Shown here piece by piece: positions 1-64,000 of a DNA stretch of 64,000 nucleotides. The stretch comes from an uncultured Campylobacterales bacterium (GTDB lineage: Bacteria; Campylobacterota; Campylobacteria; Campylobacterales; Sulfurimonadaceae): contig CAITKP010000063.1 of NCBI GenBank assembly GCA_903892995.1, forward strand, positions 68,719 to 132,718, in the 5' to 3' direction. The notes beneath the pieces are model-generated. The model made no database searches and had not been told where the DNA came from. It saw nothing but the letters and a program-made list of their open reading frames with translations. Made by a program: the position numbers and the translations under genes. Numbering within the stretch: position 1 is the first letter of the stretch; each line of letters opens with the position of its first letter.

Positions 1-10
1 GGAGATTTTA

Positions 11-937
11 ATGAGGCAAAAACGCAAGGCTTTTACAATGATAGAGCTTATTTTTGTCATTGTAATCATTGGTATTCTTGCAAAGTTTGGAGTGGAATTC
101 CTTATTCAAGCATACAATGGATATATCTTTTCATCAGTGCAAAACAAACTCCAAACGCAAACAGAGATAGCTCTCGAGCAGATTGCAAATAGGCTGCAGT
201 ATAGAATAAAGCCTTCTATTATAGTGAGAGATAATGATAATTTTGCAAATTTTAGATCACTGGCTAATGCACAAAATAATGGTAAAGAGACTATCTTAGA
301 ATGGGTCGGTTACGATATTGATGGTTTGCGTGGAACAACCAAACCAACATGGAGTGGATTTATCGACCTTAAAAGTAGTACGGCTACTAGCCTTAACTCT
401 TTGGAAACAAATACAACGGATGCAAATGATACTATCAATGCTCTTTCAAATGGCGTAGCGGGCATAGCTCAAAGTGCGATCTTCTTTATCGGTGGGAATT
501 CAGATGTAAATGCCTTTGGATGGAATGCTACTGCAATATCTACAAATACTGGCGCTGTACACCCGCTTAAAAATACTGGTGCGACGATTCATGATATCGT
601 TCCAGATGCAAACCTAAGTGGAGTTGATGCCTACGAATACTACCAACTCGCATGGAGTGCATACGCGCTAGTTTGGAATGGCAGTAACGCTTCACATAAC
701 ACGCCTTATATAAGCTCTTTAGATAATAACGACAGCAATCTTTTCTCAAAAGTTCTTCCATCTCCGATTCAAAGAGGAACTGCAAATGGACAGTGGAGAG
801 AGGTGAATCCAACGACTTATATTGTTAAAATAGATAACACTGATATCACATTTACCTACAGTCCAACGAATGGCACCTTTGATTGTGTGAGAGACACATC
901 TGCTGCTGGGAAGATCTGCAAAAGGCTGACAAATTGA
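11..937 (+). CDS. Prepilin-type N-terminal cleavage/methylation-domain protein (type IV pilin / T2SS-competence pseudopilin-like, 308 aa)
   Basis: N-terminus MRQKRKAFTMIELIFVIVIIGILA has a short basic leader, then F-T-M-I-E (Glu at +5) and a hydrophobic helix. GGAG lies 6 nt upstream of the ATG. The rest is Asn/Thr/Ser-rich with no other recognisable domain. Confidence 0.7.
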   Translation: MRQKRKAFTMIELIFVIVIIGILAKFGVEFLIQAYNGYIFSSVQNKLQTQTEIALEQIANRLQYRIKPSIIVRDNDNFANFRSLANAQNNGKETILEWVGYDIDGLRGTTKPTWSGFIDLKSSTATSLNSLETNTTDANDTINALSNGVAGIAQSAIFFIGGNSDVNAFGWNATAISTNTGAVHPLKNTGATIHDIVPDANLSGVDAYEYYQLAWSAYALVWNGSNASHNTPYISSLDNNDSNLFSKVLPSPIQRGTANGQWREVNPTTYIVKIDNTDITFTYSPTNGTFDCVRDTSAAGKICKRLTN

Positions 938-1368
938 GAACTTTAAGAAAAAAAGCTTTGACAACAATAGAACTTATCTTTGTTATTGTCATTATTGGTG
1001 TTTTGGCAACTGTTGCAATACCAAAATTTATGGCAACTCAGGGGCAAGCAAGTGAAGCGGAGATAAAACAGCAGATCCAAACTATACGAAACTCTATCCA
1101 ATCAGAAAGAATGGAGCGTATTCAAGCAGATACAAACCACACGATGCAAAACAATAATAATGATGGAAATCTTACCCTTTACTATAACTACCGTCCATGG
1201 GAAGGGCAAAAATATACAGATGGCAATAGCTCACTCATCATGCAAGATGTTGATACTTTCCAGTATAAAGCAGTCGGTGATCTTATAAAAGTACAACTTT
1301 GTGTTAAAGATGGCAATATCTCAAGTGATGGAGGGTATTCTGTATGCAAAGAAAAAACAATTTTTTAA
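934..1368 (+). CDS. Prepilin-type N-terminal cleavage/methylation-domain protein (pseudopilin 2)
   Basis: LRTLRKKALTTIELIFVIVIIGVLATVAIPKF is a pilin-type signal with Glu+5. I place the start at TTG 934, which overlaps the upstream TGA stop (TTGA), rather than at ATG 883 of the ORF track, which lies inside the previous gene. Confidence 0.6.
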   Translation: MRTLRKKALTTIELIFVIVIIGVLATVAIPKFMATQGQASEAEIKQQIQTIRNSIQSERMERIQADTNHTMQNNNNDGNLTLYYNYRPWEGQKYTDGNSSLIMQDVDTFQYKAVGDLIKVQLCVKDGNISSDGGYSVCKEKTIF

Positions 1369-1847
1369 GCCCTTTCAAAAAGAGGGGATTTGCGATGATT
1401 ATGGCGATTATTCTTATTGTAGTCCTCTCGACCATTATGGCATATACTCTGACTTTGACAACACAAACTACCAAGCAGACAGGTGACCTTTATTTGCGCG
1501 AGCAAGCAGTTTTACTCGCTCAAAGTGCAGCTGAATATACCCTACTTGCTATTTCAGGATACAACAGAGGAACAAATGGCAACACAACTTGTCTAGGCGT
1601 GGTCAATGCATACTATCCAAATAATACAAATCCAATTTTTGATATTAATGTAACGATTGGCTATATTGGACTTGATTGCAAAAACTTTGATATTAATCAT
1701 CCAGAAAATGGTTATAACTACATCTCTGCCATCACAACCCCAGAATCAAACGGAACAGTTTTACTTGATATAGCAGTGGCAACTCATGATGGAAACATAT
1801 CTACAGAACCCATTCGCTATTTTAGACGCACGATTCAAAAATTATAA
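1344..1847 (+). CDS. Pseudopilin-like minor pilin (PilX/GspK-like N-terminus, lacks Glu+5)
   Basis: KKRGFAMIMAIILIVVLSTIMAYTL has Gly-Phe followed by a hydrophobic helix. It overlaps the previous pilin-like gene in the same operon. The assignment rests on the N-terminus only. Confidence 0.45.
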   Translation: MQRKNNFLSPFKKRGFAMIMAIILIVVLSTIMAYTLTLTTQTTKQTGDLYLREQAVLLAQSAAEYTLLAISGYNRGTNGNTTCLGVVNAYYPNNTNPIFDINVTIGYIGLDCKNFDINHPENGYNYISAITTPESNGTVLLDIAVATHDGNISTEPIRYFRRTIQKL

Positions 1848-1863
1848 TCAATTAAACTTTTAG

Positions 1864-1872
1864 TGATATAAT
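1864..1872 (+). promoter_or_regulatory. Candidate extended -10 (TGATATAAT) for hpf
   Basis: TGnTATAAT lies 28 nt upstream of ATG 1900, with an AAAGGA RBS at 1888-1893. This is a sequence match only. Confidence 0.35.
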
Positions 1873-1899
1873 CTAGTATTCTCAATTAAAGGATTTACT

Positions 1900-2442
1900 A
1901 TGAATATATCACTTGTAGGGCGTCATGTAGAACTTACAGAGCCAATCAAACAACACTTAAACAGCTCAATAGAAACACTTAAAAAATTTCACTTAGATAT
2001 TATCTCTGTCACCGCCGTGGCATCAGCGAATGAGCGCAAAGGTAAAATGGGAGTAAGCGTAGAGTTTACAATCAATCTTGCTTCAAAAAACTCTGTCGTT
2101 ATCAAACAAAACGAAACTGATCTTTATGCAGCTATAGATATCGCAATAGATCGCGCGCAAAAAGCACTCCGCCGTATGCATGATCGTGATGTTGATCACC
2201 ATAAAGTGGGCATCAATGAGATCAAAGCCCAAGCAAATGGACATATTGACATCCATGAAGAAGCGCAAAAAGAGGAGGATGAGATCGTTCCTGTTGAACT
2301 TGAACTCTACAAACCTCGTGAAGTTGCAGATGTTTTAGAAGACCTCAAAGAGAGCGGAAAAATGTTCTCTATATTTTTAGACCATGAGGGAAAAACACGC
2401 GTTCTTTATAAAAGAAACGACGGACGTTTTGGACTTTATTAA
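1900..2442 (+). CDS. hpf: Ribosome hibernation-promoting factor, long form (HPF/RaiA family)
   Basis: MNISLVGRHVELTEPIKQHL... is a typical S30AE/HPF N-domain. The 180-aa length includes the C-terminal dimerisation extension. Confidence 0.85.
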   Translation: MNISLVGRHVELTEPIKQHLNSSIETLKKFHLDIISVTAVASANERKGKMGVSVEFTINLASKNSVVIKQNETDLYAAIDIAIDRAQKALRRMHDRDVDHHKVGINEIKAQANGHIDIHEEAQKEEDEIVPVELELYKPREVADVLEDLKESGKMFSIFLDHEGKTRVLYKRNDGRFGLY

Positions 2443-2454
2443 TCTTTTTACACC

Positions 2455-2488
2455 CCTTACATGTAAAGGCTCTTCCTTACATGTAAGG
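2455..2488. terminator. Tandem pair of the CTTACATGTAAG palindrome forming a bidirectional hairpin between convergent hpf and recG
   Basis: CCTTACATGTAAAGG-ctctt-CCTTACATGTAAGG. Because the unit is palindromic, the two copies are mutually complementary (stem of about 13 bp, short loop). A T-rich tract (ctttcttattc) follows. Confidence 0.6.
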
Positions 2489-2503
2489 CTTTCTTATTCA
2501 AAT

Positions 2504-4309
2504 CTAAATCCCCAAATCTCTCTTAACTTCTTGGACAATCTCTATATCTTCACTCAGATCGACCCATTTATATTCGCTTCCACTTTGATTGATCCCTTTT
2601 AAAAGATCACCGCTTTTACGAAATTTTAGATCAAGTTCTGCGATATCAAATCCACTTTTTGTTTTACAAAACTGATCTAATCGCTCTGATTTTTCTTGAT
2701 AGGTAAAAAGATGGCAATACCCTTTGAGTCCCGTTCTACTAACGCGTCCGCGAAGCTGATGCAGTGTTGAGAGACCGAGTCTCTCTGCTCCGACGATAAT
2801 GACACTTGAGAGTTTTGGCAAGGAGATACCAACCTCTACCACTGTTGTTGCGATGAGAATATCTCCCTTATCTCGAAAATCAAGTAGAACTTTCTCTTTT
2901 TCTTTATCTTTTCCATGCGTGACATAGACATTATCAAAGCGCTTTTCCCAAAAAGCTCTTGCCTCAGAGATGCTTTGATACAAAAATGCCTCACTCTCTT
3001 CAACAAGTGGATAGACTAAAAGCACTTGATGATCTTGTTTTATCTCATCTTTAATATGCTCTAGCAAAGAGGAAAAATCTTCTTTATGTATCACTTTTGT
3101 CGTGATATCTTTTATAAATGGAGTTGAAGTGATGAGACTCACATCGATGTGTGCTGTTTGTATCATCGCTTGAGTACGAGGAATGGGCGTTGCGCTAAAT
3201 TGTAAAAAATGCGCTCTTGTGTCGCTACTGCTTACAAGTTTGTCGAGCATATTTCTCTGTGCAGTTCCAAAACGGTGCTGTTCATCTATCATCACAAGTG
3301 TAACATCTGGAAGTTCTCTATATAAAAGTGCATGTGTACCGATGATAAAATCATACGCTTGTAAATCGATTTTTGCTGTTTTGTTTGTTACTAAAGCAGT
3401 TTTAACCGAGGGCAAATATTTTAAAGCCTCTTCATAAAGCTGATTTGCCAAAAGGGTTGTTGGTGCCATTAAAACAGCTCTATGTGGTCGAGCCATCATC
3501 ACAGAAGCGAGTATCACCATAGTCTTACCGCTGCCTACATCTCCAACAACAAGGCGTTTTGTTGCTCTCTCTTTGGCAAAATCGCTTTGTATATCCTTTA
3601 TCGCTGCTAGCTGTTCATTTGTCAGAGTAAAGGGCAAAGATTTACTCCATTCTTCATAAGTATTTGTAAGTTTTTCTTTGCATGGAAAATATCTTCTTTT
3701 TTGTGAGAGTTGGCGCATATTGTTATAGAGTTCTAGATATTTAAAGGTTTCAAGATACTGAGGCAAAAAACTTGTTTTAGGCTTGATAGCAATAGTTTCT
3801 TTTGGAAAATGAACTTCAAGAATCTTTTTGATGATCTTTTCATTTAATCCCTCTGATGCCAAGTTTTCATGTGTCAGATGTTTTTGCATCAAACGGCTCA
3901 TGGTGTCATTGCGAAGGGGAGTTTTATATTTTGGAGTGACACCTGCGATATTTGTCACTTTTTTTGGCTGAGAGATTGTGCAGTGTCCTCCACTGCAGTT
4001 GATCACTCCATAAAGATAGTATCTCTCACCAACAAGAAACTGCCGTTGCATATAGGGTTTTGGTTTAAAAAAAACAGCTTCAAGCGAATGAGAAAAGTTG
4101 TGTGAATAAAGATTTATTTTGATAGAAGAGGGCGTGCGCACTACTGAGTTTACTGTGACATCTACAAGCTGTGCAACGCCTACATGTAAGGTTCCATCCA
4201 AGAGAAGATTTTCATAATCATAGGGAATTAAAAGAGCTAAATCAAGATAAGAATTTACACCCAATCTTTTAAATCTAGCTTGATCCTCTTTTTCAAGTTG
4301 CATCATCAC
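2504..4309 (-). CDS. recG: ATP-dependent DNA helicase RecG
   Basis: 601 aa with Walker A GDVGSGKT, DEQH box (MIDEQHRFG), the helicase C-domain motif QLRGRVSR and a wedge-type N-domain. Confidence 0.9.
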   Translation of the reverse strand: MMMQLEKEDQARFKRLGVNSYLDLALLIPYDYENLLLDGTLHVGVAQLVDVTVNSVVRTPSSIKINLYSHNFSHSLEAVFFKPKPYMQRQFLVGERYYLYGVINCSGGHCTISQPKKVTNIAGVTPKYKTPLRNDTMSRLMQKHLTHENLASEGLNEKIIKKILEVHFPKETIAIKPKTSFLPQYLETFKYLELYNNMRQLSQKRRYFPCKEKLTNTYEEWSKSLPFTLTNEQLAAIKDIQSDFAKERATKRLVVGDVGSGKTMVILASVMMARPHRAVLMAPTTLLANQLYEEALKYLPSVKTALVTNKTAKIDLQAYDFIIGTHALLYRELPDVTLVMIDEQHRFGTAQRNMLDKLVSSSDTRAHFLQFSATPIPRTQAMIQTAHIDVSLITSTPFIKDITTKVIHKEDFSSLLEHIKDEIKQDHQVLLVYPLVEESEAFLYQSISEARAFWEKRFDNVYVTHGKDKEKEKVLLDFRDKGDILIATTVVEVGISLPKLSSVIIVGAERLGLSTLHQLRGRVSRTGLKGYCHLFTYQEKSERLDQFCKTKSGFDIAELDLKFRKSGDLLKGINQSGSEYKWVDLSEDIEIVQEVKRDLGI

Positions 4310-4373
4310 TCCTTCATCTCACAATGCTACTATGCGTTTGGAGAGATGAAGAGTTTTATTGCAAAATGCAATA

Positions 4374-5657
4374 TTATTTTGTAACGACCGCATAAGAAAG
4401 AGAGAGAATCTCTTTATGTTTTTTAATGTAGGTGTTAAGATCAGAGAGTTTTAGATTTTTTATAAGTTCAAGCTCTTTTTGAGAAGACCCAAGCTCTTCA
4501 CCTTTATAAAACTCCATAAATGTACGAGAAAGACGTTGTGAAAGAGTCTCTACACGAAGTGGCTCACTTCCTAATAGAAATTTTTTCGTTTGATCAAGCT
4601 CATCTTGAGTGACACCTTTGTGAACAAACTGCTCAAAAACAGTTTTTACAGTGCCTTTTGCATCATCCAAAGATTCTAGTTTTGTTTGCAGATATCCGCT
4701 CATGTAGGAGCTTGATTTGCCGATAGAAACTCTTGCATAAGCAGAGTAAGCAAGACCTTTTTTGACACGAACCTCTTCCATAAGTCTGCTTCCAAAACCA
4801 CCAGTTCCGAGGATATAAGTCGCAACTCTTGCTTTGTAGTTTTCTTTATCGTTTACATGTAAGTGATATGGCGATCCAAAATATAAGTACGCTTGTTGTG
4901 TTTCTCGTTTGATAATCTTTTCTTTTTTCAAAGCTGATGCTTCATAGTTTTTTATTGAAGCGCTCTTACCGATCTCTAGATTCAAAGCGAGCTCAACTGC
5001 TTTTTTCTTTGCTTCATCAAGGCTCAAATCCCCACCCATTACAATGATAAGATTTGAAAGAACAAGGTGCTGTTTTAAAAACTCTTCAACCTCTTTGAGT
5101 TTGATCTTTTTGACGCTCTCAACCGTTCCTAGATCTGGCAAAGCCAAAGGTGTGCCCTCAAACAACAAAGATTTCAAGTTGTTATCTGCCACATAATCAA
5201 AATCATTTTCTTTAGCGCTGAGTGTCCCGATAAGATCTGTTTTGACTTTATCGAGAGCTTTTTTTGTAATATTTGGTTCTTTTAAAAGTGAAGAAAAAAG
5301 TTTTGAACCCTCTTCAAACTGATCTTTTAAAGAGCCATACTCGATAACAAAAGTCTCAGTCCCAACTGAAGAGCTCAGTTGAATCGCTTTAGAATCTAGT
5401 GCCGTTGCAAAAGAGTTACTTCCAAGTGAGAGCGTTCCCTCGTTCATCATTTTTGAACTTAATTTTGCAAGACCTGCTGATTTTGGAGTATCGGTAATCG
5501 TTCCAGTACCTTTAAATACAAGTTGCATAGAAACGATAGGTAGTCGCTTTTCTTGTTCAAAAATAAGTGGGATTTTAACACCCTTAACCTCAATATAGTT
5601 CACTGTTGCTGCCATCATCACTTGTCCTAAAAAAAATAAAATCAATAAGTATTTCAT
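4374..5657 (-). CDS. M16 (pitrilysin/insulinase) family protein, apparently non-catalytic, secreted
   Basis: 427 aa with an N-terminal signal sequence and M16-like two-domain length and pattern. The position of the HxxEH zinc motif reads GLAKLSSKMMNEGT, with no His-x-x-Glu-His. Confidence 0.6.
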   Translation of the reverse strand: MKYLLILFFLGQVMMAATVNYIEVKGVKIPLIFEQEKRLPIVSMQLVFKGTGTITDTPKSAGLAKLSSKMMNEGTLSLGSNSFATALDSKAIQLSSSVGTETFVIEYGSLKDQFEEGSKLFSSLLKEPNITKKALDKVKTDLIGTLSAKENDFDYVADNNLKSLLFEGTPLALPDLGTVESVKKIKLKEVEEFLKQHLVLSNLIIVMGGDLSLDEAKKKAVELALNLEIGKSASIKNYEASALKKEKIIKRETQQAYLYFGSPYHLHVNDKENYKARVATYILGTGGFGSRLMEEVRVKKGLAYSAYARVSIGKSSSYMSGYLQTKLESLDDAKGTVKTVFEQFVHKGVTQDELDQTKKFLLGSEPLRVETLSQRLSRTFMEFYKGEELGSSQKELELIKNLKLSDLNTYIKKHKEILSLSYAVVTK

Positions 5658-6709
5658 TATGCAAAAATCTCCAATGTTTCATACGCAGTATTTCTAACCG
5701 CTGGAGTCTCGCCGATATCGCGGATCAGATTTATCATCTCATCTTTTGCCATTCTAAAGCCAGCACCCGCACTTTTGACGACATTCTCTTCCATCATCGT
5801 TGAGCCTAGATCATTCGCACCGAAGTTAAGTGCCATCTGACCGATATAAGGGCCTTGTGTAACCCATGAACTTTGGATATTTGGCACATTGTCCAAAAAG
5901 AGTCGTGCAACCGCCAAAAGACGCAGATAACGGTTTGGTGTTTGTTTTTCCATATCTGGAATCAAGCGTAAAAGTTCTGTGTTTTGCCCTTGAAAGCTCC
6001 ACATAATAAACGCACGAAAACCGCCCGTTTCATCTTGAAGATTTCGTACCATTTCGAAGTGATCTAAAATCTCTTCATCACTCTCAACGGTTCCATACAT
6101 CATCGTCGCTGTTGATTTGATACCGAGTTTATGCGCTTTTCTATGGATATCTACCCAAACTTCTGAGTCTATCTTTTTTGGTGCGATGATATCACGAACA
6201 CGGTCACTTAGTATCTCTGCTCCAGCTCCTGGAATGGAAGCTAGACCCTTTACATGTAAGCGCTCTAAAACCTCTTCAACACTGATACGAGAGACTTTAG
6301 CGATAAAATCGATCTCTATTGAAGAAAATCCATGGATAGTTATGGTTGGATATTTTGTGTGGATATGCTCGACTAAATCTTCATACCACTCGATCTTTAG
6401 TTTTGGATGCACTCCACCTTGAAAAAGTATCTGCGTTCCGCCGATGGAGAGAAGCTCATCGATCTTCGCATCTATCTCATCAAAGGTAAGCACATACGCA
6501 TCTTCATCTTTTTCATGGCGATAAAATGCGCAAAACTTACAATCAACCCAGCAGATATTTGTATAGTTGATATTTCTATCGATTACAAAGGTTGTGATGC
6601 CATCAGGATGCAGCTCTTTTTTACGAGCGGTAGCCATACGGCCAAGCTCTTTTAAATCGGCTTCGCGAATGAGTTTGAGTGCTTCCTCTTTTGTCAGTCT
6701 TTTAAACAT
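5657..6709 (-). CDS. Radical-SAM menaquinone (futalosine pathway) enzyme, MqnC/MqnE family
   Basis: DRNINYTNICWVDCKFCAFY carries the CxxxCxxC radical-SAM motif in the CofH/MqnC/MqnE context. The 350-aa length fits. I cannot separate MqnC from MqnE by eye. Confidence 0.75.
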   Translation of the reverse strand: MFKRLTKEEALKLIREADLKELGRMATARKKELHPDGITTFVIDRNINYTNICWVDCKFCAFYRHEKDEDAYVLTFDEIDAKIDELLSIGGTQILFQGGVHPKLKIEWYEDLVEHIHTKYPTITIHGFSSIEIDFIAKVSRISVEEVLERLHVKGLASIPGAGAEILSDRVRDIIAPKKIDSEVWVDIHRKAHKLGIKSTATMMYGTVESDEEILDHFEMVRNLQDETGGFRAFIMWSFQGQNTELLRLIPDMEKQTPNRYLRLLAVARLFLDNVPNIQSSWVTQGPYIGQMALNFGANDLGSTMMEENVVKSAGAGFRMAKDEMINLIRDIGETPAVRNTAYETLEIFA

Positions 6710-6711
6710 TT

Positions 6712-7116
6712 TTAAGCGTCTTTATCTTTTGAAATAGAGTCTAAAACACCATTGATAAATTTTGGAGACTGTTCTGTTGCAAACGCTTTAGCGACCTCAA
6801 TCGCTTCATTGATAACAACTGCAGAATCAAGTTCGCTAAATAAAATCTCATACGCACCCAGACGAAGTGTCGCACGCTCAACTGAACCTAGACGTTCAAA
6901 ATCCCAGTCTTTTAAATGCTTTACAATCGCTGCATCCACACGAGGAAGATTTTCCATAACACCATCAAAAAGTGTGATAGCAAAATCTCTTTGCTTGTTA
7001 CGAATCTTTTTCTCTTCTAAAATCTCATCGCTGTACTCGGCAATATTTCCATTTCCAAGATCAAAGGCATACAATAAACTTACAACCGCCATACGGGCTT
7101 GGTGACGTGTTGCCAT
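6712..7116 (-). CDS. nusB: Transcription antitermination factor NusB
   Basis: [21 protein letters not shown]..., 134 aa, directly downstream of ribH as in many bacteria. Confidence 0.9.
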   Translation of the reverse strand: MATRHQARMAVVSLLYAFDLGNGNIAEYSDEILEEKKIRNKQRDFAITLFDGVMENLPRVDAAIVKHLKDWDFERLGSVERATLRLGAYEILFSELDSAVVINEAIEVAKAFATEQSPKFINGVLDSISKDKDA

Positions 7117-7583
7117 TAGTTTATACTCTCATAAAGATCTAGCATCTCTATCACGGTTGTCATCGCTTCAAACCCTTTATTTCCTGCTTTTGTTCCAGCT
7201 CTCTCGATTGCTTGCTCAATTGTATCTGTTGTTAAAAGTCCAAAAGAGACAGGTTTTTGGTATTTTAAACTCATTGTTGCTATCCCTTTTGTCGCCTCAG
7301 CCGCTACATAATCAAAATGTGGAGTTGAACCACGGATCACTGCACCAAGCGCACAAATAGCGTCATATTTTCCGCTTGCAAGTAATTTGTCAACTACCAT
7401 TGGAAGCTCAAAAGCGCCTGGAAGAAGTACATGTGTTAAATCTGCCTCATCTCCACCATGACGAGAAAATGCATCTTTTGCACCCTCAACGAGTCTATCT
7501 ACTATAAAGTGGTTCCATCTTGTACTTACGATTGCGATTTTTTGACCATTTTTAACTTTTAGTTTACCTTCTACTAAATTCAT
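7116..7583 (-). CDS. ribH: 6,7-dimethyl-8-ribityllumazine synthase
   Basis: 155 aa. [20 protein letters not shown]...PGAFELP...[14 protein letters not shown] is the typical RibH signature. Its stop overlaps the nusB start. Confidence 0.9.
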
Positions 7584-7592
7584 CTTTTCTCC

Positions 7593-8384
7593 TTATATTG
7601 CTTGAATTTTTTTAATTTTTGCGACGAGTGTTTGCAACTCATCAAGTTTTATCATATTTGGTCCATCACTCAGTGCGATACTTGGATCAAAATGGGTTTC
7701 AAAGAAGAACCCATCGACTCCAACAGCCGCCGCCGCACTTGAGAGATAGGGTACCATCGAACTGTCACCGCCTGTTTTGCCGCCAAGTGCACCGGGAGCT
7801 TGCACAGAGTGTGTCGCATCAAAAATGGTCGGTGCGAACTCTCTCATGATGACAAGACTTCTCATATCCACGACGATGTTGCCATATCCAAAAGAGCTTC
7901 CTCTCTCACACAAATACACGCCATGCTTTTTAGAATTTTCATAACTTACTTCATCGCATCCACGAGTTTTGAGCACTTTTGCGACGGAGTATTTCATATC
8001 GGGCGGATTGATAAACTGCCCTTTTTTGATGTTTACCTCTTTAGTCGTTTGTGCACACGCTACAAGCAGGTCTGTTTGACGGCATAAAAAAGCAGGAATT
8101 TGGAGCATATCAACCACTTGGGCCACTGCGGGAACTTGATGTGATTCATGCACATCTGTGACCACTTTATAGCCAAAATCGTTTTTGACCTTTTCTAAAA
8201 TACGAAGTCCCTCATCCATCCCAAGACCGCGAAAACTCTCTAATGAGGTGCGATTTGCTTTGTCAAAACTGGATTTAAAATAAAAATCGATAGTCGAGTC
8301 GTTTTGATAAACCTCTAATGCTTTTGCAATTTTAAAGATATTTTCTTCACTCTCGATAACACAAGGGCCAGCTAATAATTTCAT
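7593..8384 (-). CDS. kdsA: 3-deoxy-8-phosphooctulonate (KDO-8-P) synthase
   Basis: 263 aa with [21 protein letters not shown]..., [11 protein letters not shown] and FDATHSVQ motifs. Confidence 0.9.
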
Positions 8385-8425
8385 CTGTTTGCCTTATAAA
8401 AAAGTAGGAGATTATAGCATAATGA

Positions 8426-8437
8426 CTTACATGTAAG
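8426..8437. repeat. Single CTTACATGTAAG palindrome in the EamA-kdsA spacer
   Basis: Exact 12-mer. On the minus strand it sits 9 bp upstream of a TATAAT (8411-8416) that precedes kdsA. Confidence 0.9.
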
Positions 8438-8442
8438 ATAAA

Positions 8443-9354
8443 TCATTTCTCTTTTGCCACCAAAATTCCAGCTGTAATAACCAAAATGATTCCCATTGTT
8501 GTAAGAAAACTAGGCAGTGAATCACCCAAAAAAAGCCCGATCAAAATTGAAAAAGGGATATTTGCATAACTCACAGCTCCGATGATTCCAGCTTTTGATG
8601 CTCCATAAGCTTTTGTCATAAACACCTGCGCTAAGGTTGCTAAAAGTCCCATAGCGAGAAGATAAATCCATACAACGCCATGTGGCATAACAAACTCACC
8701 TAACATAAAATCAAGCTCAGGAATGCTTACATGTAAGCTATTTGTGTAATAAGATATAAAGAGTAAAAGGAGTGGTCCAAATGTGCCGACACTCATAAAT
8801 GATAAAACAATCGCACGCGTATCATAATATTTTTTGAGTTCACGCACCGAGGTGTATGCAAGGGCAGCACCCACGCCGCTAAAGATTCCTAAAAGATCAT
8901 ATTTACTAAAAGAAAAACCGCTAGGTTGTGCGATAAAAACTATGCCAACAAAGCCCACAAAAACTGCGAGCCAACTTTTAAATGAGAGTTTTTCACTTAA
9001 AAATGCCCATGCAAAAAGTGCGGTAAATATAGGAGAAGTTTTAGAAAATGTCATCGCATCACCGAGTGAAATATGAGCGATATTATAAAAAAAAGCAAGC
9101 AGTGCGCTAAAACCCATAAAGCCACGAAAAAAAAGTAAAAAGGGTTTGCCGCCAACGCTTTTTAAAGGGGATTTTAAAACAGCAAAGCCGATGATAATCA
9201 CGCCAAAAACATTTCTAAAAAACACCACTTCAAGGGAGCTCATATACTCGCTTGAAAGCTTGGCAAATGCACCCATAACAGCAAATAAAAGGGAAGCAAA
9301 AAGCATATATTTTACGCCAGAATCAATCTTTATGTCTCGTTTCATGGAGCGCAT
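8443..9354 (-). CDS. EamA/DMT-family transporter
   Basis: 303 aa with about 10 predicted hydrophobic helices in two similar halves, typical of the EamA duplication. The start could also be ATG 9345. Confidence 0.75.
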   Translation of the reverse strand: MRSMKRDIKIDSGVKYMLFASLLFAVMGAFAKLSSEYMSSLEVVFFRNVFGVIIIGFAVLKSPLKSVGGKPFLLFFRGFMGFSALLAFFYNIAHISLGDAMTFSKTSPIFTALFAWAFLSEKLSFKSWLAVFVGFVGIVFIAQPSGFSFSKYDLLGIFSGVGAALAYTSVRELKKYYDTRAIVLSFMSVGTFGPLLLLFISYYTNSLHVSIPELDFMLGEFVMPHGVVWIYLLAMGLLATLAQVFMTKAYGASKAGIIGAVSYANIPFSILIGLFLGDSLPSFLTTMGIILVITAGILVAKEK

Positions 9355-9388
9355 TATAACTGTGTTAACTTCATTTGCCTATAATTGC

Positions 9389-9401
9389 CCTACATGTAAG
9401 C
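9389..9401. repeat. Near-consensus palindrome copy CCTACATGTAAGC in the divergent EamA / J-protein spacer
   Basis: Lies between a TATAAT (9380-9385) and the AAGGAG RBS (9409-9414) of the downstream J-domain gene. Confidence 0.85.
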
Positions 9402-9421
9402 AAAAAATAAGGAGCATTTCA

Positions 9422-10177
9422 GTGAGTACGATTATTATCATTCTTTTAGTTGTTGGGGTATTTTTATATCTTTCAAAAGGGTATAAAAGCTACACAACAA
9501 ACTACCAAGAACAGTTTAAAAACTTCTCTGTTTCTAAAGAAGCGATAGAGAAAAGTGAGCTTGGAGTTTTTATCTCTCTTGTGGCTAAAGTGGCTAAGGC
9601 AGATGGCAAAGTTGATGCGCTTGAAGCGGAACTTGTGGGGAACTTGTTCACAGATATCTCGCGTGTATTTCCAGAACCAGAAAAGACAAGAGAGATTTTT
9701 AAAGAGATTTTTAATGAGCAAAAAGAGTTCAATGACAACATCGAAGCTCTAGCGCATAATCTTAAAAATCTTATTGCTCGCGATCAGCAAAAACAGATTC
9801 AGATGATGGGATTTTTAATCCAGCTTGCGTTTATTGATGGGGAGATGAGCCGCTCAGAAGAGGAGATTCTTATCACGATCGCCGAGGCAATGGAGTTTGA
9901 TCCAAATATTTACCACAATATTTTCTCGCAGTTTGAAGAGATGATGAAAAATTACACATCACCTCAAACTTCCCTCAAAGATGCGTATGCAACGCTTGGT
10001 GTCAATGAAAATGACTCGCTTGAGAGTATCAAAAAAGCATATAGAAAACTTGTGCGTGAGTACCATCCAGATATTATTAAAGCCCAAGGCAAAGATGAAA
10101 ACTATCTCAAAGAAGCAACCGCAAAAACGCAAGAGATCAACTCTGCGTATGAGATGATTAAAAAGGCAAAAAGTTAA
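9422..10177 (+). CDS. DjlA-like membrane co-chaperone (TM helix + TerB-like domain + C-terminal J domain)
   Basis: C-terminus DAYATLGVNENDSLESIKKAYRKLVREYHPD is a J domain with HPD. The N-terminus is a TM helix, STIIIILLVVGVFLYL. I place the start at GTG 9422, preceded by AAGGAG. The longer track ORF from 9146 runs antisense through the EamA gene. Confidence 0.7.
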   Translation: MSTIIIILLVVGVFLYLSKGYKSYTTNYQEQFKNFSVSKEAIEKSELGVFISLVAKVAKADGKVDALEAELVGNLFTDISRVFPEPEKTREIFKEIFNEQKEFNDNIEALAHNLKNLIARDQQKQIQMMGFLIQLAFIDGEMSRSEEEILITIAEAMEFDPNIYHNIFSQFEEMMKNYTSPQTSLKDAYATLGVNENDSLESIKKAYRKLVREYHPDIIKAQGKDENYLKEATAKTQEINSAYEMIKKAKS

Positions 10178-10620
10178 GCCTTTTTAAAATCCCTTTCCCA
10201 AAAAAAATCTATCCAATCATTGGCTTCATTTATGGTGAAGTCTGGTTGGTGGAGGGATGTTTTTTTGTAAAAGAGTGTGGCTGTTTTAAACTCTGTATCT
10301 GGATTTTCAGCTTGAAGTTTATGCATGATCGCTTCAAGCGTTTCTCCGCTATCTGCAATATCATCAACGACTAAGACACGTTTTTTATCTGCTAAGTGAC
10401 ACTCTCCAAAGATGCAGATACTCTCTCTTTTTTTGTCATCGTCATAAAGTTCGCTGCGAACAGACTCGACCTCTCTAATATTTAAACCCTCAGCCATTGC
10501 ATGCGCTAAAGTAAGCCCTCCTCGCGCAACTGCAACAATCATTTCAGGATTAAAACCTCTTGCCATTTCAATAAGCTTACATGTATCGTTTTTAAAATTC
10601 TCATAGTTATAGTAAATCAT
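10174..10620 (-). CDS. Purine phosphoribosyltransferase (xanthine-guanine/hypoxanthine PRT-like)
   Basis: 148 aa with the PRPP-binding motif VLVVDDIADSGETL. Confidence 0.75.
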   Translation of the reverse strand: MIYYNYENFKNDTCKLIEMARGFNPEMIVAVARGGLTLAHAMAEGLNIREVESVRSELYDDDKKRESICIFGECHLADKKRVLVVDDIADSGETLEAIMHKLQAENPDTEFKTATLFYKKTSLHQPDFTINEANDWIDFFWERDFKKA

Positions 10621-10695
10621 GCTAAAATTATATCATCATCAATTGATGTTATAAAAATTTATTTGTACTTAATATTCACGTTAGAAATATGTAAG

Positions 10696-10701
10696 TATAA
10701 T
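10696..10701 (+). promoter_or_regulatory. Candidate -10 (TATAAT) for the LPP20-like lipoprotein operon
   Basis: TATAAT lies about 30 nt upstream of ATG 10732, embedded in a 7-bp inverted repeat TAAGTAT/ATACTTA. This is a sequence match only. Confidence 0.35.
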
Positions 10702-10731
10702 TATTCATACTTATTAACAGGAGCGTTATCC

Positions 10732-11313
10732 ATGGCAAAAAATATTAAAATTATGGCAATGGCAGCAGTAGTTGCTGCACTACTTACAGGGTGTGGCAAC
10801 CAACCAAAACCAGCTCAAGATGAGGGTGATTTTCGTTGTAAACAAGATGGTGAGCTTGCTCCAAAATGGACTTGTAATCCTCAAAGTTATGAGGGTGCTA
10901 TTGTTGGTTTAGGAAGTGCTCCTATCTCTAAAGCAGGTGCAAACTTCACAAGACAAAATGCAATGGCTGCAGCTCGTAATGACTTAGCATTGCAAATCGA
11001 AACACAAGTGAAAGCAAAAGTTGAAAACTTTGTACGTGGAACAGGCGTAGCAGAGAATGAAGTAGTTGATAGCGTTTCAACTCAAGTTTCAAAACAACTT
11101 GCAAATACAACACTTAATGGCTCAAAACAACTAGAAACATGGTCAAGCAACAAAACAACTTATATCCTTGTTGGTATCTCTAACGATGTTGTAAATAAAG
11201 AAGCAAAAAAACAGATCGTAAACAGTTCACACAAAAATGAAGATGCTCTTTGGCAACAATTTCAATCTAAACAAGCTTTAGAGTCACTTGATAAAGAGTT
11301 CCCAAGTAAATAA
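10732..11313 (+). CDS. LPP20-family lipoprotein
   Basis: MAKNIKIMAMAAVVAALLTGC is a lipobox (LTGC). NFTRQNAMAAARNDLALQIETQVKAKVENFV resembles the Helicobacter LPP20 family. AGGAG lies 9 nt upstream. The track ORF start at 10663 is an upstream extension. Confidence 0.7.
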   Translation: MAKNIKIMAMAAVVAALLTGCGNQPKPAQDEGDFRCKQDGELAPKWTCNPQSYEGAIVGLGSAPISKAGANFTRQNAMAAARNDLALQIETQVKAKVENFVRGTGVAENEVVDSVSTQVSKQLANTTLNGSKQLETWSSNKTTYILVGISNDVVNKEAKKQIVNSSHKNEDALWQQFQSKQALESLDKEFPSK

Positions 11314-11717
11314 TGAAAGTTATTTTTCTCCTTCTATCTTTTTTCCTTTTTACAGGATGTCAAGAAAGTCTTGCACCTGTAAAAAAAGAGATATCTCAAG
11401 CGCCTGCTTGGGTTTTTAATCCAAATCTCAATGGTGTTAAAGGTGCTGTTGGCAGTTGTGCTCCTCATTTTAAAGGTCCAAGCTATCAAAGATCACTTGC
11501 TGTGAGTCGTGCACTTGATGAACTTGCTATGCAAATGGGCGTACAAGTCAATGTTGTCGCTTCAAGAGAAGAGATTTCCAGTGGCGACAATGTCAACGCA
11601 AAAAGTGATATTCAAACGCAGCAAACAGTTAAAAATTCAAACGTCACCGCACATATTGAAGCTACATATATTGATCCAAAAACAGATGAACTCTTTGTTT
11701 GGATGATTTTAAATTAA
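11313..11717 (+). CDS. Small lipoprotein, LPP20-like second gene of the pair
   Basis: MKVIFLLLSFFLFTGC is a lipobox. SYQRSLAVSRALDELAMQMG resembles the LPP20-family helix. Its start overlaps the upstream stop (TAATG). Confidence 0.55.
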   Translation: MKVIFLLLSFFLFTGCQESLAPVKKEISQAPAWVFNPNLNGVKGAVGSCAPHFKGPSYQRSLAVSRALDELAMQMGVQVNVVASREEISSGDNVNAKSDIQTQQTVKNSNVTAHIEATYIDPKTDELFVWMILN

Positions 11718-11845
11718 ACTTTACTTTGCCATCATTGGTGAAGTTCTCTTTTTCGCTATAATTACACTTCGTTAAAAAAAACATTTTTACAAATCGTTTT
11801 ATTACACTTTATAAAAATGTTTTTAATCACACACAAAGAGATATT

Positions 11846-13312
11846 ATGAAAAAAATCGCAATTATTGGTCAACCAAATGTTGGAAAAAGCTCACTATTTA
11901 ATCGTTTGCTTAAAAAACGTGATGCTATTACGTCCGAAGAAGCGGGGACAACACGCGATGTCAAACGCCGTCACGCGCTTATTTTAGACAAACAAGCAGA
12001 GCTTTTAGATACGGGAGGTCTTGACAAGGGTTGCGAACTTTTTGACAAGATCAAAGAAAAATCACTTGAAGCGGCATCTCGCGCTGATATCATTTTATAT
12101 ATGGTCGATGGAAAAACACTTCCAGATGAAAATGACAAAAAACTTTTTTACCAGCTAGAATCTTTGGGCAAAGATGTAGCTCTTGTTGTCAATAAAATTG
12201 ATAATGACAGCATGAAAGAGAAACTCTGGGATTACTATGAGTTTGGAACTGATCTTATTTTTGGGATCTCAGTTGCGCATAACCGCAGTATCAATCCTTT
12301 AATAGAATGGATGTATAACATCATTCCTGATGAAGATAAAATCAGCCTTGAAGAAGAGATAGAAGAGGATGAAGAGGAGTTTGAACCAACGGTTTATGAC
12401 TATGTTCCTGAAGATGAAGATGATGAAGATGGCTATGTTGATTTTGATGAAGAGGAAGTAGAAGACGACTCAATCTTTGGTATGAACGATATGATCAAAG
12501 AGTTTGACCCACAAGATCTCAATCATATAAAAATTGCTATCATCGGACGTGTGAATGTTGGAAAAAGTTCACTTCTTAATGCACTTTTAAAAGAGGATCG
12601 CTCAGTTGTAAGCAGTGTTGCTGGAACGACAATTGACCCAATTGATGAGAGTGTAGATTATCAAGGAAAAACTTTAACTTTTGTCGATACAGCGGGGATT
12701 CGCCGCCGTGGAAAAATTTTGGGGATTGAAAAATTCGCACTTATGAGAACAGAAGAGATGCTTGAGAGTGCAAATATGGCTCTTGTTGTTTTAGACGCGT
12801 CTCAACCTTTTATTGATCTTGATGAGAAGATTGCAGGACTTGTTGACAAAAACCATCTTGGCTGTATCATCGTTTTAAATAAATGGGACATCTCAAACCG
12901 TGAAGAGTATGAAAAAGTTGTCAAAGAGGTACGTGAGCGATTTAGATTTTTACATTACGCACCGATCATCACCATCTCTGCAAAAAGTCATCTTCGTGTT
13001 AACAAACTGCTTGATATGATTTTAGAGATCAATGAAAACTACTCTCAGCGTATCACAACATCGCAGTTGAATGAAGTTTTAGGCAAAGCGATGCGCCGTC
13101 ACCAACTTCCAAGTATGCATGGACAGATCATTCGTATCTACTATGCGACGCAGTATGAAACACGTCCTCCAAGAATTGCACTTATTATGAACAAACCGCG
13201 TGGTCTTCACTTTACATATAGAAGATATCTCACAAATAAATTGCGTGAAGCGTTCAATTTTAGTGGTGTTCCTGTTCTTTTTAAAGCAAAAAAACGTGGT
13301 GGCGGAAAGTAG
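11846..13312 (+). CDS. der: Ribosome-biogenesis GTPase Der (EngA) with a long acidic inter-domain linker
   Basis: Two G domains (GQPNVGKSS...DTGG...NKID and GRVNVGKSS...DTAG...NKWD) plus a KH-like C-terminus. 488 aa. Confidence 0.9.
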   Translation: MKKIAIIGQPNVGKSSLFNRLLKKRDAITSEEAGTTRDVKRRHALILDKQAELLDTGGLDKGCELFDKIKEKSLEAASRADIILYMVDGKTLPDENDKKLFYQLESLGKDVALVVNKIDNDSMKEKLWDYYEFGTDLIFGISVAHNRSINPLIEWMYNIIPDEDKISLEEEIEEDEEEFEPTVYDYVPEDEDDEDGYVDFDEEEVEDDSIFGMNDMIKEFDPQDLNHIKIAIIGRVNVGKSSLLNALLKEDRSVVSSVAGTTIDPIDESVDYQGKTLTFVDTAGIRRRGKILGIEKFALMRTEEMLESANMALVVLDASQPFIDLDEKIAGLVDKNHLGCIIVLNKWDISNREEYEKVVKEVRERFRFLHYAPIITISAKSHLRVNKLLDMILEINENYSQRITTSQLNEVLGKAMRRHQLPSMHGQIIRIYYATQYETRPPRIALIMNKPRGLHFTYRRYLTNKLREAFNFSGVPVLFKAKKRGGGK

Positions 13313-13328
13313 AAACTTCTATAAAAAG

Positions 13329-13342
13329 CCTTACATGTAAAG
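13329..13342. repeat. Single palindrome copy CCTTACATGTAAAG 17 nt after the der stop
   Basis: Exact TTACATGTAA core in the der-AKR spacer. Confidence 0.9.
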
Positions 13343-13439
13343 AATTTTAACTTTAGTATTTAGCAAAAAAGTTAGAGCCTCTTTATGAAAAAAATCTCGA
13401 TATAATCACGAAAAATTATGAAGTGATAAGAGTTAAAAA

Positions 13440-14456
13440 ATGAACTTTAGATATATCGGTAAAACGGGGCTTCGCGTGAGTCCTATCTGTATGGGAACGA
13501 TGACGTTTGGATCACAGTGTGATGAAAAAGAAGCGTTTAAAATTATGGACAAAGCATACGATGCGGGAGTCAATTTTTTTGACACAGCAGAGCTTTATCC
13601 AGTTCCTCCTACAAAAGAGAGCAGCGGTCTCACAGAAGAGATGGTCGGAAGATGGCTGCGCACAAAACCTCGCGATAGTATCATACTCGCTAGCAAGGTT
13701 GCAGGTGCTGCAAATGGATGGTTTGTCCCGCCGATTCGCCATGGTTATACAGCAATTGACCGTTTTCATATAGAGCGTGCGATTGAGGGTTCTTTGAAGC
13801 GTTTAGGAACGGATTATATCGATTTGTATCAGATGCATTGGCCTGACAGTGTTGTGCCTATTGAGGAGTCGCTTCGTGCATTTGATGCTCTGGTACAAAG
13901 TGGAAAAGTACGCTACATCGGGACTTCCAACGATACAGCTTATGGTACATGTAAAGCTTTGATGAGTTCAAAATATGAAAAACTCACTCGCTTTGAATCG
14001 ATCCAAAATAACTTCTCCCTTTTAAACAGAAGATTTTTAGATGAGCTCTTTGTTTTAGCAAAAAATGAGCAGGTATCACTTCTTCCATATTCACCACTTG
14101 CAGGCGGAGTTTTAAGCGGAAAATACAATCAAGCACAAACAGGAGAAGGGAGATTTTTTGAGTATATTCACTCATCAAATGCACGTCAAAGAGTGATGGC
14201 TCAAAGATTTATGAATGACAAAACACTTCTCTCAACGCAAAAATATCTCAAAATCGCCCATGATGCAGGTCTGCATCCCGTTACAATGGCGATTGCTTGG
14301 TCAAAACAGTTTGACTTTGTGGCTTCGACGATTATTGGTGCTACAAAAGTAGAGCAGCTCGATGCTAGTTTGGCTGCAATGGATCTTGTTTTGAGCGATG
14401 AGGTGCTCAGTGCATGCGATAAAGTGCACAATGAAACTCTCTATCCAATGGGTTGA
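13440..14456 (+). CDS. Aldo/keto reductase family oxidoreductase
   Basis: 338 aa. GTMTFG, FFDTAELYP, DLYQMHWPD and IGTSN are typical AKR (Tas-like) motifs. Confidence 0.85.
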   Translation: MNFRYIGKTGLRVSPICMGTMTFGSQCDEKEAFKIMDKAYDAGVNFFDTAELYPVPPTKESSGLTEEMVGRWLRTKPRDSIILASKVAGAANGWFVPPIRHGYTAIDRFHIERAIEGSLKRLGTDYIDLYQMHWPDSVVPIEESLRAFDALVQSGKVRYIGTSNDTAYGTCKALMSSKYEKLTRFESIQNNFSLLNRRFLDELFVLAKNEQVSLLPYSPLAGGVLSGKYNQAQTGEGRFFEYIHSSNARQRVMAQRFMNDKTLLSTQKYLKIAHDAGLHPVTMAIAWSKQFDFVASTIIGATKVEQLDASLAAMDLVLSDEVLSACDKVHNETLYPMG

Positions 14457-14460
14457 TACA

Positions 14461-14931
14461 GTGAAAATATCTTTTCTCTTTTTTATCACTTTTTTCTTAG
14501 CAGGATGCAGTGTAAAAACTTATGAGATGAATGTTTCCAAACTCATAGTCATTAAATCTCCTCAGATAAAATATGCTGATCTTGGCTATATCCGTGGACA
14601 TGGAGATTCCCTTCGAATTGAACTTTATGAGATGGGAAATGTGGTAAAAAGTATAGAGATCAATAACTTTATCTGCGTGGATGATGGCTGTATGCTCAAA
14701 AATGTTTTCAATCAAAAATATCTCAGTGGCAGTTACCCATCAGATACTTTAGAAAATGTTATTTTAGGTCATGCGATCTATGATGGAAAGAGTTTGAAAA
14801 AACTTTATGATGGATATATGCAAAAGATCAAAGATGAAAATGTAGATATTACCTATGAAGTTACAAGTGAGGGGATCAGATTTAGAGATAGTAAAAATGG
14901 TATTTTGCTAAAAATATCTTCACCACAATAA
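14461..14931 (+). CDS. Hypothetical lipoprotein
   Basis: (V)[16 protein letters not shown] is a signal peptide with a lipobox. I place the start at GTG 14461. The track ORF start at 14398 overlaps the AKR gene. There is no recognisable domain. Confidence 0.5.
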
Positions 14932-14965
14932 GAACTTTAAAACTATTCAAAATAGAGGAAAAATT

Positions 14966-15808
14966 ATGAAATATGTAGGAGCACATACATCCGCAACGGG
15001 CGGAGTTGTCAATGCTATAACACATGCTCAAAGTATAGGTGCAAAAGCGTTCGCACTTTTTACAAAAAATCAGCGTCGTTGGGATGCAAAACCGCTTGAG
15101 TCAAAAACGGTAGATGAATTTCAAAAAGCTTTACATACAAGCGGTATTTTGCCTAAACATGTTTTGCCGCATGATTCCTATCTTATCAATCTTGGACATC
15201 CAGAATCTGATAAGCGTGCAAAATCGATGGAAGCGTTTTTAGATGAAGTGCAAAGATGCTCTCTTTTGGGTCTTGATAGACTCAATTTTCATCCTGGAAG
15301 CCACTTAAAACAGATCAGTGAAGATGAGTGTATGAGTAAAATTTCTGAGGCGATGAATATCACTTTAGATAAAACGCAGGGTGTCTCGCTCGTTTTAGAA
15401 AACACCGCAGGTCAAGGAAGCAATCTGGGATGGAAGTTTGAGCATTTAGCGCAAATCATCGATAAAGTCGAAGATAAAAGTCGTGTGGGAGTCTGCATCG
15501 ATACCTGCCACATGTTTACAGCGGGCTATGACATCAGAACCCGCGAAGCTTATGATGTGACAATGGCACAGTTTGAAAATATCGTCGGATTTAGGTATTT
15601 AAAAGGGATGCATCTCAACGATTCTAAGCCAGCTTTAGGCTCACATGTAGATCGTCATGACTCTTTAGGAGCGGGAAAAATAGGGCTTGATGCATTTCGT
15701 TTTATTATGAATGATGAGCGTATGGATGATATTCCTCTTATTTTAGAAACAATCGATGAGACTATCTGGGCGGATGAGATAAAACTTTTATACTCTTTTG
15801 TGGATTAA
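14966..15808 (+). CDS. nfo: Endonuclease IV (AP endonuclease)
   Basis: 280 aa. [49 protein letters not shown] and HLNDSK are Nfo metal-ligand motifs. Confidence 0.9.
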
Positions 15809-15859
15809 GTTTTTTTTATATAAAATGTTTGTAAATGAAATAAAAGGGAGAGTGAAAGA

Positions 15860-17032
15860 ATGAAAAAAATTGCTTTGATATCATTGGCAACGGCGACGGT
15901 TTTGATGGCGGGGGGCTATAAAATACCTGAGAGTTCACTCAATGCAGTAGCACTTTCAAATGCGTATGTAGCTTCTTCTTATGGTGCAGATGCTTCGTAC
16001 TGCAATCCTGCAAATATGGTTTTTAGTGACAATAAAGGCGCAGCGATTGAAGTTGATTTGACTTATATTGGGCTCTCAAAGGTGGATTATAATCCTTCAA
16101 GTGGCAGTAACATTAGTTCAAAAGCGGAAAATTTTATCGTTCCAACAATCCATTATGTTTCTCCAGCGGTTGATAAATTTAGATTTGGTCTCTCTATTGT
16201 TTCTCCAGCGGGACTTTCTAAAAAATGGTCTGATGCGCCAGCTTCTTTGTACGCAAAAGAGTTTACGCTTCAAACAATCGAAGTAAATCCAACGGTTGCG
16301 TATGAGATAAACGATCAACTCGCAGTGGCTTTTGGTATAAGAGGAATAAAATCAAGTGGCGTTGTAAAAAATGCCTATTATGATTTAAAAGGGGATGGTT
16401 TTGACCTTGGTTATAACGCGGCACTTACTTATAAACCGACGAAAGATACAAATCTGGCACTGACATATAGATCAAATATTGATTTACATGTAAGCGGGGA
16501 CACCTCCCGTACTGTAACAACAATAAATAGCGGGGTCAAAGTAACTCTTCCTCTTCCAGCAACAGCAAACTTAGCTGTTTCACATACATATAACAATGCA
16601 ACAACAGTCGAGTTTGTGCTAGAGAGAACAATGTGGTCTGCATATAAAAATTTGAATTTTGATTTTAATAATGGAACAAACGAGACTGTTTTAGGTACAC
16701 CTTTAGCGAAAAACTGGAAAGATTCAAACGCATACCGTTTAGGACTCACACATAAACATGAAAAAATAACTGCAATGGTAGGTCTTGCATATGATGTTTC
16801 TCCAGTTCCTGATGCAACTATAGGATTTGAAAATCCAGATTCAAACTCAAAAGTGATCTCTCTTGGCGGACGTTATGAGATTAATGAAAAGATGAGTGTT
16901 GGTCTTGCTGGACTTGTGACATTGAAAGATGATAGATCCGTAAATAATATTGCCGATGGCGGACATGTTAATGGCGAATTTTCAAACTCCCCTGTTTACC
17001 TGCTTAGTGCGGGGATGGAATATAAATTTTAA
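15860..17032 (+). CDS. Outer-membrane long-chain fatty acid / hydrophobic compound transporter (FadL/OmpP1/TodX family)
   Basis: Signal peptide followed by GGYKIPESSLNAVALSNAY (FadL-type N-terminal hatch), alternating beta-strand pattern and a C-terminal ...YKF. Confidence 0.7.
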   Translation: MKKIALISLATATVLMAGGYKIPESSLNAVALSNAYVASSYGADASYCNPANMVFSDNKGAAIEVDLTYIGLSKVDYNPSSGSNISSKAENFIVPTIHYVSPAVDKFRFGLSIVSPAGLSKKWSDAPASLYAKEFTLQTIEVNPTVAYEINDQLAVAFGIRGIKSSGVVKNAYYDLKGDGFDLGYNAALTYKPTKDTNLALTYRSNIDLHVSGDTSRTVTTINSGVKVTLPLPATANLAVSHTYNNATTVEFVLERTMWSAYKNLNFDFNNGTNETVLGTPLAKNWKDSNAYRLGLTHKHEKITAMVGLAYDVSPVPDATIGFENPDSNSKVISLGGRYEINEKMSVGLAGLVTLKDDRSVNNIADGGHVNGEFSNSPVYLLSAGMEYKF

Positions 17033-18555
17033 TGGTGTTAGAGTATCCATATAACAATTTTTATGAGATGGCAACTGCAAACGCTGTTGCCAATCCAAAT
17101 AAAAAAGTAGTCTTTATCGACGATGAGAAGATCACCAACAGAGAGCTTCTTGAAAAGATCGATGCTTTTGCTCTTTATCTACAGCAGTGCGGATTTCATG
17201 AGAATGAAAAAGCAGCCTTAGTGTTACCAAACTCCTTAGAATTTTTAGTGGCTGTTTTTGCTGTTGGGAAACTTGGTGGAGTTGTTGTGCCTATCAACAA
17301 TATGCTCAAACGCGATGAGATAACTTATATTTTAAATGACTGCGATGCGAAGATTCTCATAACTGCCAATGAATTTGTCAAAGAAGTGAGTGATATTTCT
17401 ACAACAACGAAAGTCAAAGAAACTATTTGGATAGATAATTTAGAGGAATTAAAAACTCAAAACTCTTTACATGTAAGCAAAAATCTCGATGACTTAGCTG
17501 TGATATTGTATACCTCAGGAACCACAGGCCATCCAAAAGGTGCGATGCTGAGTTATCGTAATATTTTTTCAAATCTTGTTGGTGCGATGAAAATTTTTGA
17601 TATTACTAAAAAAGATAGATTTATCCTTTATCTTCCGATGTTTCATGCCTTTACATTTTCTATTATGATGATGCTTCCAATCTTTGCAGATGCTTCGATG
17701 GTTATCATCAAAAAACTTTTACCTTTTAGCAATATCATCAAGCAGACACTTCTCAAACGTGTGACAATCTTTTTGGGTGTGCCAGATATTTACAATGCAC
17801 TTATTCGTGCAAAATTGCCTTGGTACTTTTTATGGTTCAACTCTATTCGCGGATTTATTTCGGGAGCTTCTGCTTTGAGTGAAGATACACTCAACAGATA
17901 TACAAAAGTGTTTAAACGTGCAAAAATGCTTGAGGGTTATGGTCTGAGTGAGTGTTCTCCTGCGGTTTGTGTGAACTCTTTAGAGCACCAAAGAGCTTAC
18001 TCTGTTGGACGCGCGCTTCCAAGTTATGAGATCAAAATCGTCGATGAAGCAATGGTAGAAGTTCCCTTTGGCGAGGTAGGTGAGATCATTGTAAAAGGTG
18101 ATTGTGTGATGCAAGGATATTTGAACAATCCACAAGCAACAGCCCAAACTATCATCAATGCTTGGCTCAAAACGGGCGATCTTGGCAAGATGGATGAGGA
18201 TGGTTTTGTTTACATCGTCGATCGTATCAAAGATCTCATCATCTCAAAAGGGATCAATATCTATCCGCGCCAGATAGAAGAGGAGTTAATGAAACTTTCT
18301 TATGTTAAACTCTGCGCGGTAGTTTCCAAACCCGATATCCACAGCGGAGAGGTTCCCGTGGCTTTTATCGAACTTGAAGATGGCGCGGACAAAAAAGCGA
18401 TTACTCAGATGCAAGTCAAGAATGATCTCAAAGACACACTTGCAAACTTCAAGATACCAAAAGCGGTTCATTTTGTAGATGAACTACCAAAAACAGCGAC
18501 AGGAAAGCTACTCAAGCGCGTTTTAAAAGAGCGTATAAAACAGGGAGAATTTTGA
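17032..18555 (+). CDS. Long-chain fatty-acid--CoA ligase (AMP-binding enzyme family)
   Basis: YTSGTTGHPKG AMP-binding motif, GYGLSE, TGDLG and DRIKDLI. 507 aa. Its start overlaps the FadL stop (TAATG). Confidence 0.85.
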   Translation: MVLEYPYNNFYEMATANAVANPNKKVVFIDDEKITNRELLEKIDAFALYLQQCGFHENEKAALVLPNSLEFLVAVFAVGKLGGVVVPINNMLKRDEITYILNDCDAKILITANEFVKEVSDISTTTKVKETIWIDNLEELKTQNSLHVSKNLDDLAVILYTSGTTGHPKGAMLSYRNIFSNLVGAMKIFDITKKDRFILYLPMFHAFTFSIMMMLPIFADASMVIIKKLLPFSNIIKQTLLKRVTIFLGVPDIYNALIRAKLPWYFLWFNSIRGFISGASALSEDTLNRYTKVFKRAKMLEGYGLSECSPAVCVNSLEHQRAYSVGRALPSYEIKIVDEAMVEVPFGEVGEIIVKGDCVMQGYLNNPQATAQTIINAWLKTGDLGKMDEDGFVYIVDRIKDLIISKGINIYPRQIEEELMKLSYVKLCAVVSKPDIHSGEVPVAFIELEDGADKKAITQMQVKNDLKDTLANFKIPKAVHFVDELPKTATGKLLKRVLKERIKQGEF

Positions 18556-20288
18556 AAAACGTAATAAATTTTATAGAGCATGAAGATGTCATCAAGAGTG
18601 AACTCTTTTCACAGTTAAAGTGTAGTGAAGCGGAAGTAAAAATTCTTCAGCATTTAGTCAAAAAGTTTCTTCAAGGTAATGAAGATATGCTTGTTTTAGA
18701 GCTTTTGCAAGATCTTTATGGAGCTGAGGATTACACCTATTTAGAGCATCTAGCAGATATCAAAGCGCTTTTAGAACTAGGATGGATCAATCAAAGAACT
18801 TTCACGCCTGTCAAGATCAGTGAAGTAATTAATTTAGAACTTTTAAATGGAGCGGTGGGACTTACATCATCATTTTTACGATTACTTGAAGAGGGGAGCT
18901 TAGAGCTTTCCTTGCCAGATGTGAAGCCTTATGGGGATCATTTGGAGTATTTACAAGATCAGTTTTTTAGAATAGAGATGTATCAAAAGATGAGTGCTAT
19001 CCGTCACAATGTGCATGAACACTCGCTTGGGATTGACCGTATTCAAAATAAACTTAATCTCTTAGAAACAAGAATCGCAGAGCGTATAAAAGAAACAGCC
19101 GAAGATATTGTTTTAGATAAATTTTTTAAACAAAAAAAGTTAGAAAAGAAAGAGGAAGTGATCTTTTTAGCGCTTCTTCGCGAAGAGTACAACGCCACAG
19201 AAACCTCACTTAGAGAGATGAATGCGCTAATAGACCTTATCTCTTTTGATGATTATGATCGTATTAAAAACCGCTCACTTTTAGAAGAGGGCTCAAAACT
19301 TATAGCGGATGATATTATTGATTATGAAGAGATGCTCAATCCATTTGGAGGAATTTCTCGTTCGTTTTATATTACAGATGAGATTCTTCAATCGATCATC
19401 CACCCACAAAAAAAGAAAAAAGTCACAAAGCTCAAACTCGATATGCTCATAAAAGATCAAGATATTTTTGAGCTTATCGATCCAGAGACAAATCTGAATG
19501 ATGTTGTTTTAAATCCAAAAACTAGAGACACACTTGATAATTTGATGCGTCAAGTCGATAAAGAGGTAGTCGCTCGTTTGGTGGCTTGGGGGATTAAAGA
19601 TAAAAAAAGCGGTATTGACGCGCGCATCATTTTTTATGGCGCTCCAGGGACTGGGAAAACTATGACAGCGCATTCGCTTGCAAAATCTCTTAAACGTCAA
19701 GTGCTTAGTTTTGACTGCTCAAAAATTCTCTCTATGTATGTTGGCGAGAGCGAAAAAAATGTGCGTAAAATATTTGACACCTATTATGAACTCACAATGC
19801 AGACAAAAACAGAACCTGTGCTGTTGCTCAATGAAGCTGATCAATTTTTGAGCGCGCGTTCAAGTGGTCCAGGAGGCGGAGCAGAGCAGATGCATAACCA
19901 GATGCAAAATATTTTCTTAGAGCAGATAGAAAAGTTCAAAGGGATTTTGATTGCTACGACAAATTTGCTAGAAAATATTGATGTTGCATTTTCACGACGT
20001 TTTAACTACAAAATAGAGTTTAAAAAACCAAATGAATCTCAACGCTTGCAATTATGGAAAAAAATGCTCCCAAAAGGTGCTCCATATGAGAAAGATTTTG
20101 ACTTAGAGAAACTTGCTTCTTATTCACTCACCGGTGGGCAGATCAATCTTATCATCAAAAATACGGCTTATAGTGTTGCTATTAAAAAAGAACCGCTCTT
20201 TAGTTTGGAAGATTTTATTTCCCATATACAAAAAGAGAAAGAGGGTAATTTTGATAGTGAAAAATCTGTAGGATTTTTAACAAAATAG
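18552..20288 (+). CDS. AAA+ ATPase with a long helical N-terminal region
   Basis: C-terminal classic AAA module with Walker A GAPGTGKT, Walker B LLLNEADQF and SRRF (arginine-finger region). The N-terminal ~340 aa have no recognisable domain. A TTG start overlaps the upstream TGA. Confidence 0.75.
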   Translation: MKNVINFIEHEDVIKSELFSQLKCSEAEVKILQHLVKKFLQGNEDMLVLELLQDLYGAEDYTYLEHLADIKALLELGWINQRTFTPVKISEVINLELLNGAVGLTSSFLRLLEEGSLELSLPDVKPYGDHLEYLQDQFFRIEMYQKMSAIRHNVHEHSLGIDRIQNKLNLLETRIAERIKETAEDIVLDKFFKQKKLEKKEEVIFLALLREEYNATETSLREMNALIDLISFDDYDRIKNRSLLEEGSKLIADDIIDYEEMLNPFGGISRSFYITDEILQSIIHPQKKKKVTKLKLDMLIKDQDIFELIDPETNLNDVVLNPKTRDTLDNLMRQVDKEVVARLVAWGIKDKKSGIDARIIFYGAPGTGKTMTAHSLAKSLKRQVLSFDCSKILSMYVGESEKNVRKIFDTYYELTMQTKTEPVLLLNEADQFLSARSSGPGGGAEQMHNQMQNIFLEQIEKFKGILIATTNLLENIDVAFSRRFNYKIEFKKPNESQRLQLWKKMLPKGAPYEKDFDLEKLASYSLTGGQINLIIKNTAYSVAIKKEPLFSLEDFISHIQKEKEGNFDSEKSVGFLTK

Positions 20289-20489
20289 CCTTTTTCTCTC
20301 TTCTTTGTTACGAAATTACACCAAAGCAATAAATAAAATAAAATTGGTGTTTCTCTTCGTGACAAAGCACCATCTTGTTTACAAAAACTCTTCTTGCTTT
20401 AATACTCTTTTTGATATAGTGCTTTTAACTGTTTTTTCAACACTTATAGTGTAGTGTTTGATGACAAAAAATAAACGAAGGTAGGATGT

Positions 20490-20879
20490 ATGGAGCATAT
20501 TCACACTGCAAATACATATTTTGGGGTATTTGTACTATTTGCACTGACGTTTGGTGCGTTCTTCATGACGACGAATATTGCAAGACTAGTGAGTCGTGCA
20601 ATGGCAAAAAAAGATACTGAAAAGATAAAGCTCTCTGTCTATGAGTGTGGACCAGAGATCACAAAACAGCCAAATAGACTCTCTCCGCAGTTCTATCTGT
20701 TTGCACTTCTTTTTATTCTTTTTGATGTTGAGATCGTTTTTATGTTCCCATGGGCGGTAGATTTTAAATATCTTGGTTGGTTCGGATTCGTTGAGATGAT
20801 GACATTTATCTTATTGCTTGCAATTGGTTTTGTATATGCATGGAAAAAAGGAGCCCTAGAATGGCACAACATAAAGTAA
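20490..20879 (+). CDS. nuoA: NADH-quinone oxidoreductase subunit A
   Basis: 129 aa, three TM helices, YECG motif, and first position in the nuo operon. Confidence 0.9.
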
Positions 20880-21370
20880 ATTATACGCAAAATGCTGGTC
20901 TTCCAGTAGCACTTACGACGATTGACAAAGTAGTAAATTGGGGTCGTTCAAACTCACTTTGGGCACTTACTTACGGTCTTGCATGTTGTGGTATCGAGAT
21001 GATGGCTTCGGGGGCTTCTCGTTATGACTTCGACCGTTATGGTACTATTTTTAGAGCTTCTCCTCGTCAAGCGGATGTTATGATTGTAGCAGGAACTCTA
21101 ACGAAAAAACATGCTGAGTTTATCAAGCGTTTATATGATCAAATGACAGAGCCTAGATGGGTTATCTCTATGGGTTCATGCGCAAACACTGGCGGTATGT
21201 TTAATACATATGCAACAGTTCAAGGAGCGGATCGTATTATTCCAGTTGATCTTTATCTTCCAGGCTGTGCTCCACGTCCTGAAACGCTTCAATATGGCGT
21301 CATGCTTTTACAAAAAAAGATCCGTGCCGAAAAAGCGATTAAATCTCAAAAAGCTAAGAGGTTGATGTAA
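20861..21370 (+). CDS. nuoB: NADH-quinone oxidoreductase subunit B
   Basis: [18 protein letters not shown] and LPGCAPRPE are the N2 cluster ligands. I place the start at ATG 20861 (MAQHKVNY) rather than 20840. Confidence 0.9.
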
Positions 21371-22176
21371 TGAGAGCCTATACACCAAAAGATGATGTAC
21401 AAGCAAAAGCGTACTATACAGACAGATTTTATGTTGCACCTCAAGTCCCAAAACAAGATGTTTCAAGTGATGAAGTCTTTGCTACTGATTTAGAAGCGAT
21501 CAAAGCAAAGTTTGAAGTACTTGATGCTTATATTCAAGTAGAGCAGATGGTTGTTATCATCAATGCAAAAGATAACTATGGTGTACTAGAACTTCTTCGT
21601 GATGAACTAGAATATACACAGCTTTCAGAACTTAGTGCAATTGATTGGATTGCAAAAAGTGGAGAGTTTGAAGTTTTTTATCAAATGCTTTCGATGGGAA
21701 AAAGAAAACGTGTTCGCATTAAATGTTTCGTAGCTAAAGATGAAGCGATCAACAGCGTTGAAAAACTTTTCCGCTCTGCTGACTGGTCTGAGCGTGAGAT
21801 GTATGATATGTTTGGCTTACATGTAAACAATCACCCATTTTTAAAACGTATCTTGATGCCATACGATTGGGAAGGTCATCCTTTGCTTAAAACCTATCCT
21901 CTTGAGGGTGATGAGTTTGCTGCTTGGTATGAAGTGGACAAAATCTACGGTAAAGAAGCTCGTGATATCATCGGGCCTGAAATCCGTGATACAGCGCGCG
22001 TTGACCGTTATGATAGCGAGCGTTTTGCACGTCTTGGGCATGAAGTTCCAAAAGGTACGAAGATCACAGGAAATGAACCAAAAACTCCTCTTGCTTATCA
22101 AGAAGAGGGCGGCGTGTTTATGATTGACAGATTTGATGAAGAAAAATCAGTAATTATTACAGACAGGGATAGGTAA
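21370..22176 (+). CDS. nuoC: NADH-quinone oxidoreductase subunit C
   Basis: [14 protein letters not shown]...HP.LKRIL is the 30-kDa subunit signature. 268 aa. Confidence 0.9.
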
Positions 22177-22180
22177 GCTC

Positions 22181-23419
22181 ATGCAACATCAAAATAGATT
22201 AAGACCATTTTTTGAAAATATTACGTTTGATCGTGACGATAATGAGATGATCCTCAACTTTGGGCCACAACACCCATCGGCTCACGGTCAGTTACGCCTT
22301 ATGCTTCACCTCCAACAAGAGATGATTACAAAAGCACATCCAGATATCGGTTACCTTCACCGTGGTATGGAGAAGATGGCTGAGAATATGATCTACAACG
22401 AGTTTATGCCGACAACAGATCGTATGGATTATATAGCTTCGAGTTCAAATAACTATGGATTTGCACTTGCTGTTGAAAAGCTAATCGGTCTTGAAGTGCC
22501 TCGCCGTGCTAAAGTGATCCGTATGCTTCTTTTAGAGATAAATAGATTGATGTCTCACCTTTTTTGGTTGGCTACTACGGCGCTTGATATCGGTGCGATG
22601 ACAGTTTTCCTTTTTGCTTTCCGTGAACGTGAATATCTGATGGATCTTATCGAAGATTATTGTGGTGCTCGTTTGACACACTCAGCTATTCGTATCGGTG
22701 GTGTGCCTTTAGATATTCCAGATAATTTCATCGCAGATCTAAGAAAATTCCTAGATAAACTTCCAGAAAACATCAAAGATTATGAAGATCTTCTAGATAC
22801 AAACCGTATCTGGAGAATGAGAATGGAAGATGTTGGTGTGATCTCCAAAGAGATGGCGCTTTCATGGGGATGTACAGGTCCAATGCTTCGTGCAAGCGGT
22901 GTTGCTTGGGATATCCGTAAAGAGGAACCATACGAACTTTATAGTGAAGTAGAGTTTAAAGTTCCAGTTTCTGACAAGGGCGATAACTTTGCTCGCTACC
23001 GTATCTATATGGAAGAGATGAGACAATCTGTGCATATTCTTTACCAAGTAGCAGATATGTATGAAGCGACTATTGCAAATAACCAAACAGAATTGATGGC
23101 GCATGCACCAAAATATATCTCTGCTCCTAAGCTGGATATCATGACGCAAAACTACTCTTTGATGCAACATTTTGTGCTTGTCACTCAAGGTATGCGCCCA
23201 CCAGTTGGTGAAGTCTATATCCCAACAGAATCGCCAAAAGGTGAACTTGGATATTACATCAACTCTCAAGGCGGTCCATACCCATACCGTCTTAAATTAC
23301 GTGCACCATCATTTTGGCACACAGGAATTTTGACAGACTTACTTCCTGGGCATTATATTCCAGACGTTGTATCTATTATTGGTACTACGAACATCGTATT
23401 TGGAGAGGTTGACCGCTAA
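22181..23419 (+). CDS. nuoD: NADH-quinone oxidoreductase subunit D
   Basis: [21 protein letters not shown] and a C-terminal ...VFGEVDR. 412 aa. Confidence 0.95.
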
Positions 23420-23643
23420 TGAAAAGATATGATCTAAGACATTTAAAAAATGAGTTTGAGCCTAGAATGGCTGAGATACTAAAATCTCATCCAACTGGGG
23501 AAGTTGGAATATTTTTATTTGAGGTGGGTGATTTTACTCCTGTTCAGCGTTCAGCTGATTTAGTAAAAGAATCAGGATATGAGCTTTTAAACTCATTGAA
23601 ATTCAACGAAGTCGATTGGACTGTCGTAGTGAAAAAAAGTTAG
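23419..23643 (+). CDS. Small Cys-free protein in the NuoE position (C. jejuni Cj1575c-like placement)
   Basis: 74 aa, translationally coupled (TAATG) to nuoD. It contains no cysteine, so it cannot carry the NuoE 2Fe-2S cluster. The assignment rests on position only. Confidence 0.55.
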   Translation: MKRYDLRHLKNEFEPRMAEILKSHPTGEVGIFLFEVGDFTPVQRSADLVKESGYELLNSLKFNEVDWTVVVKKS

Positions 23644-23652
23644 GAACATATT

Positions 23653-25686
23653 GTGAGTAAAGTCTATTTTTCCACTTGGAATGGTGAATTTATCAACAAC
23701 ATAAACAAACCGCAAGATCAGTGGGAAGAATCAGCATACAACCTGCCAGCGCAGTATGATGACCATAGAGAATCAAAAGCATTCATCGGTTGGGATGGTG
23801 TAGCGATTTTTAATGCAGATGTGGATGTAATCCGCCTTGCAACTGAATATGCGGCACAATATCAGGTTTATTCTGAAGCGTGTGGACGCTGTGCACCCGG
23901 ACGTTGGGGTGGTAGAATTTTATATGATATGCTTGACAAAATCGCTCGCGGCGAGGGTGAACTCTCTGATATGGATCACCTCAAAGAGATCAGTCAAAGT
24001 ATGCAGATCACTTCAAAATGTGAAATTGGCAAAACAGTGCCAAATCCTATTTTGGACATTATGACCCATTTTGAAGATGAATTTCTTACATGTATTAATG
24101 AAAAAAAAGCATCAAAACATTACGATGCAACTATCAACTACATTGCTAAAATAACAGCTCCATGTACGGATGCGTGCCCAGCTCATGTTGATATCCCTGG
24201 ATATATCGAGGGTGTAAGAGATTTACGCTTTGATGATTCACTTATGGCAACACGTCAAACGATGCCACTCGCGCATACATGTGGGCGCGTTTGTCCTCAC
24301 CCATGTGAGAGTGCGTGTCGTAGAACAAATCTTGATGAACCGATCTCGATCATGGAACTCAAGCGCCTTGGTGCTGACTATGAAACAGATCATGGCTTTG
24401 GCTTTTTTCATCCGTTAGAGAAAAAACCGAGTATTGGCAAAAAAGTCGCAGTTATCGGTGCTGGACCTGCGGGGCTTACAACAGCTTATTACCTGGCACT
24501 TGAGGGAATTGATGTTGATGTGTATGAAGAACTCCCTGTATTGGGCGGTGAAGTCGCTGTTGGTGTACCAGAGTACCGTATGCCAATCGATAAATACAAC
24601 AAAGATATTGATTGTGTGAAAGACCTTGGTGTAAATTTCATTGTTAACTCAAAAGTAACAGCAGATATGATGCGTCAATTTGAAAATGATTATGATGCTG
24701 TCATGGTTGCAACGGGAACTAGAATCTCTAAAAAAGTGTATTGTGATAATGAACGTGCTGAGATAAAAGGGTACTGGGGAGCGATCGATTTCCTTGATAA
24801 AGTAAACCTTTTTGAAAAGTATGGTTATACGATAAGCAAAGAGGAGCAAGAAGAAAACCTTTTGACGACAGATTATGTGGATTTGACTGGTAAAACAGTT
24901 GTCTGTGTCGGTGGTGGATTTACTTCTATGGACGTTGTTCGCTGTTCAATCCGTGCGAATGCAAAAAAAGTATATATGATCTACCGTCGTGATGAAAAGA
25001 CGATCATTGGTAACACAACATATGAAGAGTATCACGAAGCGGTTGAAGAGGGTGTTGAGTTTTTATTCCACTCTGCAGTCGCTGAGATGAGAGATGAAGA
25101 TAATATCTTAAAATCTCTGCTTATAGACAAGTTTGAACTCGTTCCAGATCCAAATGGCGGTCGTGCTCAACTTTTAAAAGTTGAGGGTGCTTCTTATGAG
25201 ATCGAAGCGGATTATCTTGTTCCTGCTGTAAGTCAGAGTGCGGACTTGAAACTTCTTCCTTCTGAGTGGGAGATCGAGATGACTTCGTGGGCGACTATTA
25301 AGACAAATGGAAAAGATTATATGACATCTCGCAAAGGTATTTTTGCTTCAGGTGATTGTGAATATGGTCCAATGACGATTGTTAATGCAGTTGGTCAAGC
25401 AAAACGTGCGGCTTCTGTGATGGCAAGATATGTACAAACAGGTGAAGTAAGTTTGAGCGATGATGAGATCATGGAAGATCACCTACGTAAACTTCGCGTT
25501 TATGATAAAAAAGAGAAAATCAAAGGTTGGCTTCCAGGGTTACCACGTGAAGTGAGTGTCAAACTTGATGTTGATGATCGCAAAACAAACAATAAAGAGG
25601 TCAATCTTGGATTTACACAAGAGGAAGCTTTAAGTGAAGCAGATCGTTGTATGCGATGTTATTATATCGCTATGACAGCAGTGTAG
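23653..25686 (+). CDS. Protein in the NuoF position: NuoF-C-terminal-like domain fused to a GltD/NfnB-type Fe-S FAD/NAD(P)H oxidoreductase
   Basis: EACGRCAPGRWGG...SKCEIGKTVPNPI resembles the NuoF 4Fe-4S domain with the third Cys replaced. CTDACPAHVDIP...CGRVCPHPCESAC is the GltD-type Fe-S region. VAVIGAGPAGL and VVCVGGGFTSMD are two Rossmann motifs, and ASGDC is also present. 677 aa. Confidence 0.7.
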   Translation: MSKVYFSTWNGEFINNINKPQDQWEESAYNLPAQYDDHRESKAFIGWDGVAIFNADVDVIRLATEYAAQYQVYSEACGRCAPGRWGGRILYDMLDKIARGEGELSDMDHLKEISQSMQITSKCEIGKTVPNPILDIMTHFEDEFLTCINEKKASKHYDATINYIAKITAPCTDACPAHVDIPGYIEGVRDLRFDDSLMATRQTMPLAHTCGRVCPHPCESACRRTNLDEPISIMELKRLGADYETDHGFGFFHPLEKKPSIGKKVAVIGAGPAGLTTAYYLALEGIDVDVYEELPVLGGEVAVGVPEYRMPIDKYNKDIDCVKDLGVNFIVNSKVTADMMRQFENDYDAVMVATGTRISKKVYCDNERAEIKGYWGAIDFLDKVNLFEKYGYTISKEEQEENLLTTDYVDLTGKTVVCVGGGFTSMDVVRCSIRANAKKVYMIYRRDEKTIIGNTTYEEYHEAVEEGVEFLFHSAVAEMRDEDNILKSLLIDKFELVPDPNGGRAQLLKVEGASYEIEADYLVPAVSQSADLKLLPSEWEIEMTSWATIKTNGKDYMTSRKGIFASGDCEYGPMTIVNAVGQAKRAASVMARYVQTGEVSLSDDEIMEDHLRKLRVYDKKEKIKGWLPGLPREVSVKLDVDDRKTNNKEVNLGFTQEEALSEADRCMRCYYIAMTAV

Positions 25687-25696
25687 GGAGGATTGG

Positions 25697-27952
25697 ATGA
25701 GTAATTTGATTAATTTTACCATTGATGGAAAAGCCGTAACTGCGAAGAAGGGCGAGACGATTTTAACGGTCGCACGCCGTGAGGGGATCTATATCCCAAC
25801 AATGTGTTACATCTCTAAAACGACTCCATGTGCATCTTGTCGTATGTGTGTTGTTGAAGCTGAGGGTGTTGAGGGGTTTGTACTTTCATGTAATACACCT
25901 CCGACAAACGGAATTGCGATCACAACAAACACGCAAGCGCTTGAAAATGAACGAACAAACATCATGAAGCTTTATGATGTAAATCACCCATTAGAGTGTG
26001 GTGTTTGTGATAAATCTGGAGAGTGTGATCTTCAAAACAAGACTTTAGAGTTTAATGTTTCAAAGCAAAACTTTTCGGCACGTGACCAACATAGAAAAAT
26101 CGAAAACTGGGGGCTTATCAGTTATGACCCAGCTCTTTGTATTTTATGTGAAAAATGTGTGCATGTTTGTAATGAAGTGATAGGCGATGATGCGATTGAT
26201 CTGCAATTTGGCGGATATAAATCAAAAGTTATTCCTAAAAACTCTGATACTCTTGATTGTACATATTGTGGTGAGTGTATTGCGGTTTGTCCTGTTGGCG
26301 CACTTATCAGCACTAATTTTAAATACAGTGCAAATGCTTGGGAGCTTACTCGTGTTCCTGCGACTTGTGCGCACTGTTCGGGTGGATGTTCTTTAGAGTA
26401 TGAAACACGCCATACAGGAATTTCATCAAAAGATAATTCGATCTATAGAGTAAAAAATAATTTTGAATTTAGCTCACTCTGTGGTGCTGGACGTTTTGGT
26501 TTTGGTTTTGATAATAAAACGACAAAAAATCCTGATGCATTTGCAAGAGCATTTGATGCGATTGTAAATGCAAAAGCTATCCGTTTTAGTTCGATGATCA
26601 CAAATGAAGAGGCTCTTCTTTTACAAAGATTAAAAGAGAGTTTGGGGATTAAACTTTATAACGAAGATGCAAGAAAATATGCTTTATTTATGGAAGCGTA
26701 TGCAAGCATTAGCGGTAAAAAACATCACAGTGCAACACTTGAAGCAGTGAAACAAGCAGATGCTGTTATCGTGATTGGTTCTATGATTGCAACTGATAAT
26801 CCAGCTGTAAGATATGCAATGACGACTGCTGCAAAACATAATGGTGCAAAGATTATCTATGCACACCCGATAGAAGATGCTTTAATGCAAAATACTATCA
26901 CTCAGTTTTTAAAATATGAAGTGGGAACTGAAGAGGGAGTGTTAGCACTAATAGCTAAATATCTTCTTGCTGATTGCGAATTAGGCAGTGACGAAAAAGC
27001 CTTTTTTGATGCTTTAGATGATGGATACTTAAGTGCTGAGAGTAATATTGGCGAAGAGGAACTCTCTTTGATGATGAAATCATTAATGAGAACCAAAAAC
27101 AGAGTTTTAGTAGTTGGAAATGATCTTATTGCACACAAAGAAGCGAAAAATATTGCAAAGCTTGTGGCGGTCATAGAAAAATATAGCGATATCTCTGTTT
27201 TAGTCGTACCGCGCGATGTAAACACTCTTGGTGTAAGCCTTACATGTAAGCTAGATTGTGATGATAACTCTTTAGAAAATGTTGTCGGATATAACGAAAA
27301 AGGAAGTTTTGTTATAGCGAGTTTAGCTGGAGCTGATCTGGCAACTCCTGCACTCAATCAGCAAGAGGGAACATTTGTGAGTATCGATAACAGAGTGATT
27401 CCTACGAATGCTGCTCTTGCTTTTGATGGTTATGAACTTCATGATCTTGCAAAAGAGTTGGGCGTTGGCAAGCAAAATACGATCGATTTTACAAAAGAGT
27501 TGCCACAAGAAAGTGGATTTAAGGCACTTGAATTTGATGTCTTAGAGAACTTTTTAGCGCCACTTGGAGAAGATGTTCGCGGATATATGCTTGATCAAGT
27601 AGAGGTTGCTATGGATGGATCACTCGATGAGCTTGACGCATTACCTGAGTTTAATGGAACGATTATTTACAACGTGAATCCTGTCTTGCAGTTTAATGCT
27701 TATACAAATATAGCTTCACAGTTGGAGCGTGATACAACACTTCGAGGCTCTGCTCAATTTGGTGCAGCTGCACGAATAAGTGATGGAGATCAAGTAGAGA
27801 TCAGTTTTGGCGACAAAACATTTGTGCGTACTTTTAAACAAGAAGAGAGTTTAAAGGGAACAGTGGCGCTCAATCCTACATTTGATTTAGAGGGTAATAT
27901 GGAAAGTTATAGATTTCAAAAATCTAAGATTGTGAGAGTGAATCATGAGTAG
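25697..27952 (+). CDS. NuoG-like Fe-S subunit, paralogue 1 (751 aa)
   Basis: N-terminal 2Fe-2S ferredoxin fold (CYISKTTPCASCRMC), HPLECGVCDKSGECDLQ, CILCEKCVHVC, CTYCGECIAVCPVGAL and CAHCSGGC, followed by a molybdopterin-oxidoreductase-like body. Confidence 0.8.
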   Translation: MSNLINFTIDGKAVTAKKGETILTVARREGIYIPTMCYISKTTPCASCRMCVVEAEGVEGFVLSCNTPPTNGIAITTNTQALENERTNIMKLYDVNHPLECGVCDKSGECDLQNKTLEFNVSKQNFSARDQHRKIENWGLISYDPALCILCEKCVHVCNEVIGDDAIDLQFGGYKSKVIPKNSDTLDCTYCGECIAVCPVGALISTNFKYSANAWELTRVPATCAHCSGGCSLEYETRHTGISSKDNSIYRVKNNFEFSSLCGAGRFGFGFDNKTTKNPDAFARAFDAIVNAKAIRFSSMITNEEALLLQRLKESLGIKLYNEDARKYALFMEAYASISGKKHHSATLEAVKQADAVIVIGSMIATDNPAVRYAMTTAAKHNGAKIIYAHPIEDALMQNTITQFLKYEVGTEEGVLALIAKYLLADCELGSDEKAFFDALDDGYLSAESNIGEEELSLMMKSLMRTKNRVLVVGNDLIAHKEAKNIAKLVAVIEKYSDISVLVVPRDVNTLGVSLTCKLDCDDNSLENVVGYNEKGSFVIASLAGADLATPALNQQEGTFVSIDNRVIPTNAALAFDGYELHDLAKELGVGKQNTIDFTKELPQESGFKALEFDVLENFLAPLGEDVRGYMLDQVEVAMDGSLDELDALPEFNGTIIYNVNPVLQFNAYTNIASQLERDTTLRGSAQFGAAARISDGDQVEISFGDKTFVRTFKQEESLKGTVALNPTFDLEGNMESYRFQKSKIVRVNHE

Positions 27953-30431
27953 TATAACTATAAATATTGATGGTCGCGAGATACAGACACAAGAGGGAGA
28001 GTTTATATTAAATGCCGCTCGTGCAAATGATATATTTATTCCAGCGATCTGTTATCTTACGCGTTGTAGTCCAACACTTGCATGTCGTATCTGTCTTGTA
28101 GAAGCTGATGGCAAGCAAGTTTATGCGTGTAATGCTAAAGCAAAAGATGGGATGAATATCACGACTTCAACTGAAAATATCGAAGCTGAACGTCGAGCGA
28201 TTATGGAAGTTTATGATGTAAACCATCCATTACAGTGCGGTGTTTGTGATCAATCAGGAGAGTGTGAACTTCAAAACTACACTTTAGAGATAGGCGTTGA
28301 TTCTCAAAGCTATGCTATCAAAGATGTAGAGCGCGAAGTTAAAGATTGGGGACATATTCATTACGATCCAGCTCTTTGTATAGTTTGTGAGAGATGTGTG
28401 ACTGTCTGTAAAGATATGATCGGAGATAACTCTTTAAAAACTGTTGCACGCGGGTCTGATGCAATCGATAATGAGTATAAAGAGAGTATGCCAAAAGATG
28501 CATACGCAATGTGGAATAAACTCAATAAATCTGTAATTGGTCTCACATCTGGCGCAGAGATGCTTGATTGTACTTCATGTGGAGAGTGTGCGGCTGTTTG
28601 TCCAGTTGGTGCGCTTGTTGATACAGATTTTATGTATAAATCAAACGCTTGGGAACTAAAACAAGTCCCTGCGACATGTGGTCACTGTAGTGCTGGATGC
28701 CAGATTACTTATGATGTGAAACACACAAGTATAGAAAACTCAGAAGATAAGATCTATCGCGTGATGAACGAGTGGAACTATGTTTCTCTTTGTGGTGCTG
28801 GACGTTATGGATTTGATTATGATAACAAAGTACAAGCAAAAGATGAAGTAGCATTTACAAATGCGATCGCAGCATTTAAAAAAGCGGACACAGTAGCATT
28901 TACTTCTACGATCACAAATGAAGAGGCTTTTATTCTTCAATCTTTAAAAGAGAAGTTTGGATATAAACTTGTAAATCCTGAAGCAAAGGCGTTCCAAACA
29001 TTTTTAAATGATTACAGCGAAGTAAGTGGAACATCTTTGTACGGAAGTGATCTTCATGAAGCACATGCAGCTGATTTTATCGTGTCAGTAGGAACAGCAC
29101 TTAAAAGTGACAATCCAAATGCAAGATATGCGTTTAATAATTCTATGAGTATGAACAAAGGAGCGGGACTATATTTTCATCCTCTCAAAGATCCTATTAT
29201 AGATGGCATGGGCAAAAGTGTACTAAGTATTTCTCATGCACCACTTGCAGAAGAGGCTGTTTTGTATCTATTGCTTGATCTTTTTGCTGACAAATCAAAA
29301 CTTCCAGCTTCGGTAGTTGAGTATATCGCATCATTCCATTCAGAAAAAACTATTACGGTTGAAGAAACTATTAAAGAAAAAGTTGTTGAGATAGTAAAAG
29401 TCAAAAAAGTGAATGAAGAAACAGGCGAAGAGGAAGAGGTAGAAGAGGAAAAAACTTCTATGGTTCCTAAAAAGATCTCAAAAGAGGTACAAGTCGATGA
29501 AAACCGTCTTTTAGAGATTGTTGATGCACCGAAAAACTTTACAGAGAGTTTAGAAAAATTCTTAGCGAAAAAAGAGAGTTTTTCACTGATTGTTGGACCT
29601 GATCTTTATACACATCCAAGAGCAAAAAATCTAGCGCGTCTTGTTGCACTTTTAGAGAAATATAGTGCATTTAAACTTGTAATGATTCCAAGTTTAACAA
29701 ATACACTTGGTGTTTCACTTATTTGTGATCTTGATGAGACTCGAGGAAACTACACTATTGGCTACAACACGAAGGGTGATTTTACTTTAAGCGCACTGGG
29801 TGATGGCGATCTTGATATGCCAGCAATCAATCAGCAAGAGGGAACACTCACAAGTATAGATAAGCGAGTAAATCCAACAAATGCGGCAGTTGCTTATAAA
29901 GGTTATGAGCTTAATGATATCGCAAATGCACTGGGATTGGATGCTAAATTGACAATCGATTATACGTCAAAATTGCCTACATGTAAGGGTTTTAAATCTG
30001 AGCATTTTGATAATCTTCCAAACCGTTATGAAAATGATGGAACTGAAGTGAGAGGATATTGTTTAGATACGATTACAAAAGATCTCCTGAGCGAGGTTGC
30101 AGTAGAATCGATATTGGAACCTAAGCTAGAAGGAAGTATTATATATCTAGTAAATCCAGTCCGTCAGTTTAGTGAATTTACAAATATTTCTGCAAACCTC
30201 AAAGAGGAGAGTGGCATCTATATGAGCGAGTCATACCTTAAATCAAGTGGGTTCAATGAGGGTGATATCGTGAAAGTAAAAACACAAAATGGTGAGTTGA
30301 GTGCAAAAATTATCTGTGATAACAAAATCGAAGGAGAGATTGCGACTCTTCCAACTTTTGATTCAAATCTAAATTCACAGGCTCTCTTTAGCGGTTACCG
30401 CTTTAGTACAGCTACAATACAAGGGGTGTAA
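27945..30431 (+). CDS. nuoG: NADH-quinone oxidoreductase subunit G (paralogue 2, 828 aa)
   Basis: Same cluster motifs as paralogue 1 (CYLTRCSPTLACRIC, HPLQCGVCDQSGECELQ, CIVCERCVTVC, CTSCGECAAVCPVGAL, CGHCSAGC). It overlaps paralogue 1 by 8 nt and directly precedes nuoH. Confidence 0.85.
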   Translation: MSSITINIDGREIQTQEGEFILNAARANDIFIPAICYLTRCSPTLACRICLVEADGKQVYACNAKAKDGMNITTSTENIEAERRAIMEVYDVNHPLQCGVCDQSGECELQNYTLEIGVDSQSYAIKDVEREVKDWGHIHYDPALCIVCERCVTVCKDMIGDNSLKTVARGSDAIDNEYKESMPKDAYAMWNKLNKSVIGLTSGAEMLDCTSCGECAAVCPVGALVDTDFMYKSNAWELKQVPATCGHCSAGCQITYDVKHTSIENSEDKIYRVMNEWNYVSLCGAGRYGFDYDNKVQAKDEVAFTNAIAAFKKADTVAFTSTITNEEAFILQSLKEKFGYKLVNPEAKAFQTFLNDYSEVSGTSLYGSDLHEAHAADFIVSVGTALKSDNPNARYAFNNSMSMNKGAGLYFHPLKDPIIDGMGKSVLSISHAPLAEEAVLYLLLDLFADKSKLPASVVEYIASFHSEKTITVEETIKEKVVEIVKVKKVNEETGEEEEVEEEKTSMVPKKISKEVQVDENRLLEIVDAPKNFTESLEKFLAKKESFSLIVGPDLYTHPRAKNLARLVALLEKYSAFKLVMIPSLTNTLGVSLICDLDETRGNYTIGYNTKGDFTLSALGDGDLDMPAINQQEGTLTSIDKRVNPTNAAVAYKGYELNDIANALGLDAKLTIDYTSKLPTCKGFKSEHFDNLPNRYENDGTEVRGYCLDTITKDLLSEVAVESILEPKLEGSIIYLVNPVRQFSEFTNISANLKEESGIYMSESYLKSSGFNEGDIVKVKTQNGELSAKIICDNKIEGEIATLPTFDSNLNSQALFSGYRFSTATIQGV

Positions 30432-30433
30432 GT

Positions 30434-31423
30434 ATGGATATGGCATATTTAATTGAAACGATTGTAAAAATCGTTGTGATTATGTTGATTTTTTCTGCTT
30501 TGGCGGGACTAGGAACATATTTTGAACGTAAGGTTCTTGCATTTATGCAACGCCGTCTTGGGCCGATGAATGTTGGACCATACGGACTCTTACAGGTTGC
30601 CGCTGATGGGATCAAGCTATTTACAAAAGAGGATATTATCCCGACAAATGTTGTAGCTCCTATCTTTAAGTTTGCACCAGTCATCACAGCAGCTACAGCA
30701 TTTATGGCAGCTGCTGCGATTCCATTTTGGCCTCAATTTACAGTGTTTGGCTATACGGTTCATCCCATTGTTGCAGATACTGAGATTGGTCTATTGTATG
30801 TAATGGCTGTAATGGCGATTGGTCTTTATGGCTTACTACTTGGTGGTATGGCTTCTGCAAATAAGTTTTCACTTATCTCAGCAGCACGAACCGCTGCGAT
30901 CTTTGTTTCTTATGAAGTTGTAACAGGTTTATCTCTTCTTGCACCGATCATGGTTGTTGGCTCTCTTTCTTTGATAGATTTCAACAACTACCAAGTTGGA
31001 GGAGTAAGTCACTGGTTAGTATGGTCTCAGCCAGTTGCATTCATCCTTTTTTGGATTGCTGCATTTGCTGAAACAGGGCGTACACCGTTTCACTTGATCG
31101 CAAACGATCACGAGATTATTGATGGTTTTGGTACTGAGTATTCAGGGATGAGATGGGGACTTTTCTTTATTGGTGAATATGCAAATATGTTCTTTATCTC
31201 TTTTGTAATCGCACTTGTTTTTCTTGGTGGATTTGGAGACGGTGGATTAGGCGGAGCATTGGCATTGATTGCAAAAGTAGCATTTTTCTTCTTCTTTTTC
31301 TTATGGACAAGAGCGGCTTGGCCAGATGTAAGACCAGATCAATTGATGTGGTTATGTTGGAAAGTGCTTATGCCATTAGCTGTAATAAACGTAGTCGTAA
31401 CCGGCTTAGTGATGATGTTTTAA
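30434..31423 (+). CDS. nuoH: NADH-quinone oxidoreductase subunit H
   Basis: 329 aa polytopic membrane protein. RKVLAFMQRRLGPMNVGPYGLLQ and AETGRTPFHL/EYSGM are ND1 signatures. Confidence 0.95.
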   Translation: MDMAYLIETIVKIVVIMLIFSALAGLGTYFERKVLAFMQRRLGPMNVGPYGLLQVAADGIKLFTKEDIIPTNVVAPIFKFAPVITAATAFMAAAAIPFWPQFTVFGYTVHPIVADTEIGLLYVMAVMAIGLYGLLLGGMASANKFSLISAARTAAIFVSYEVVTGLSLLAPIMVVGSLSLIDFNNYQVGGVSHWLVWSQPVAFILFWIAAFAETGRTPFHLIANDHEIIDGFGTEYSGMRWGLFFIGEYANMFFISFVIALVFLGGFGDGGLGGALALIAKVAFFFFFFLWTRAAWPDVRPDQLMWLCWKVLMPLAVINVVVTGLVMMF

Positions 31424-31429
31424 GGGGCG

Positions 31430-32047
31430 ATGATGAGTATAGAACAGTTTAAAAACAGAAATGTTAGCGATGACTACTTCTTAGTAGATATCGAGGATTA
31501 TCCGACTGATGGTTGGGGAAAATTCAAACGGGTTGTAAAGCGTACATTCCAAGGGGAACTTTTTGTGGGTCTTTGGGTTGTGCTTCGTGAGATGATCAAA
31601 TTTGATATCCATACAGTGCAGTATCCAAAAGAGAAGATGCCAATTGGCCCACGTTACCGCGCGGTTCATGAGATGAAACGTCTTTGGGAGTCTGGTACTG
31701 AGAGATGTATTGGATGTGGACTTTGTGAGAAGATCTGTATCTCTGATTGTATTCGTATGGAGACTCGCATCGATGAGAACTCTCGTAAAGAGGTGAGTGA
31801 ATATAGTATCAATCTTGGACGTTGTATCTTCTGTGGATACTGTGCAGAGGTTTGTCCTGAGCTTGCGATTACTCATGGCGGACGTTATGAGAATGCAAGT
31901 GAACAAAGAGCACACTTTGTAATGTATGAAGATATGCTAACACCGATCGATATGCTCAAAGCTGGTCAACAGCAAGAGTTTGATGGTTTTGGTGCGATCA
32001 CACCACATGAAGATGAGCGTGTCAAAAAGACACCGCTTGCATATTAA
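31430..32047 (+). CDS. nuoI: NADH-quinone oxidoreductase subunit I
   Basis: Two 4Fe-4S ferredoxin motifs, CIGCGLCEKIC and CIFCGYCAEVCP. Confidence 0.9.
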   Translation: MMSIEQFKNRNVSDDYFLVDIEDYPTDGWGKFKRVVKRTFQGELFVGLWVVLREMIKFDIHTVQYPKEKMPIGPRYRAVHEMKRLWESGTERCIGCGLCEKICISDCIRMETRIDENSRKEVSEYSINLGRCIFCGYCAEVCPELAITHGGRYENASEQRAHFVMYEDMLTPIDMLKAGQQQEFDGFGAITPHEDERVKKTPLAY

Positions 32048-32056
32048 GGAGTAACA

Positions 32057-32629
32057 ATGTTTGAAGCTATCGCTTTTTATCTGTTTGCAATATTGACTGC
32101 TGTTATGTTTTATATCACTGTTACAACAAAACAAGCACTTTTTGCACTCACTGCATTGGCAGCTGGGATGATTTTTATATCTGCTTTCTTCTTTATTTTA
32201 GGAGCAGATTTTCTGGGTGTTGTTCAGATTATCGTTTACACTGGTGCTGTAATGGCACTTTATGCATTTGGTATGATGTTCTTTGATACAACAAGAGAGT
32301 TAAAAGAGAAGAATGGATCATCATTGATTACTGCGGGTCTTTCAATCTTATCTGCAGTTTTTGTTGTACTGATTTTTGTAGCACCAATAGTAAGTACAAA
32401 AGTACAAGTCACTGCAGCAGCAATCGAGGGTGCAACAAATTCACAATCTGTAGGTATGGTACTTTTTACGAAGTATCTTGTTCCTTTTGAACTAGCAGCT
32501 GTCATGTTGCTTGTTGCTATGATCGCTGGAATTGTCTTAGCTGGTAAAAAAATGGACAGATCACTTACACTTATGGGTGAAGAAGAGATTATGCTTGCTG
32601 AAGAAGCTAGAAGAAAGGTGCTACTATGA
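32057..32629 (+). CDS. nuoJ: NADH-quinone oxidoreductase subunit J
   Basis: 190 aa, five TM helices, VVQIIVYTGAVMAL motif and operon position. Confidence 0.85.
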   Translation: MFEAIAFYLFAILTAVMFYITVTTKQALFALTALAAGMIFISAFFFILGADFLGVVQIIVYTGAVMALYAFGMMFFDTTRELKEKNGSSLITAGLSILSAVFVVLIFVAPIVSTKVQVTAAAIEGATNSQSVGMVLFTKYLVPFELAAVMLLVAMIAGIVLAGKKMDRSLTLMGEEEIMLAEEARRKVLL

Positions 32630-32934
32630 TGGAAATCGGTTTAACACACTATCTCATACTCTCAACAGTTCTATTTTCAATAGGATTGCTTGGTGTTATG
32701 AGACGTAAAAATCTTTTAATGCTGTTTTTTGCTACAGAGATTTTACTCAATGCTGTGAATGTTGGATTTGCAGCTATTTCACACTATTACAACGATCTTA
32801 CAGGACAGATGTTTGCATTTTTTATCATTGCAATTGCTGCTTCTGAAGTTGCAGTAGGGCTTGGGCTTTTGATTGTTTGGTATAAACGCCACGGTAATAT
32901 TAATCTTGACGAAATGTCATCAATGAGAGGATAA
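32626..32934 (+). CDS. nuoK: NADH-quinone oxidoreductase subunit K
   Basis: 102 aa, three TM helices, conserved membrane Glu residues (TEILLNA, ASEVAVGL) and a 4-nt overlap with nuoJ. Confidence 0.9.
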   Translation: MMEIGLTHYLILSTVLFSIGLLGVMRRKNLLMLFFATEILLNAVNVGFAAISHYYNDLTGQMFAFFIIAIAASEVAVGLGLLIVWYKRHGNINLDEMSSMRG

Positions 32935-32938
32935 AAAA

Positions 32939-34846
32939 ATGGAATTGTACTTATATATAGCACTCTTTTCACCGCTTGTTGGTGCTCTGTTTGCGGGAGT
33001 TTTTGGAGCTTCTCCAAAAACATTATTGACAGGGGTTGTAAACTCGTCATTACTTTTTGCATCTTTCGTTTCAAGTGCGGTACTTCTAGGTTATGTTCTT
33101 GATGGACATACTGTACATGTAGAGATGATGGAGTGGATGGCAACTGGAAATCTTTACATTCCTTTTGGCTTTGTAGTTGATCAAGTAAGTGTAACTATGA
33201 TGATGGTTGTGACAACAGTTTCAACTATTGTACACATCTATTCAATCGGTTATATGGATCATGATAAAGGGTTTAACCGTTTCTTCTCATACCTTTCAGC
33301 ATTCGTTTTTTCGATGATGGTTTTAGTTATGAGTGATAACTTTGCTGGTCTTTTCATTGGTTGGGAAGGTGTTGGTCTTTGTTCATGGCTTTTAATTGGA
33401 TTTTGGTACCATAAAGAGATCGCTACTTGGGCAGCAAATGAAGCTTTCATTATGAACCGTATTGCTGACCTTGGGATGTTAATCGGTATATTCCTAGTTT
33501 ACTGGAACACTGGAACACTTCAATATGATGAAGCGTTTAAAGTAATGCCTACTTTAGATACAAATACTTTGATTTATATTGGTATTTTCCTTTTTGTTGG
33601 TGCTATGGGTAAATCTGCACAGTTTCCACTTCATACTTGGCTTGCAGATGCGATGGAGGGTCCAACTCCTGTTTCTGCATTGATTCACGCAGCGACAATG
33701 GTAACTGCTGGTGTTTACTTAGTAGTTCGTGCAAATCCTTTATATGACACAATTCCAGAAATGGGACTATTTATTGCAAGTTTAGGTGCATTTGTTGCAA
33801 TGTTTGCTGCTTCTATGGCGCTTGTAAATCGTGATATGAAACGTATTATTGCGTATTCAACACTCTCTCAACTTGGATATATGTTTGTTGCAGCAGGACT
33901 AGGTGCTTACTGGGTTGCACTTTTTCACTTGATGGCTCACGCATTTTTTAAAGCGCTTTTATTTTTAGGTGCTGGAAATGTTATGCACGCTATGAGTGAT
34001 GAACTCGATCCATTTAAAATGGGTGGATTACGCAAGCAGATGAAGGGCACATTTATCCTTATGACTTTAGCTTCAGTTGCATTAGCTGGTATCTTTCCAC
34101 TTGCTGGTTTCTTCTCTAAAGATGCCATACTTGAGGTTGGTTTTGTAACAAACCACTATGTTATCTACTCTGTATTATTGATTACAGCAGGTTTAACAGC
34201 GTTTTACTCTTTCCGTCTTATTGCACTTATTTTTCACGGTGAAGAGAGATATAAACTGTTTGGTTTTCATCCACATGAAGCGTATAAATTTATGCTAATC
34301 GCAATGAGTCCACTTGCAGTTTTAGCTGTGATTGCAGGATCATTTAAAACAACTTATTTTGATATGGTTACTCAGATCTTGCCAAAGACTGAGTACCATA
34401 TTCACTCTGAAATAGTTGAATGGGTGATGATTTTAGGAACTCAAATATTCGTAATGCTTGCAATTTTTTATGCATATAAAAAATATGTAAACTTTAAAGG
34501 TGAAGATAAAGAGTTTGAAAAACGTCTTTGCTATAAAATCTTGATTAATCAATACTATATTCCTTACATGTACGAGGAGTTTATTTCAAAACCATATAGA
34601 GAACTATCTACAATATTTTGGAAAAAAGTTGATCTTAAAGTTGTTGATGCAACAGTTGATTGTATCGCAAATGGAATTTATAAAGCGGGTGAAAATACTC
34701 GTGAAATGCAAGACGGTAACCTTTCAAGTATGCTTAGATGGATGGTCGTAGGGACGGTGTTACTGTTGTCATTAGCGGTTGCTTTTGGTATGGCAGTGAG
34801 ATATGCGGATGAAATTTCAGCTGTATTATCAGGTTTAGGAGCTTAA
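32939..34846 (+). CDS. nuoL: NADH-quinone oxidoreductase subunit L
   Basis: 635 aa antiporter-like subunit. GWEGVGLCSWLLIGFW, GKSAQFPLHTWLADAMEGPTPVSALIHAATMV, and a C-terminal lateral helix plus TM. Confidence 0.95.
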   Translation: MELYLYIALFSPLVGALFAGVFGASPKTLLTGVVNSSLLFASFVSSAVLLGYVLDGHTVHVEMMEWMATGNLYIPFGFVVDQVSVTMMMVVTTVSTIVHIYSIGYMDHDKGFNRFFSYLSAFVFSMMVLVMSDNFAGLFIGWEGVGLCSWLLIGFWYHKEIATWAANEAFIMNRIADLGMLIGIFLVYWNTGTLQYDEAFKVMPTLDTNTLIYIGIFLFVGAMGKSAQFPLHTWLADAMEGPTPVSALIHAATMVTAGVYLVVRANPLYDTIPEMGLFIASLGAFVAMFAASMALVNRDMKRIIAYSTLSQLGYMFVAAGLGAYWVALFHLMAHAFFKALLFLGAGNVMHAMSDELDPFKMGGLRKQMKGTFILMTLASVALAGIFPLAGFFSKDAILEVGFVTNHYVIYSVLLITAGLTAFYSFRLIALIFHGEERYKLFGFHPHEAYKFMLIAMSPLAVLAVIAGSFKTTYFDMVTQILPKTEYHIHSEIVEWVMILGTQIFVMLAIFYAYKKYVNFKGEDKEFEKRLCYKILINQYYIPYMYEEFISKPYRELSTIFWKKVDLKVVDATVDCIANGIYKAGENTREMQDGNLSSMLRWMVVGTVLLLSLAVAFGMAVRYADEISAVLSGLGA

Positions 34847-34849
34847 TCG

Positions 34850-36400
34850 ATGTTAGATCATATATTGTCATTATTAATATTTTTCCCTGCTCTTGCAGCT
34901 ATGATGGGCTTTGTAGTTCATAAAGATAGCGCAAAAGCATATGGAATTGCAGTTTCGATTATAGAGTTTGTAATCTCTTTATACTTATGGTTTGCATTTG
35001 ATACAAATGTTTCAGGTATGCAGTTTATGGAAAGCATATCAATTGTTCCTACATTTGGGATCAATTACTTAGTTGGAATAGATGGTATTTCACTCTTTAT
35101 TATCATTATGGCGTCATTCTTTACGATGATCGGTATCGCCTCTTTAGGTGATGTGAAAAAGATGAAAAATCTTGTGATAACACTTCTTTTCTTGCAGATG
35201 ACTATGGTTGGTGTATTTGCGGCTCTTGATGCGATTGTGTTTTATACTTTCTGGGAACTTTCATTAGTACCAATGTTATACATCATTGGTGCATGGGGCG
35301 GACCACTTCGTATTTATGCATCTGTAAAATTTTTCTTATATACATTTACAGGTTCTCTTGTGATGCTCGTTGGTATGCTTTTTATGGCATTTCTTTATAA
35401 CCAAGCAACAGGTGTGTGGAGCTTTTCAATCTTAGAATGGTATAGATTGATATTGCCTGAAAATTATCAGTTATGGTTATTTGCAGCATTTTTTATCGGT
35501 TTTGCAATCAAAGTTCCGATGTTTCCATTTCATACTTGGTTACCGTATGCGCATGGTCAGGCACCAACTATTGGTTCTGTTATCCTTGCTGCGGTTTTAC
35601 TAAAAATGGGAACGTACGCATTTATCCGTTTCTCACTTCCAATGTTTCCAGATGCAGCGGTGTTCTTTATGTTTCCAATTGCGATCATTGCGATCATTAT
35701 GATCATCTATACTGCAATGGTTGCGTATGCGCAAGAGGATATTAAACAAGTTGTTGCGTACTCTTCAATCTCACATATGGGTGTTATTATTCTTGGAACA
35801 TTTGCATTAAATGTTGAGGGTATTACGGGTTCTGTGTTCTTAATGATAGGGCATGGTATTGTTTCTGGTGCTCTTTTCTTCTTAGTCGGTGTTATCTACG
35901 ATAGACGTCATACAAAAATGATGAGTGAATTCGGTGGTTTAGCTTCGGTTATGCCAAGATATGCAACTATTTTTGGAATTATGATGATGGCTTCAGTAGG
36001 CCTTCCATTACTTATTAACTTTGTTGGTGAGTTCTTGAGTTTACTAGGATTTTACAACCAATCACACATTGTCACTCTCTTAGCGGGAACGGCAATTATT
36101 GTGGGTGCTATCTATATGTTAAGCTCATTTAAGAAAGCGTTTTTTGGTGAAGTGACAAATGAGAAAAATAGAAATCTTCCAGATTTAAACTCTAAAGAGA
36201 TTATTGCTTTAGTTCCGTTGACTATTATTGCAGTTTGGCTTGGTGTGTATCCAAAACCAATCCTTGACCCAATCAATAATAGTGTAAAATCAGTTGTAAT
36301 GCTTATGCATGAAAAATCGATAACAGAAGAAGCAAAAACACGTATTCCTTTACTTGAAGACAAAACACTTATGCAAAAACCACAAGCGGAGGTAAAATAA
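34850..36400 (+). CDS. nuoM: NADH-quinone oxidoreductase subunit M
   Basis: 516 aa with FWELSLVPMLYII and KVPMFPFHTWLPYAHGQAPT. Confidence 0.95.
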   Translation: MLDHILSLLIFFPALAAMMGFVVHKDSAKAYGIAVSIIEFVISLYLWFAFDTNVSGMQFMESISIVPTFGINYLVGIDGISLFIIIMASFFTMIGIASLGDVKKMKNLVITLLFLQMTMVGVFAALDAIVFYTFWELSLVPMLYIIGAWGGPLRIYASVKFFLYTFTGSLVMLVGMLFMAFLYNQATGVWSFSILEWYRLILPENYQLWLFAAFFIGFAIKVPMFPFHTWLPYAHGQAPTIGSVILAAVLLKMGTYAFIRFSLPMFPDAAVFFMFPIAIIAIIMIIYTAMVAYAQEDIKQVVAYSSISHMGVIILGTFALNVEGITGSVFLMIGHGIVSGALFFLVGVIYDRRHTKMMSEFGGLASVMPRYATIFGIMMMASVGLPLLINFVGEFLSLLGFYNQSHIVTLLAGTAIIVGAIYMLSSFKKAFFGEVTNEKNRNLPDLNSKEIIALVPLTIIAVWLGVYPKPILDPINNSVKSVVMLMHEKSITEEAKTRIPLLEDKTLMQKPQAEVK

Positions 36401-37908
36401 TGCTAAGTCACGTAAATATCTCTTTACAATCGTTGAATATTTCGACTTTGGTACCTATGCTTATCCCAATTGTAGGTGCTCTTTTTATCTTGGTTTTAGA
36501 TCTCTTTAAAAAAGATCAAAATAAATCTATGTATGTCATGCTTAGTTTACTTTTTATGATGCTTGATTTTGGTTCATTGGTCGATTTTTCATTGAATTTT
36601 AATACAAATGGCACGGCGCTTGGTTATTTCAATATGATGCTTATAGATGGTTTGGCACTTTTAGCACAATTTGTTATTGTTGGTGCTTCTATACTTTTCA
36701 TACCGTTGGCATTAACGTCAAAACGTTTCCATGAGTTCTCATATCCTGAATTTTTCGCACTCTTTTTGTTTATGATCGCAGGGTTTCAATTTATGGTTGC
36801 AACAGACAACCTTATCTTGATCTTTATCGGTTTAGAAACAGCATCTCTTGCACTTTATACACTTATTGCTCTACACAATAGAAGTAAATCGTTTGAAGCG
36901 GCAGTAAAATATTTTACAATGGGTGCACTAGCTGCTGGATTTTTTGCATTTGGTGCAATGATCCTTTATGCTTTGAGTGGTTCGGTGGAGATTCATCAAA
37001 TAGCTGCAGTATTTAATGCTGATGAGTTTGCTAACCTTCCATTTATTTTAGTTGCAGTTGTCTTTTTACTTGCATCTTTGGGCTTTAAAGTTTCACTGGT
37101 TCCATTTCATACATGGGCGCCAGATGTATATGAGGGTGCAAGCGCTTCAATGGCTGGTTATATGTCAATTGTGCCAAAGATTGCAGGTTTTGTTGTTGTA
37201 ATGCGTCTCTTTGAATTTTTGATCCAAAGTGGTGTTGTATGGCTCAATGTCGTACTTTATGTAATAGTTGTTATCACAATGACTGCTGCAAATATCTGGG
37301 CTTTAGTACAAAATGATGTCAAGCGTATGTTGGCATATAGTTCTATTTCTCATGCAGGATTTGTTATGGCAGCTGTTCTTATTGGAACAACACAAGCAAA
37401 TTCAGCACTTTTCTTATACTGGATTCTTTTCACATTCACGAACCTTGGTGCATTTAGTATGCTTTGGATCTCTCGTCAGAAAAATCTAGCTCCTGGTCAA
37501 AGCTCTGATCACTCATATAACAAGTTTGCAGGTTTGATAAAAATCGCACCTCTTTCAGCAACGATCATGGCACTTTTTATGCTTAGCTTAGCAGGAATTC
37601 CTCCATTTGCACTCTTTTGGGGTAAAATTTATATGATCTCTGCTGCGGTTTCTGCGGGTTATATAGTTTTAGCACTTATCATGGCATTAAACTCGGCAAT
37701 TGCTGGATATTATTATTTAAAATTGATTGTGTATATGTTTATGAAAGAGCCTGAAATTGATATTGATAGTAAAGTCTATACAATGAATGGATCAATTGCA
37801 CTTCGCACAATCATCGGCTTTGCAGCAGTTGGAACTGTGTTTGCTATCATCGCTGTAAATCCCTTGATCGAATTTATAACAGCATTTGTATATAATAGCG
37901 GATATTAA
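36400..37908 (+). CDS. nuoN: NADH-quinone oxidoreductase subunit N
   Basis: 502 aa with GLETASLALY and KVSLVPFHTWAPDVYEGA. The start overlaps the nuoM stop. Confidence 0.95.
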   Translation: MLSHVNISLQSLNISTLVPMLIPIVGALFILVLDLFKKDQNKSMYVMLSLLFMMLDFGSLVDFSLNFNTNGTALGYFNMMLIDGLALLAQFVIVGASILFIPLALTSKRFHEFSYPEFFALFLFMIAGFQFMVATDNLILIFIGLETASLALYTLIALHNRSKSFEAAVKYFTMGALAAGFFAFGAMILYALSGSVEIHQIAAVFNADEFANLPFILVAVVFLLASLGFKVSLVPFHTWAPDVYEGASASMAGYMSIVPKIAGFVVVMRLFEFLIQSGVVWLNVVLYVIVVITMTAANIWALVQNDVKRMLAYSSISHAGFVMAAVLIGTTQANSALFLYWILFTFTNLGAFSMLWISRQKNLAPGQSSDHSYNKFAGLIKIAPLSATIMALFMLSLAGIPPFALFWGKIYMISAAVSAGYIVLALIMALNSAIAGYYYLKLIVYMFMKEPEIDIDSKVYTMNGSIALRTIIGFAAVGTVFAIIAVNPLIEFITAFVYNSGY

Positions 37909-37935
37909 AATAGTTACCAGAGGAGTAGTAATATA

Positions 37936-40296
37936 GTGTTTAAATGGTTACTGCTCTTTTTTATACCCTTTTCTCTTAATGCCCTTGAAATAAATTTTCA
38001 AGCTGGCAAAGAGGATCATGAAAAATATACTGTCTTACATGTAAAGAGTTCATCCCCATTTATTTGTGAACCTCAAAAAGATGAATTTAATAATATTACA
38101 AAAGTTATATGTGCTTTTTCAAAGCGTCCAAATCAGCTTTTAAAACCACTGAATGATGATTTTTTTAATGTTGTTACCGAAATAAAAAAAGGGACATTTT
38201 TTTTAATAGTAACTCCAACGCATAAGATGAAACTATTTCCAGATATCTTCAATGTCCCAGAAGAAACTACTTTTTACAAATCAAAAGTTCGTCTTTCAAA
38301 ATCTTGGATGATGGTCGGGTATAAAACAACGCTCCCTCTTTTATCAGAAAAGAAAAAATCAGATAATAGTCTCAATCTGCCAATAACATTTGTTAAAAAC
38401 GAACCGCTCTATGTGGGAAGTTTGGATATTGCTGGTAATCCTGTCAATATTAAACAAGCACGAGATGTAAGTAGTTATATAAAAGTCAAAAAAAGTTTTA
38501 ACAATAAAGATTATACTGGTACGATTCAAGCCATAGATGATACTATAAAGTTGTTTCCAGACTCTATGTTTATGAGTGAACTTCTCTTTTATAAAATAAA
38601 AGCCCTCTCTCAACTTAAAAAATATGAAGAGTTAGTAGCCTTGTCAAAGAGTTATCTGCGTAAATATTCATCTGATGAAAATGTTGCTGAAGTACTCTCT
38701 TTAACAGCTATGGCATATAGTAAACTTGGTCAAAACAGCGACGCTGATTATTTTTATGATAGGCTTTTTACAGAACAAGGAGATTCTCTTTACTCTAAAA
38801 TAGGAATGATATATAAAGGGGATCAGCTTTTAGCAGCAGGAAACTCTAAAAGAGCGCTGGAGTTTTATCAAAAAGCTTTGGATGAAACGAGTGATGTTGA
38901 TACAGCTGCTACAGCAGCGTATCGTATTGCGAGTTATTATCTTGGTGGGCAATCTCCTAAAAAAGCTCAAAGTTATGTAGATAAAATAATTCAGGCAGAT
39001 CCTGCATATTTTCTAAAAGATATTGATGCTTCGCTAAAATTTGCAGATGATTTAGCAGGAAAAGGGATGTTTTTAGAAGCATCAAAAATTTCACAAATAG
39101 TATTGGAAACAATCAAAAAAGCCAATGAACATTATGAGAATGTTTTGAAAAACAGTGGATTATGGCTTGCAAAAACTTCAGAAAAAGCCGAGGCAATAAA
39201 ACTTCTCAATAGATATCTCAAAGAGTTCCCAAATGGAGAATTTGCTGATGAAGTAACAGCAGCAAAAGATGGGCTATATTTTGATGTTAATGATGGAAAT
39301 ATAAGCAAAAATCTTGTTACTTATGATAACTTGATTAAGAACTACAAAAATGACTCAATCGGGCAAAAAGCTCTCTATAAAAAAGCTCAGTTGTTATTGC
39401 AAACACAAAAATATGCTGAGTTATTGGGACTGAAAAAACCTTTGATTGAACTTGATAAAAAAACATATCCAAATGTTGGAGCGATGATAAATCAAGCAGC
39501 GAGCGCTTTGATTAAGATAAAACTCAACGAGAAAAAATGTAACGAAGTTGTAAATATCTCAGGCGAGTATAATATTAAACTTTCAAGCGAGTTTGATGAT
39601 CAGCTTTATGAATGTTATATGAAGATACCTCAATTGGTTATGGCAAAAAATATGGCAATCGCAAATCTAAAAACACCGACTCTTGCGCAACGAATAAAAT
39701 GGATGTACCGTTATACAAATGTAAGTTTCCAAACGGGTGATTATAAAAACAGTATCAAGATGGGTAATGATGTGATAACTTTGATTGGCAATGATAAAAA
39801 AAGTCCCTATTTAGATATTTATAGAACGATGTTTGATGCAAATCAGAGAATGGGCGATGATATAAAAATGATCGCTATGATGGCAAAAGTTGTTAATGTG
39901 TTTGGTGATAATTTTAAAGATATTGAGAGATATGTCCAGATGATGGCACTTGGAACTCGTATGAAAGATGATAATATCATTATAACTTACGGTGATAAAG
40001 TGATGGCACTTCAAAGAAAAACAGCTTCATATTCACAATCGCCGTATGCTGAGTTTACGACGTATCAATCCTATATGAACAAGGCAAATACCGCAAAAGC
40101 GATGGATATCTTATTTTCTCTTGATAAGCGAACATTGAGTAAAGAGCAACGTGCAAGACAAAAATATCTTCTTGGTGCATTACTGCAGAAAAAAGGAAGA
40201 AATGCAGATGCAAAAAGAGAGTTTCAAAAAGCCTTACAAGCACAAAAAGATTCACCGTGGGCGAAGCTTGCAAGTGATGCGATGAAGCTTTTATAA
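37936..40296 (+). CDS. pflA: TPR-repeat periplasmic protein, probable flagellar motor scaffold PflA (paralysed flagella protein A)
   Basis: 786 aa with a signal peptide (MFKWLLLFFIPFSLNALE) and multiple TPR-like helical repeats. Its position directly after nuoN and its size match C. jejuni pflA (Cj1565c, about 788 aa), as I remember it. Confidence 0.6.
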   Translation: MFKWLLLFFIPFSLNALEINFQAGKEDHEKYTVLHVKSSSPFICEPQKDEFNNITKVICAFSKRPNQLLKPLNDDFFNVVTEIKKGTFFLIVTPTHKMKLFPDIFNVPEETTFYKSKVRLSKSWMMVGYKTTLPLLSEKKKSDNSLNLPITFVKNEPLYVGSLDIAGNPVNIKQARDVSSYIKVKKSFNNKDYTGTIQAIDDTIKLFPDSMFMSELLFYKIKALSQLKKYEELVALSKSYLRKYSSDENVAEVLSLTAMAYSKLGQNSDADYFYDRLFTEQGDSLYSKIGMIYKGDQLLAAGNSKRALEFYQKALDETSDVDTAATAAYRIASYYLGGQSPKKAQSYVDKIIQADPAYFLKDIDASLKFADDLAGKGMFLEASKISQIVLETIKKANEHYENVLKNSGLWLAKTSEKAEAIKLLNRYLKEFPNGEFADEVTAAKDGLYFDVNDGNISKNLVTYDNLIKNYKNDSIGQKALYKKAQLLLQTQKYAELLGLKKPLIELDKKTYPNVGAMINQAASALIKIKLNEKKCNEVVNISGEYNIKLSSEFDDQLYECYMKIPQLVMAKNMAIANLKTPTLAQRIKWMYRYTNVSFQTGDYKNSIKMGNDVITLIGNDKKSPYLDIYRTMFDANQRMGDDIKMIAMMAKVVNVFGDNFKDIERYVQMMALGTRMKDDNIIITYGDKVMALQRKTASYSQSPYAEFTTYQSYMNKANTAKAMDILFSLDKRTLSKEQRARQKYLLGALLQKKGRNADAKREFQKALQAQKDSPWAKLASDAMKLL

Positions 40297-40308
40297 GAGA
40301 AAATAGCT

Positions 40309-41199
40309 TTAAAATATAGAGTGAATGCTTCTTTGGAGCTCAGCTAGTGGAGCAGATACCGTTTCTTGAAACTGGGTGCGGTTAAATGTTTGCTGGCGCT
40401 TTGCTAGCTGGGCTGTATGCATGGAGATATTTTCAAGCATCTTTTCTTTGCTGGCATAACCATCAAGATATTCTAAGACTTCTAAAATCCCAATTGATTT
40501 CATACTGTTTGGTTCTCGGGTATATTTTTGCTCCAACATTGCAACTTCGTCGATAATCCCCATTGAGAGCATCTTTTTTGTTCGAAGAGTGATACGCTCA
40601 CGTAAAACCTCTCTTTGGACATCAATATAGTAGATTGGAAGATTTTGTATGATTGGTTTTGGAGGATTTAGAGTAAACCACTGGGATGGTGTAAGCCCTG
40701 AAGCTTTGTAGATAAGAAGCATCTTCTCTATTCTGTAGCGGTCATTAGAATCAATATTTTTCATATATTGAGGATCAAGATCGTTTAAAAGAGTGTAGCA
40801 ATCGCTTACATGTAAGAGCATTGCATCAACCTCTTTTTTTACAAGCTCATCTATTGTAGGTATCTGAGAAAGCCCTTGCATTAAAGATTTGAGATAAAAA
40901 GTAGAACCACCAACGATGATGAGATTTTTATCATTTTTAAGAGCTTCTTGATAAGCGTTTTTATAGATATCGATAAAAATCTCTACGCTGAAACTCTCAT
41001 TGACAGCGATCTCGTTGATACCAAAATGCTTTACATGTAAGAGTTCTTCATTTGAGGGTTTTGCAGAAGCAATATCGATCTCTTTGTAGATACTCAAAGA
41101 GTCAATAGAGAGAATAAATGCGTTGTGTTTATGTGCGATTTCAAGGGAAAGATCACTTTTTCCTGATGCTGTCGGACCAATAATAGCTAGCTGTTTCAT
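40309..41199 (-). CDS. miaA: tRNA dimethylallyltransferase
   Basis: MKQLAIIGPTASGKSDLS P-loop, 296 aa, IPPT family pattern (GGSTFYLKSL). Confidence 0.9.
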   Translation of the reverse strand: MKQLAIIGPTASGKSDLSLEIAHKHNAFILSIDSLSIYKEIDIASAKPSNEELLHVKHFGINEIAVNESFSVEIFIDIYKNAYQEALKNDKNLIIVGGSTFYLKSLMQGLSQIPTIDELVKKEVDAMLLHVSDCYTLLNDLDPQYMKNIDSNDRYRIEKMLLIYKASGLTPSQWFTLNPPKPIIQNLPIYYIDVQREVLRERITLRTKKMLSMGIIDEVAMLEQKYTREPNSMKSIGILEVLEYLDGYASKEKMLENISMHTAQLAKRQQTFNRTQFQETVSAPLAELQRSIHSIF

Positions 41200-41260
41200 G
41201 GCAAAATTATATCATTAAAAGGTTATTTTGATAAAATAATAGAAATATAATTTTATTGGA

Positions 41261-42127
41261 TTGTTATTGCGAAAATATATACAAAAGTTAAAAGATTTTA
41301 ATGAACTCGTCATGTTTCAACACTCGATTTTTTCATTTCCGTTTATATTTATCTCCATGGTCGTTGCTGCGAATGGATGGTTTGGTTTCAAACTTCTTGT
41401 GCTTGGTGGTTTAGCGGCTGTGAGTGCTAGAAATTTTGCCATGGGACTTAACCGCTGGGCTGATAGAGAGTTTGACGCAAAAAATCCTCGTACTGCTTCA
41501 CGTCCTAGTGTCGATGGAAGACTCGATGCAAGCTCAATTTTTATCTTCACTTTTGTCAATGCTTTGGCATTTGTAGGTGTTGCATATATTATCAATATGC
41601 TTGCTTTTACGCTCTCATTTCCTATCTTGCTTATTCTTGGAAGCTACTCATATTTTAAAAGATTTAATGAGGGCGCGCATCTTGTTCTTGGAATCTCTTT
41701 GGGTCTTGCACCGCTTGCTGGAGTAGTTGCAGTTGAAAATACTATTACTGCATGGTCTGTTTTGCTGAGCCTTGGTGTTATGTTTTGGGTTGCAGGATTT
41801 GATCTTTTGTACTCTTTGCAAGATATAGAGTTTGATAAAAAACAGGGACTTTTTTCGATTCCTGCAAAATATGGTGCAGAGGCGACGCTTAAGATCTCCG
41901 TCTTTTTTCATCTTCTCACTATTTTATTTTGGGCTTTGTTTGTAGCAGTTGCTGGACTTGGCATTTTTGCACAACTGGCTGTAGTATTTAGTTTTTTAAT
42001 GCTCTCTTATGAACATTATCTCGTAAGAAAAGATTTTACAAAGATCGATAGAGCTTTTTTTACAGTTAATGGCTATTTGGGAATTGTATTTTTTCTATTT
42101 ATTGTTTTAGATAAGGTGTTTGCATGA
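41261..42127 (+). CDS. UbiA-family aromatic prenyltransferase (probable menaquinone/futalosine-pathway prenyltransferase)
   Basis: SARNFAMGLNRWADREFD (NxxxDxxxD-type motif), a second Asp-rich motif YSLQDIEFDKKQG, and about 8 TM helices. The start is TTG 41261. Confidence 0.8.
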   Translation: MLLRKYIQKLKDFNELVMFQHSIFSFPFIFISMVVAANGWFGFKLLVLGGLAAVSARNFAMGLNRWADREFDAKNPRTASRPSVDGRLDASSIFIFTFVNALAFVGVAYIINMLAFTLSFPILLILGSYSYFKRFNEGAHLVLGISLGLAPLAGVVAVENTITAWSVLLSLGVMFWVAGFDLLYSLQDIEFDKKQGLFSIPAKYGAEATLKISVFFHLLTILFWALFVAVAGLGIFAQLAVVFSFLMLSYEHYLVRKDFTKIDRAFFTVNGYLGIVFFLFIVLDKVFA

Positions 42128-42645
42128 GTGTCCGTTTAGTACCAGCTCCAATCTCGATAAGCTATGCTCCTGTGAGTGAAAATGCAGAGCAGTTTTTACG
42201 TGAGTATCATAAATTAAGTCAAATTGATGATGATCCAATAGCCCAATGGTTAAAAACTTCAAAAGCTAAAGGACACACGGCAGAGAGTGATCCTGTGATA
42301 CTCAACCTTCTCATAGAGCTCTATAGAAAAGTTGATAGTTTGGAAAAATTCTTAAAAAATGATGAGCCAATACGTATTCATTTAAGTAGTAGCAATGATA
42401 TAGAGAGTATAGGTTTTTCACATTTTCAACTTACTCAAAATGCTTTACATGTAGGCGATGAATACTATGGTCGAGTTGAGATGCCTGTATATCCAAAAAG
42501 AGATATTGCACTCTTTTTCAAGGCAATCGACACAAACCTAGCAGAGATTACCAAAATGCATTTAGAGGATGAAAAAGCGTGGAATATCTATCTAACAGCA
42601 AGAGAACGTATCATGATTCGAGAGATGAAAGAGAGTAAAAATTGA
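42124..42645 (+). CDS. Hypothetical protein (possible PilZ-like C-terminal barrel; weak)
   Basis: 173 aa with an ATGA overlap with the UbiA gene. No confident motif. The PilZ suggestion is only a resemblance of the C-terminal beta-rich half. Confidence 0.35.
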   Translation: MSVRLVPAPISISYAPVSENAEQFLREYHKLSQIDDDPIAQWLKTSKAKGHTAESDPVILNLLIELYRKVDSLEKFLKNDEPIRIHLSSSNDIESIGFSHFQLTQNALHVGDEYYGRVEMPVYPKRDIALFFKAIDTNLAEITKMHLEDEKAWNIYLTARERIMIREMKESKN

Positions 42646-43154
42646 CAGCCTCAGAGATGATTTTTATAGCTATCGGGGCTATTTTACTCTTTATGCTTTA
42701 CTATATCTTAACAAAAGATGCGGAGCATTCAAGACATATCCGCGCGATTGCTAGTGCTGTTGAAGATGCCAATCGCCAGATTTATATGCTAGAGAAAAAG
42801 ATTTTTGAGATGCAAAAAATGCCCCATGTTCAAGGTGGCGAACGAGGTTTGCGGGATGATGAGATCTATGCAGAGATCGAGAGAAGCGTGTATGATCTCA
42901 CAAATCCGCTTGCACAAAAACTCAATATGACAGAGGAGAACCTCTCTGATCTCGCAGTTGCAATGGATAATAGGCTTTCACACATTGAGGGAGGGATTCG
43001 CCAGATCTCTATGCCCTCATCAGTTCATGGCAACGATGATAGCAAGATCACTTCGCTTTTTAAGCAAGGGATTATGATCGACACCATTGCAAAAGAGCTT
43101 CACCTCTCAAAAGCAGAGGTTGAATTTGTGCTAAAAATAAACCAACTAAGATAG
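42642..43154 (+). CDS. Hypothetical membrane-anchored coiled-coil protein with C-terminal HTH-like segment
   Basis: 170 aa with an N-terminal TM helix (MIFIAIGAILLFMLYYIL) and a coiled-coil middle. The C-terminus ITSLFKQGIMIDTIAKELHLSKAEVEFVLKI looks like a sigma-region-4/DUF2802-type helix-turn-helix. There is a TTGA overlap upstream. Confidence 0.4.
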   Translation: MTASEMIFIAIGAILLFMLYYILTKDAEHSRHIRAIASAVEDANRQIYMLEKKIFEMQKMPHVQGGERGLRDDEIYAEIERSVYDLTNPLAQKLNMTEENLSDLAVAMDNRLSHIEGGIRQISMPSSVHGNDDSKITSLFKQGIMIDTIAKELHLSKAEVEFVLKINQLR

Positions 43155-43160
43155 AGTTCC

Positions 43161-44342
43161 ATGGCAGATAGAAGACTTTTTGTTTTAACTTCATTAATGA
43201 TTTGTATAGGCATACTTATGTCCTATTCACTGACACAATATACAGTAATTCTTTTCAATACTGGAGAGTTTCATTTTGTAATCAGACAAGCTGCATTTGG
43301 AATATTTTCCATTCTTATCATGTGGTATTTAGCACAACTCAATCCAGATATTTGGCTCCATAGAATAGGTCTTAGCCTTTTTATTATCTCCATGTTTTTG
43401 ATGATTGTTATGCCTTTTTTACCTGCATCTTTAGTTTCAGAAGTTGGTGGTGCAAAAAGATGGATAAAGCTTGGCGGATTTTCACTTGCACCAGTAGAGT
43501 TTTTTAAAATAGGATTTATCTACTTCTTAGCATGGAGTTTCGCTAGAAAACTTGGTCATCATGGCGGTATGGGTTTAAGACAGGAGTTTTTACGCTTTTT
43601 TCCATACGCGGTTGTATTTATCGCCGTTATGTTTATAATCGCTTTTTTACAAAACGATCTCGGTCAAGTTGTCGTTCTTGGACTGACACTACTTTTTATG
43701 CTGATTTTTGCTGGAAGCAGTATGAAGTTCTTTACAACTTTGATGCTTGGAGCGTTTGGCTTTTTTGCTTTTTTTATTTTGACTGCTGAACACCGTATCT
43801 TACGTATTAAATCTTGGTGGTCAATCGCGCAAAACTCTATTTTACAGCTTTTTCCAGAATCAGTCGCTTCCCAGCTTAGAGTTCCCTCATCTACAGAACC
43901 CTATCAGATAGGACACTCACTCAATGCAATCCATAATGGAGGGCTCACGGGCACATGGCTTGGTGGCGGGACTTTTAAGCTTGGATTTTTAAGTGAGGTA
44001 CACACCGACTTTGTTTTAGCTGGAATTGCAGAGGAGCTTGGATTTGTGGGTGTAGCGATGGTGACTTTGCTATTTTTGTGGATTTTGCAACGTATTTTTA
44101 AGATTGCAAACCGTTCACGAGATTCTGTGCACTATCTTTTTAGTCTTGGTGTCGGGCTTCTTTTGGCATTTGCATTTTTGATAAATGCTTATGGGATTAG
44201 TGGACTTACGCCGATTAAAGGTATCTCCGTTCCATTTTTGAGCTATGGTGGTTCTGCAATTATTGCCGCAGCTGTTGGAGTTGGTATGGTACTCATGGCT
44301 TCAAAAAGAGTAGATTTAGATGAAAAAAGGTCGTTAGAATGA
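43161..44342 (+). CDS. ftsW: SEDS-family peptidoglycan glycosyltransferase FtsW (FtsW/RodA/SpoVE family)
   Basis: 393 aa, about 10 TM helices, TDFVLAGIAEELGF and PFLSYGGSA motifs. It is directly upstream of, and overlaps, murG. Confidence 0.8.
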   Translation: MADRRLFVLTSLMICIGILMSYSLTQYTVILFNTGEFHFVIRQAAFGIFSILIMWYLAQLNPDIWLHRIGLSLFIISMFLMIVMPFLPASLVSEVGGAKRWIKLGGFSLAPVEFFKIGFIYFLAWSFARKLGHHGGMGLRQEFLRFFPYAVVFIAVMFIIAFLQNDLGQVVVLGLTLLFMLIFAGSSMKFFTTLMLGAFGFFAFFILTAEHRILRIKSWWSIAQNSILQLFPESVASQLRVPSSTEPYQIGHSLNAIHNGGLTGTWLGGGTFKLGFLSEVHTDFVLAGIAEELGFVGVAMVTLLFLWILQRIFKIANRSRDSVHYLFSLGVGLLLAFAFLINAYGISGLTPIKGISVPFLSYGGSAIIAAAVGVGMVLMASKRVDLDEKRSLE

Positions 44343-45373
44343 AATTTTGTATCACCGGAGGTGGCACAGGCGGGCATCTCTCTATTGCAGATGCACTCTG
44401 TAAAGCAGCAGTGAAACGTGGACATGAAGTTATCTTTATAGGTTCTATGAGTGGTCAAGATAGAATGTGGTTTGCGGATAATAGTAGTTTTACACAAAGC
44501 TACTTTTTAGAAACAACGGGCGTAGTGAACCAGAGGGGTTTGGGAAAATTAAAGGCACTCTATAAAATATATAAAGCGTTTAAAAGATCTATCGCTTTGC
44601 TTTATAAGCATGAAGTAGAGGCCGTTATCAGTGTTGGTGGATTCTCCGCAGCTCCTGCTTCATTTGCTGCAATTTTTGCTAAAAAACCTCTTTTTATCCA
44701 TGAGCAAAACGCTGTTATGGGGAAGCTAAACTCGATTCTCCGTCCTCGCGCAAAGCTCTTTATCTCTGCGTATGAAAAAGATGCGCCGCTCCAAGGTTAT
44801 CCTGTCAAAGAGGAGTTTTTTAAAGCTGCTCATGTACGAAAAAAGCTTGAAACGATTATCTTTTTGGGTGGTTCTCAAGGTGCAAAAGCGATTAATGATT
44901 TAGCCTTACATGTAAGCCCATTTTTACAAGAAAAAAATATCAAGATTATTCATCAATGTGGTGAACGTGATTATGAAAGAGTCAAAGCAGAATATGATAG
45001 ATTAGGCATTGAAGTAGAGCTTTACTCTTTTACAAAAGAGATCCCCTCACTCATAGCAAGAGCTGATCTGGCTGTGAGTCGTGCGGGTGCGAGTACGCTT
45101 TGGGAACTTTGTGCTTCTGGCGTGCCGACTTTTTTTGTGCCATATCCATATGCAGCAGGCGATCATCAGTTTTTTAATGCTCAGTTTATTGTTGATGAGG
45201 AGATGGGTTGGTGTCATAGAGAGGGCGATGGTCTTGATGAAAAATTGCTTGCGATTTTAGATGAAACCTTATACTCACAGGACACTTTACATGTAAGAAG
45301 CAAAAAACTTTTAGATCACTCGCATAAAGATGTCGCTTTGGAGATGATAAAGCTTTTTGAGCAAAATAGTTAA
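44339..45373 (+). CDS. murG: UDP-N-acetylglucosamine--N-acetylmuramyl-(pentapeptide) pyrophosphoryl-undecaprenol GlcNAc transferase
   Basis: GGGTGGHL N-terminal motif, GGSQGA, SRAGASTLWEL, and 344 aa. Confidence 0.9.
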   Translation: MKFCITGGGTGGHLSIADALCKAAVKRGHEVIFIGSMSGQDRMWFADNSSFTQSYFLETTGVVNQRGLGKLKALYKIYKAFKRSIALLYKHEVEAVISVGGFSAAPASFAAIFAKKPLFIHEQNAVMGKLNSILRPRAKLFISAYEKDAPLQGYPVKEEFFKAAHVRKKLETIIFLGGSQGAKAINDLALHVSPFLQEKNIKIIHQCGERDYERVKAEYDRLGIEVELYSFTKEIPSLIARADLAVSRAGASTLWELCASGVPTFFVPYPYAAGDHQFFNAQFIVDEEMGWCHREGDGLDEKLLAILDETLYSQDTLHVRSKKLLDHSHKDVALEMIKLFEQNS

Positions 45374-45381
45374 AGGAAGTT

Positions 45382-45990
45382 TTGATGTTAGAAACATTTA
45401 TCCATTGGTTACTCGGCACAATTTTTGATTGGGGATATATTGGGATATTTTTACTTATGGCAGTGGAAAGCTCTTTTGTTCCCGTTCCAAGTGAGTTGAT
45501 TTTGATCCCTGCGGGTGTGCTTGTTGCAGATGGAAAGATGAACCTTGAACTTGTTTTTATCGCAGGACTACTCGGCTCATTATTTGGTGCTTTTGTGAAC
45601 TATTATCTAGCGATGTTGGTGGGTAGAAACTTCTTGGAACGCTATGGAAAATATTTTTTCATCAGTCAGTTAAGCCTTGATAAAATGGATAATTTTTTCG
45701 ATAATCATGGACATATCTCAACATTTACGGGCAGACTTATTCCAGGACTGAGACATCTTATCTCTATTCCTGCAGGGCTTACAAAGATGAATTTGAAGAT
45801 TTTTCTCATCTATACAGGCGCGGGCGCGGCAGTTTGGAGTGTTATCCTTTTAGCTCTTGGGTATTTTCTTGGAGCGAATCAAGCCTTGATTACTACATAT
45901 TTGCATCAGATTATTATCGCTTTGATACTCTCTCTTGGGATGCTTATTGTCGGGTATGTGTGGGTTAAAAAAAGAGCTATAAAAAATTGA
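45382..45990 (+). CDS. DedA/SNARE-associated family membrane protein
   Basis: 202 aa with GYIGIFLLMAVESSFVPVPSE, GRLIPGLRHLISIPAG, typical of DedA. Confidence 0.85.
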   Translation: MMLETFIHWLLGTIFDWGYIGIFLLMAVESSFVPVPSELILIPAGVLVADGKMNLELVFIAGLLGSLFGAFVNYYLAMLVGRNFLERYGKYFFISQLSLDKMDNFFDNHGHISTFTGRLIPGLRHLISIPAGLTKMNLKIFLIYTGAGAAVWSVILLALGYFLGANQALITTYLHQIIIALILSLGMLIVGYVWVKKRAIKN

Positions 45991-46006
45991 AATTAAAGGA
46001 GAGAAG

Positions 46007-46510
46007 ATGTTGGAAGTTGGAACTTTAGCATCTGAATTTTGTCTGCCAAATCAAGATGATGTGGAGATATGTTTAAGAGATTTAAGAGGAAAATGGATCG
46101 TTTTATATTTTTATCCAAAAGACTCAACTCCAGGATGCACGACTGAAGCTTGTGATTTTACCGATGCTATTGTGGATTTTGCACAGCTTGATGCGATCAT
46201 TTTAGGTGTGAGCGCGGATTCAACGGCGAGCCATCAAAAGTTTATCGCAAAATATGATTTGGATATTACACTTTTGAGCGACGCAGATACAAAAATGATG
46301 CAAACTTATGGTGTTTGGCAGATGAAGAAAAACTATGGCAAAGAGTATATGGGGATAGTGCGTTCAACCTATATTATCTCACCTGATACAAAAATTGCCG
46401 CTGCATGGAGCAATGTAAAAGTAAGAGTTAAGCGTAAAAAAGATGGCGAGACGGTAGAAGCTTTACATGTAGATGAAGTCAAAGCGAAACTCCAAGAGTT
46501 GAGAGCTTAA
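46007..46510 (+). CDS. bcp: Thioredoxin-dependent peroxiredoxin Bcp
   Basis: VLYFYPKDSTPGCTTEAC carries the PxxxTxxC peroxidatic Cys motif with the resolving Cys five residues on. Confidence 0.9.
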   Translation: MLEVGTLASEFCLPNQDDVEICLRDLRGKWIVLYFYPKDSTPGCTTEACDFTDAIVDFAQLDAIILGVSADSTASHQKFIAKYDLDITLLSDADTKMMQTYGVWQMKKNYGKEYMGIVRSTYIISPDTKIAAAWSNVKVRVKRKKDGETVEALHVDEVKAKLQELRA

Positions 46511-46546
46511 TTTTTTAGATTAAAGAGTCTTGCACCCTAAAGGGTA

Positions 46547-46590
46547 CTTCGCATGTAAGCGATGAAAGCCTACATGCGAAGATGTTTTTA
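46547..46590. terminator. Bidirectional hairpin terminator between convergent bcp and the outer-membrane protein gene, built from two diverged palindrome copies
   Basis: CTTCGCATGTAAGC-gatgaaa-GCCTACATGCGAAG has 13 of 14 positions complementary and is followed by atgttttt. Confidence 0.7.
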
Positions 46591-48192
46591 GAATTTGTAT
46601 CTGAGGTATGCTCGGATATCTTGCGCAGATTTTACAGCACTTCCTGCAATATCCATCATTCCGCCATGTCCATCTGGAACCATCATGGTATTGGTAATTT
46701 TCATAGGTGTCCCCGTAGTATCGCCGAAAAATCCATTGCTACCCGTGTAATCATAATTTATATATGTATAACGAAGTTGAAAAGAGAGCACATTATCCAC
46801 TAAAGGCTCAGTAAAATAAGCTTCATACGCATTTCCGCGTGCTGCAAGTTTTGAACCGATGTTTGTGTCTTCACCATACGTCATACCTCTCCAATATTTT
46901 GAACCGTGGTTATACTCAACCCCCCATCTACCTTCACGACTGATAAGTGAAGGAAATTGTACTCCTATCCACTCAGAGTGACCAACTTTTGCATCTGGGC
47001 TACCAAGCATATTTTGCCCACCATTTGGATTTGTCTGAGAGACTGCACCGCTAATAAAGAAAGTTGTATTATCTAAAAACTCGCTCCACTCTTTGCCGAT
47101 ACCATTTATGACAAAGTTCGCAGTTGCACTGTAGAGACCACCGACAGTTTTAAACCCTTGTGTTGGATCAATTGAGCTATTGGCATCAATTAAGTTATTC
47201 GCATAGTAAAATTGACTTTGTAGTTTATATTGGCCATTATCATAAGGAACAAATATCAATCCTGCTAAATCAATGTCATTGACACTTGTTTTATCTTTTG
47301 CATATGGAGCCACAGCAAATCTAGGTTGAGCATTTGTCATTCCACGTCCTGCACAAAACTTTACATACATCCCCGGAATGCCAGTGACTTTTTCTAAGCC
47401 AAATTTTGAACTTAGACCATCAAACTCAACATTGATGGAGTGACCCATTGGTGAAGATTCAGGATCATCATCACGAAGATTGACTAAATGTCCGTTTGTC
47501 GATGGACGTCGTCCAAGGCTGAATGTCCAAGGAGTATTGAGTCCTAAAAATGTAGAGTTTTTATAAAAGAAATAACCAGAGCGCAATCTCAAAGTATCAT
47601 CATACGCATTGTCGCTTGTAACCCAGTCAAAGCTTTCATATTGGGCACCATTAGCAGCTCCACTTCTTGCACCATAGGCTTTGTTATATGCCAATTGCGC
47701 TGTAAAACTGATTTTATCTGTTGCTGCCCAGTCCATCCCAAGCCAAAGTCTATTTGTCATAAACGCATCATTTCCTGCAGTGGAACCATCAGCCATTTTA
47801 TAGCCCATATTTTCAACAGCCGTTCTAAAATCGACATTAAATTTTAAGTGATTTCCATTTGTTTTTTTATGTAATTCATCGATATCATCTTCTATATCTG
47901 TAATTCTCGATTTGATCGCTTTTAGCGGGTCTTTAGGAGCTTTTACTTTTGGTGTATCCTCTTCATCTTCTTCATCATCTTTTGAAGAAACAGTTTTTGT
48001 ACCAGTTTTTGCATCCTCATCATTTGCTAGAGTCGTTTTCTTGTCTGTTTTCGCTTTTAAATCAGCAAGTTCTGCTTTGAGGGCATTCATCTCTTTTTCC
48101 ATCGCATTGAAACGCTCATACATCGAAGATGCTGACGCATCGTTGACAAGCAGAGTCGCAGCATAAAGAGAAACTAGTAGTGTTTTTTTCAT
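46588..48192 (-). CDS. Outer-membrane beta-barrel protein with N-terminal coiled coil (DUF3373-like porin candidate)
   Basis: Signal peptide MKKTLLVSLYAATLL, coiled-coil MEKEMNALKAELADLKAK, an acidic linker, a long alternating beta pattern and a C-terminal ...YLRYKF. The family name is from memory only. Confidence 0.55.
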   Translation of the reverse strand: MKKTLLVSLYAATLLVNDASASSMYERFNAMEKEMNALKAELADLKAKTDKKTTLANDEDAKTGTKTVSSKDDEEDEEDTPKVKAPKDPLKAIKSRITDIEDDIDELHKKTNGNHLKFNVDFRTAVENMGYKMADGSTAGNDAFMTNRLWLGMDWAATDKISFTAQLAYNKAYGARSGAANGAQYESFDWVTSDNAYDDTLRLRSGYFFYKNSTFLGLNTPWTFSLGRRPSTNGHLVNLRDDDPESSPMGHSINVEFDGLSSKFGLEKVTGIPGMYVKFCAGRGMTNAQPRFAVAPYAKDKTSVNDIDLAGLIFVPYDNGQYKLQSQFYYANNLIDANSSIDPTQGFKTVGGLYSATANFVINGIGKEWSEFLDNTTFFISGAVSQTNPNGGQNMLGSPDAKVGHSEWIGVQFPSLISREGRWGVEYNHGSKYWRGMTYGEDTNIGSKLAARGNAYEAYFTEPLVDNVLSFQLRYTYINYDYTGSNGFFGDTTGTPMKITNTMMVPDGHGGMMDIAGSAVKSAQDIRAYLRYKF

Positions 48193-48527
48193 TCTCTGAT
48201 CCCTTTTATTACATTTTTGTCATATTTTCTTAAGCGTGCATAGTAACTAATATATTATAAAAAGTAATTTAAAATTATTGTTTATATAAGTTTATAGTTG
48301 TTATAAAATTGTTTATTTTAGTCCGTAATTTCAGATGTTAACAGCAATTTTTAAACTAAATTTTAGTAAAATTCCGCGATTTTCTTTTCTTTAAAACAAA
48401 AGAGAAACAAAGCAAGTATATGCCAAAACATCGGTGCGCATTTTCTGAAATAATAGAAAAAAAGTGTCTGGTAATACCCAAGAAAACCGATAAAATTTCT
48501 GGCTGAAAAGCCTTTAAAGGACCTATA

Positions 48528-49289
48528 ATGGTAACTATGAAAGACCTATTAGAATGTGGTGTACACTTCGGACACCAAACTCGTCGTTGGAATCCAAAGA
48601 TGAAAAAATATATCTTCGGTGTGCGTAAAAACATCCATATTATCGATTTACAAAAAACATTACGTTATTTCCGTAATACATACCAAATCGTTGTGGATAC
48701 TGCAGCTGAGGGGAAAACTGTTCTTTTCGTTGGAACAAAAAAACAAGCTCGTGCAACTGTAAAAGAAGCTGCGATCAAATGTGGTATGCCATACGTTGAA
48801 AACCGTTGGTTGGGTGGTATGCTTACAAACTTCGAAACGATCCAAAAATCAATTCGTAAACTTGAAGCTATCGAGCAGATGGAAGAAAATGGTCAAATGG
48901 GACTTTTAACTAAAAAAGAAGCATTGATGCTTTCTCGCCAAAAAGAGAAACTTTCTGATTATTTCGGTGGTATCCGTAATATGAAAAAACTTCCAGACAT
49001 GCTATTTGTTATGGATGCAGCAAAAGAGCACATCGCAGTTCTTGAAGCACGTTGTTTAAATATTCCAATCGTTGCTCCACTTGATACTAACTGTGATCCA
49101 GATCTTATCACTCACCCAATCCCAGGAAATGATGATGCGATCCGTTCAATTCAACTTTTCTGTAACGAAATGGCTGAAGCGATCAATGAAGGTAAAGCAC
49201 TTGCAAATGGCGGTTCAACTACTTCAGTAGAAGATGAGTTAGCAGCAACACAAGAAGTAGCAGAAGAAACTACAACAGAGGAAGCGTAA
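48528..49289 (+). CDS. rpsB: 30S ribosomal protein S2
   Basis: [25 protein letters not shown]..., 253 aa, acidic C-terminal tail. Confidence 0.95.
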
Positions 49290-49291
49290 TC

Positions 49292-50359
49292 ATGGCAGAA
49301 ATCACAGCAGCAATGGTAAAAGAGTTGCGAACAGCAACTGATGCACCAATGATGGATTGTAAAAAAGCGTTAACAGAATCAGAAGGTGATATGGAAAAAG
49401 CGGTAGAAATTCTTCGTGACCGTGGTATCGCAAAATCAGCTAAAAAAGCTGATCGCGTTGCTGCTGAGGGTTCTATCGGTTTGAAAATAGCTGAAGATTT
49501 TTCTAAAGCGACTTTAGTTGAAGTTAACTCTGAAACGGACTTCGTTGCTAAAAATGATGGTTTCAAAGACTTAGTTGCAAAATCTGTAACTCAAGCATAT
49601 ACTCAAAATTGCGATAGCGTAGAAGCACTTCGTGAAACTGAGCTTGATGGTAAATCTTTTGCACTTGTTTTTGATGAGTCAGTTGCAAAAATCGGTGAAA
49701 AAATCGAAGTACGTCGTATGGCTACTTTGAGTGGTGATGCAAATACAGTTGTAAACGGTTATGTTCACTCAAATACTCGCATCGGCGTTATCGTTGCAAT
49801 CGAGTGTGATAGTGAAAAAACTGCAAAAGCACTTGTTGATATCGCTAAAAACGTTGCAATGCATGCATCTGCAATGAAACCTACAACACTTAGCTACAAA
49901 GATTTTGATGCAGCATATGTTGAGAGCGAAACTATTGGACGTATTGAAGCGATCAAAAATGAGAACGAAGAACTTGCACGTTTGAAAAAACCTTTGAAAA
50001 ACGTACCACAATTCATCTCTATGGCACAATTGACTCCAGAAGTTCTTGCTGAAGCTGAGGCAAATATCAAAGCTGAGTTAAAAGCTCAAGGGAAACCTGA
50101 GCAAATTTGGGACAAAATCGTTCCAGGACAATTAGCTCGTTTTATTGATGATAACTCAACTTTAGATAAAGAGCAAGCATTAGTCGATCAAAACTATGTA
50201 ATGAACGACAAACTCACAGTAGCACAAGCGGTTGAAGAAGCTGCAAAAGCTGCTGGTGGTAGTGCAAAAATCTCTGCATTCTTCCGCCTTGAAGTAGGTG
50301 AAGGTTTAGAGAAAAAAGTTGACGATTTCGCAGCAGAAGTTGCAGCACAAATGGCATAA
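49292..50359 (+). CDS. tsf: Translation elongation factor Ts
   Basis: [24 protein letters not shown] (UBA-like N-domain), 355 aa, directly after rpsB. Confidence 0.95.
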
Positions 50360-50383
50360 GGGTTTTCCCTTATCCATTTTTTT
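50356..50383 (+). terminator. Rho-independent terminator after tsf
   Basis: ATAAGGG-tttt-CCCTTAT is a 7-bp stem followed by ccaTTTTTTT. The stem includes the tsf stop codon. Confidence 0.7.
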
Positions 50384-50431
50384 AAATCTTTTACCCCTTT
50401 CTTTTAACTTCCATTTGCTATAATCTCATCC

Positions 50432-51076
50432 ATGAATTTACTTAACGCAACCGCAATATCGCACTCTTTTGATTATGAACTTTTTTCAAATATATCCTTA
50501 CATGTAAGCGCTGGAGATACTATCGCAATTACAGGCGTGAGTGGCAGCGGAAAATCCACTTTTTTACATATTCTTTCAACACTTCTTGTACCAAAAGCTG
50601 GAAATGTAGAGATACTAGGTAAAGATTTAAAAGGCTTGAGTGAAAAAGAGCTTGTGCATTTAAGAAGTCATGAGCTTGGGATCATTTTTCAATCGCACTA
50701 TCTATTTCGTGGATTTAGTGCGATGGAGAACTTAGAAGTTGCTTCGATGTTGAGTCATGAAAAGATTGATGAAGCACTTTTACAAAGACTTGGAATTGCA
50801 CAGGTTATGCATCAAAAGGTAAGTGAACTCTCAGGCGGACAGCAACAAAGAGTTTCTATTGCGAGGGTTTTAACAAAGATTCCTCGCATTATTTTTGCAG
50901 ATGAGCCAACTGGAAATCTTGATAATAAAACAGCTTCAGAAGTGATGAACATCTTTAATGAATACATCGCTCAAAATAAAGCAGCACTTGTTCTTGTAAC
51001 CCATGATGAGAGCCTTGCACATAGATGTGATAAGATTTATCACTTAGAGAACAAAGAGCTCATTCAGGTTAAGTAA
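50432..51076 (+). CDS. ABC transporter ATP-binding protein (LolD/FtsE-like)
   Basis: Walker A GVSGSGKST, signature LSGGQQQRV and Walker B IIFADEPT. 214 aa. Confidence 0.85.
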   Translation: MNLLNATAISHSFDYELFSNISLHVSAGDTIAITGVSGSGKSTFLHILSTLLVPKAGNVEILGKDLKGLSEKELVHLRSHELGIIFQSHYLFRGFSAMENLEVASMLSHEKIDEALLQRLGIAQVMHQKVSELSGGQQQRVSIARVLTKIPRIIFADEPTGNLDNKTASEVMNIFNEYIAQNKAALVLVTHDESLAHRCDKIYHLENKELIQVK

Positions 51077-51840
51077 TGAACTATGCCACAATATTTACCG
51101 ATACAAATGTTGTTGGTTTTTTACTTCTATTTTTTCGTTTTGGCTCACTTTTTATAGCGGTTCCTATCTTTTCCCATCAATCAATCCCAATGGTGATAAA
51201 AAGTGCTATGGCATTTTTGCTTACGATTGTTTTTTACTCCTCTATGCCACCTCTCGTTTTTGAAATTAATCTTATCAATCTAATTATCGCAGCGTTAAGC
51301 GAGATCCTCTTTGGCTTAGTTATCGGCGTTATCTTACAGCTTGCATTTCATGTCATAACATTTGGCGCGAGTATGATCACATTTGCAATGGGTTTTTCAA
51401 TGGCAAGTGCAATCGATCCGCAATCAGGCGTTTCAATGCCCATTATTGAGCAGTTTTTATCGCTTATGGCGCTTATGGTTCTCTTCTCTTTAAACCTTCA
51501 TCATTGGATGCTACTTTTTATTGACAGCTCTTTGAGTCATATTCCTTTAGGCGGTTTTGTGATGACAAAATCTCTTGTAACCTATATGATCCAAGCCTCA
51601 GCAAATCTTTTTGTTATTGGTTTTACTATCGCTTTTCCTATTATCGCACTCTCTTGGCTGGCAGATATTATATTTGGGATGCTAATGAAAACAATGCCTC
51701 AATTTAATCTTTTAGTTATTGGATTTCCGATAAAAATAATGATCTCTTTTGCTGTTTTAATAGCTATTTTGGCTTCTTCGATGCTGATATTACAAGGACA
51801 GATGCAAGAAGCATTTAACTGGCTTGAAAAGCTTTTTTAA
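51076..51840 (+). CDS. fliR: Flagellar type III export apparatus protein FliR
   Basis: 254 aa polytopic protein. The FLLLFFRFGSLFIAVPIF start is typical of FliR. The position after the ABC gene matches C. jejuni Cj1180c-Cj1179c. Confidence 0.8.
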   Translation: MNYATIFTDTNVVGFLLLFFRFGSLFIAVPIFSHQSIPMVIKSAMAFLLTIVFYSSMPPLVFEINLINLIIAALSEILFGLVIGVILQLAFHVITFGASMITFAMGFSMASAIDPQSGVSMPIIEQFLSLMALMVLFSLNLHHWMLLFIDSSLSHIPLGGFVMTKSLVTYMIQASANLFVIGFTIAFPIIALSWLADIIFGMLMKTMPQFNLLVIGFPIKIMISFAVLIAILASSMLILQGQMQEAFNWLEKLF

Positions 51841-51896
51841 CTTTTTTCTGATACAATAAGTCAAATTCTATTCAACCATCCAAGGACACTGCAACT

Positions 51897-53174
51897 ATGA
51901 ATATTTTACTCTTAAATGATAATCCAGTCGTCACAAAGCTTGTTACCTTAAGTGCGCAAAAAACTGGCAATGAGATTTTAATCGCGAGCAATATAGAAGA
52001 GATTCCAGAGGGCTCATACGATCTACTAATTGTTGATGAAGCCTTATATACACCAGTATTATTTGATGAATTGGAATCAAAAATATCATTTAAACGCTCT
52101 TTATATATGCTCTCTCGTGGCGTGGCAAGTGTTGATGGATTTGATAACGAAGTAAAAAAACCTTTTTTACCGACAGACCTTGTAGAACTCTTAAGTGCAA
52201 TCGCCATAAGTGTTGCAAATGTGACAGAGAAGCAAAGAGAGCCAGAAATCGATTTAGATAATCTCGATCTTGAAGATGATTTAGACCTTGATGAAACACT
52301 TAGCGCTACAGCTAAAGAGGGTGATTTAGACTTAGATGACTTAGGTGATCTGGATTTTGATCTTGATAGTTTTGATCTTAATGATTTAGATTTGGATACA
52401 GAAGGTAGTGAAAGTGATGAAACAGCTTCTGTTTTAGACCAAGATGATGTTGATGAGGTAAAAAATCTTTTAGATGAGACAGATGATGATGAGCTGAAGT
52501 TGGATGAACTCGATGATGATTTTAGTTTTGATGATTTAGATCTTGAAGATGAGCATGTAGAGACAAAAGAGGAACCTAAAATAGAGCTCTTAGAAGAAGA
52601 AAAGCTTGAAGATGAGCTAGAAGATGATTTTAATTTTGATGATCTTGACCTTGAAGAAGAGCTTCTTGAGGAAGTGGCTGCTGAAGAAGAACCTACGATA
52701 GACCAAGTCGATGAACCTTCTAGCATCGAAGAGGACACGCTTTTAGATGAACTCAATGATGAAGATTTCTCATTAGATGAACTTGAAGATAAGATTGAAG
52801 AGGCAGTTGGAGCTCTAAGTAGTGAAGATTTAGAACAGGAAATTGATCTAGATCTAGAAGACCTTAGCGAGCTTTCTAGCTTGGATGAAAAATCTTTAAA
52901 AATAGCACTTGGTGAAGAAGTGGAAGAAGAATCAGATGAAATAACATCTGATGATGAAGAGTTTAAAGATGAGATCATAGATGAACTTGATGATGCAGTT
53001 GTAGTTCAAGAGAGTTCAAGTGTGCCAAATATAGAAGTTAAAGATGAAAAAACAGATGGGATTGAAGCACTTAAAACTCTTTTAAAAGCACTCAATAATG
53101 AGGATGTTGTTGCATCGTTAAAAGGCATGAATGTCAGTATAAATATCTCTTTTGGAAGCAATAGTGAGAAGTAG
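51897..53174 (+). CDS. Highly acidic protein with receiver-like N-terminal domain and Asp/Glu/Leu repeat body
   Basis: 425 aa. The N-terminal ~120 aa have a CheY-like pattern (MNILLLNDNP...DLLIVDE...KKPF). The rest is about half D/E with repeated DDFxFDDLDLE[DE]E units. It occupies the same position as the C. jejuni 'highly acidic protein' Cj1178c. Confidence 0.65.
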   Translation: MNILLLNDNPVVTKLVTLSAQKTGNEILIASNIEEIPEGSYDLLIVDEALYTPVLFDELESKISFKRSLYMLSRGVASVDGFDNEVKKPFLPTDLVELLSAIAISVANVTEKQREPEIDLDNLDLEDDLDLDETLSATAKEGDLDLDDLGDLDFDLDSFDLNDLDLDTEGSESDETASVLDQDDVDEVKNLLDETDDDELKLDELDDDFSFDDLDLEDEHVETKEEPKIELLEEEKLEDELEDDFNFDDLDLEEELLEEVAAEEEPTIDQVDEPSSIEEDTLLDELNDEDFSLDELEDKIEEAVGALSSEDLEQEIDLDLEDLSELSSLDEKSLKIALGEEVEEESDEITSDDEEFKDEIIDELDDAVVVQESSSVPNIEVKDEKTDGIEALKTLLKALNNEDVVASLKGMNVSINISFGSNSEK

Positions 53175-53778
53175 CGGTGCAATTTTAGTTCTCTCAGGTC
53201 CAAGTGGAGCTGGAAAAAGTTCTTTGATTAAAAAAGTCTCTGAGGTTATAGGGGCTCATTACTTTTCAATTTCAACGACAACAAGAGCGATGAGAGAGGG
53301 TGAGACTGATGGAGTCGATTATCACTTTGTTGATATGGAAGAGTTTAAAAAAGATATAGAGACTGAGCAGTTTTTAGAGTATGCATTGGTACATGGAAAT
53401 TACTATGGAACCTCAGTAAAGCCTGTAAATGAAGCATTAAAAGAGGGTAAACTTGTTGTCTTTGATATTGATGTGCAGGGTAATATGTCTGTAAAAAATA
53501 GATTTGGAGACATTGCAACATCTGTCTTTATTACGACTCCAACTTTAAAAGAGTTAGAGAGAAGATTAAGGTTTCGTGGTACTGATAGTGAAGAGATAAT
53601 TGAAAACCGCATACAAATGGCAAAAAGAGAGATACAACGTATCTCTGAGTATGAATTTTTCATAGTAAATGATGATCTTGAAAAGGCTGCAAAGCATCTT
53701 ATCACAATAGCTAAAGCGGCTAGATTGAAGATTCCAACTTCACAGATTAATAAGTTTATAATTGATTGGGAAAACTAA
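53164..53778 (+). CDS. gmk: Guanylate kinase
   Basis: LVLSGPSGAGKSS P-loop, STTTRAMREGE and DGVDYHFV. The start is ambiguous (TTG 53152 or GTG 53164); GTG has GGAAG 6 nt upstream. Confidence 0.9.
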   Translation: MRSSGAILVLSGPSGAGKSSLIKKVSEVIGAHYFSISTTTRAMREGETDGVDYHFVDMEEFKKDIETEQFLEYALVHGNYYGTSVKPVNEALKEGKLVVFDIDVQGNMSVKNRFGDIATSVFITTPTLKELERRLRFRGTDSEEIIENRIQMAKREIQRISEYEFFIVNDDLEKAAKHLITIAKAARLKIPTSQINKFIIDWEN

Positions 53779-53852
53779 GGGCATCTACAGCAAAGCGTAG
53801 ATATACTTTTGCAAATTTTTACGGCATAGATGCTGTTTATTAAAGGAAATTT

Positions 53853-54089
53853 ATGGGAAGTTTTAGCATCAGTCATTGGTTAATCGTTCTTGCAATAGTA
53901 GTTTTATTATTTGGGGCGAAAAAAATCCCAGAATTGGCAAAAGGTTTGGGACAAGGTATAAAAAACTTTAAAGATGAGATGAAAGAGGGTTCTGAAAATG
54001 CAACGCATGCAGAAGAAACAAAACACTCAGAAATCGACAGTAAAGTTGCATCAACTCAACAGCACTCTACTACAACAAAACAAGCGTAA
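53853..54089 (+). CDS. tatA: Twin-arginine translocase subunit TatA/E
   Basis: [40 protein letters not shown] is the canonical TatA TM plus amphipathic helix. Confidence 0.9.
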
Positions 54090-54092
54090 CTC

Positions 54093-55694
54093 TTGAAGCA
54101 ACGTGTAGGATCGCTTTTACGCGAAAGATTTGATCGAGACGTTGTTTTAGAAAAGCCCAAGGATAGAAGTTTTGGGCATTTTTCTACTCCTATAGCATTC
54201 TCTTTAGCAAAAGAACTACGTAAATCTCCAATGCTCATCGCACAAGAACTTAGTGCATCATTTGGTGAGGCTGATATGTTTAGTGCGGTTGAATCCGTAC
54301 AAGGATATATCAATTTTCGTTTGAGCGAAACTTTTTTAGATGAGTATGCTTCTTGGATACTTACAAATCCTGATCAATTTGGAAAAGATGAGAAGGTTCA
54401 AAAGATACTTTTAGAGTTTGTTAGTGCAAATCCTACGGGCCCCCTTCATATAGGTCATGCGAGGGGTGCTGTGTATGGAGATACACTTTTACGCCTCGGC
54501 CGACATTTGGGTTATGATATTACTGCTGAGTATTACGTCAATGATGCAGGTAATCAGATTGATCTTCTTGGTCTCTCTATTCAGTTAGAAGGACAAGCAA
54601 CGATCTTAAATCAAGAAGTAGAGTGGCCTGAGAGTTTTTATCGTGGTGAGTATATGACGGATCTGACAACAAAAGCTGTTGCACATTTTGGTGTCGAGAT
54701 ACTTACTGATGTGACTCGTCAAAGAGAGCTTGCATTGTGGGCAAAAGAGAGTGTTATGGAGTTGATAGTCCAAACACTTGGTGCTACAAATATTCATTTT
54801 GATACTTTTGTAAATGAGTCTTCACTGTATGCCCAGTGGGACAGAGTAATGTCGAAAATGGGCGAGGGTGTTTATCAAAAAGATGAAAAAATCTTTATAG
54901 CATCTTCACAAAAAGGGGATGATTCAGATAGAGTTGTTGTGCGTGAAGATGGTCGCCCAACATACTTAGCTGGAGATATTATCTACCATAATCAAAAGTT
55001 TGAAAGAGCCTATGATCATTACATAAATATCTGGGGTGCTGATCATCATGGGTATATTCCTCGTGTAAAAGCTGCTGTTGATTTTCTTGGATATGATAGC
55101 TCAAAACTTGAAGTTCAACTTTCTCAGATGGTTTCTCTTTTAAAAGACGGTGAACCATATAAAATGAGTAAACGCGCAGGAAATGTCATCTTAATGAGTG
55201 ATATTGTTGAAGAGATTGGTTCTGATGCACTTCGTTTTATTTTTGCTTCTAAAAAGAGCGATACAGCTTTAGAATTTGATGTTGAAGAGTTTAAAAAACA
55301 GGATAGTTCAAATCCTATCTATTATATTCAATACGCTCATGCTCGAATAAGAACGCTCGTTGCAAAAAGTGAACTCTCAACACAAGAGATACAAAAATCT
55401 GCATTAAAAGGCTTGAGTGCTGATGCTGATTCTTTACTTTTTGAAGCACTTTTATTGCCTGAGATTATTGAAGATGCATTTCACTCAAGACAAGTTCAAA
55501 AGTTGACTGATTATTTGAAATCTCTTGCTGCAAAACTTCATAAGTTTTATTATGATTGTAGAATAATTGGAAGTGAAGATGAAGCAAAACTGCTAAAAAT
55601 CTTAGAGGTCGTTGCTCTTTCATTAAAAACTGGTATGAACCTTCTTGGAATAGAAGCAAAAGATCGCATGGTACGTGAAGAGGAAGAGGCTTAA
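54093..55694 (+). CDS. argS: Arginine--tRNA ligase
   Basis: FVSANPTGPLHIGHARG (HIGH) and MSKRAGN (KMSK-like). 533 aa with a TTG start. Confidence 0.9.
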   Translation: MKQRVGSLLRERFDRDVVLEKPKDRSFGHFSTPIAFSLAKELRKSPMLIAQELSASFGEADMFSAVESVQGYINFRLSETFLDEYASWILTNPDQFGKDEKVQKILLEFVSANPTGPLHIGHARGAVYGDTLLRLGRHLGYDITAEYYVNDAGNQIDLLGLSIQLEGQATILNQEVEWPESFYRGEYMTDLTTKAVAHFGVEILTDVTRQRELALWAKESVMELIVQTLGATNIHFDTFVNESSLYAQWDRVMSKMGEGVYQKDEKIFIASSQKGDDSDRVVVREDGRPTYLAGDIIYHNQKFERAYDHYINIWGADHHGYIPRVKAAVDFLGYDSSKLEVQLSQMVSLLKDGEPYKMSKRAGNVILMSDIVEEIGSDALRFIFASKKSDTALEFDVEEFKKQDSSNPIYYIQYAHARIRTLVAKSELSTQEIQKSALKGLSADADSLLFEALLLPEIIEDAFHSRQVQKLTDYLKSLAAKLHKFYYDCRIIGSEDEAKLLKILEVVALSLKTGMNLLGIEAKDRMVREEEEA

Positions 55695-55700
55695 AAACCT

Positions 55701-56450
55701 CTATCCCAAGAGTTGAGAAACTCGTGCTGCATTCACACTGTTTAAGTGTACTTGTGAAAGCAGTGATGCGTTTAGCATAAGATTTTGCTTTGAAAAATTG
55801 TTTATCTCATTTGCTATATCTGCATCACTCATCTGAGATTTTGCAGAGTTTAGTGAGCCTATTTGTGAGAGAATCGAGTTAGTTGAGCTTCCAAGAGCCT
55901 TTGTTGTTGAACCTATTGTACTTTGAACATCTTGAAGAGATTTCATAAATTCACTAATCGATTTTTGTGAAGAGATATCTATAGAGCTGACATCGAGCTT
56001 ACCAATATCTGCTGTAATCTTACTATTTCCTAAAGAAAACTCCATATTGTTTCCAAATATATTTTCTCCGTTGAATTGAGCGTTATTGATGCTATTTTGC
56101 ATACTTGATTTAATGGCATCTGCTTGCGATGCAAGAGAAGCTTTGTCACTTGAAGAAAGTGCTGCATTGTTTGATGCAACGGCTAAGGTATTTAAATCGT
56201 TTGCACTGCTTGAGAGCGATTGAGTGACACTATCAGCGATCTGCATAATAGATGTAGCATTTGTTGCATTTTGTAAGCCTTGCGAGAGTGTGCCAATATC
56301 ATTTCCGATTGAGCTTGCAATAAGAGCCAAAGTCGCATCATCAAGCTGTTCATTTTTTCCTGTTGCTATCTTACCAAGAGATGCTTCCATACTTTTTTTA
56401 TGATCGTTGATATAAGAGAGTGTATTACTGCTAGAACCATTTACTTGCAT
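55701..56450 (-). CDS. flaC: Flagellin-like secreted protein FlaC
   Basis: 249 aa with flagellin N- and C-terminal helical segments (…ATSIMQIADS…, C-terminal …NSVNAARVSQLLG) and no central domain. The length and architecture match C. jejuni FlaC. Confidence 0.65.
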   Translation of the reverse strand: MQVNGSSSNTLSYINDHKKSMEASLGKIATGKNEQLDDATLALIASSIGNDIGTLSQGLQNATNATSIMQIADSVTQSLSSSANDLNTLAVASNNAALSSSDKASLASQADAIKSSMQNSINNAQFNGENIFGNNMEFSLGNSKITADIGKLDVSSIDISSQKSISEFMKSLQDVQSTIGSTTKALGSSTNSILSQIGSLNSAKSQMSDADIANEINNFSKQNLMLNASLLSQVHLNSVNAARVSQLLG

Positions 56451-56520
56451 GTTAAACTCCTTTGTTTTAAATATGATAACTCTCTAAACCTAAAAGAACC
56501 TTTATTGTCCGATATTACTT

Positions 56521-57204
56521 TCAATAGAGAGTTGGAATATCTTTATAGCGCTTTTTTGCCTCTTGTAGGTACTCTTTTGTGATCTGTATAAAGAGAGGTT
56601 TTTTATCTGCATCAAGCCAATTTAGAATTTTATTTAAATCTTCATAAGCCATAGAAGTGCATCCTGCTGTGGGATGGTTGAGCTCTTTTTGTACATGTAA
56701 GAAGATACATGAGCCTCTTTGTTTAATTTTTGAAGGATTATAAGCTATCACTATTCCTAAGCGGTATTGACTATCATCGCGGTGCATATACTCAAAGCTT
56801 TTGGGAATTATCTGCGGTATTTTTACAATGTTATTGTAAAGCGAAGAGTTGATATCATCGACACATATATCTTCCAAGCTACTTTTTAAATAGGGAAGAG
56901 AAAATTGATGATCCTCATATCCAAAACTTGAAATGAGAGGAAAAACTCCTGCAGGAGATTTTCCATCTCCCTCTTTTTTTATTGGTTGGGGAGTTACATG
57001 TAAGAATATATTATCTTCGCCATCCCATGCGAGACCATTTCTTCCAAGGTTGACATCAATATTGGAAAAAACTGCCCGTCCATCTTCTAAACAAAACATT
57101 TTTGCTTTTGTAGTATTGAAATCATCGCTCAGCACCAAAACAATCTGATTTGCGTATAAAAAACCCTCAGCAAAAGCGAATAAAATTAAGAAAACTTTTA
57201 TCAT
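56521..57204 (-). CDS. L,D-transpeptidase (YkuD) catalytic-domain protein, secreted
   Basis: Signal peptide, then GSCIFLHVQKELNHPTAGCTSM, which matches the His...Gly-Cys active-site arrangement of YkuD-fold enzymes. Confidence 0.6.
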   Translation of the reverse strand: MIKVFLILFAFAEGFLYANQIVLVLSDDFNTTKAKMFCLEDGRAVFSNIDVNLGRNGLAWDGEDNIFLHVTPQPIKKEGDGKSPAGVFPLISSFGYEDHQFSLPYLKSSLEDICVDDINSSLYNNIVKIPQIIPKSFEYMHRDDSQYRLGIVIAYNPSKIKQRGSCIFLHVQKELNHPTAGCTSMAYEDLNKILNWLDADKKPLFIQITKEYLQEAKKRYKDIPTLY

Positions 57205-57251
57205 AAAATATGATACTATTAGTAAGATTTAAATAATATAAAGTGTGACTA

Positions 57252-57878
57252 ATGAAAAAAATTGACGTGAGAAAAGCCACTCCTGTTGATTCGAAATTTT
57301 TAGCTTCATGTATGTTAAAGAGTTCGAGAGCTGGAAAAAGTGTAGGAATATTTGATCTCATTTTTGAACAAAATGATGATGAGCGGCTATTGGGTGTGCT
57401 TGAAGAGTTGATCACATCCCAGATAAAGACATATTGTCATTACTCTAACTTTTTGATTGCAGATATCGATGCACAGAGTGTTGGAACACTGTGTAACTAT
57501 GAGCCTAGAATAGCCACTTCTGAGATGCTTGCTAAAGCCTTAGAACCATTTGGCGTGAGAGAAAAATATGAAGAATACTCTTCTTTGGTTTCACTTTGTT
57601 CATTTGAAACAGATAAACGGACTTGGATGCTTGATTTTTTAGTTGAAAAAGATGGTTATAGTGATCTGCTTATTGTAAGAGAGTTGCTGAAAAAAAGTTT
57701 GCTCACAGCAACTTTAAAAGGCTACCGCATCATTCATACTATGGTTGAAATAGGCTCTGCTGATATTTTGCTTATGTACAAAAAATTAGGCTTTAAAGTG
57801 ATCGATGAAAAAAAATGTGAAGTTTTTAAAGAGAATTTTGGCCGCAGTGGCATAGCGCTTTTAGAGTTACATCTTTAA
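57252..57878 (+). CDS. Hypothetical protein, possible GNAT-family acetyltransferase
   Basis: 208 aa. The C-terminal ...HTMVEIGSADILLMYKKLGFKVIDE resembles the end of the GNAT fold. I saw no clear Q/RxxGxG motif. Confidence 0.4.
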   Translation: MKKIDVRKATPVDSKFLASCMLKSSRAGKSVGIFDLIFEQNDDERLLGVLEELITSQIKTYCHYSNFLIADIDAQSVGTLCNYEPRIATSEMLAKALEPFGVREKYEEYSSLVSLCSFETDKRTWMLDFLVEKDGYSDLLIVRELLKKSLLTATLKGYRIIHTMVEIGSADILLMYKKLGFKVIDEKKCEVFKENFGRSGIALLELHL

Positions 57879-57918
57879 TATTTTTCGCATACTTTTTCCT
57901 TAATATCCTCCTCGAAAA

Positions 57919-57956
57919 AGCTCCCCATATTCCTCTTTGGGGAGCTGTTTTTTTTA
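57919..57956 (+). terminator. Rho-independent terminator after the GNAT-like gene
   Basis: AGCTCCCC-atattcctcttt-GGGGAGCT is an 8-bp GC-rich stem followed by gTTTTTTTT. Confidence 0.8.
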
Positions 57957-58095
57957 TCTCTTATGTATTACAAATAGTAACACTATGAATACTTTTATTT
58001 CATATAAGAAGTGCACATATAAAAAAATTTGTGAATCTCATTTACCATTTTTTCCTTTTCTTGGTCTATTTTATTGAAATTTTTTTATTCTATTT

Positions 58096-58109
58096 GCTTA
58101 CATGTAAGC
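58096..58109. repeat. Full 14-bp palindrome GCTTACATGTAAGC in the long icd upstream region
   Basis: Exact 14-mer, about 170 bp upstream of the icd ATG. Confidence 0.9.
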
Positions 58110-58276
58110 AGTTTAAACCGTTTTTATGGGTATTTATGTAACATTATAAAAAGCTAATTGTTACATTTATTCTCATTATTACTCTATTGTACTGAGATTG
58201 AAAGCTATTTTTTAGTTGAAAGATAAATCTATGATAAGATACTCCAATTTTAAAAATCTGATTTAGGAGTCACTAC

Positions 58277-60484
58277 ATGGCACAATCAAACCCAACTATA
58301 ATCTGGTCTGTAATAGATGAAGCTCCGGCTTTAGCTACTTATTCATTATTACCAATCGTTAAAGCTTTCGTTAAAGCTGCTGGTGTAGATGTTGAACCAA
58401 GAGATATCTCTCTTGCTGGAAGAATTATTGCTAACTTCCCTGACAATTTGACTGCTGAACAAAAAATTGCTGATGAACTTGCATACTTAGGTGAAGTGGC
58501 AACACAACCTGAGGGCAATATCATCAAACTACCAAATATCTCTGCTTCAATTCCTCAATTAAAAGAGGCAATCGCTGAGCTTCAGTCTCAAGGTTATGAT
58601 ATCCCTTCGTATCCTGAAGATCCACAAACTGATGCTGAAAAAGCACTAAAAGAAAGATTTTCTGCATGTTTAGGTTCTGCTGTTAATCCAGTGCTTCGTG
58701 AAGGAAACTCTGACAGACGTGCGGCAGTTGCTGTTAAAAACTTTGCTAAGAAAAATCCTCATAAACTTCGTGCATGGGATGAGGGTTCAAAAACTCGTGT
58801 TGCTCACATGAGTGAGGGTGACTTTTATGCAAATGAAAAATCTGTTATCAAAAATGGTGATGGAAAAGTAACAATTGCGTTAAATGGCAAAGTTTTAAAA
58901 GAGATCAATGCAGTTGATAAAGAGGTTTTAGATGCAACGTTTATGAGTGCAAAAGCACTTCGTTCTTTCTTAGCTGAGTCTATTGCAGAAGCAAAAGAGA
59001 AAAATATTCTTTGGTCTATTCACTTAAAAGCAACTATGATGAAAGTTTCTGATCCGATTATGTTCGGTCACGCTGTTTGTGTATTTTTTGAAGATGTGTT
59101 TGCAAAATTTGCAGATGATTTCAAAGCGATCGGTGTAAATCCAAACTTAGGTCTTGGTGATCTTTACAAAAAAATGGCAAAACTTCCAGCTGATAAACAA
59201 CAAGAGATCAATGATGCTATGTCTGCAGTTTACGCTAAGCAACCTGCAATGGCAATGGTTGATTCAGATAAAGGGATCACAAACCTACACGCTTCAAACG
59301 ATATTATCATCGATGCTTCACTTCCAGTTGTTGTACGTGATGGCGGTAAAATGTGGAATCCAGCAGGAAAAGTTGAACAGTGTGTTGTAACTATTCCGGA
59401 TCGTTGTTATGCGACAATGTACTCAGAAATCGTTGAAGATTGTAAAGCAAATGGTCAATTTGATGTAACAACAATGGGTTCTGTATCTAATGTTGGTTTG
59501 ATGGCGCAAAAAGCTGAAGAGTATGGTTCTCACCCAACTACATTTGAAATCGAAGAAAATGGCGTTGTAACTGTAACCGATGCTAGTGGTGAACTTATGA
59601 GCTTCAATGTAGAAAAAGGCGATATCTGGAGAATGTCTCGTGCAAAAGATATTCCGATTAAAGATTGGATCCGTCTTGCAGTTGAGCGTGCTGAGATCGA
59701 AAACGTGCCAGTTGTTTTCTGGTTAGATGAAAATCGTGCTCACGATGCAAAAATCATTGAAAAAGTAAAAGCATACCTTCCAGAATTCAACAAATCTGGT
59801 ATCGAGTATCACATTTTAGCTCCTGAAAAAGCGATGGCATTCTCACTTAAACGTGTACGTGCAGGATTAAACACTATCTCTGCAACGGGTAACGTTTTAC
59901 GTGATTACCTCACTGACCTTTTCCCAATCTTGGAGCTTGGAACATCTGCAAAAATGCTTTCAATCGTTCCACTTTTAGCTGGTGGCGGTTTATTTGAAAC
60001 AGGTGCTGGTGGATCTGCTCCTAAACACGTTGACCAATTCTTAGAAGAGGGTCACCTTCGTTGGGATTCTTTGGGTGAGTTCTTGGCACTTGCTGAGTCA
60101 CTAAGATTTATCGCTAAAAAGCACAATTCTGCTGCGCTTGAAGCGGTAACAGAAGCACTTGATGTTGCAAATGCTGGTTACTTGGATAATGACAAATCAC
60201 CATCACGTAAAGCTGGTGAGCCAGATAACAAAGCAAGTCACTTTTTCGTTGCTCAGTACTGGGCAGATGCTTTAGCAAACCAAACAAAAGATGCTGCAAT
60301 CGCTGCAAAATTTGCTCCAGTTGCTGCGGCACTTAAAGAGAATGAAGCTAAGATCATGGAAGAGTTACTTTCAGTAGAAGGTAAGGCACAAGATATCGGT
60401 GGATACTACCACCCAGATAATGCAAAAGCAACAGCTGCAATGCGTCCATCTGCAACACTAAACGCGATTATTGATTCTATATAA
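58277..60484 (+). CDS. icd: Monomeric NADP-dependent isocitrate dehydrogenase
   Basis: 735 aa. The N-terminus [21 protein letters not shown] and overall length are typical of the monomeric IDH family (as in C. jejuni and Azotobacter). Confidence 0.9.
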
Positions 60485-60520
60485 TTTTTAATAGAATCAG
60501 CGCTTAAAACTCTTTTACTG

Positions 60521-60567
60521 CCTTACATGTAAGCCTTTATTCCTTACATGTAAGCAGTTCTTTTTTA
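60521..60567 (+). terminator. icd terminator built from a tandem pair of the palindrome
   Basis: CCTTACATGTAAGC-ctttatt-CCTTACATGTAAGC, with mutually complementary copies, followed by agttcTTTTTT. Confidence 0.7.
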
Positions 60568-60637
60568 TCCCTTCTAAAATGTTTTCTTTTCTTACACCCT
60601 ATTAAGAGCTTATTAACGCAATAGTGTTTAAAATGTG

Positions 60638-60650
60638 CCCTACATGTAAA
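60638..60650. repeat. Near-consensus palindrome copy CCCTACATGTAAA upstream of the FIST gene
   Basis: Lies 27 nt upstream of ATG 60677, just before the ggtataAGGAG RBS region. Confidence 0.8.
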
Positions 60651-60676
60651 ATACCTTTTTGGTATAAGGAGCAAAG

Positions 60677-61804
60677 ATGCAAACAGAGACTTTGGCGTAT
60701 AACAATGGTGCTTGGAAAACAAATGATAATATTTCAGATAAAGATTCGGTTGATTTAGTTACTGTTTTTGGTGAGACTGAAGAGTTTGTTCAAGGAAAGC
60801 ATTATGATTATTTACGAGAGCGTTATCCAAAGGCTCACATTGTAGGTTGCTCATCCTCTGGAAATATTTTAGGCGCAGAGATCAGTGAAAGTAGTATGGT
60901 CGCTACGGCTGTTAGTTTTGAGAGTGCTAAAGTAGTGCTTAAAAGTATCGTTTTTGAGATAGGTGATGATATTAAAACTGTTTCTGAAAATCTTGCCAGC
61001 GAGATTGAAAAAGAGGGACTAAAACATCTTTTTTTATTGACTGATGGACTTAATCTCAATGGATCTGAACTAGCCAAAGGGTTCAATGAAGTGATGGACG
61101 TTCCAAAAACAGGTGGATTGGCTGGAGATGGAGCACGTTTTGAGCAAACTTGGGTTATTGCTGATGGATATGCACAACAAAAAATGATAGCAGCGCTTGG
61201 ATTTTATGGTGATTCTTTAATGATAGGAACTGGCTGTTATGGTGGTTGGAGTGAATTTGGGACTTTTAAAGAGATAACAAAATCTTCTGCCAATATACTT
61301 TTTGAACTAGATGGCAGACCTGCACTTGATCTGTACAAAGAGTATCTTGGTGAGTACGCAAGCGATCTCCCAAACAGTGGTTTACGCTTTCCTTTGAGTG
61401 TACGAAAAGATGAAAACTCTCCAGAAATTATTAGAACCTTGCTTGGGATCAATGAAGAGGATAAGTCAATTATCTTTGCAGGCAATGTTCCAGAGGGATA
61501 TACAGCGCGCTTGATGAAGCCAAATATCGATCTTCTTATCGAGGGAGCTGGTCATGCTGCTGAGATAGCAAAGATGCAAAATGATAAAAGTGCTTTTGGA
61601 CTTGTTGTTAGTTGTGTCGGTAGAAAGCTTGTTATGAGTCAGCTTGTAGATGAAGAGCTTGAAGCCGTTGCTGAGGAGTTGGGAGAAAATGTACAACTCA
61701 GCGGATTTTATTCTTATGGTGAGATCGCTCCTTTTTGTGATGACTTGAAAAATTGTGAACTGCATAATCAGACGATGACGTTAACGGTTATATACGAAAA
61801 ATAG
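60677..61804 (+). CDS. FIST (N+C) domain signal-sensing protein
   Basis: 375 aa. The GCSSSGNI..., GGLAGDG and ...GFYSYGEIAP pattern matches what I remember of FIST_N/FIST_C proteins. It is directly coupled to a histidine kinase. Confidence 0.6.
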   Translation: MQTETLAYNNGAWKTNDNISDKDSVDLVTVFGETEEFVQGKHYDYLRERYPKAHIVGCSSSGNILGAEISESSMVATAVSFESAKVVLKSIVFEIGDDIKTVSENLASEIEKEGLKHLFLLTDGLNLNGSELAKGFNEVMDVPKTGGLAGDGARFEQTWVIADGYAQQKMIAALGFYGDSLMIGTGCYGGWSEFGTFKEITKSSANILFELDGRPALDLYKEYLGEYASDLPNSGLRFPLSVRKDENSPEIIRTLLGINEEDKSIIFAGNVPEGYTARLMKPNIDLLIEGAGHAAEIAKMQNDKSAFGLVVSCVGRKLVMSQLVDEELEAVAEELGENVQLSGFYSYGEIAPFCDDLKNCELHNQTMTLTVIYEK

Positions 61805-63160
61805 ATGCATAGATTACTCACAAGACAGCTCAAGCGATATTTTGGTAAAGAGTTCGAGCTTGAAACACTCGATACGAATATGCAACAATTTATCCTCAAT
61901 GTCGCAGATACTTATGAGGAGTATGATAAAGAGAAAAGATTGATGGAAAATACCGTAGATCTTAACTCTAAAGAGCTCAATGAAGCCAATAAACTCATAG
62001 AGCAAAAAAATAAAAATCTAAGTAAACTCCTTGATGAAAGATCGTATCTTTTAGCCAATAGAATCGAAGAAAATCAAGAGATAGAAACGACTCTCAAACA
62101 GTATAAACAGGCGATGGACGCTACTCTTTTAATCTATAAATTTGATCATAACGGAGATATTACCTTTGTTAATGAAAATCTTTGTCAAAGAAGTGAGTAT
62201 TTACAAGAGGAACTCATCGGAGAAAATTGTACTTTCTTGAACCCTTCACAAGATAGGGAACTCTTAACAAAAGAGTTGAAACAACAACTTTTTGCTGGAC
62301 AGATTTATAAAGATCAGATGACAAATCTGGCAAAAAATGGTGAGATCTATTATGTAAATGCCGTTATTTTTCCTTTGATGGACAAAAAGGGAAATATCAT
62401 AGAGTTTATGGGTATTTTGCAAGATATCACAGAGATAGAAAAATCTCGACTTCAAGCACAAGAGTTGGAAAAAGCAAAATCGAAATTTTTAGCAAATATG
62501 AGTCATGAACTTCGCACTCCACTCAATGCGATTATCGGCTTTTCACAGATTTTAAAAGTCAATGGAGAGTTGCCAGATCGCACGCGGGGATTTATTGAAA
62601 AGATCAATAGTTCAGGAGAACATCTTTTAAAACTCATCAACTCTATTTTAGATTTTTCCAAAATAGAATCAGGACAAGTTGAGCTTGAAAAGATAGAGTT
62701 TAGCTTGGATGATCTTGTGAAAAGTGCTGTTGATCAAGTGGAAACAAAGATTAAAGAAAAGGGTCTTTCTCTTAATTTAGAGTATGCACCATTGATGGAA
62801 AAAATATTTTATGGGGATAGATTTAAAATCGCACAGATTATTATCAATCTTCTTTCAAACTCTGTAAAATTTACTTCTGAGGGAAGTATTGCATTGCATA
62901 TTCAAAAAGCTGATGTGGATGGAATGATACGATTTGAAATATGTGATACAGGAATCGGTTTAAATAAGGAACAGCAAGAAAAACTTTTTAAAGCATTTAC
63001 ACAAGCGCATGAGAGTACAACAAGATTGTATGGTGGAACAGGGCTTGGCTTAACCATCTCTAAACAGTTGGTAGAACTTATGAATGGTAAAATATGGATA
63101 GAGAGTGAGCTTGGAGTTGGAAGTAAGTTTATCTTTGAGATAGAGCTTCAAGAACTATAA
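61805..63160 (+). CDS. Cytoplasmic PAS-domain sensor histidine kinase
   Basis: H-box SHELRTPLNAI, N-box LLSNSVKFT, G1 DTGIGL and G2 GGTGLGLTISK. A PAS-like region (ITFVNENLCQRSEY...) lies upstream. There is no TM helix. The ATG abuts the FIST stop (TAGATG). Confidence 0.9.
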   Translation: MHRLLTRQLKRYFGKEFELETLDTNMQQFILNVADTYEEYDKEKRLMENTVDLNSKELNEANKLIEQKNKNLSKLLDERSYLLANRIEENQEIETTLKQYKQAMDATLLIYKFDHNGDITFVNENLCQRSEYLQEELIGENCTFLNPSQDRELLTKELKQQLFAGQIYKDQMTNLAKNGEIYYVNAVIFPLMDKKGNIIEFMGILQDITEIEKSRLQAQELEKAKSKFLANMSHELRTPLNAIIGFSQILKVNGELPDRTRGFIEKINSSGEHLLKLINSILDFSKIESGQVELEKIEFSLDDLVKSAVDQVETKIKEKGLSLNLEYAPLMEKIFYGDRFKIAQIIINLLSNSVKFTSEGSIALHIQKADVDGMIRFEICDTGIGLNKEQQEKLFKAFTQAHESTTRLYGGTGLGLTISKQLVELMNGKIWIESELGVGSKFIFEIELQEL

Positions 63161-63173
63161 TGCCCAAAGACAC

Positions 63174-63199
63174 GTTACATGTAAGGCTTACATGTAAGC
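63174..63199. terminator. Abutting pair of palindromes between convergent histidine kinase and DedA genes
   Basis: GTTACATGTAAG directly followed by GCTTACATGTAAGC, with T-rich sequence on the + side (gtattttcttttc). Confidence 0.55.
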
Positions 63200-63210
63200 G
63201 TATTTTCTTT

Positions 63211-63777
63211 TCATTTTACTTTTTTCTTTGTTACCATCGACATATAAAACCATAACGCTGCTATAATCCCACCGATAATGATAATGGCAATATAGGGTTT
63301 TGCAATGACAAGATTGTAAAGCTTGACAATCGCTCCACCAAAATAAAAACTTCCAAATCCTACAACAGCCGTCCAAACAATACCCGAGAGAATGTTGAGA
63401 ATTGTAAACTTTTTGAGATCATATTTTGTCATCGCAATGGCGATTGGGATGAGTGTTTTGATCCCATAGATAAACTTTTGAATCAGTATAATCCAAGAGC
63501 CATATTTTTTCATCATAATATGTGCAAGTGCGAGTTTTCGGCGATGTTTCTTTAAGTAGCCATGCATCTCTGCTTTTTGGTTACGTGCAACATAAAAGAG
63601 AAGATTTTCTCCGATAACATTTGCAGAAAATGCGATAATCATAGAGGTTGCTAAATCCATTTTCCCCATATAAGAGAGCACGGCCGCTGCCATAAGTGCG
63701 ACAAATCCTCCACCAAGTGAGTATAAAAAAAGTCCTATATATCCGTAAGTTGTTATATTGCTTAACATATCTTCCAT
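63211..63777 (-). CDS. DedA-family membrane protein (second paralogue in window)
   Basis: 188 aa with GYIGLFLYSLGGGF... and KFIYGIKTLIPIAIAM (DedA-type re-entrant region) and 4-5 hydrophobic helices. Confidence 0.7.
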   Translation of the reverse strand: MEDMLSNITTYGYIGLFLYSLGGGFVALMAAAVLSYMGKMDLATSMIIAFSANVIGENLLFYVARNQKAEMHGYLKKHRRKLALAHIMMKKYGSWIILIQKFIYGIKTLIPIAIAMTKYDLKKFTILNILSGIVWTAVVGFGSFYFGGAIVKLYNLVIAKPYIAIIIIGGIIAALWFYMSMVTKKKVK

Positions 63778-63784
63778 CGTTTTT

Positions 63785-63799
63785 CCTTTACATGTAAGT
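63785..63799. repeat. Palindrome copy CCTTTACATGTAAGT upstream of the DedA gene and downstream of uvrB
   Basis: Exact TTACATGTAA core, immediately followed by the small hairpin TGCCC-ttt-GGGCA. Confidence 0.9.
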
Positions 63800-63818
63800 G
63801 CCCTTTGGGCATAAAATT

Positions 63819-64000
63819 TTAAAGTTTTTTTATCTTTGTTATCTCATCACGAAGCCGAGCAGCTTCTTCAAACTCCAACTCACGCGCTGCTTTTTTCATA
63901 CGTTCTGTGAGATCTTGGATGATTTTTTTGCGTTCAGCGGGTGGAATCTTATCGAGTTTTTTTTGTTTTTCATAGAGCGCTCCATGATCCTCAAGGCGAA
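63819..64000 (-). CDS. uvrB: Excinuclease ABC subunit B, C-terminal end (partial; continues beyond the window)
   Basis: The reverse-strand translation ends ...[40 protein letters not shown], a UVR domain at the extreme C-terminus as in UvrB. It is not in the ORF track because it is partial. Confidence 0.65.

Follow-up and report, generated by a model that had tools for sequence, protein, structure and literature searches.

The window analyzed here, 64,000 nucleotides from an uncultured member of the Sulfurimonadaceae (Campylobacterota), contains only housekeeping genes, and copies of one palindromic word, undescribed for this group in the literature as far as we found, are scattered across 61 kb of it (Table 1). 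The gene families implied by the names given in a first-pass annotation (a RecG-like helicase, nuoC, two nuoG-like genes, murG, and miaA) fit the Pfam annotation of identical contigs, but pflA was not confirmed, the gene being annotated as a DUF7494/TPR protein.

Table 1. Positions and surroundings of word copies and copy pairs in the window
Feature	Position	Context
CTTACATGTAAA copy	2456..2467	intergenic; left arm, hairpin pair A
CTTACATGTAAG copy	2476..2487	intergenic; right arm, hairpin pair A
Hairpin pair A	2455..2488	between convergent 1900-2442(+) / 2504-4309(-); terminator-like
Copy	4179..4190	CDS 2504-4309(-), RecG-like helicase; frame L-H-V (TLHVGV)
Copy	4852..4863	CDS 4374-5657(-), peptidase M16; L-H-V
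Copy	6249..6260	CDS 5657-6709(-), radical SAM; L-H-V
CTTACATGTAAG copy	8426..8437	intergenic, flanked by two (-) genes
Copy, full 14-mer GCTTACATGTAAGC	8726..8737	CDS 8443-9354(-), EamA; L-H-V
CCTACATGTAAG copy	9389..9400	divergent spacer 9355-9421, taking gene start as 9422
Copy	10576..10587	CDS 10174-10620(-); T-C-K
Copy	13330..13341	intergenic; 19 nt past stop of der (11846-13312)
Copy	13944..13955	CDS 13440-14456(+); T-C-K
Copy	16483..16494	CDS 15860-17032(+), FadL-like; L-H-V
Copy	17466..17477	CDS 17032-18555(+); L-H-V
Copy	21816..21827	CDS 21370-22176(+), nuoC; L-H-V
Copy	24085..24096	CDS 23653-25686(+); T-C-I
Copy	27239..27250	CDS 25697-27952(+), nuoG-like 1; T-C-K
Copy	29976..29987	CDS 27945-30431(+), nuoG-like 2; T-C-K
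Core copy	33112..33123	CDS 32939-34846(+), nuoL; V-H-V
TTACATGTAC copy	34563..34574	CDS 32939-34846(+); sole third-frame copy (Y-M-Y)
Copy	38034..38045	CDS 37936-40296(+), TPR/DUF7494; L-H-V
Copy	40805..40816	CDS 40309-41199(-), miaA; L-H-V
Copy	41030..41041	CDS 40309-41199(-), miaA; L-H-V
Copy	42444..42455	CDS 42124-42645(+); L-H-V
Copy	44905..44916	murG (44339-45373); LALHVS
Copy	45286..45297	murG (44339-45373); TLHVRS; differs between relatives
Copy	46462..46473	CDS 46007-46510(+), AhpC/TSA; L-H-V
Degenerate pair CTTCGCATGTAAGCG...CCTACATGCGAAG	46547..46581	convergent-gene spacer; arms still complementary
Copy	50497..50508	CDS 50432-51076(+), ABC ATPase; L-H-V
Copy	56690..56701	CDS 56521-57204(-); L-H-V
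Copy	56993..57004	CDS 56521-57204(-); L-H-V
Copy, full 14-mer GCTTACATGTAAGC	58097..58108	intergenic, upstream of icd
Hairpin pair B	60520..60557	copies 60522-60533 and 60543-60554; just past icd stop (58277-60484)
CCTACATGTAAA copy	60639..60650	intergenic; FIST gene 27 nt downstream
Hairpin pair C	63173..63200	copies 63174-63185 and 63187-63198; between convergent 61805-63160(+) / 63211-63777(-)
Copy	63787..63798	intergenic; 10 nt upstream of VTT/DedA gene start

Abundance, shape, and placement of the word

The decamer TTACATGTAA occurs in 24 exact copies, all present where the first-pass annotation had placed them (with 1-nt offsets at 6250 and 17467), against ∼0.08 expected and a maximum of 2 in dinucleotide-preserving shuffles, in line with the large excess over chance claimed there. 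Its 8-mer core TACATGTA tops all 8-mers in the window, with 36 copies against expectations of 0.68 (order-3 Markov) and 2.6 (order-4). The 24 copies within coding sequences compare with 0.99 expected under codon-order shuffling and 2.97 (maximum, 10) in 500 synonymous-codon shuffles in which every protein was kept. The excess in the window, ∼50- to 300-fold at a spacing of ∼1 per 2 kb and a density of ∼560 per Mb, thus withstands the higher-order Markov and codon-aware nulls proposed for it.

The consensus is (C/G)CTTACATGTAAG(G/C), palindromic in both core and extension. There are 11 exact 12-mers and 17 with one mismatch; single mismatches fall at outer positions in all cases, and variants mismatched within the 8-mer core stay at background level. 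The symmetric flanks reported earlier hold as far as this consensus, but the extension is softer, with only 3 exact copies of the 14-mer GCTTACATGTAAGC, and the part of the motif that is firm is the 8-mer TACATGTA rather than the 14-mer. Six copies of the form [C/G]TACATGTAA are real (4180, 9390, 13945, 29977, 56691, and 60640), and five one-off variants, at 10577, 24086, 34564, 42445, and 46463, were likewise verified. The site at 33114 has an intact 8-mer core yet is two-off for the 10-mer, and 46551/46571 is a degenerate pair.

The share of copies within coding sequences, 24/36, bears out an earlier estimate of about two thirds. Intergenic DNA, ∼6% of the window, holds the other 12 copies (3.2 versus 0.40 per kb in genes), mostly at 3' ends, so that the word is ∼8 times denser in spacers and strongly enriched there, correcting an even-spread reading. 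Of the 12 intergenic copies in the window, 4 lie at convergent 3' ends and 2 in divergent spacers; in the clade relatives, convergent 3' ends hold 11 of 11.

Paired copies are predicted to fold into hairpins of −16.6 kcal/mol (pair A; z = −5.8), −18.6 kcal/mol (pair B; z = −4.6), and −13.1 kcal/mol (pair C; z = −2.65), and a T-run (TTCTTTTTT) follows pair B in the manner of an intrinsic terminator. The stretch around the degenerate pair (46505-46595) likewise gave a strong predicted hairpin (−28.7 kcal/mol), and the orthologous spacer carries intact pairs in three relatives (L004, L008, and L009). Across 80 independent metagenome loci, pairs preferred an 8-nt spacer, giving TTACATGTAAGGA-TTTT-TCCTTACATGTAA; most of the 31 pairs with this spacer have GATTTTTC, GAAAAATC (its reverse complement), or a near variant, and no conserved sequence was seen beyond the pair itself. 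One relative (L004) contained a five-copy array, at which the assembly broke.

Reading frames and the proteome

Two frames of the word are stop free, Leu-His-Val and Thr-Cys-Lys, and in genes the former is nearly always used; in the copy at 34563..34574, the last base is changed from A to C and a TAA stop is thereby avoided. Every one of the 17 LHV tripeptides uses the codons TTA-CAT-GTA, where codon usage predicts ∼0.8, and their number compares with 2.5 expected and with only 2 of the reverse tripeptide VHL. Considering this codon uniformity, the LHV excess, and the rarity of VHL, the pressure targets DNA rather than protein. At the same loci, LHV reaches 9.1 per 10,000 amino acids in word-bearing genomes and 0.4 to 0.6 in other Sulfurimonadaceae, being 15 to 20 times commoner than in relatives without the word, while enrichment of PHA and GMW is confined to genomes bearing CCACATGCC. 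For instance, in MurG the word puts H for S, Q, E, or N at a variable position: LALHVS (44905..44916) is retained in 6/6 clade relatives, and relatives without the word there have LALSVA, LALQTA, or LALEIA. The same kind of proteome effect has been reported for USS and DUS (PMC2817400).

Occurrence and dialects in relatives

Among six clade relatives, the exact 8-mer is retained at 24/43 orthologous sites, and more distant genomes have unrelated sequence at these sites wherever alignable. Unrelated metagenome loci yielded 160 more copies in 442 kb; the word is genome-wide in many organisms, with a spacing of ∼1 per 2 kb in many relatives too, and, as the genome-wide check proposed earlier had asked, not confined to this region. 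Lineage specificity was supported in part, since the fully syntenic Sulfurimonas genome CP147918 contains no copy, but the word was also found in cultured S. autotrophica, strains SWIR-19 and NW9, and in Sulfurospirillum sp. T05. The window clade, L035/L045, S. autotrophica, and Sulfurospirillaceae thus are separate branches that carry the word although close sisters lack it, a patchiness that can arise only if the specificity was transferred horizontally or lost many times.

Other relatives have different hyper-abundant words, TTCCACATGCC, CTACATGTAG, and AAACGCAGT, resembling DUS dialects as outlined in PMC3630211. Within one locus, nonpalindromic words are found in either orientation at about the same frequency, and TTCCACATGCC, which is of this kind, forms inverted pairs GGCATGTGGAA...TTCCACATGCC in spacers (−23.3 kcal/mol predicted for the one folded), matching the DUS/USS pairs known from terminators (PMC1852404). 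Decayed CCACATGCC copies were seen in L012, L013, and L015.

A candidate uptake word and its alternatives

Judged from sequence, the word carries all tested hallmarks of the self-DNA tags of a few naturally transformable bacteria (null models, lineage specificity, genome-wide occurrence, orthologous sites, proteome, hairpins, and dialects), consistent with the uptake-sequence or HIP-type class first suggested for it. We give roughly an even chance to the reading that (C/G)CTTACATGTAAG(G/C) is a lineage-specific DUS/USS/HIP1-type self-DNA word for transformation, spread by molecular drive. Competence, preferential uptake or recombination, the reader, and a role of methylation are steps that we infer. 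These Campylobacterales would take up DNA, like Campylobacter, Helicobacter, and Aliarcobacter, and an uptake or early-processing component would favor double-stranded DNA bearing the word. That the word is two-fold symmetric, with CATG at its center, hints at one of two things: a dimeric reader, or symmetric N6-methyladenine placed on CATG by an orphan methyltransferase. Possibly, the word is read via CATG methylation, by analogy with CtsM/RAATTY of C. jejuni, where the mark is required for uptake (PMC8468864, PMC10046745), and with methylated HIP1 of cyanobacteria, which raises transformation >100-fold (bioRxiv 10.1101/2024.09.10.611283). Both S. denitrificans and Sulfurospirillum barnesii have active N6-adenine methyltransferases for CATG, for which no restriction enzyme is listed (PMC4752239 supplements); AAACGCAGT lacks CATG, so a methyl-CATG mechanism would be unable to cover every dialect. 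Word-bearing fragments would then recombine more often, and copies arising by point mutation would spread and stay where tolerated, namely, in spacers, paired terminator hairpins, and the stop-free Leu-His-Val and Thr-Cys-Lys frames, while drift or exchange of reader specificity would give rise to the sister-lineage dialects.

Some observations sit less easily with an uptake word. The all-or-none 8-mer core looks more like the site of a sharply specific enzyme than a graded uptake preference, and the stereotyped pair spacer could mean that pairs spread as units. The patchy recurrence of the word among branches, and the 6 copies in 14.5 kb of one temperate-phage contig (L097), also speak against this reading. 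A crude screen of the window and ∼600 kb of word-bearing DNA returned no competence gene, pilin, or methyltransferase, which is weak evidence of absence given its crudeness, and no natural transformation or uptake data for Sulfurimonas or Sulfurospirillum were found in the literature.

An unlikely alternative, though one to be taken seriously, is a HIP-type palindrome linked to an orphan methyltransferase with no uptake role, whose methylated sites would serve chromosome maintenance (such as repair strand discrimination, replication, or nucleoid organization), with methylation-directed biased repair making and keeping copies, as in Elhai's model for HIP1. This would suit the palindromic core and extension, the CATG methyltransferases active in related genera, and a conservation at orthologous sites exceeding codon and amino-acid constraint. 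Moreover, single-base deviations lie only at the outermost positions, as in HIP1, and both the density and the observed/expected ratio (53 to 300) fall within the HIP1 range of 300 to 2700 per Mb and 55 to 228 (PMC4390886). However, the nonpalindromic 9- to 11-mers of sister lineages behave alike, which a symmetric type II methylase site fails to explain, and no methyltransferase is tied to the word. Elhai's model also needs MutS1/MutL mismatch repair, which is generally held to be absent from Campylobacterota. Since HIP1 is now being linked to transformation, this explanation partly merges with the uptake reading.

We consider it very unlikely that a functionless mutational or repair bias is at work, in which a sequence-specific enzyme (very-short-patch-type repair, a nickase, or a restriction-modification remnant) turns near-matches into the word on any replicating DNA. 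A 50- to 300-fold excess with rewritten amino acids is far above known repair effects, such as that on CCWGG in E. coli, copies decay in relatives (e.g., to TGCATGTA), and neither 3'-end enrichment nor stereotyped hairpin pairs are predicted, even though the sharp core, which no cloud of decayed forms surrounds in the window, the host-like density in a temperate-phage contig (L097; 6 copies per 14.5 kb), and a patchy tree distribution, as a mobile enzyme gene would give, all fit.

It is highly improbable that the word is the site of an abundant dimeric DNA-binding protein, nucleoid associated or a global regulator, selected site by site. Dimeric helix-turn-helix proteins typically bind 10- to 14-bp palindromes, TTACATGTAA-type palindromes form clustered, operator-like arrays in phage contigs, and intergenic enrichment is as expected, but two thirds of the copies lie in genes, intergenic ones stand chiefly at convergent 3' ends rather than promoters, and relatives with the same gene order have no word or quite a different one, which fits poorly with a regulon or architecture that is conserved.

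Least probable of all is a REP/MITE-like hairpin element, a ∼32-nt pair spreading as a mobile or terminator module with in-gene copies as by-products: the uniform 8-nt-spacer pairs, the array in L004, and the predicted hairpin stability agree with it, but 24/36 copies are single, in frame, and in conserved housekeeping genes, having originated by substitution rather than insertion, REP elements are restricted to intergenic DNA, neither a RAYT nor an IS200-like gene turned up, and conservation stops at the pair. The exclusion of a REP/MITE element, a protein-domain repeat, and an IS end in the first-pass annotation is supported, about two thirds of the copies lying in unrelated housekeeping genes.

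Abundance and form of the palindrome in the window

The window, with a base composition of 37.4% G+C over 64 kb, contained 36 copies of the palindromic 8-mer TACATGTA, which was its most frequent 8-mer and was expected 0.68 times under an order-3 Markov model; this corresponds to a density of 0.56 per kb, or ~560 per Mb. The first-pass annotation had reported 24 exact copies of the decamer TTACATGTAA in large excess, and all of them were recovered where it had placed them, with 0.08 copies expected from dinucleotide-preserving shuffles of the window, so that the excess is real. Observed/expected ratios were 53 for the 8-mer (order-3 Markov) and ~300 for the 10-mer, and copies were dispersed across the entire window, the widest gap being 6.2 kb. 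The symmetry had also been said to continue into the flanks; it does reach (C/G)CTTACATGTAAG(G/C), but as a soft preference rather than a strict one. At the 12-mer level, 11 copies were exact and 17 had one mismatch, which in all 17 lay at an outer position (1, 2, 11, or 12), and variants with a single mismatch inside the core occurred in the window at background frequency only. The firm unit of the word is the 8-mer TACATGTA.

Two thirds of the copies had been assigned to genes, which agrees with our count of 24 of 36 within coding sequence and 12 in intergenic spacers. Since the spacers account for ~6% of the window DNA, the word is ~8 times denser there (3.2 per kb) than in genes (0.40 per kb). 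The 24 coding copies compare with 0.99 expected when codon order was shuffled within genes and 2.97 when synonymous codons were shuffled with the proteins kept; the excess in the window thus survived both the Markov and the codon-shuffled nulls, the comparisons that the first-pass annotation had proposed. The decamer carries a TAA stop in one of its frames. Among the in-gene copies, 18 encoded x-His-Val (17 of these Leu-His-Val [LHV]) and 5 encoded Thr-Cys-x, and the only copy in the third frame had lost its final A. All 17 LHV tripeptides were written TTA-CAT-GTA, for which codon usage predicts ~0.8, and LHV itself was 6.7 times more frequent than the 2.5 expected from amino-acid composition; the reverse-order control, Val-His-Leu, occurred twice, without enrichment. 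In orthologous murG neighborhoods, LHV reached 9.1 per 10,000 residues where the genome bears the word and 0.4 to 0.6 where it does not. The first site in MurG reads LALHVS in the word-bearing clade and LALSVA, LALQTA, LALEIA, or LALNVA in more distant homologues, where the word is not encodable. The pressure is on DNA, not on protein. Whatever its function, the word measurably alters the proteome, with LHV enriched 15- to 20-fold. Uptake sequences and proteomes coevolve in Haemophilus and Neisseria (PMC2817400), and the proteome effect observed here is stronger than in that case.

Three spacers of the window each held two copies, 13 to 21 nt apart, and these pairs at gene 3' ends form predicted terminator-type hairpins (see the table of features). 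Isolated intergenic copies were also considered as structured RNAs, and this was rejected because their folds were without significance.

Separately, CATG was depleted in the window (196 observed versus ~280 expected), its ratio dropping to ~0.57 without the 36 motif copies, and ACATGT apart from the word occurred seven times, close to expectation.

Coordinates of features in the window (window positions) and in loci of relatives, metagenomes, or phages fetched for comparison (L-numbers)
Feature	Location	Observation
Pair A	2455-2488	Between convergent genes; predicted fold -16.6 kcal/mol
Pair B	60520-60557	Directly after the icd stop, followed by TTCTTTTTT; predicted fold -18.6 kcal/mol
Pair C	63173-63200	Between convergent genes; predicted fold -13.1 kcal/mol
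Fourth convergent spacer	46547-46581	Degenerate pair, arms still complementary; pairs intact in the orthologous spacer of relatives
nuo operon	23419-30431	Includes a small gene of NADH-UOR_E type and two successive NuoG-like genes (751 and 828 aa); in a further product, of 677 aa, NuoF-like 4Fe-4S and pyridine-nucleotide oxidoreductase domains are joined
Strain difference past the window end, 3' of the MCP gene	L001:17640-19719	Extra 590-aa HD-GGDEF gene on one metagenome contig (ERZ1426855), missing from L001
Word array	L004:11590-11790	Five copies parted by T-runs in one convergent spacer; interrupted by ~100 N, the repeat seemingly having broken the assembly
Inverted pair of a sister word	L010:15311-15340	GGCATGTGGAA...TTCCACATGCC between genes
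Second palindrome TATCGATA	L005-L008, around 5865-8716	In one sub-clade, 2 to 6 per locus, at orthologous positions shared among its members; two in the window, counts too small to judge
DbpA helicase	L253:13114-14460	Sulfurospirillum sp. T05; all named nearest homologues are Sulfurimonas (~61-63% identity), nearer matches being three metagenome proteins (73-98%)
CRISPR array	L013:30-3100	Sulfurimonas sp. SO_2017_GW1_186 (JBAZSX010000002.1), ~7 kb from murG; ~46 repeats CTTGAACCGACACATGTGATGTATTTAAAC of 30 nt, period 65-66 bp
Clustered longer palindromes, phages	L109:7577-11553; L120:603-2841; L096:358-538	ATCTTACATGTAAGAT and CACTTTACATGTAAAGT, on the same core

Distribution among relatives and sister words

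The relatives compared were 80 murG loci from 80 species, with a neighbor-joining tree of MurG serving as a rough guide whose deep branches are not trusted. In the six closest species (MurG identity, 74 to 82%), the word occurred at 2 to 7 per 10 kb, and the exact 8-mer was kept at 24 of 43 orthologous sites; many of the remaining sites were one base off, and more distant genomes, where alignable at those sites, had unrelated sequence. Sulfurimonas sp. CP147918, nearest among the named complete genomes, carries these genes in identical order, with zero copies and zero overrepresented 8-mers. The same word nevertheless recurred in Sulfurimonas and Sulfurospirillaceae (see the table of carriers), with the flanks CTTTACATGTAAAG in L251 to L253. 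Moreover, a scan of metagenomes for paired copies matched at least 120 stretches, and the 80 loci taken among the matches listed (442 kb; G+C, 25 to 52%) held 160 further copies, or 3.6 per 10 kb, with the seeding pairs left out. The motif is not confined to this region; such confinement is what the first-pass annotation had named as decisive against its claim. Pairs in these 80 loci favored a spacer of 8 nt that mostly reads GATTTTTC or its complement, and the resulting hairpin is TTACATGTAAGGA-TTTT-TCCTTACATGTAA. An assembly or adapter artifact was rejected, since copies lie in frame within conserved genes and the word recurs in independent ENA, JGI, and NCBI assemblies as well as in isolate genomes.

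Carriers of the word and of sister words
Word	Carrier	Locus	Count
TACATGTA	Sulfurimonas MAG (separate MurG branch)	L035	11 in 21 kb
TACATGTA	Sulfurimonas MAG (sister of L035)	L045	7 in 12.4 kb
TACATGTA	S. autotrophica DSM 16294	L254	11 in 21 kb
TACATGTA	Sulfurimonas sp. SWIR-19	L256	10 in 21 kb
TACATGTA	Sulfurimonas sp. NW9	L257	9 in 21 kb
TACATGTA	Sulfurospirillum sp. T05	L253	16 in 23 kb
TACATGTA	Sulfurospirillaceae MAG	L252	10 in 16 kb
TACATGTA	2.75-Mb ENA contig	L251	16 in 23 kb
TTCCACATGCC		L010, L011, L031, L014, L080, L054, L052, L034	e.g., 22 vs 0.5 expected in 21 kb
AAACGCAGT		L029, L033, L046, L063, L076	e.g., 13 vs 1.0 expected
CTACATGTAG	L255 also given as Ca. S. baltica	L038, L083, L255	L038: CTACATGT 12 vs 0.55 expected

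An unbiased 8-mer scan across the murG loci revealed that related lineages carry different hyper-abundant words, or dialects, and that many scanned species have no such word. CATG lies within every dialect except AAACGCAGT. The palindrome itself has no orientation, and the non-palindromic dialect words occurred in near-equal orientations in each locus, with forward/reverse counts of 9/12, 11/8, and 7/7 for CACATGCC and of 5/8 and 4/8 for AAACGCAG; they were also denser in spacers than in genes. An oriented word of the Chi or KOPS type was rejected on the grounds that the word is palindromic and that, within a locus, neither orientation prevails among its non-palindromic sisters; CRISPR is likewise excluded as an account of the word. 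In addition, TTCCACATGCC forms inverted pairs between genes, one of which had a predicted fold of -23.3 kcal/mol, and its tripeptides, PHA and GMW, were enriched solely in genomes carrying TTCCACATGCC. In L012, L013, and L015, copies had decayed, suggesting that the pressure was lost there.

With regard to the DbpA gene of strain T05, zero Sulfurospirillum proteins were found among the best 120 matches, so either this strain has been misplaced or other Sulfurospirillum lack the gene.

Likeness to known words and possible function

The first-pass annotation classed the motif as a candidate uptake-sequence or HIP-type word, and, as judged from sequence, it carries the signature of the former and matches the latter in several respects. 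The DUS of Neisseriaceae (ATGCCGTCTGAA and dialects) and the USS of Pasteurellaceae (AAGTGCGGT / ACAAGCGGT) resemble it in size and density (9 to 12 bp, roughly 0.5 to 1 per kb), in their presence in genes and spacers with enrichment in the latter, in gene-end pairs that form terminator hairpins, in lineage-specific dialects, and in a frame bias with enriched encoded tripeptides and substitution-born copies at tolerated protein positions; the sister words here share with them the lack of orientation bias in non-palindromic forms. Unlike DUS and USS, the word is a perfect palindrome centered on CATG, so that a hairpin is built from two direct rather than two inverted copies, and its core is all-or-none. 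Preferential uptake and a dedicated receptor (a ComP-type minor pilin) mark that class, of which the word is a candidate member by sequence, and the phylum and its known uptake machineries differ. That of Helicobacter is ComB. In C. jejuni, of the same phylum as the word, a palindromic signal, RAATTY, is read in uptake, and we know of no description of RAATTY as a hyper-abundant word. Campylobacter employs the Cts type II/type IV-pilus-like system, and C. jejuni tells DNA apart by a methyl mark on that palindrome set by CtsM (PMC10046745), by analogy a plausible recognition route for a CATG-centered palindrome.

HIP1 (GCGATCGC) has been reported as a palindromic octamer at 300 to 2,700 per Mb with observed/expected ratios of 55 to 228 (PMC4390886), and the word, at ~560 per Mb and ratios of 53 to ~300, qualifies on this scale. 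Both are hyper-abundant palindromic octamers with palindromic extensions and comparable density and ratio, one-base deviations gather at outer positions, coding and non-coding DNA are both occupied, sites are conserved more than codons and amino acids require, an alternative word takes over in some related genomes, and a common methylase site is nested within (CATG here; GATC and CGATCG in HIP1). They differ in sequence (TACATGTA versus GCGATCGC), in host (Campylobacterota versus cyanobacteria), and in composition (AT-rich versus GC-rich), and sister dialects here are partly non-palindromic; strong 3'-end and terminator pairing is likewise a feature of the present word that the HIP1 accounts consulted do not describe. 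For HIP1, a kb-scale periodicity has been reported. [quoted passage not shown] The Neisseria NTS/dRS3 repeat, which is cut by the single-strand nuclease Ssn, is also abundant and hairpin-forming and modulates transformation, but it is ~30 nt long, oriented, and tied to ssnA, with ~2% of its copies inside genes versus two thirds here; no GIY-YIG gene was seen here.

Two active N6-adenine methylases of CATG, M.SdeAIII and M.Sba3II, are recorded without a restriction enzyme in S. denitrificans (CP000153) and Sulfurospirillum barnesii (CP003333), respectively, both grouped with the non-carriers. Together with the DUS/USS signature, the HIP1 matches, and the methyl mark of C. jejuni, they lead us to favor, at about even odds, a transformation-linked self-recognition word that would be spread by molecular drive and possibly read through methylated CATG. 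What was shown is the behavior of the sequence; competence, an uptake bias, a reader, and any role of methylation are inferred. Several points count against this reading. The literature searched held no data on competence in Sulfurimonas or Sulfurospirillum, and a pattern screen over ~600 kb of DNA bearing the word, too crude to establish absence, yielded no prepilin, its sole match to a DNA methyltransferase (L205) being a K+ channel. The all-or-none core, the patchy distribution of the same word, the stereotyped pair spacer, and the six copies on one temperate phage contig weigh in the same direction. A methylation-linked maintenance function without uptake is the foremost alternative, though an unlikely one. 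That a mutational or repair bias alone produced the word seems quite improbable, and a binding site of an abundant DNA-binding protein slightly more so. The least probable is a REP-like hairpin element, since REP/BIME or MITE elements are intergenic only, are inserted as units, and are linked to a RAYT or transposase, whereas 24 of the 36 copies here are in frame inside genes and were made by substitution, in keeping with their exclusion in the first-pass annotation.

As far as we know, only two bacterial families have yielded demonstrated uptake-signal sequences. Tentatively, with a chance somewhat short of even, Campylobacterales (Sulfurimonadaceae and Sulfurospirillaceae) may possess unrecognized, independently evolved uptake or transformation signals in several interchangeable dialects. 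These would be mostly CATG-centered (TTACATGTAA, CTACATGTAG, and TTCCACATGCC), plus AAACGCAGT, and perhaps read as methylated CATG within an extended context. Such a system, if real, would join the uptake sequences of Neisseria and Pasteurellaceae, the C. jejuni methyl mark, and cyanobacterial HIP1. It would add a third, phylogenetically distant group with palindromic and non-palindromic dialects, the word occurring in some close, syntenic relatives and not in others, so that the origin, switching, and decay of such words could be compared, as could their possible part as gene-flow barriers among abundant environmental sulfur oxidizers. The word, perhaps with CATG methylation, might then aid Sulfurimonas and Sulfurospirillum genetics when placed in constructs; whatever its function, it could be used as a marker in taxonomy or in the binning of metagenomes. 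The word adds to the known class of hyper-abundant uptake-signal/HIP-type words in a new phylum, with several dialects and cultured carriers, those with complete genomes being S. autotrophica DSM 16294 (CP002205), Sulfurimonas sp. SWIR-19 and NW9, and Sulfurospirillum sp. T05 (JAFHKK01). The first-pass annotation did not recognize the motif as a described one; likewise, nothing relevant came from searching full texts for the words, for uptake sequences in Campylobacterota or Sulfurimonas, or for competence in these taxa, and the word is undescribed as far as these searches reached.

Gene content, other palindromes, and phage contigs

The gene content of the window is housekeeping throughout, comprising hpf, a RecG-like helicase, nusB, ribH, kdsA, der, the nuo operon, miaA, ftsW, murG, rpsB, tsf, fliR, gmk, argS, flagellin, icd, and others. 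When scanned, the window yielded no Rfam match and no tRNA. Its MurG shares 74 to 84% identity with proteins from uncultured Sulfurimonadaceae and no more than 68% with those from named Sulfurimonas, and its proteins recur unaltered on contigs of several ENA metagenomes, e.g., a 384-kb scaffold. A second super-abundant palindrome suspected in L013 (CACATGTG, 46 copies) was rejected, as it belongs to the CRISPR array.

A viral scan for paired copies matched 47 contigs. Most matches had other flanks (ATTACATGTAAT and ATCTTACATGTAAGAT) in clustered, operator-like arrays and were set aside as unrelated to the host phenomenon; the arrays in L109, L120, and L096 look like operators or promoters. A possible exception was one 14.5-kb contig of 35% G+C (L097; IMGVR_UViG_3300026382_000037), which held six dispersed copies of TACATGTA versus ~0.15 expected. 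Its PHROGs (integrase, Sak annealing protein, and tail fiber J) identify a temperate phage, perhaps the prophage of a host that has the word, and its copies bear on whether mobile DNA takes on the word.

What the first reader, a model, noticed from the sequence alone, without database searches (positions are those of the whole stretch)
23419..25686. Complex I input module replaced: Cys-free 74-aa protein plus a NuoF-tail / GltD-type flavoprotein chimera
nuoA-D and nuoG-N are canonical, but there is no NuoE or NuoF. In the NuoE slot is a 74-aa protein with no cysteine, so it has no 2Fe-2S cluster. In the NuoF slot is a 677-aa protein. Its N-terminal part resembles only the C-terminal 4Fe-4S domain of NuoF, with the CxxCxxC reduced to CGRCAPG. 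The rest is a glutamate-synthase-small-subunit/NfnB-type module, with CTDACP...CGRVCPHPCESAC Fe-S sites and two Rossmann folds (VAVIGAGPAGL, VVCVGGGFTSMD). Published work on C. jejuni established that its complex I lacks NuoE/F and takes electrons from flavodoxin through two unrelated small proteins. The architecture here is different. Together with the following NuoG-like gene it resembles Geobacter SfrAB-type NAD(P)H oxidoreductases. This suggests an FAD-based NAD(P)H (or bifurcating) entry into complex I. I do not know whether this variant has been characterised.
Basis: partly seen in the sequence, partly recalled or inferred. Interest (0 to 1): 0.65.

Follow-up and report, generated by a model that had tools for sequence, protein, structure and literature searches.

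The report
NADPH-type flavoprotein module in Sulfurimonas complex I
In this Sulfurimonas genome the NADH-binding subunits of respiratory complex I are replaced by a small cysteine-free protein, an FAD/iron-sulfur flavoprotein predicted to bind NADPH, and an extra NuoG copy; the arrangement is real but was already described for Sulfurimonas denitrificans, and no biochemical test of it was found.

Summary
The window is from a Sulfurimonas species. Between nuoD and nuoH lie a Cys-free 74-aa gene, a 677-aa gene and two NuoG paralogues (G1 751 aa, G2 828 aa). No NuoE domain or NuoF FMN domain is present.

The 677-aa protein joins the NuoF C-terminal four-helix domain to a GltD/NfnA-type module. The NuoF part keeps only 3 of the 4 N3-cluster Cys. 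The GltD part has 8 Cys for two [4Fe-4S] clusters, an FAD site and a YRR motif that matches the NADPH-phosphate-binding residues of NfnB.

One correction: the 74-aa protein is not unrelated to the Campylobacter/Helicobacter case. It belongs to PF16514 and is a homologue of H. pylori HP1264 (PDB 2LXR).

A 2019 preprint on S. denitrificans (Suden_1824, two NuoG) described this arrangement and proposed reverse-running complex I producing NAD(P)H and ferredoxin. I found no biochemistry.

- The module also occurs in Wolinella and other Campylobacterota. A similar one sits in a Deltaproteobacteria nuo operon.
- It was lost several times within Sulfurimonas, always together with G1's Fe-S domains.
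- H. pylori HP1265 is homologous to the C-terminal half of G1.

The parts
20490..23419 (+). nuoA (20490-20879), nuoB (20840-21370), nuoC (21370-22176), nuoD (22181-23419): canonical complex I core genes upstream of the module
   Evidence: NCBIfam equivalog models all above curated cut-offs; ORFs
23419..23643 (+). 74-aa Cys-free protein in the NuoE slot (HP1264/'NADH-UOR_E' family); TusA-like alpha/beta fold, not NuoE-like
   Evidence: PF16514 E 2e-37; PDB 2LXR HP1264 E 2e-20; 0 Cys; AF2 pLDDT 87, and after 2lxr the Foldseek hits are TusA/YeeD with TM ~0.75
23653..25686 (+). 677-aa iron-sulfur flavoprotein in the NuoF slot (SfrB/FdhB(NADP+)-type: NuoF C-terminal domain + GltD/NfnA-type module)
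   Evidence: Pfam PF10589+PF14691+PF07992, no PF01512; PDB sequence hits; AF2 pLDDT 92.7, pTM 0.91; Foldseek best hits 9bov_A, 8oh5_C, 9n5u_A
23728..24111 (+). Residues 26-153: homologue of the NuoF/HydB C-terminal four-helix N3-cluster domain. C77, C80 and C123 are kept; the third Cys of CxxCxxC is Gly83
   Evidence: Alignments to 8a6t_B, 7t2r_B and 9n5u_B; C77/C80/G83/C123 invariant in 68 Campylobacterota orthologues
24154..24393 (+). Residues 168-247: GltD/DPD-type domain with Cys 171, 175, 210, 214, 218, 222. Together with C666/C669 these give 8 Cys for two [4Fe-4S] clusters
   Evidence: PF14691 E 7e-23; Cys invariant in orthologues
24439..25401 (+). Residues 263-583: FAD-binding (GAGPAGL) and NADP(H)-binding (GGGFTSMD ... 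Y444-R445-R446) Rossmann domains
   Evidence: PF07992 E 2e-25; YRR aligned to T. maritima NfnB (4ylf_B); invariant; residues named as NADP-phosphate binders in 10.1101/717884
25648..25659 (+). C-terminal CMRC (C666, C669): the two Fe-S ligands that lie at the N-terminus in NfnB. Here they follow the flavin domains, as in NfnA/StnC
   Evidence: Alignments to 9bov_A and 4ylf_B; invariant
25697..27952 (+). NuoG paralogue G1 (751 aa). It has all NuoG Fe-S motifs, with compact SfrA/FDH-like spacing. It is the likely partner of the 677-aa flavoprotein
   Evidence: NF006305 907 bits; motif alignment; its Fe-S N-terminus is lost together with the flavoprotein in 7 loci
27945..30431 (+). NuoG paralogue G2 (828 aa), orthologue of Helicobacter NuoG. 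It carries the Campylobacterota-type insert between the two ferredoxin motifs. It is the likely core NuoG
   Evidence: NF006305 1186 bits, full length; insert shared with Hp NuoG; retained in all loci, including those without the flavoprotein
30434..37908 (+). nuoH, I, J, K, L, M and an ORF in the nuoN position (36400-37908)
   Evidence: NCBIfam for H-M; nuoN assigned by position and length only

Best explanation
The 74-aa protein, the 677-aa flavoprotein and the first NuoG paralogue (G1) form an accessory NADP(H)-linked electron module of a Campylobacterota-type complex I. The second paralogue (G2) is the core NuoG of that complex.

The 677-aa subunit is an SfrB/GltD-type Fe-S flavoprotein. 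The proposed electron path is: NADP(H), then FAD, then two all-Cys [4Fe-4S] clusters, then a three-Cys N3-like cluster in the retained NuoF four-helix domain, then the Fe-S chains of G1/G2, then NuoI/NuoB, then menaquinone. In canonical enzymes the NuoF four-helix domain is the part that packs against the NuoG N-terminus.

Sulfurimonas is a sulfur/hydrogen-oxidising autotroph that fixes carbon by the reverse TCA cycle. Its enzyme would therefore mostly run backwards, using proton-motive force to push electrons from menaquinol to NADP+.

Shown here: domain content, cofactor-ligand conservation, operon position, co-transcription, and co-loss of the flavoprotein with G1's Fe-S domains.

Inferred, not shown: physical attachment to complex I, NADPH rather than NADH specificity, occupancy of the N3-like site, and direction of operation.
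For: - Domain assignment, and absence of the FMN domain and NuoE.
- All 8 GltD-type Cys, the FAD motif and Y444-R445-R446 are invariant in 68 Campylobacterota orthologues and in 35 distant family members.
- The NuoF-tail domain is as conserved as the rest of the protein (0.90 mean column identity).
- The structure model is confident (pLDDT 92.7, pTM 0.91). Its best fold matches are the GltD-like module of NfnA/StnC, where NADPH reduces this FAD and electrons pass one at a time through a NuoG-like Fe-S chain to the N3-equivalent cluster.
- The genes sit in a tight operon (TAATG overlap, 9-10 nt gaps). Metatranscriptome contigs span nuoA to the 677-aa gene and nuoD to the 677-aa gene.
- The order X-F-G1-G2 between nuoD and nuoH is conserved in most of the 71 Sulfurimonadaceae loci that carry the flavoprotein gene (some are cut by a contig end), and in Wolinella succinogenes, L081 and L090. 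L089 shows X-F up to the contig end.
- A 34%-identical homologue sits between nuoD and the only NuoG-like gene of a Deltaproteobacteria nuo operon.
- In 7 Sulfurimonas loci that lack the flavoprotein, G1 has also lost its Fe-S N-terminus or is gone, while G2 is intact.
- The same functional proposal was made for Suden_1824 (10.1101/717884).
Against: - No biochemical or structural data for any member were found. No Campylobacterota complex I chain is in the PDB copy beyond the HP1264 NMR structure.
- The N3-like site has only 3 Cys in every Campylobacterota orthologue (Gly83 invariant), so that cluster may be absent, a 3Fe-4S, or completed by another ligand.
- The module is dispensable in several Sulfurimonas lineages.
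- Stand-alone SfrB/SfrA-like pairs exist outside nuo operons, so the pair could act as a soluble enzyme.
- The rest of the genome could not be searched for separate nuoE/nuoF.
Confidence: 0.6

Rival explanations
1. Bifurcating or confurcating complex I. The enzyme splits electrons from menaquinol, driven by pmf, between NADP+ (at the 677-aa protein) and ferredoxin. The GltD-type FAD or a NuoG cluster would be the branching point. This is the hypothesis of McNichol & Sievert.
For: The protein is a homologue of NfnB, whose FAD bifurcates in NfnSL. The rTCA cycle needs both NADPH and reduced ferredoxin, and no Rnf or known bifurcating enzyme is reported in S. denitrificans. Two NuoG copies with extra clusters are present. 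The related C. jejuni enzyme uses flavodoxin.
Against: There is no NfnS/NfnA-type small subunit and no FMN 'flavobicluster' site in the operon; all 15 ORFs from nuoA to nuoN are accounted for. The closest solved relatives are NfnA/StnC, where this FAD is a simple NADPH site and bifurcation occurs at the FMN subunit that is missing here. Lineages without the flavoprotein keep X and G2, so any ferredoxin/flavodoxin site need not involve it.
Confidence: 0.2
2. The 677-aa protein and G1 form a soluble SfrAB-like NADPH:acceptor oxidoreductase (for example NADPH:ferredoxin). It is only co-encoded with nuo and is not a subunit of complex I.
For: Stand-alone sfrB/sfrA-like gene pairs exist (L084/L085). 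The pair is lost repeatedly without loss of the nuo core. SfrAB of Geobacter is a soluble enzyme (own knowledge; mentioned).
Against: The pair has a fixed position inside the operon between the NuoE-slot gene and nuoG2 in Sulfurimonas, Wolinella and other Campylobacterota. In the Deltaproteobacteria nuo operon the partner is the only NuoG-like gene, so there it must serve complex I. A G1 C-terminal remnant is kept in the slot after the flavoprotein is lost, and in H. pylori. The genes are co-transcribed with nuoA-D.
Confidence: 0.15
3. It is the beta subunit of an NADP+-dependent formate dehydrogenase, as many automatic annotations say, with G1 as the catalytic alpha subunit.
For: JGI/NCBI names 'formate dehydrogenase (NADP+) beta subunit' and 'formate dehydrogenase' on close homologues.
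Against: G1 scores 907 bits on the NuoG model NF006305 but only 34 bits on Fdh-alpha TIGR01591 (cut-off 666). It has only a sub-threshold Molybdopterin hit and no Molydop_binding domain. By contrast, the partners of P0242 and P0245 have full molybdopterin domains.
Confidence: 0.03

Closest known systems
Sulfurimonas denitrificans non-canonical complex I (Suden_1824 with NuoG copies Suden_1823/1822), described in bioRxiv 10.1101/717884
   Same: An NfnB/GltD-like protein in the NuoF slot. It is followed by a short NuoG and then a long NuoG, and the long copy has an insert near residues 175-204. The NADP-phosphate residues and Fe-S Cys are conserved.
   Different: Nothing of substance; the window is from another Sulfurimonas species. 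The preprint does not mention the NuoF-tail domain with its 3-Cys site, the HP1264-family identity of the small protein, the repeated losses, or the link to HP1265.
C. jejuni / H. pylori complex I with Cj1575c/HP1264 and Cj1574c/HP1265 in place of NuoE/F (flavodoxin-dependent)
   Same: The same NuoE-slot family (PF16514; 50% identity to HP1264). G2 is the orthologue of Helicobacter NuoG. HP1265 is homologous to the G1 C-terminal half (E 3e-12 to 5e-14).
   Different: Helicobacter has no flavoprotein and no Fe-S-bearing second NuoG. HP1265 shows no similarity to the 677-aa protein. C. jejuni itself was not examined here.
Geobacter SfrAB / Moorella-type FdhB(NADP+): a ~650-680-aa NuoF-tail + GltD protein paired with a NuoG/FDH-alpha-like protein
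   Same: Identical three-domain architecture (PF10589+PF14691+PF07992), found in ~650-aa relatives at 32-41% identity. These are encoded next to a NuoG/FDH-like gene.
   Different: Many of those relatives keep the full CxxCxxC...C N3 motif. In the two outside contexts examined (the P0242 and P0245 loci) the partner has complete molybdopterin domains, and one of the two pairs lies outside a nuo operon. G. sulfurreducens SfrB itself was not available for direct comparison.
Bfu-type NfnABC / StnABC transhydrogenases (PDB 9BOV, 8OH5, 9N5U)
   Same: Best sequence and fold matches for residues ~165-670, including the C-terminal CxxC. The NuoF-tail matches the four-helix bundle of NfnB/StnB. NADPH, then FAD, then an Fe-S chain, then an N3-like cluster is an experimentally supported route there.
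   Different: In those enzymes the GltD module is fused to the NuoG-like subunit, and the four-helix bundle belongs to a full FMN-containing NuoF-like subunit with a NuoE partner. Here the FMN, NAD and NuoE parts are missing, and the module is encoded inside a membrane complex I operon.

Membership tests
PF16514 NADH-UOR_E / HP1264 family (NuoE-slot protein of Campylobacterota) | Full-length match to the 74-position family profile; ~75-aa protein encoded directly after nuoD | tested here: met
   E 2e-37, 127.7 bits versus cut-off 25, positions 1-74 of 74; 2LXR E 2e-20; position in operon
NuoE (24-kDa subunit) | Thioredoxin-like fold with four Cys binding the N1a [2Fe-2S] cluster (PF01257) | tested here: not met
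   0 Cys; no PF01257 hit; predicted fold is TusA/YeeD-like
NuoF (51-kDa subunit) | FMN/NADH-binding Rossmann-like domain (PF01512) and SLBB domain | tested here: not met
   No PF01512 or SLBB hit. NuoF models match only positions 292-408 of 410, at 57 bits versus cut-off 559
NuoF (51-kDa subunit) | C-terminal four-helix domain with the CxxCxxC...C ligands of cluster N3 | tested here: inconclusive
   The domain is present (PF10589 E 1e-20), but only 3 of 4 Cys remain. The third is Gly83 in all 68 orthologues
GltD / NfnB / SudA / DPD-type Fe-S flavoprotein module | PF14691 domain plus PF07992 FAD/NAD(P) domains, and eight Cys for two [4Fe-4S] clusters | tested here: met
   Cys 171, 175, 210, 214, 218, 222, 666, 669
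GltD / NfnB / SudA / DPD-type Fe-S flavoprotein module | NADPH specificity (Tyr-Arg-Arg after the second Rossmann strand, as in T. maritima NfnB Y310/R311/R312) | tested here: met
   Y444-R445-R446 aligned to 4ylf_B and invariant. This is sequence evidence only; cofactor preference was not measured
SfrB / FdhB(NADP+)-type subunit | A single ~650-680-aa chain with NuoF-tail + GltD module, encoded next to a NuoG/FDH-alpha-like partner | tested here: met
   Architecture shared with P0242, P0245 and P0249 and with their neighbours. Direct comparison with G. sulfurreducens SfrB was not done
NfnSL (NfnAB) bifurcating transhydrogenase | Small NfnS/NfnA subunit (FAD + [2Fe-2S]) partnering the GltD-like subunit | tested here: inconclusive
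   None among the 15 operon ORFs. The rest of the window and genome was not screened for it
Formate dehydrogenase (alpha subunit role for G1) | Mo/W-bisPGD-binding domains passing Fdh-alpha models | tested here: not met
   TIGR01591 34 bits versus cut-off 666; Molybdopterin hit below Pfam cut-off; no Molydop_binding domain
Subunit of complex I (physical membership) | Co-purification or a structure with the NuoB/C/D/G/I arm | not testable with these tools
   Only operon position, co-transcription and co-evolution are available

The most novel reading that the evidence does not exclude
The X-F-G1-G2 arrangement is the fuller, probably older, state of the Campylobacterota complex I input module. 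The Helicobacter (and by extension Campylobacter) 'NuoF-slot' protein is a degenerate C-terminal relic of the second NuoG paralogue, left after the NADP(H) flavoprotein and G1's Fe-S domains were lost. That reduction has happened several times within Sulfurimonas. Together with the SfrB-like gene in a Deltaproteobacteria nuo operon, this would define a cross-phylum class of NADP(H)-linked complex I built from an SfrAB-like plug-in. As far as I found, the homology of HP1265 to NuoG and this loss series have not been reported.
Probability: 0.5. Interest if true: 0.65.

Novelty: already known. Interest (0 to 1): 0.45.

Why it matters
How rTCA-cycle autotrophs such as Sulfurimonas and Sulfurovum make NADPH and low-potential reductant from sulfur compounds is unresolved. 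These organisms dominate carbon fixation in sulfidic and hydrothermal habitats. A complex I whose NADH module is swapped for an NADPH-type flavoprotein would be the missing pmf-driven route.

It would also be a rare example of a respiratory complex I coupled to NADP(H). In addition, it would explain the origin of the odd flavodoxin-dependent enzyme of the pathogens C. jejuni and H. pylori.

The same operon is present in Wolinella succinogenes, which can be cultured and which I recall (own knowledge, not checked here) is genetically tractable. The hypothesis should therefore be directly testable.

Tried and rejected
- The genome-contig scan anchored on the 74-aa family returned only Sulfurimonadaceae among its best 80 of 528 hits. 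It could not map the whole phylum. I filled gaps with single look-ups.
- Weerakoon & Olson 2008 (PMC2223568) is not held. Its content is cited only through later papers.
- Literature searches for NuoX/NuoY/Cj1574c/HP1265 and for Wolinella nuo returned mostly noise and nothing on this module.
- HP1265 versus the 677-aa protein shows no similarity. The idea that the Helicobacter protein is a remnant of the NuoF-tail domain is rejected.
- NuoX as a degenerate NuoE is rejected: the predicted fold is TusA-like.
- The 'formate dehydrogenase' annotation is rejected.
- Coordinates of the AF2 model are not exposed to scripts. Distances between the predicted cluster sites could not be computed.
- No multimer prediction was possible.
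- The AAA ATPase upstream of nuoA is syntenic in 52 of 74 loci, but its presence does not follow that of the flavoprotein, so I do not count it as part of the module.


Full report
**Observation**

The window has about 37% G+C and comes from a Sulfurimonas species. More than 100 proteins that are 85-100% identical to the 677-aa product are held in public data, and the named ones are from Sulfurimonas.

A tight plus-strand operon runs in this order:
- nuoA (20490), nuoB, nuoC, nuoD (to 23419)
- a 74-aa ORF (23419-23643)
- a 677-aa ORF (23653-25686, GTG start)
- two NuoG-like ORFs: G1 at 25697-27952 (751 aa) and G2 at 27945-30431 (828 aa)
- nuoH to nuoM, then an ORF in the nuoN position (to 37908)

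nuoA-D and nuoH-M pass curated NCBIfam cut-offs. The 74-aa start shares a base with the nuoD stop codon (TAATG). The other junctions are 2-10 nt gaps or short overlaps. The 74-aa protein has no Cys.

**Domain content of the 677-aa protein**

Pfam finds PF10589 (NuoF Fe-S region, residues 73-145), PF14691 (168-247) and PF07992 (263-583). It finds no FMN domain PF01512. NuoF models match only their last ~120 positions.

Alignments to HydB, NfnB and HoxF chains show that residues 26-153 correspond to the last strands of the preceding domain plus the four-helix bundle that carries cluster N3. ESCGKCxPCR is replaced by EACGRCAPGR, and the fourth Cys is retained at C123.

Residues ~165-670 match the GltD-like module best in the NfnA/StnC subunits of Bfu-type transhydrogenases, followed by NfnB, GltD and DPD. 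This holds by sequence and by fold. The AlphaFold model has pLDDT 92.7 and pTM 0.91.

Eight Cys (171, 175, 210, 214, 218, 222, 666, 669) fit two [4Fe-4S] clusters. The last two lie at the C-terminus, as in NfnA/StnC, rather than at the N-terminus as in NfnB. Y444-R445-R446 aligns with the NADP-phosphate-binding residues of T. maritima NfnB.

In 68 Campylobacterota orthologues all of these residues are invariant, and so is Gly83. The three-Cys state of the N3-like site is therefore a fixed feature of the clade and not a local defect. The NuoF-tail domain is as conserved as the flavin domains.

A complete NuoE plus NuoF N-terminal query finds nothing in the window or in +-10 kb of 80 related loci.

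**The 74-aa protein**

It is a full-length member of PF16514 (E 2e-37) and a homologue of H. pylori HP1264, whose NMR structure is PDB 2LXR (E 2e-20, 50% identity). Its predicted fold (pLDDT 87) matches 2LXR. The next matches are TusA/YeeD-type two-layer alpha/beta proteins at TM ~0.75, without their active Cys. It is not a thioredoxin-like NuoE.

The NuoE-slot protein is therefore the same family as in Helicobacter, and by annotation as in Campylobacter.

**What is already published**

bioRxiv 10.1101/717884 (2019) describes the same arrangement in S. denitrificans:
- Suden_1824 replaces NuoF and is a homologue of NfnB with conserved NADP(H) and Fe-S residues.
- Two NuoG copies follow, a short one and a long one with an insert near residues 175-204.
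- The authors state the arrangement is universal in Sulfurimonas and Sulfurovum.
- They say Weerakoon & Olson 2008 had already noted non-canonical NuoEF and two NuoG in chemoautotrophs.
- They hypothesise a reverse-running complex I that reduces NAD(P)+ and ferredoxin.

I found no biochemical or structural study. The PDB copy holds no Campylobacterota complex I chain other than 2LXR. As a genomic feature this is therefore already known. As an enzyme it is uncharacterised.

**Family and distribution**

In a search of 1.8 billion cluster representatives, the Sulfurimonas proteins collapse into one cluster. The next relatives are:
- a 962-aa version
- ~650-aa proteins with the same three domains (32-41% identity, full length)
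- complete NuoE-NuoF-GltD fusions such as P0254
- NfnA/StnC-like proteins

The contexts examined were:
- The 962-aa version lies in a nuo operon after a PF16514 gene and before two long NuoG genes.
- Wolinella succinogenes DSM 1740 has nuoD, X (77 aa), a 649-aa homologue, G1 and G2.
- Two further Campylobacterota loci carry the X and flavoprotein genes. L090 continues with G1 and G2, whereas the L089 contig ends after the flavoprotein gene.
- An Arcobacter-like locus has only X followed by one NuoG.
- H. pylori has X, HP1265 (328 aa, no Pfam hit) and one NuoG.
- A Deltaproteobacteria MAG has nuoABCD, a 663-aa homologue, one NuoG/FDH-like gene and nuoH onwards, without X.
- Another homologue forms a stand-alone pair with a NuoG/FDH-like gene.

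Its recruitment into nuo operons is not limited to Campylobacterota.

**Comparative evidence for a module**

Of 80 Sulfurimonadaceae loci anchored on the 74-aa gene:
- 71 show the 677-aa gene, with G1 and G2 following wherever the contig allows.
- 2 end too early to tell.
- 7 lack the flavoprotein gene although the contig continues.

In those 7 loci G2 is intact, but G1 is reduced or absent:
- reduced to a 271-316-aa C-terminal fragment in L042, L053 and L059
- reduced to a ~510-aa fragment without the N-terminal Fe-S domains in L064 and L080
- absent in L068 and L070

The fragments are far closer to G1 than to G2. In a neighbour-joining tree of G2 the 7 loci fall in at least four separate places, which suggests repeated loss. 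This is a single-protein NJ tree and is not a robust phylogeny.

G2 shares with Helicobacter NuoG the ~25-30-residue insert between the two ferredoxin-type motifs. G1 has the compact spacing seen in SfrA/FDH-like partners.

I read this as follows. G2 is the core NuoG. The flavoprotein works with the Fe-S part of G1, and the pair is an accessory module.

**Link to Helicobacter**

HP1265 aligns with the C-terminal half of window G1 (residues 382-509 and 643-725, E 3e-12). It also aligns with Wolinella G1 (E 3e-7), and with the L042 G1 fragment over 240 residues (E 5e-14). It does not align with G2, H. pylori NuoG or the flavoprotein at E<1e-3.

The Helicobacter 'NuoF-slot' protein therefore looks like a relic of a second NuoG paralogue. 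The flavoprotein-less Sulfurimonas loci represent intermediate states. C. jejuni Cj1574c was not available for testing.

**Expression**

Freshwater metatranscriptome assemblies contain the locus at similar depth from nuoA to nuoH. Single contigs span 20489-24174 and 22418-25580. This is consistent with co-transcription. Contig data cannot exclude DNA carry-over.

**Mechanism**

The best-supported reading is a non-bifurcating NADP(H) site. Electrons would pass from NADP(H) to FAD, through two [4Fe-4S] clusters and the N3-like site, into the G1/G2 Fe-S chains, and on to NuoI, NuoB and menaquinone.

The closest solved precedent is NfnABC. There NADPH reduces the homologous FAD, and electrons travel singly through a NuoG-like chain to the N3-equivalent cluster.

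Given the organism's autotrophic rTCA metabolism, the physiological direction is probably menaquinol to NADP+, driven by proton-motive force.

The rivals are:
- a ferredoxin-coupled bifurcating version, as in the preprint's hypothesis
- a soluble SfrAB-like enzyme that is merely co-encoded
- the annotated formate dehydrogenase, which G1's model scores exclude

**Limits**

- Physical association with complex I, cofactor content, nucleotide specificity and direction are all inferred.
- The genome outside the 64-kb window could not be searched.

Noticed in passing
L086:8234-9220 (H. pylori HP1265) versus window 25697-27952: The H. pylori 'NuoF-slot' protein HP1265 has no Pfam hit. It is homologous to the C-terminal half of the first NuoG paralogue G1 (E 3e-12 to window G1; E 5e-14 to a Sulfurimonas G1 fragment). 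It shows no similarity to G2, to Hp NuoG or to the flavoprotein. It looks like a relic of a lost second NuoG.
   Followed up: partly
L042:4790-5740, L053:9190-10026, L059:10236-11051, L064:10226-11770, L080:10192-11724, L068, L070: Seven Sulfurimonas loci lack the 677-aa gene. They carry only a C-terminal G1 fragment (271-316 aa or ~510 aa), or nothing, between the 74-aa gene and G2. They are scattered in a G2 tree, which suggests at least four independent losses.
   Followed up: partly
L082:3455-13992 and L083 (Deltaproteobacteria MAG): This nuo operon has a 663-aa SfrB-like flavoprotein (34% identical to the window's) between nuoD and a single NuoG/FDH-like gene with full molybdopterin domains. 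It has no PF16514 gene. This is a possible independent NADP(H)-linked complex I in another phylum.
   Followed up: no
L081:6525-15605: A 962-aa version of the flavoprotein carries a ~300-residue low-complexity insert (rich in Ser, Asn, Gln, Lys) between the NuoF-tail and the GltD module. It is followed by unusually long NuoG paralogues (1046 and 1012 aa).
   Followed up: no
L087:12445-14815 (Wolinella succinogenes BX571656.1): The second NuoG paralogue is called as two ORFs (309 and 428 aa) separated by ~150 nt. This could be a frameshift, a sequencing error or a genuine split.
   Followed up: no
window 23881-24021 (C77, C80, G83, C123 of the 677-aa protein): The third Cys of the N3 motif is Gly in all 68 Campylobacterota orthologues. 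Some other relatives with the same Gly (P0242, P0244, P0249) have an extra Cys directly before the first one (CCxxC). Many SfrB-like relatives keep all four Cys. The fourth ligand here is unexplained.
   Followed up: partly
window 23419-23643: The 74-aa HP1264-family protein is predicted to have a TusA/YeeD-like fold (TM ~0.75) but lacks the sulfur-carrier Cys. Its role in complex I is unknown.
   Followed up: partly
window 18552-20288: A 578-aa AAA+ ATPase gene lies upstream of nuoA in 52 of 74 related loci, including an Arcobacter-like one (60% identity). Its presence does not follow that of the flavoprotein.
   Followed up: partly
window 20840-20879: The longest nuoB ORF overlaps nuoA by 40 nt. 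The true nuoB start may be further downstream.
   Followed up: no
window 37936-40296: A 786-aa DUF7494 + TPR protein is encoded directly after the nuoN-position ORF on the same strand. Whether it belongs to the operon was not examined.
   Followed up: no
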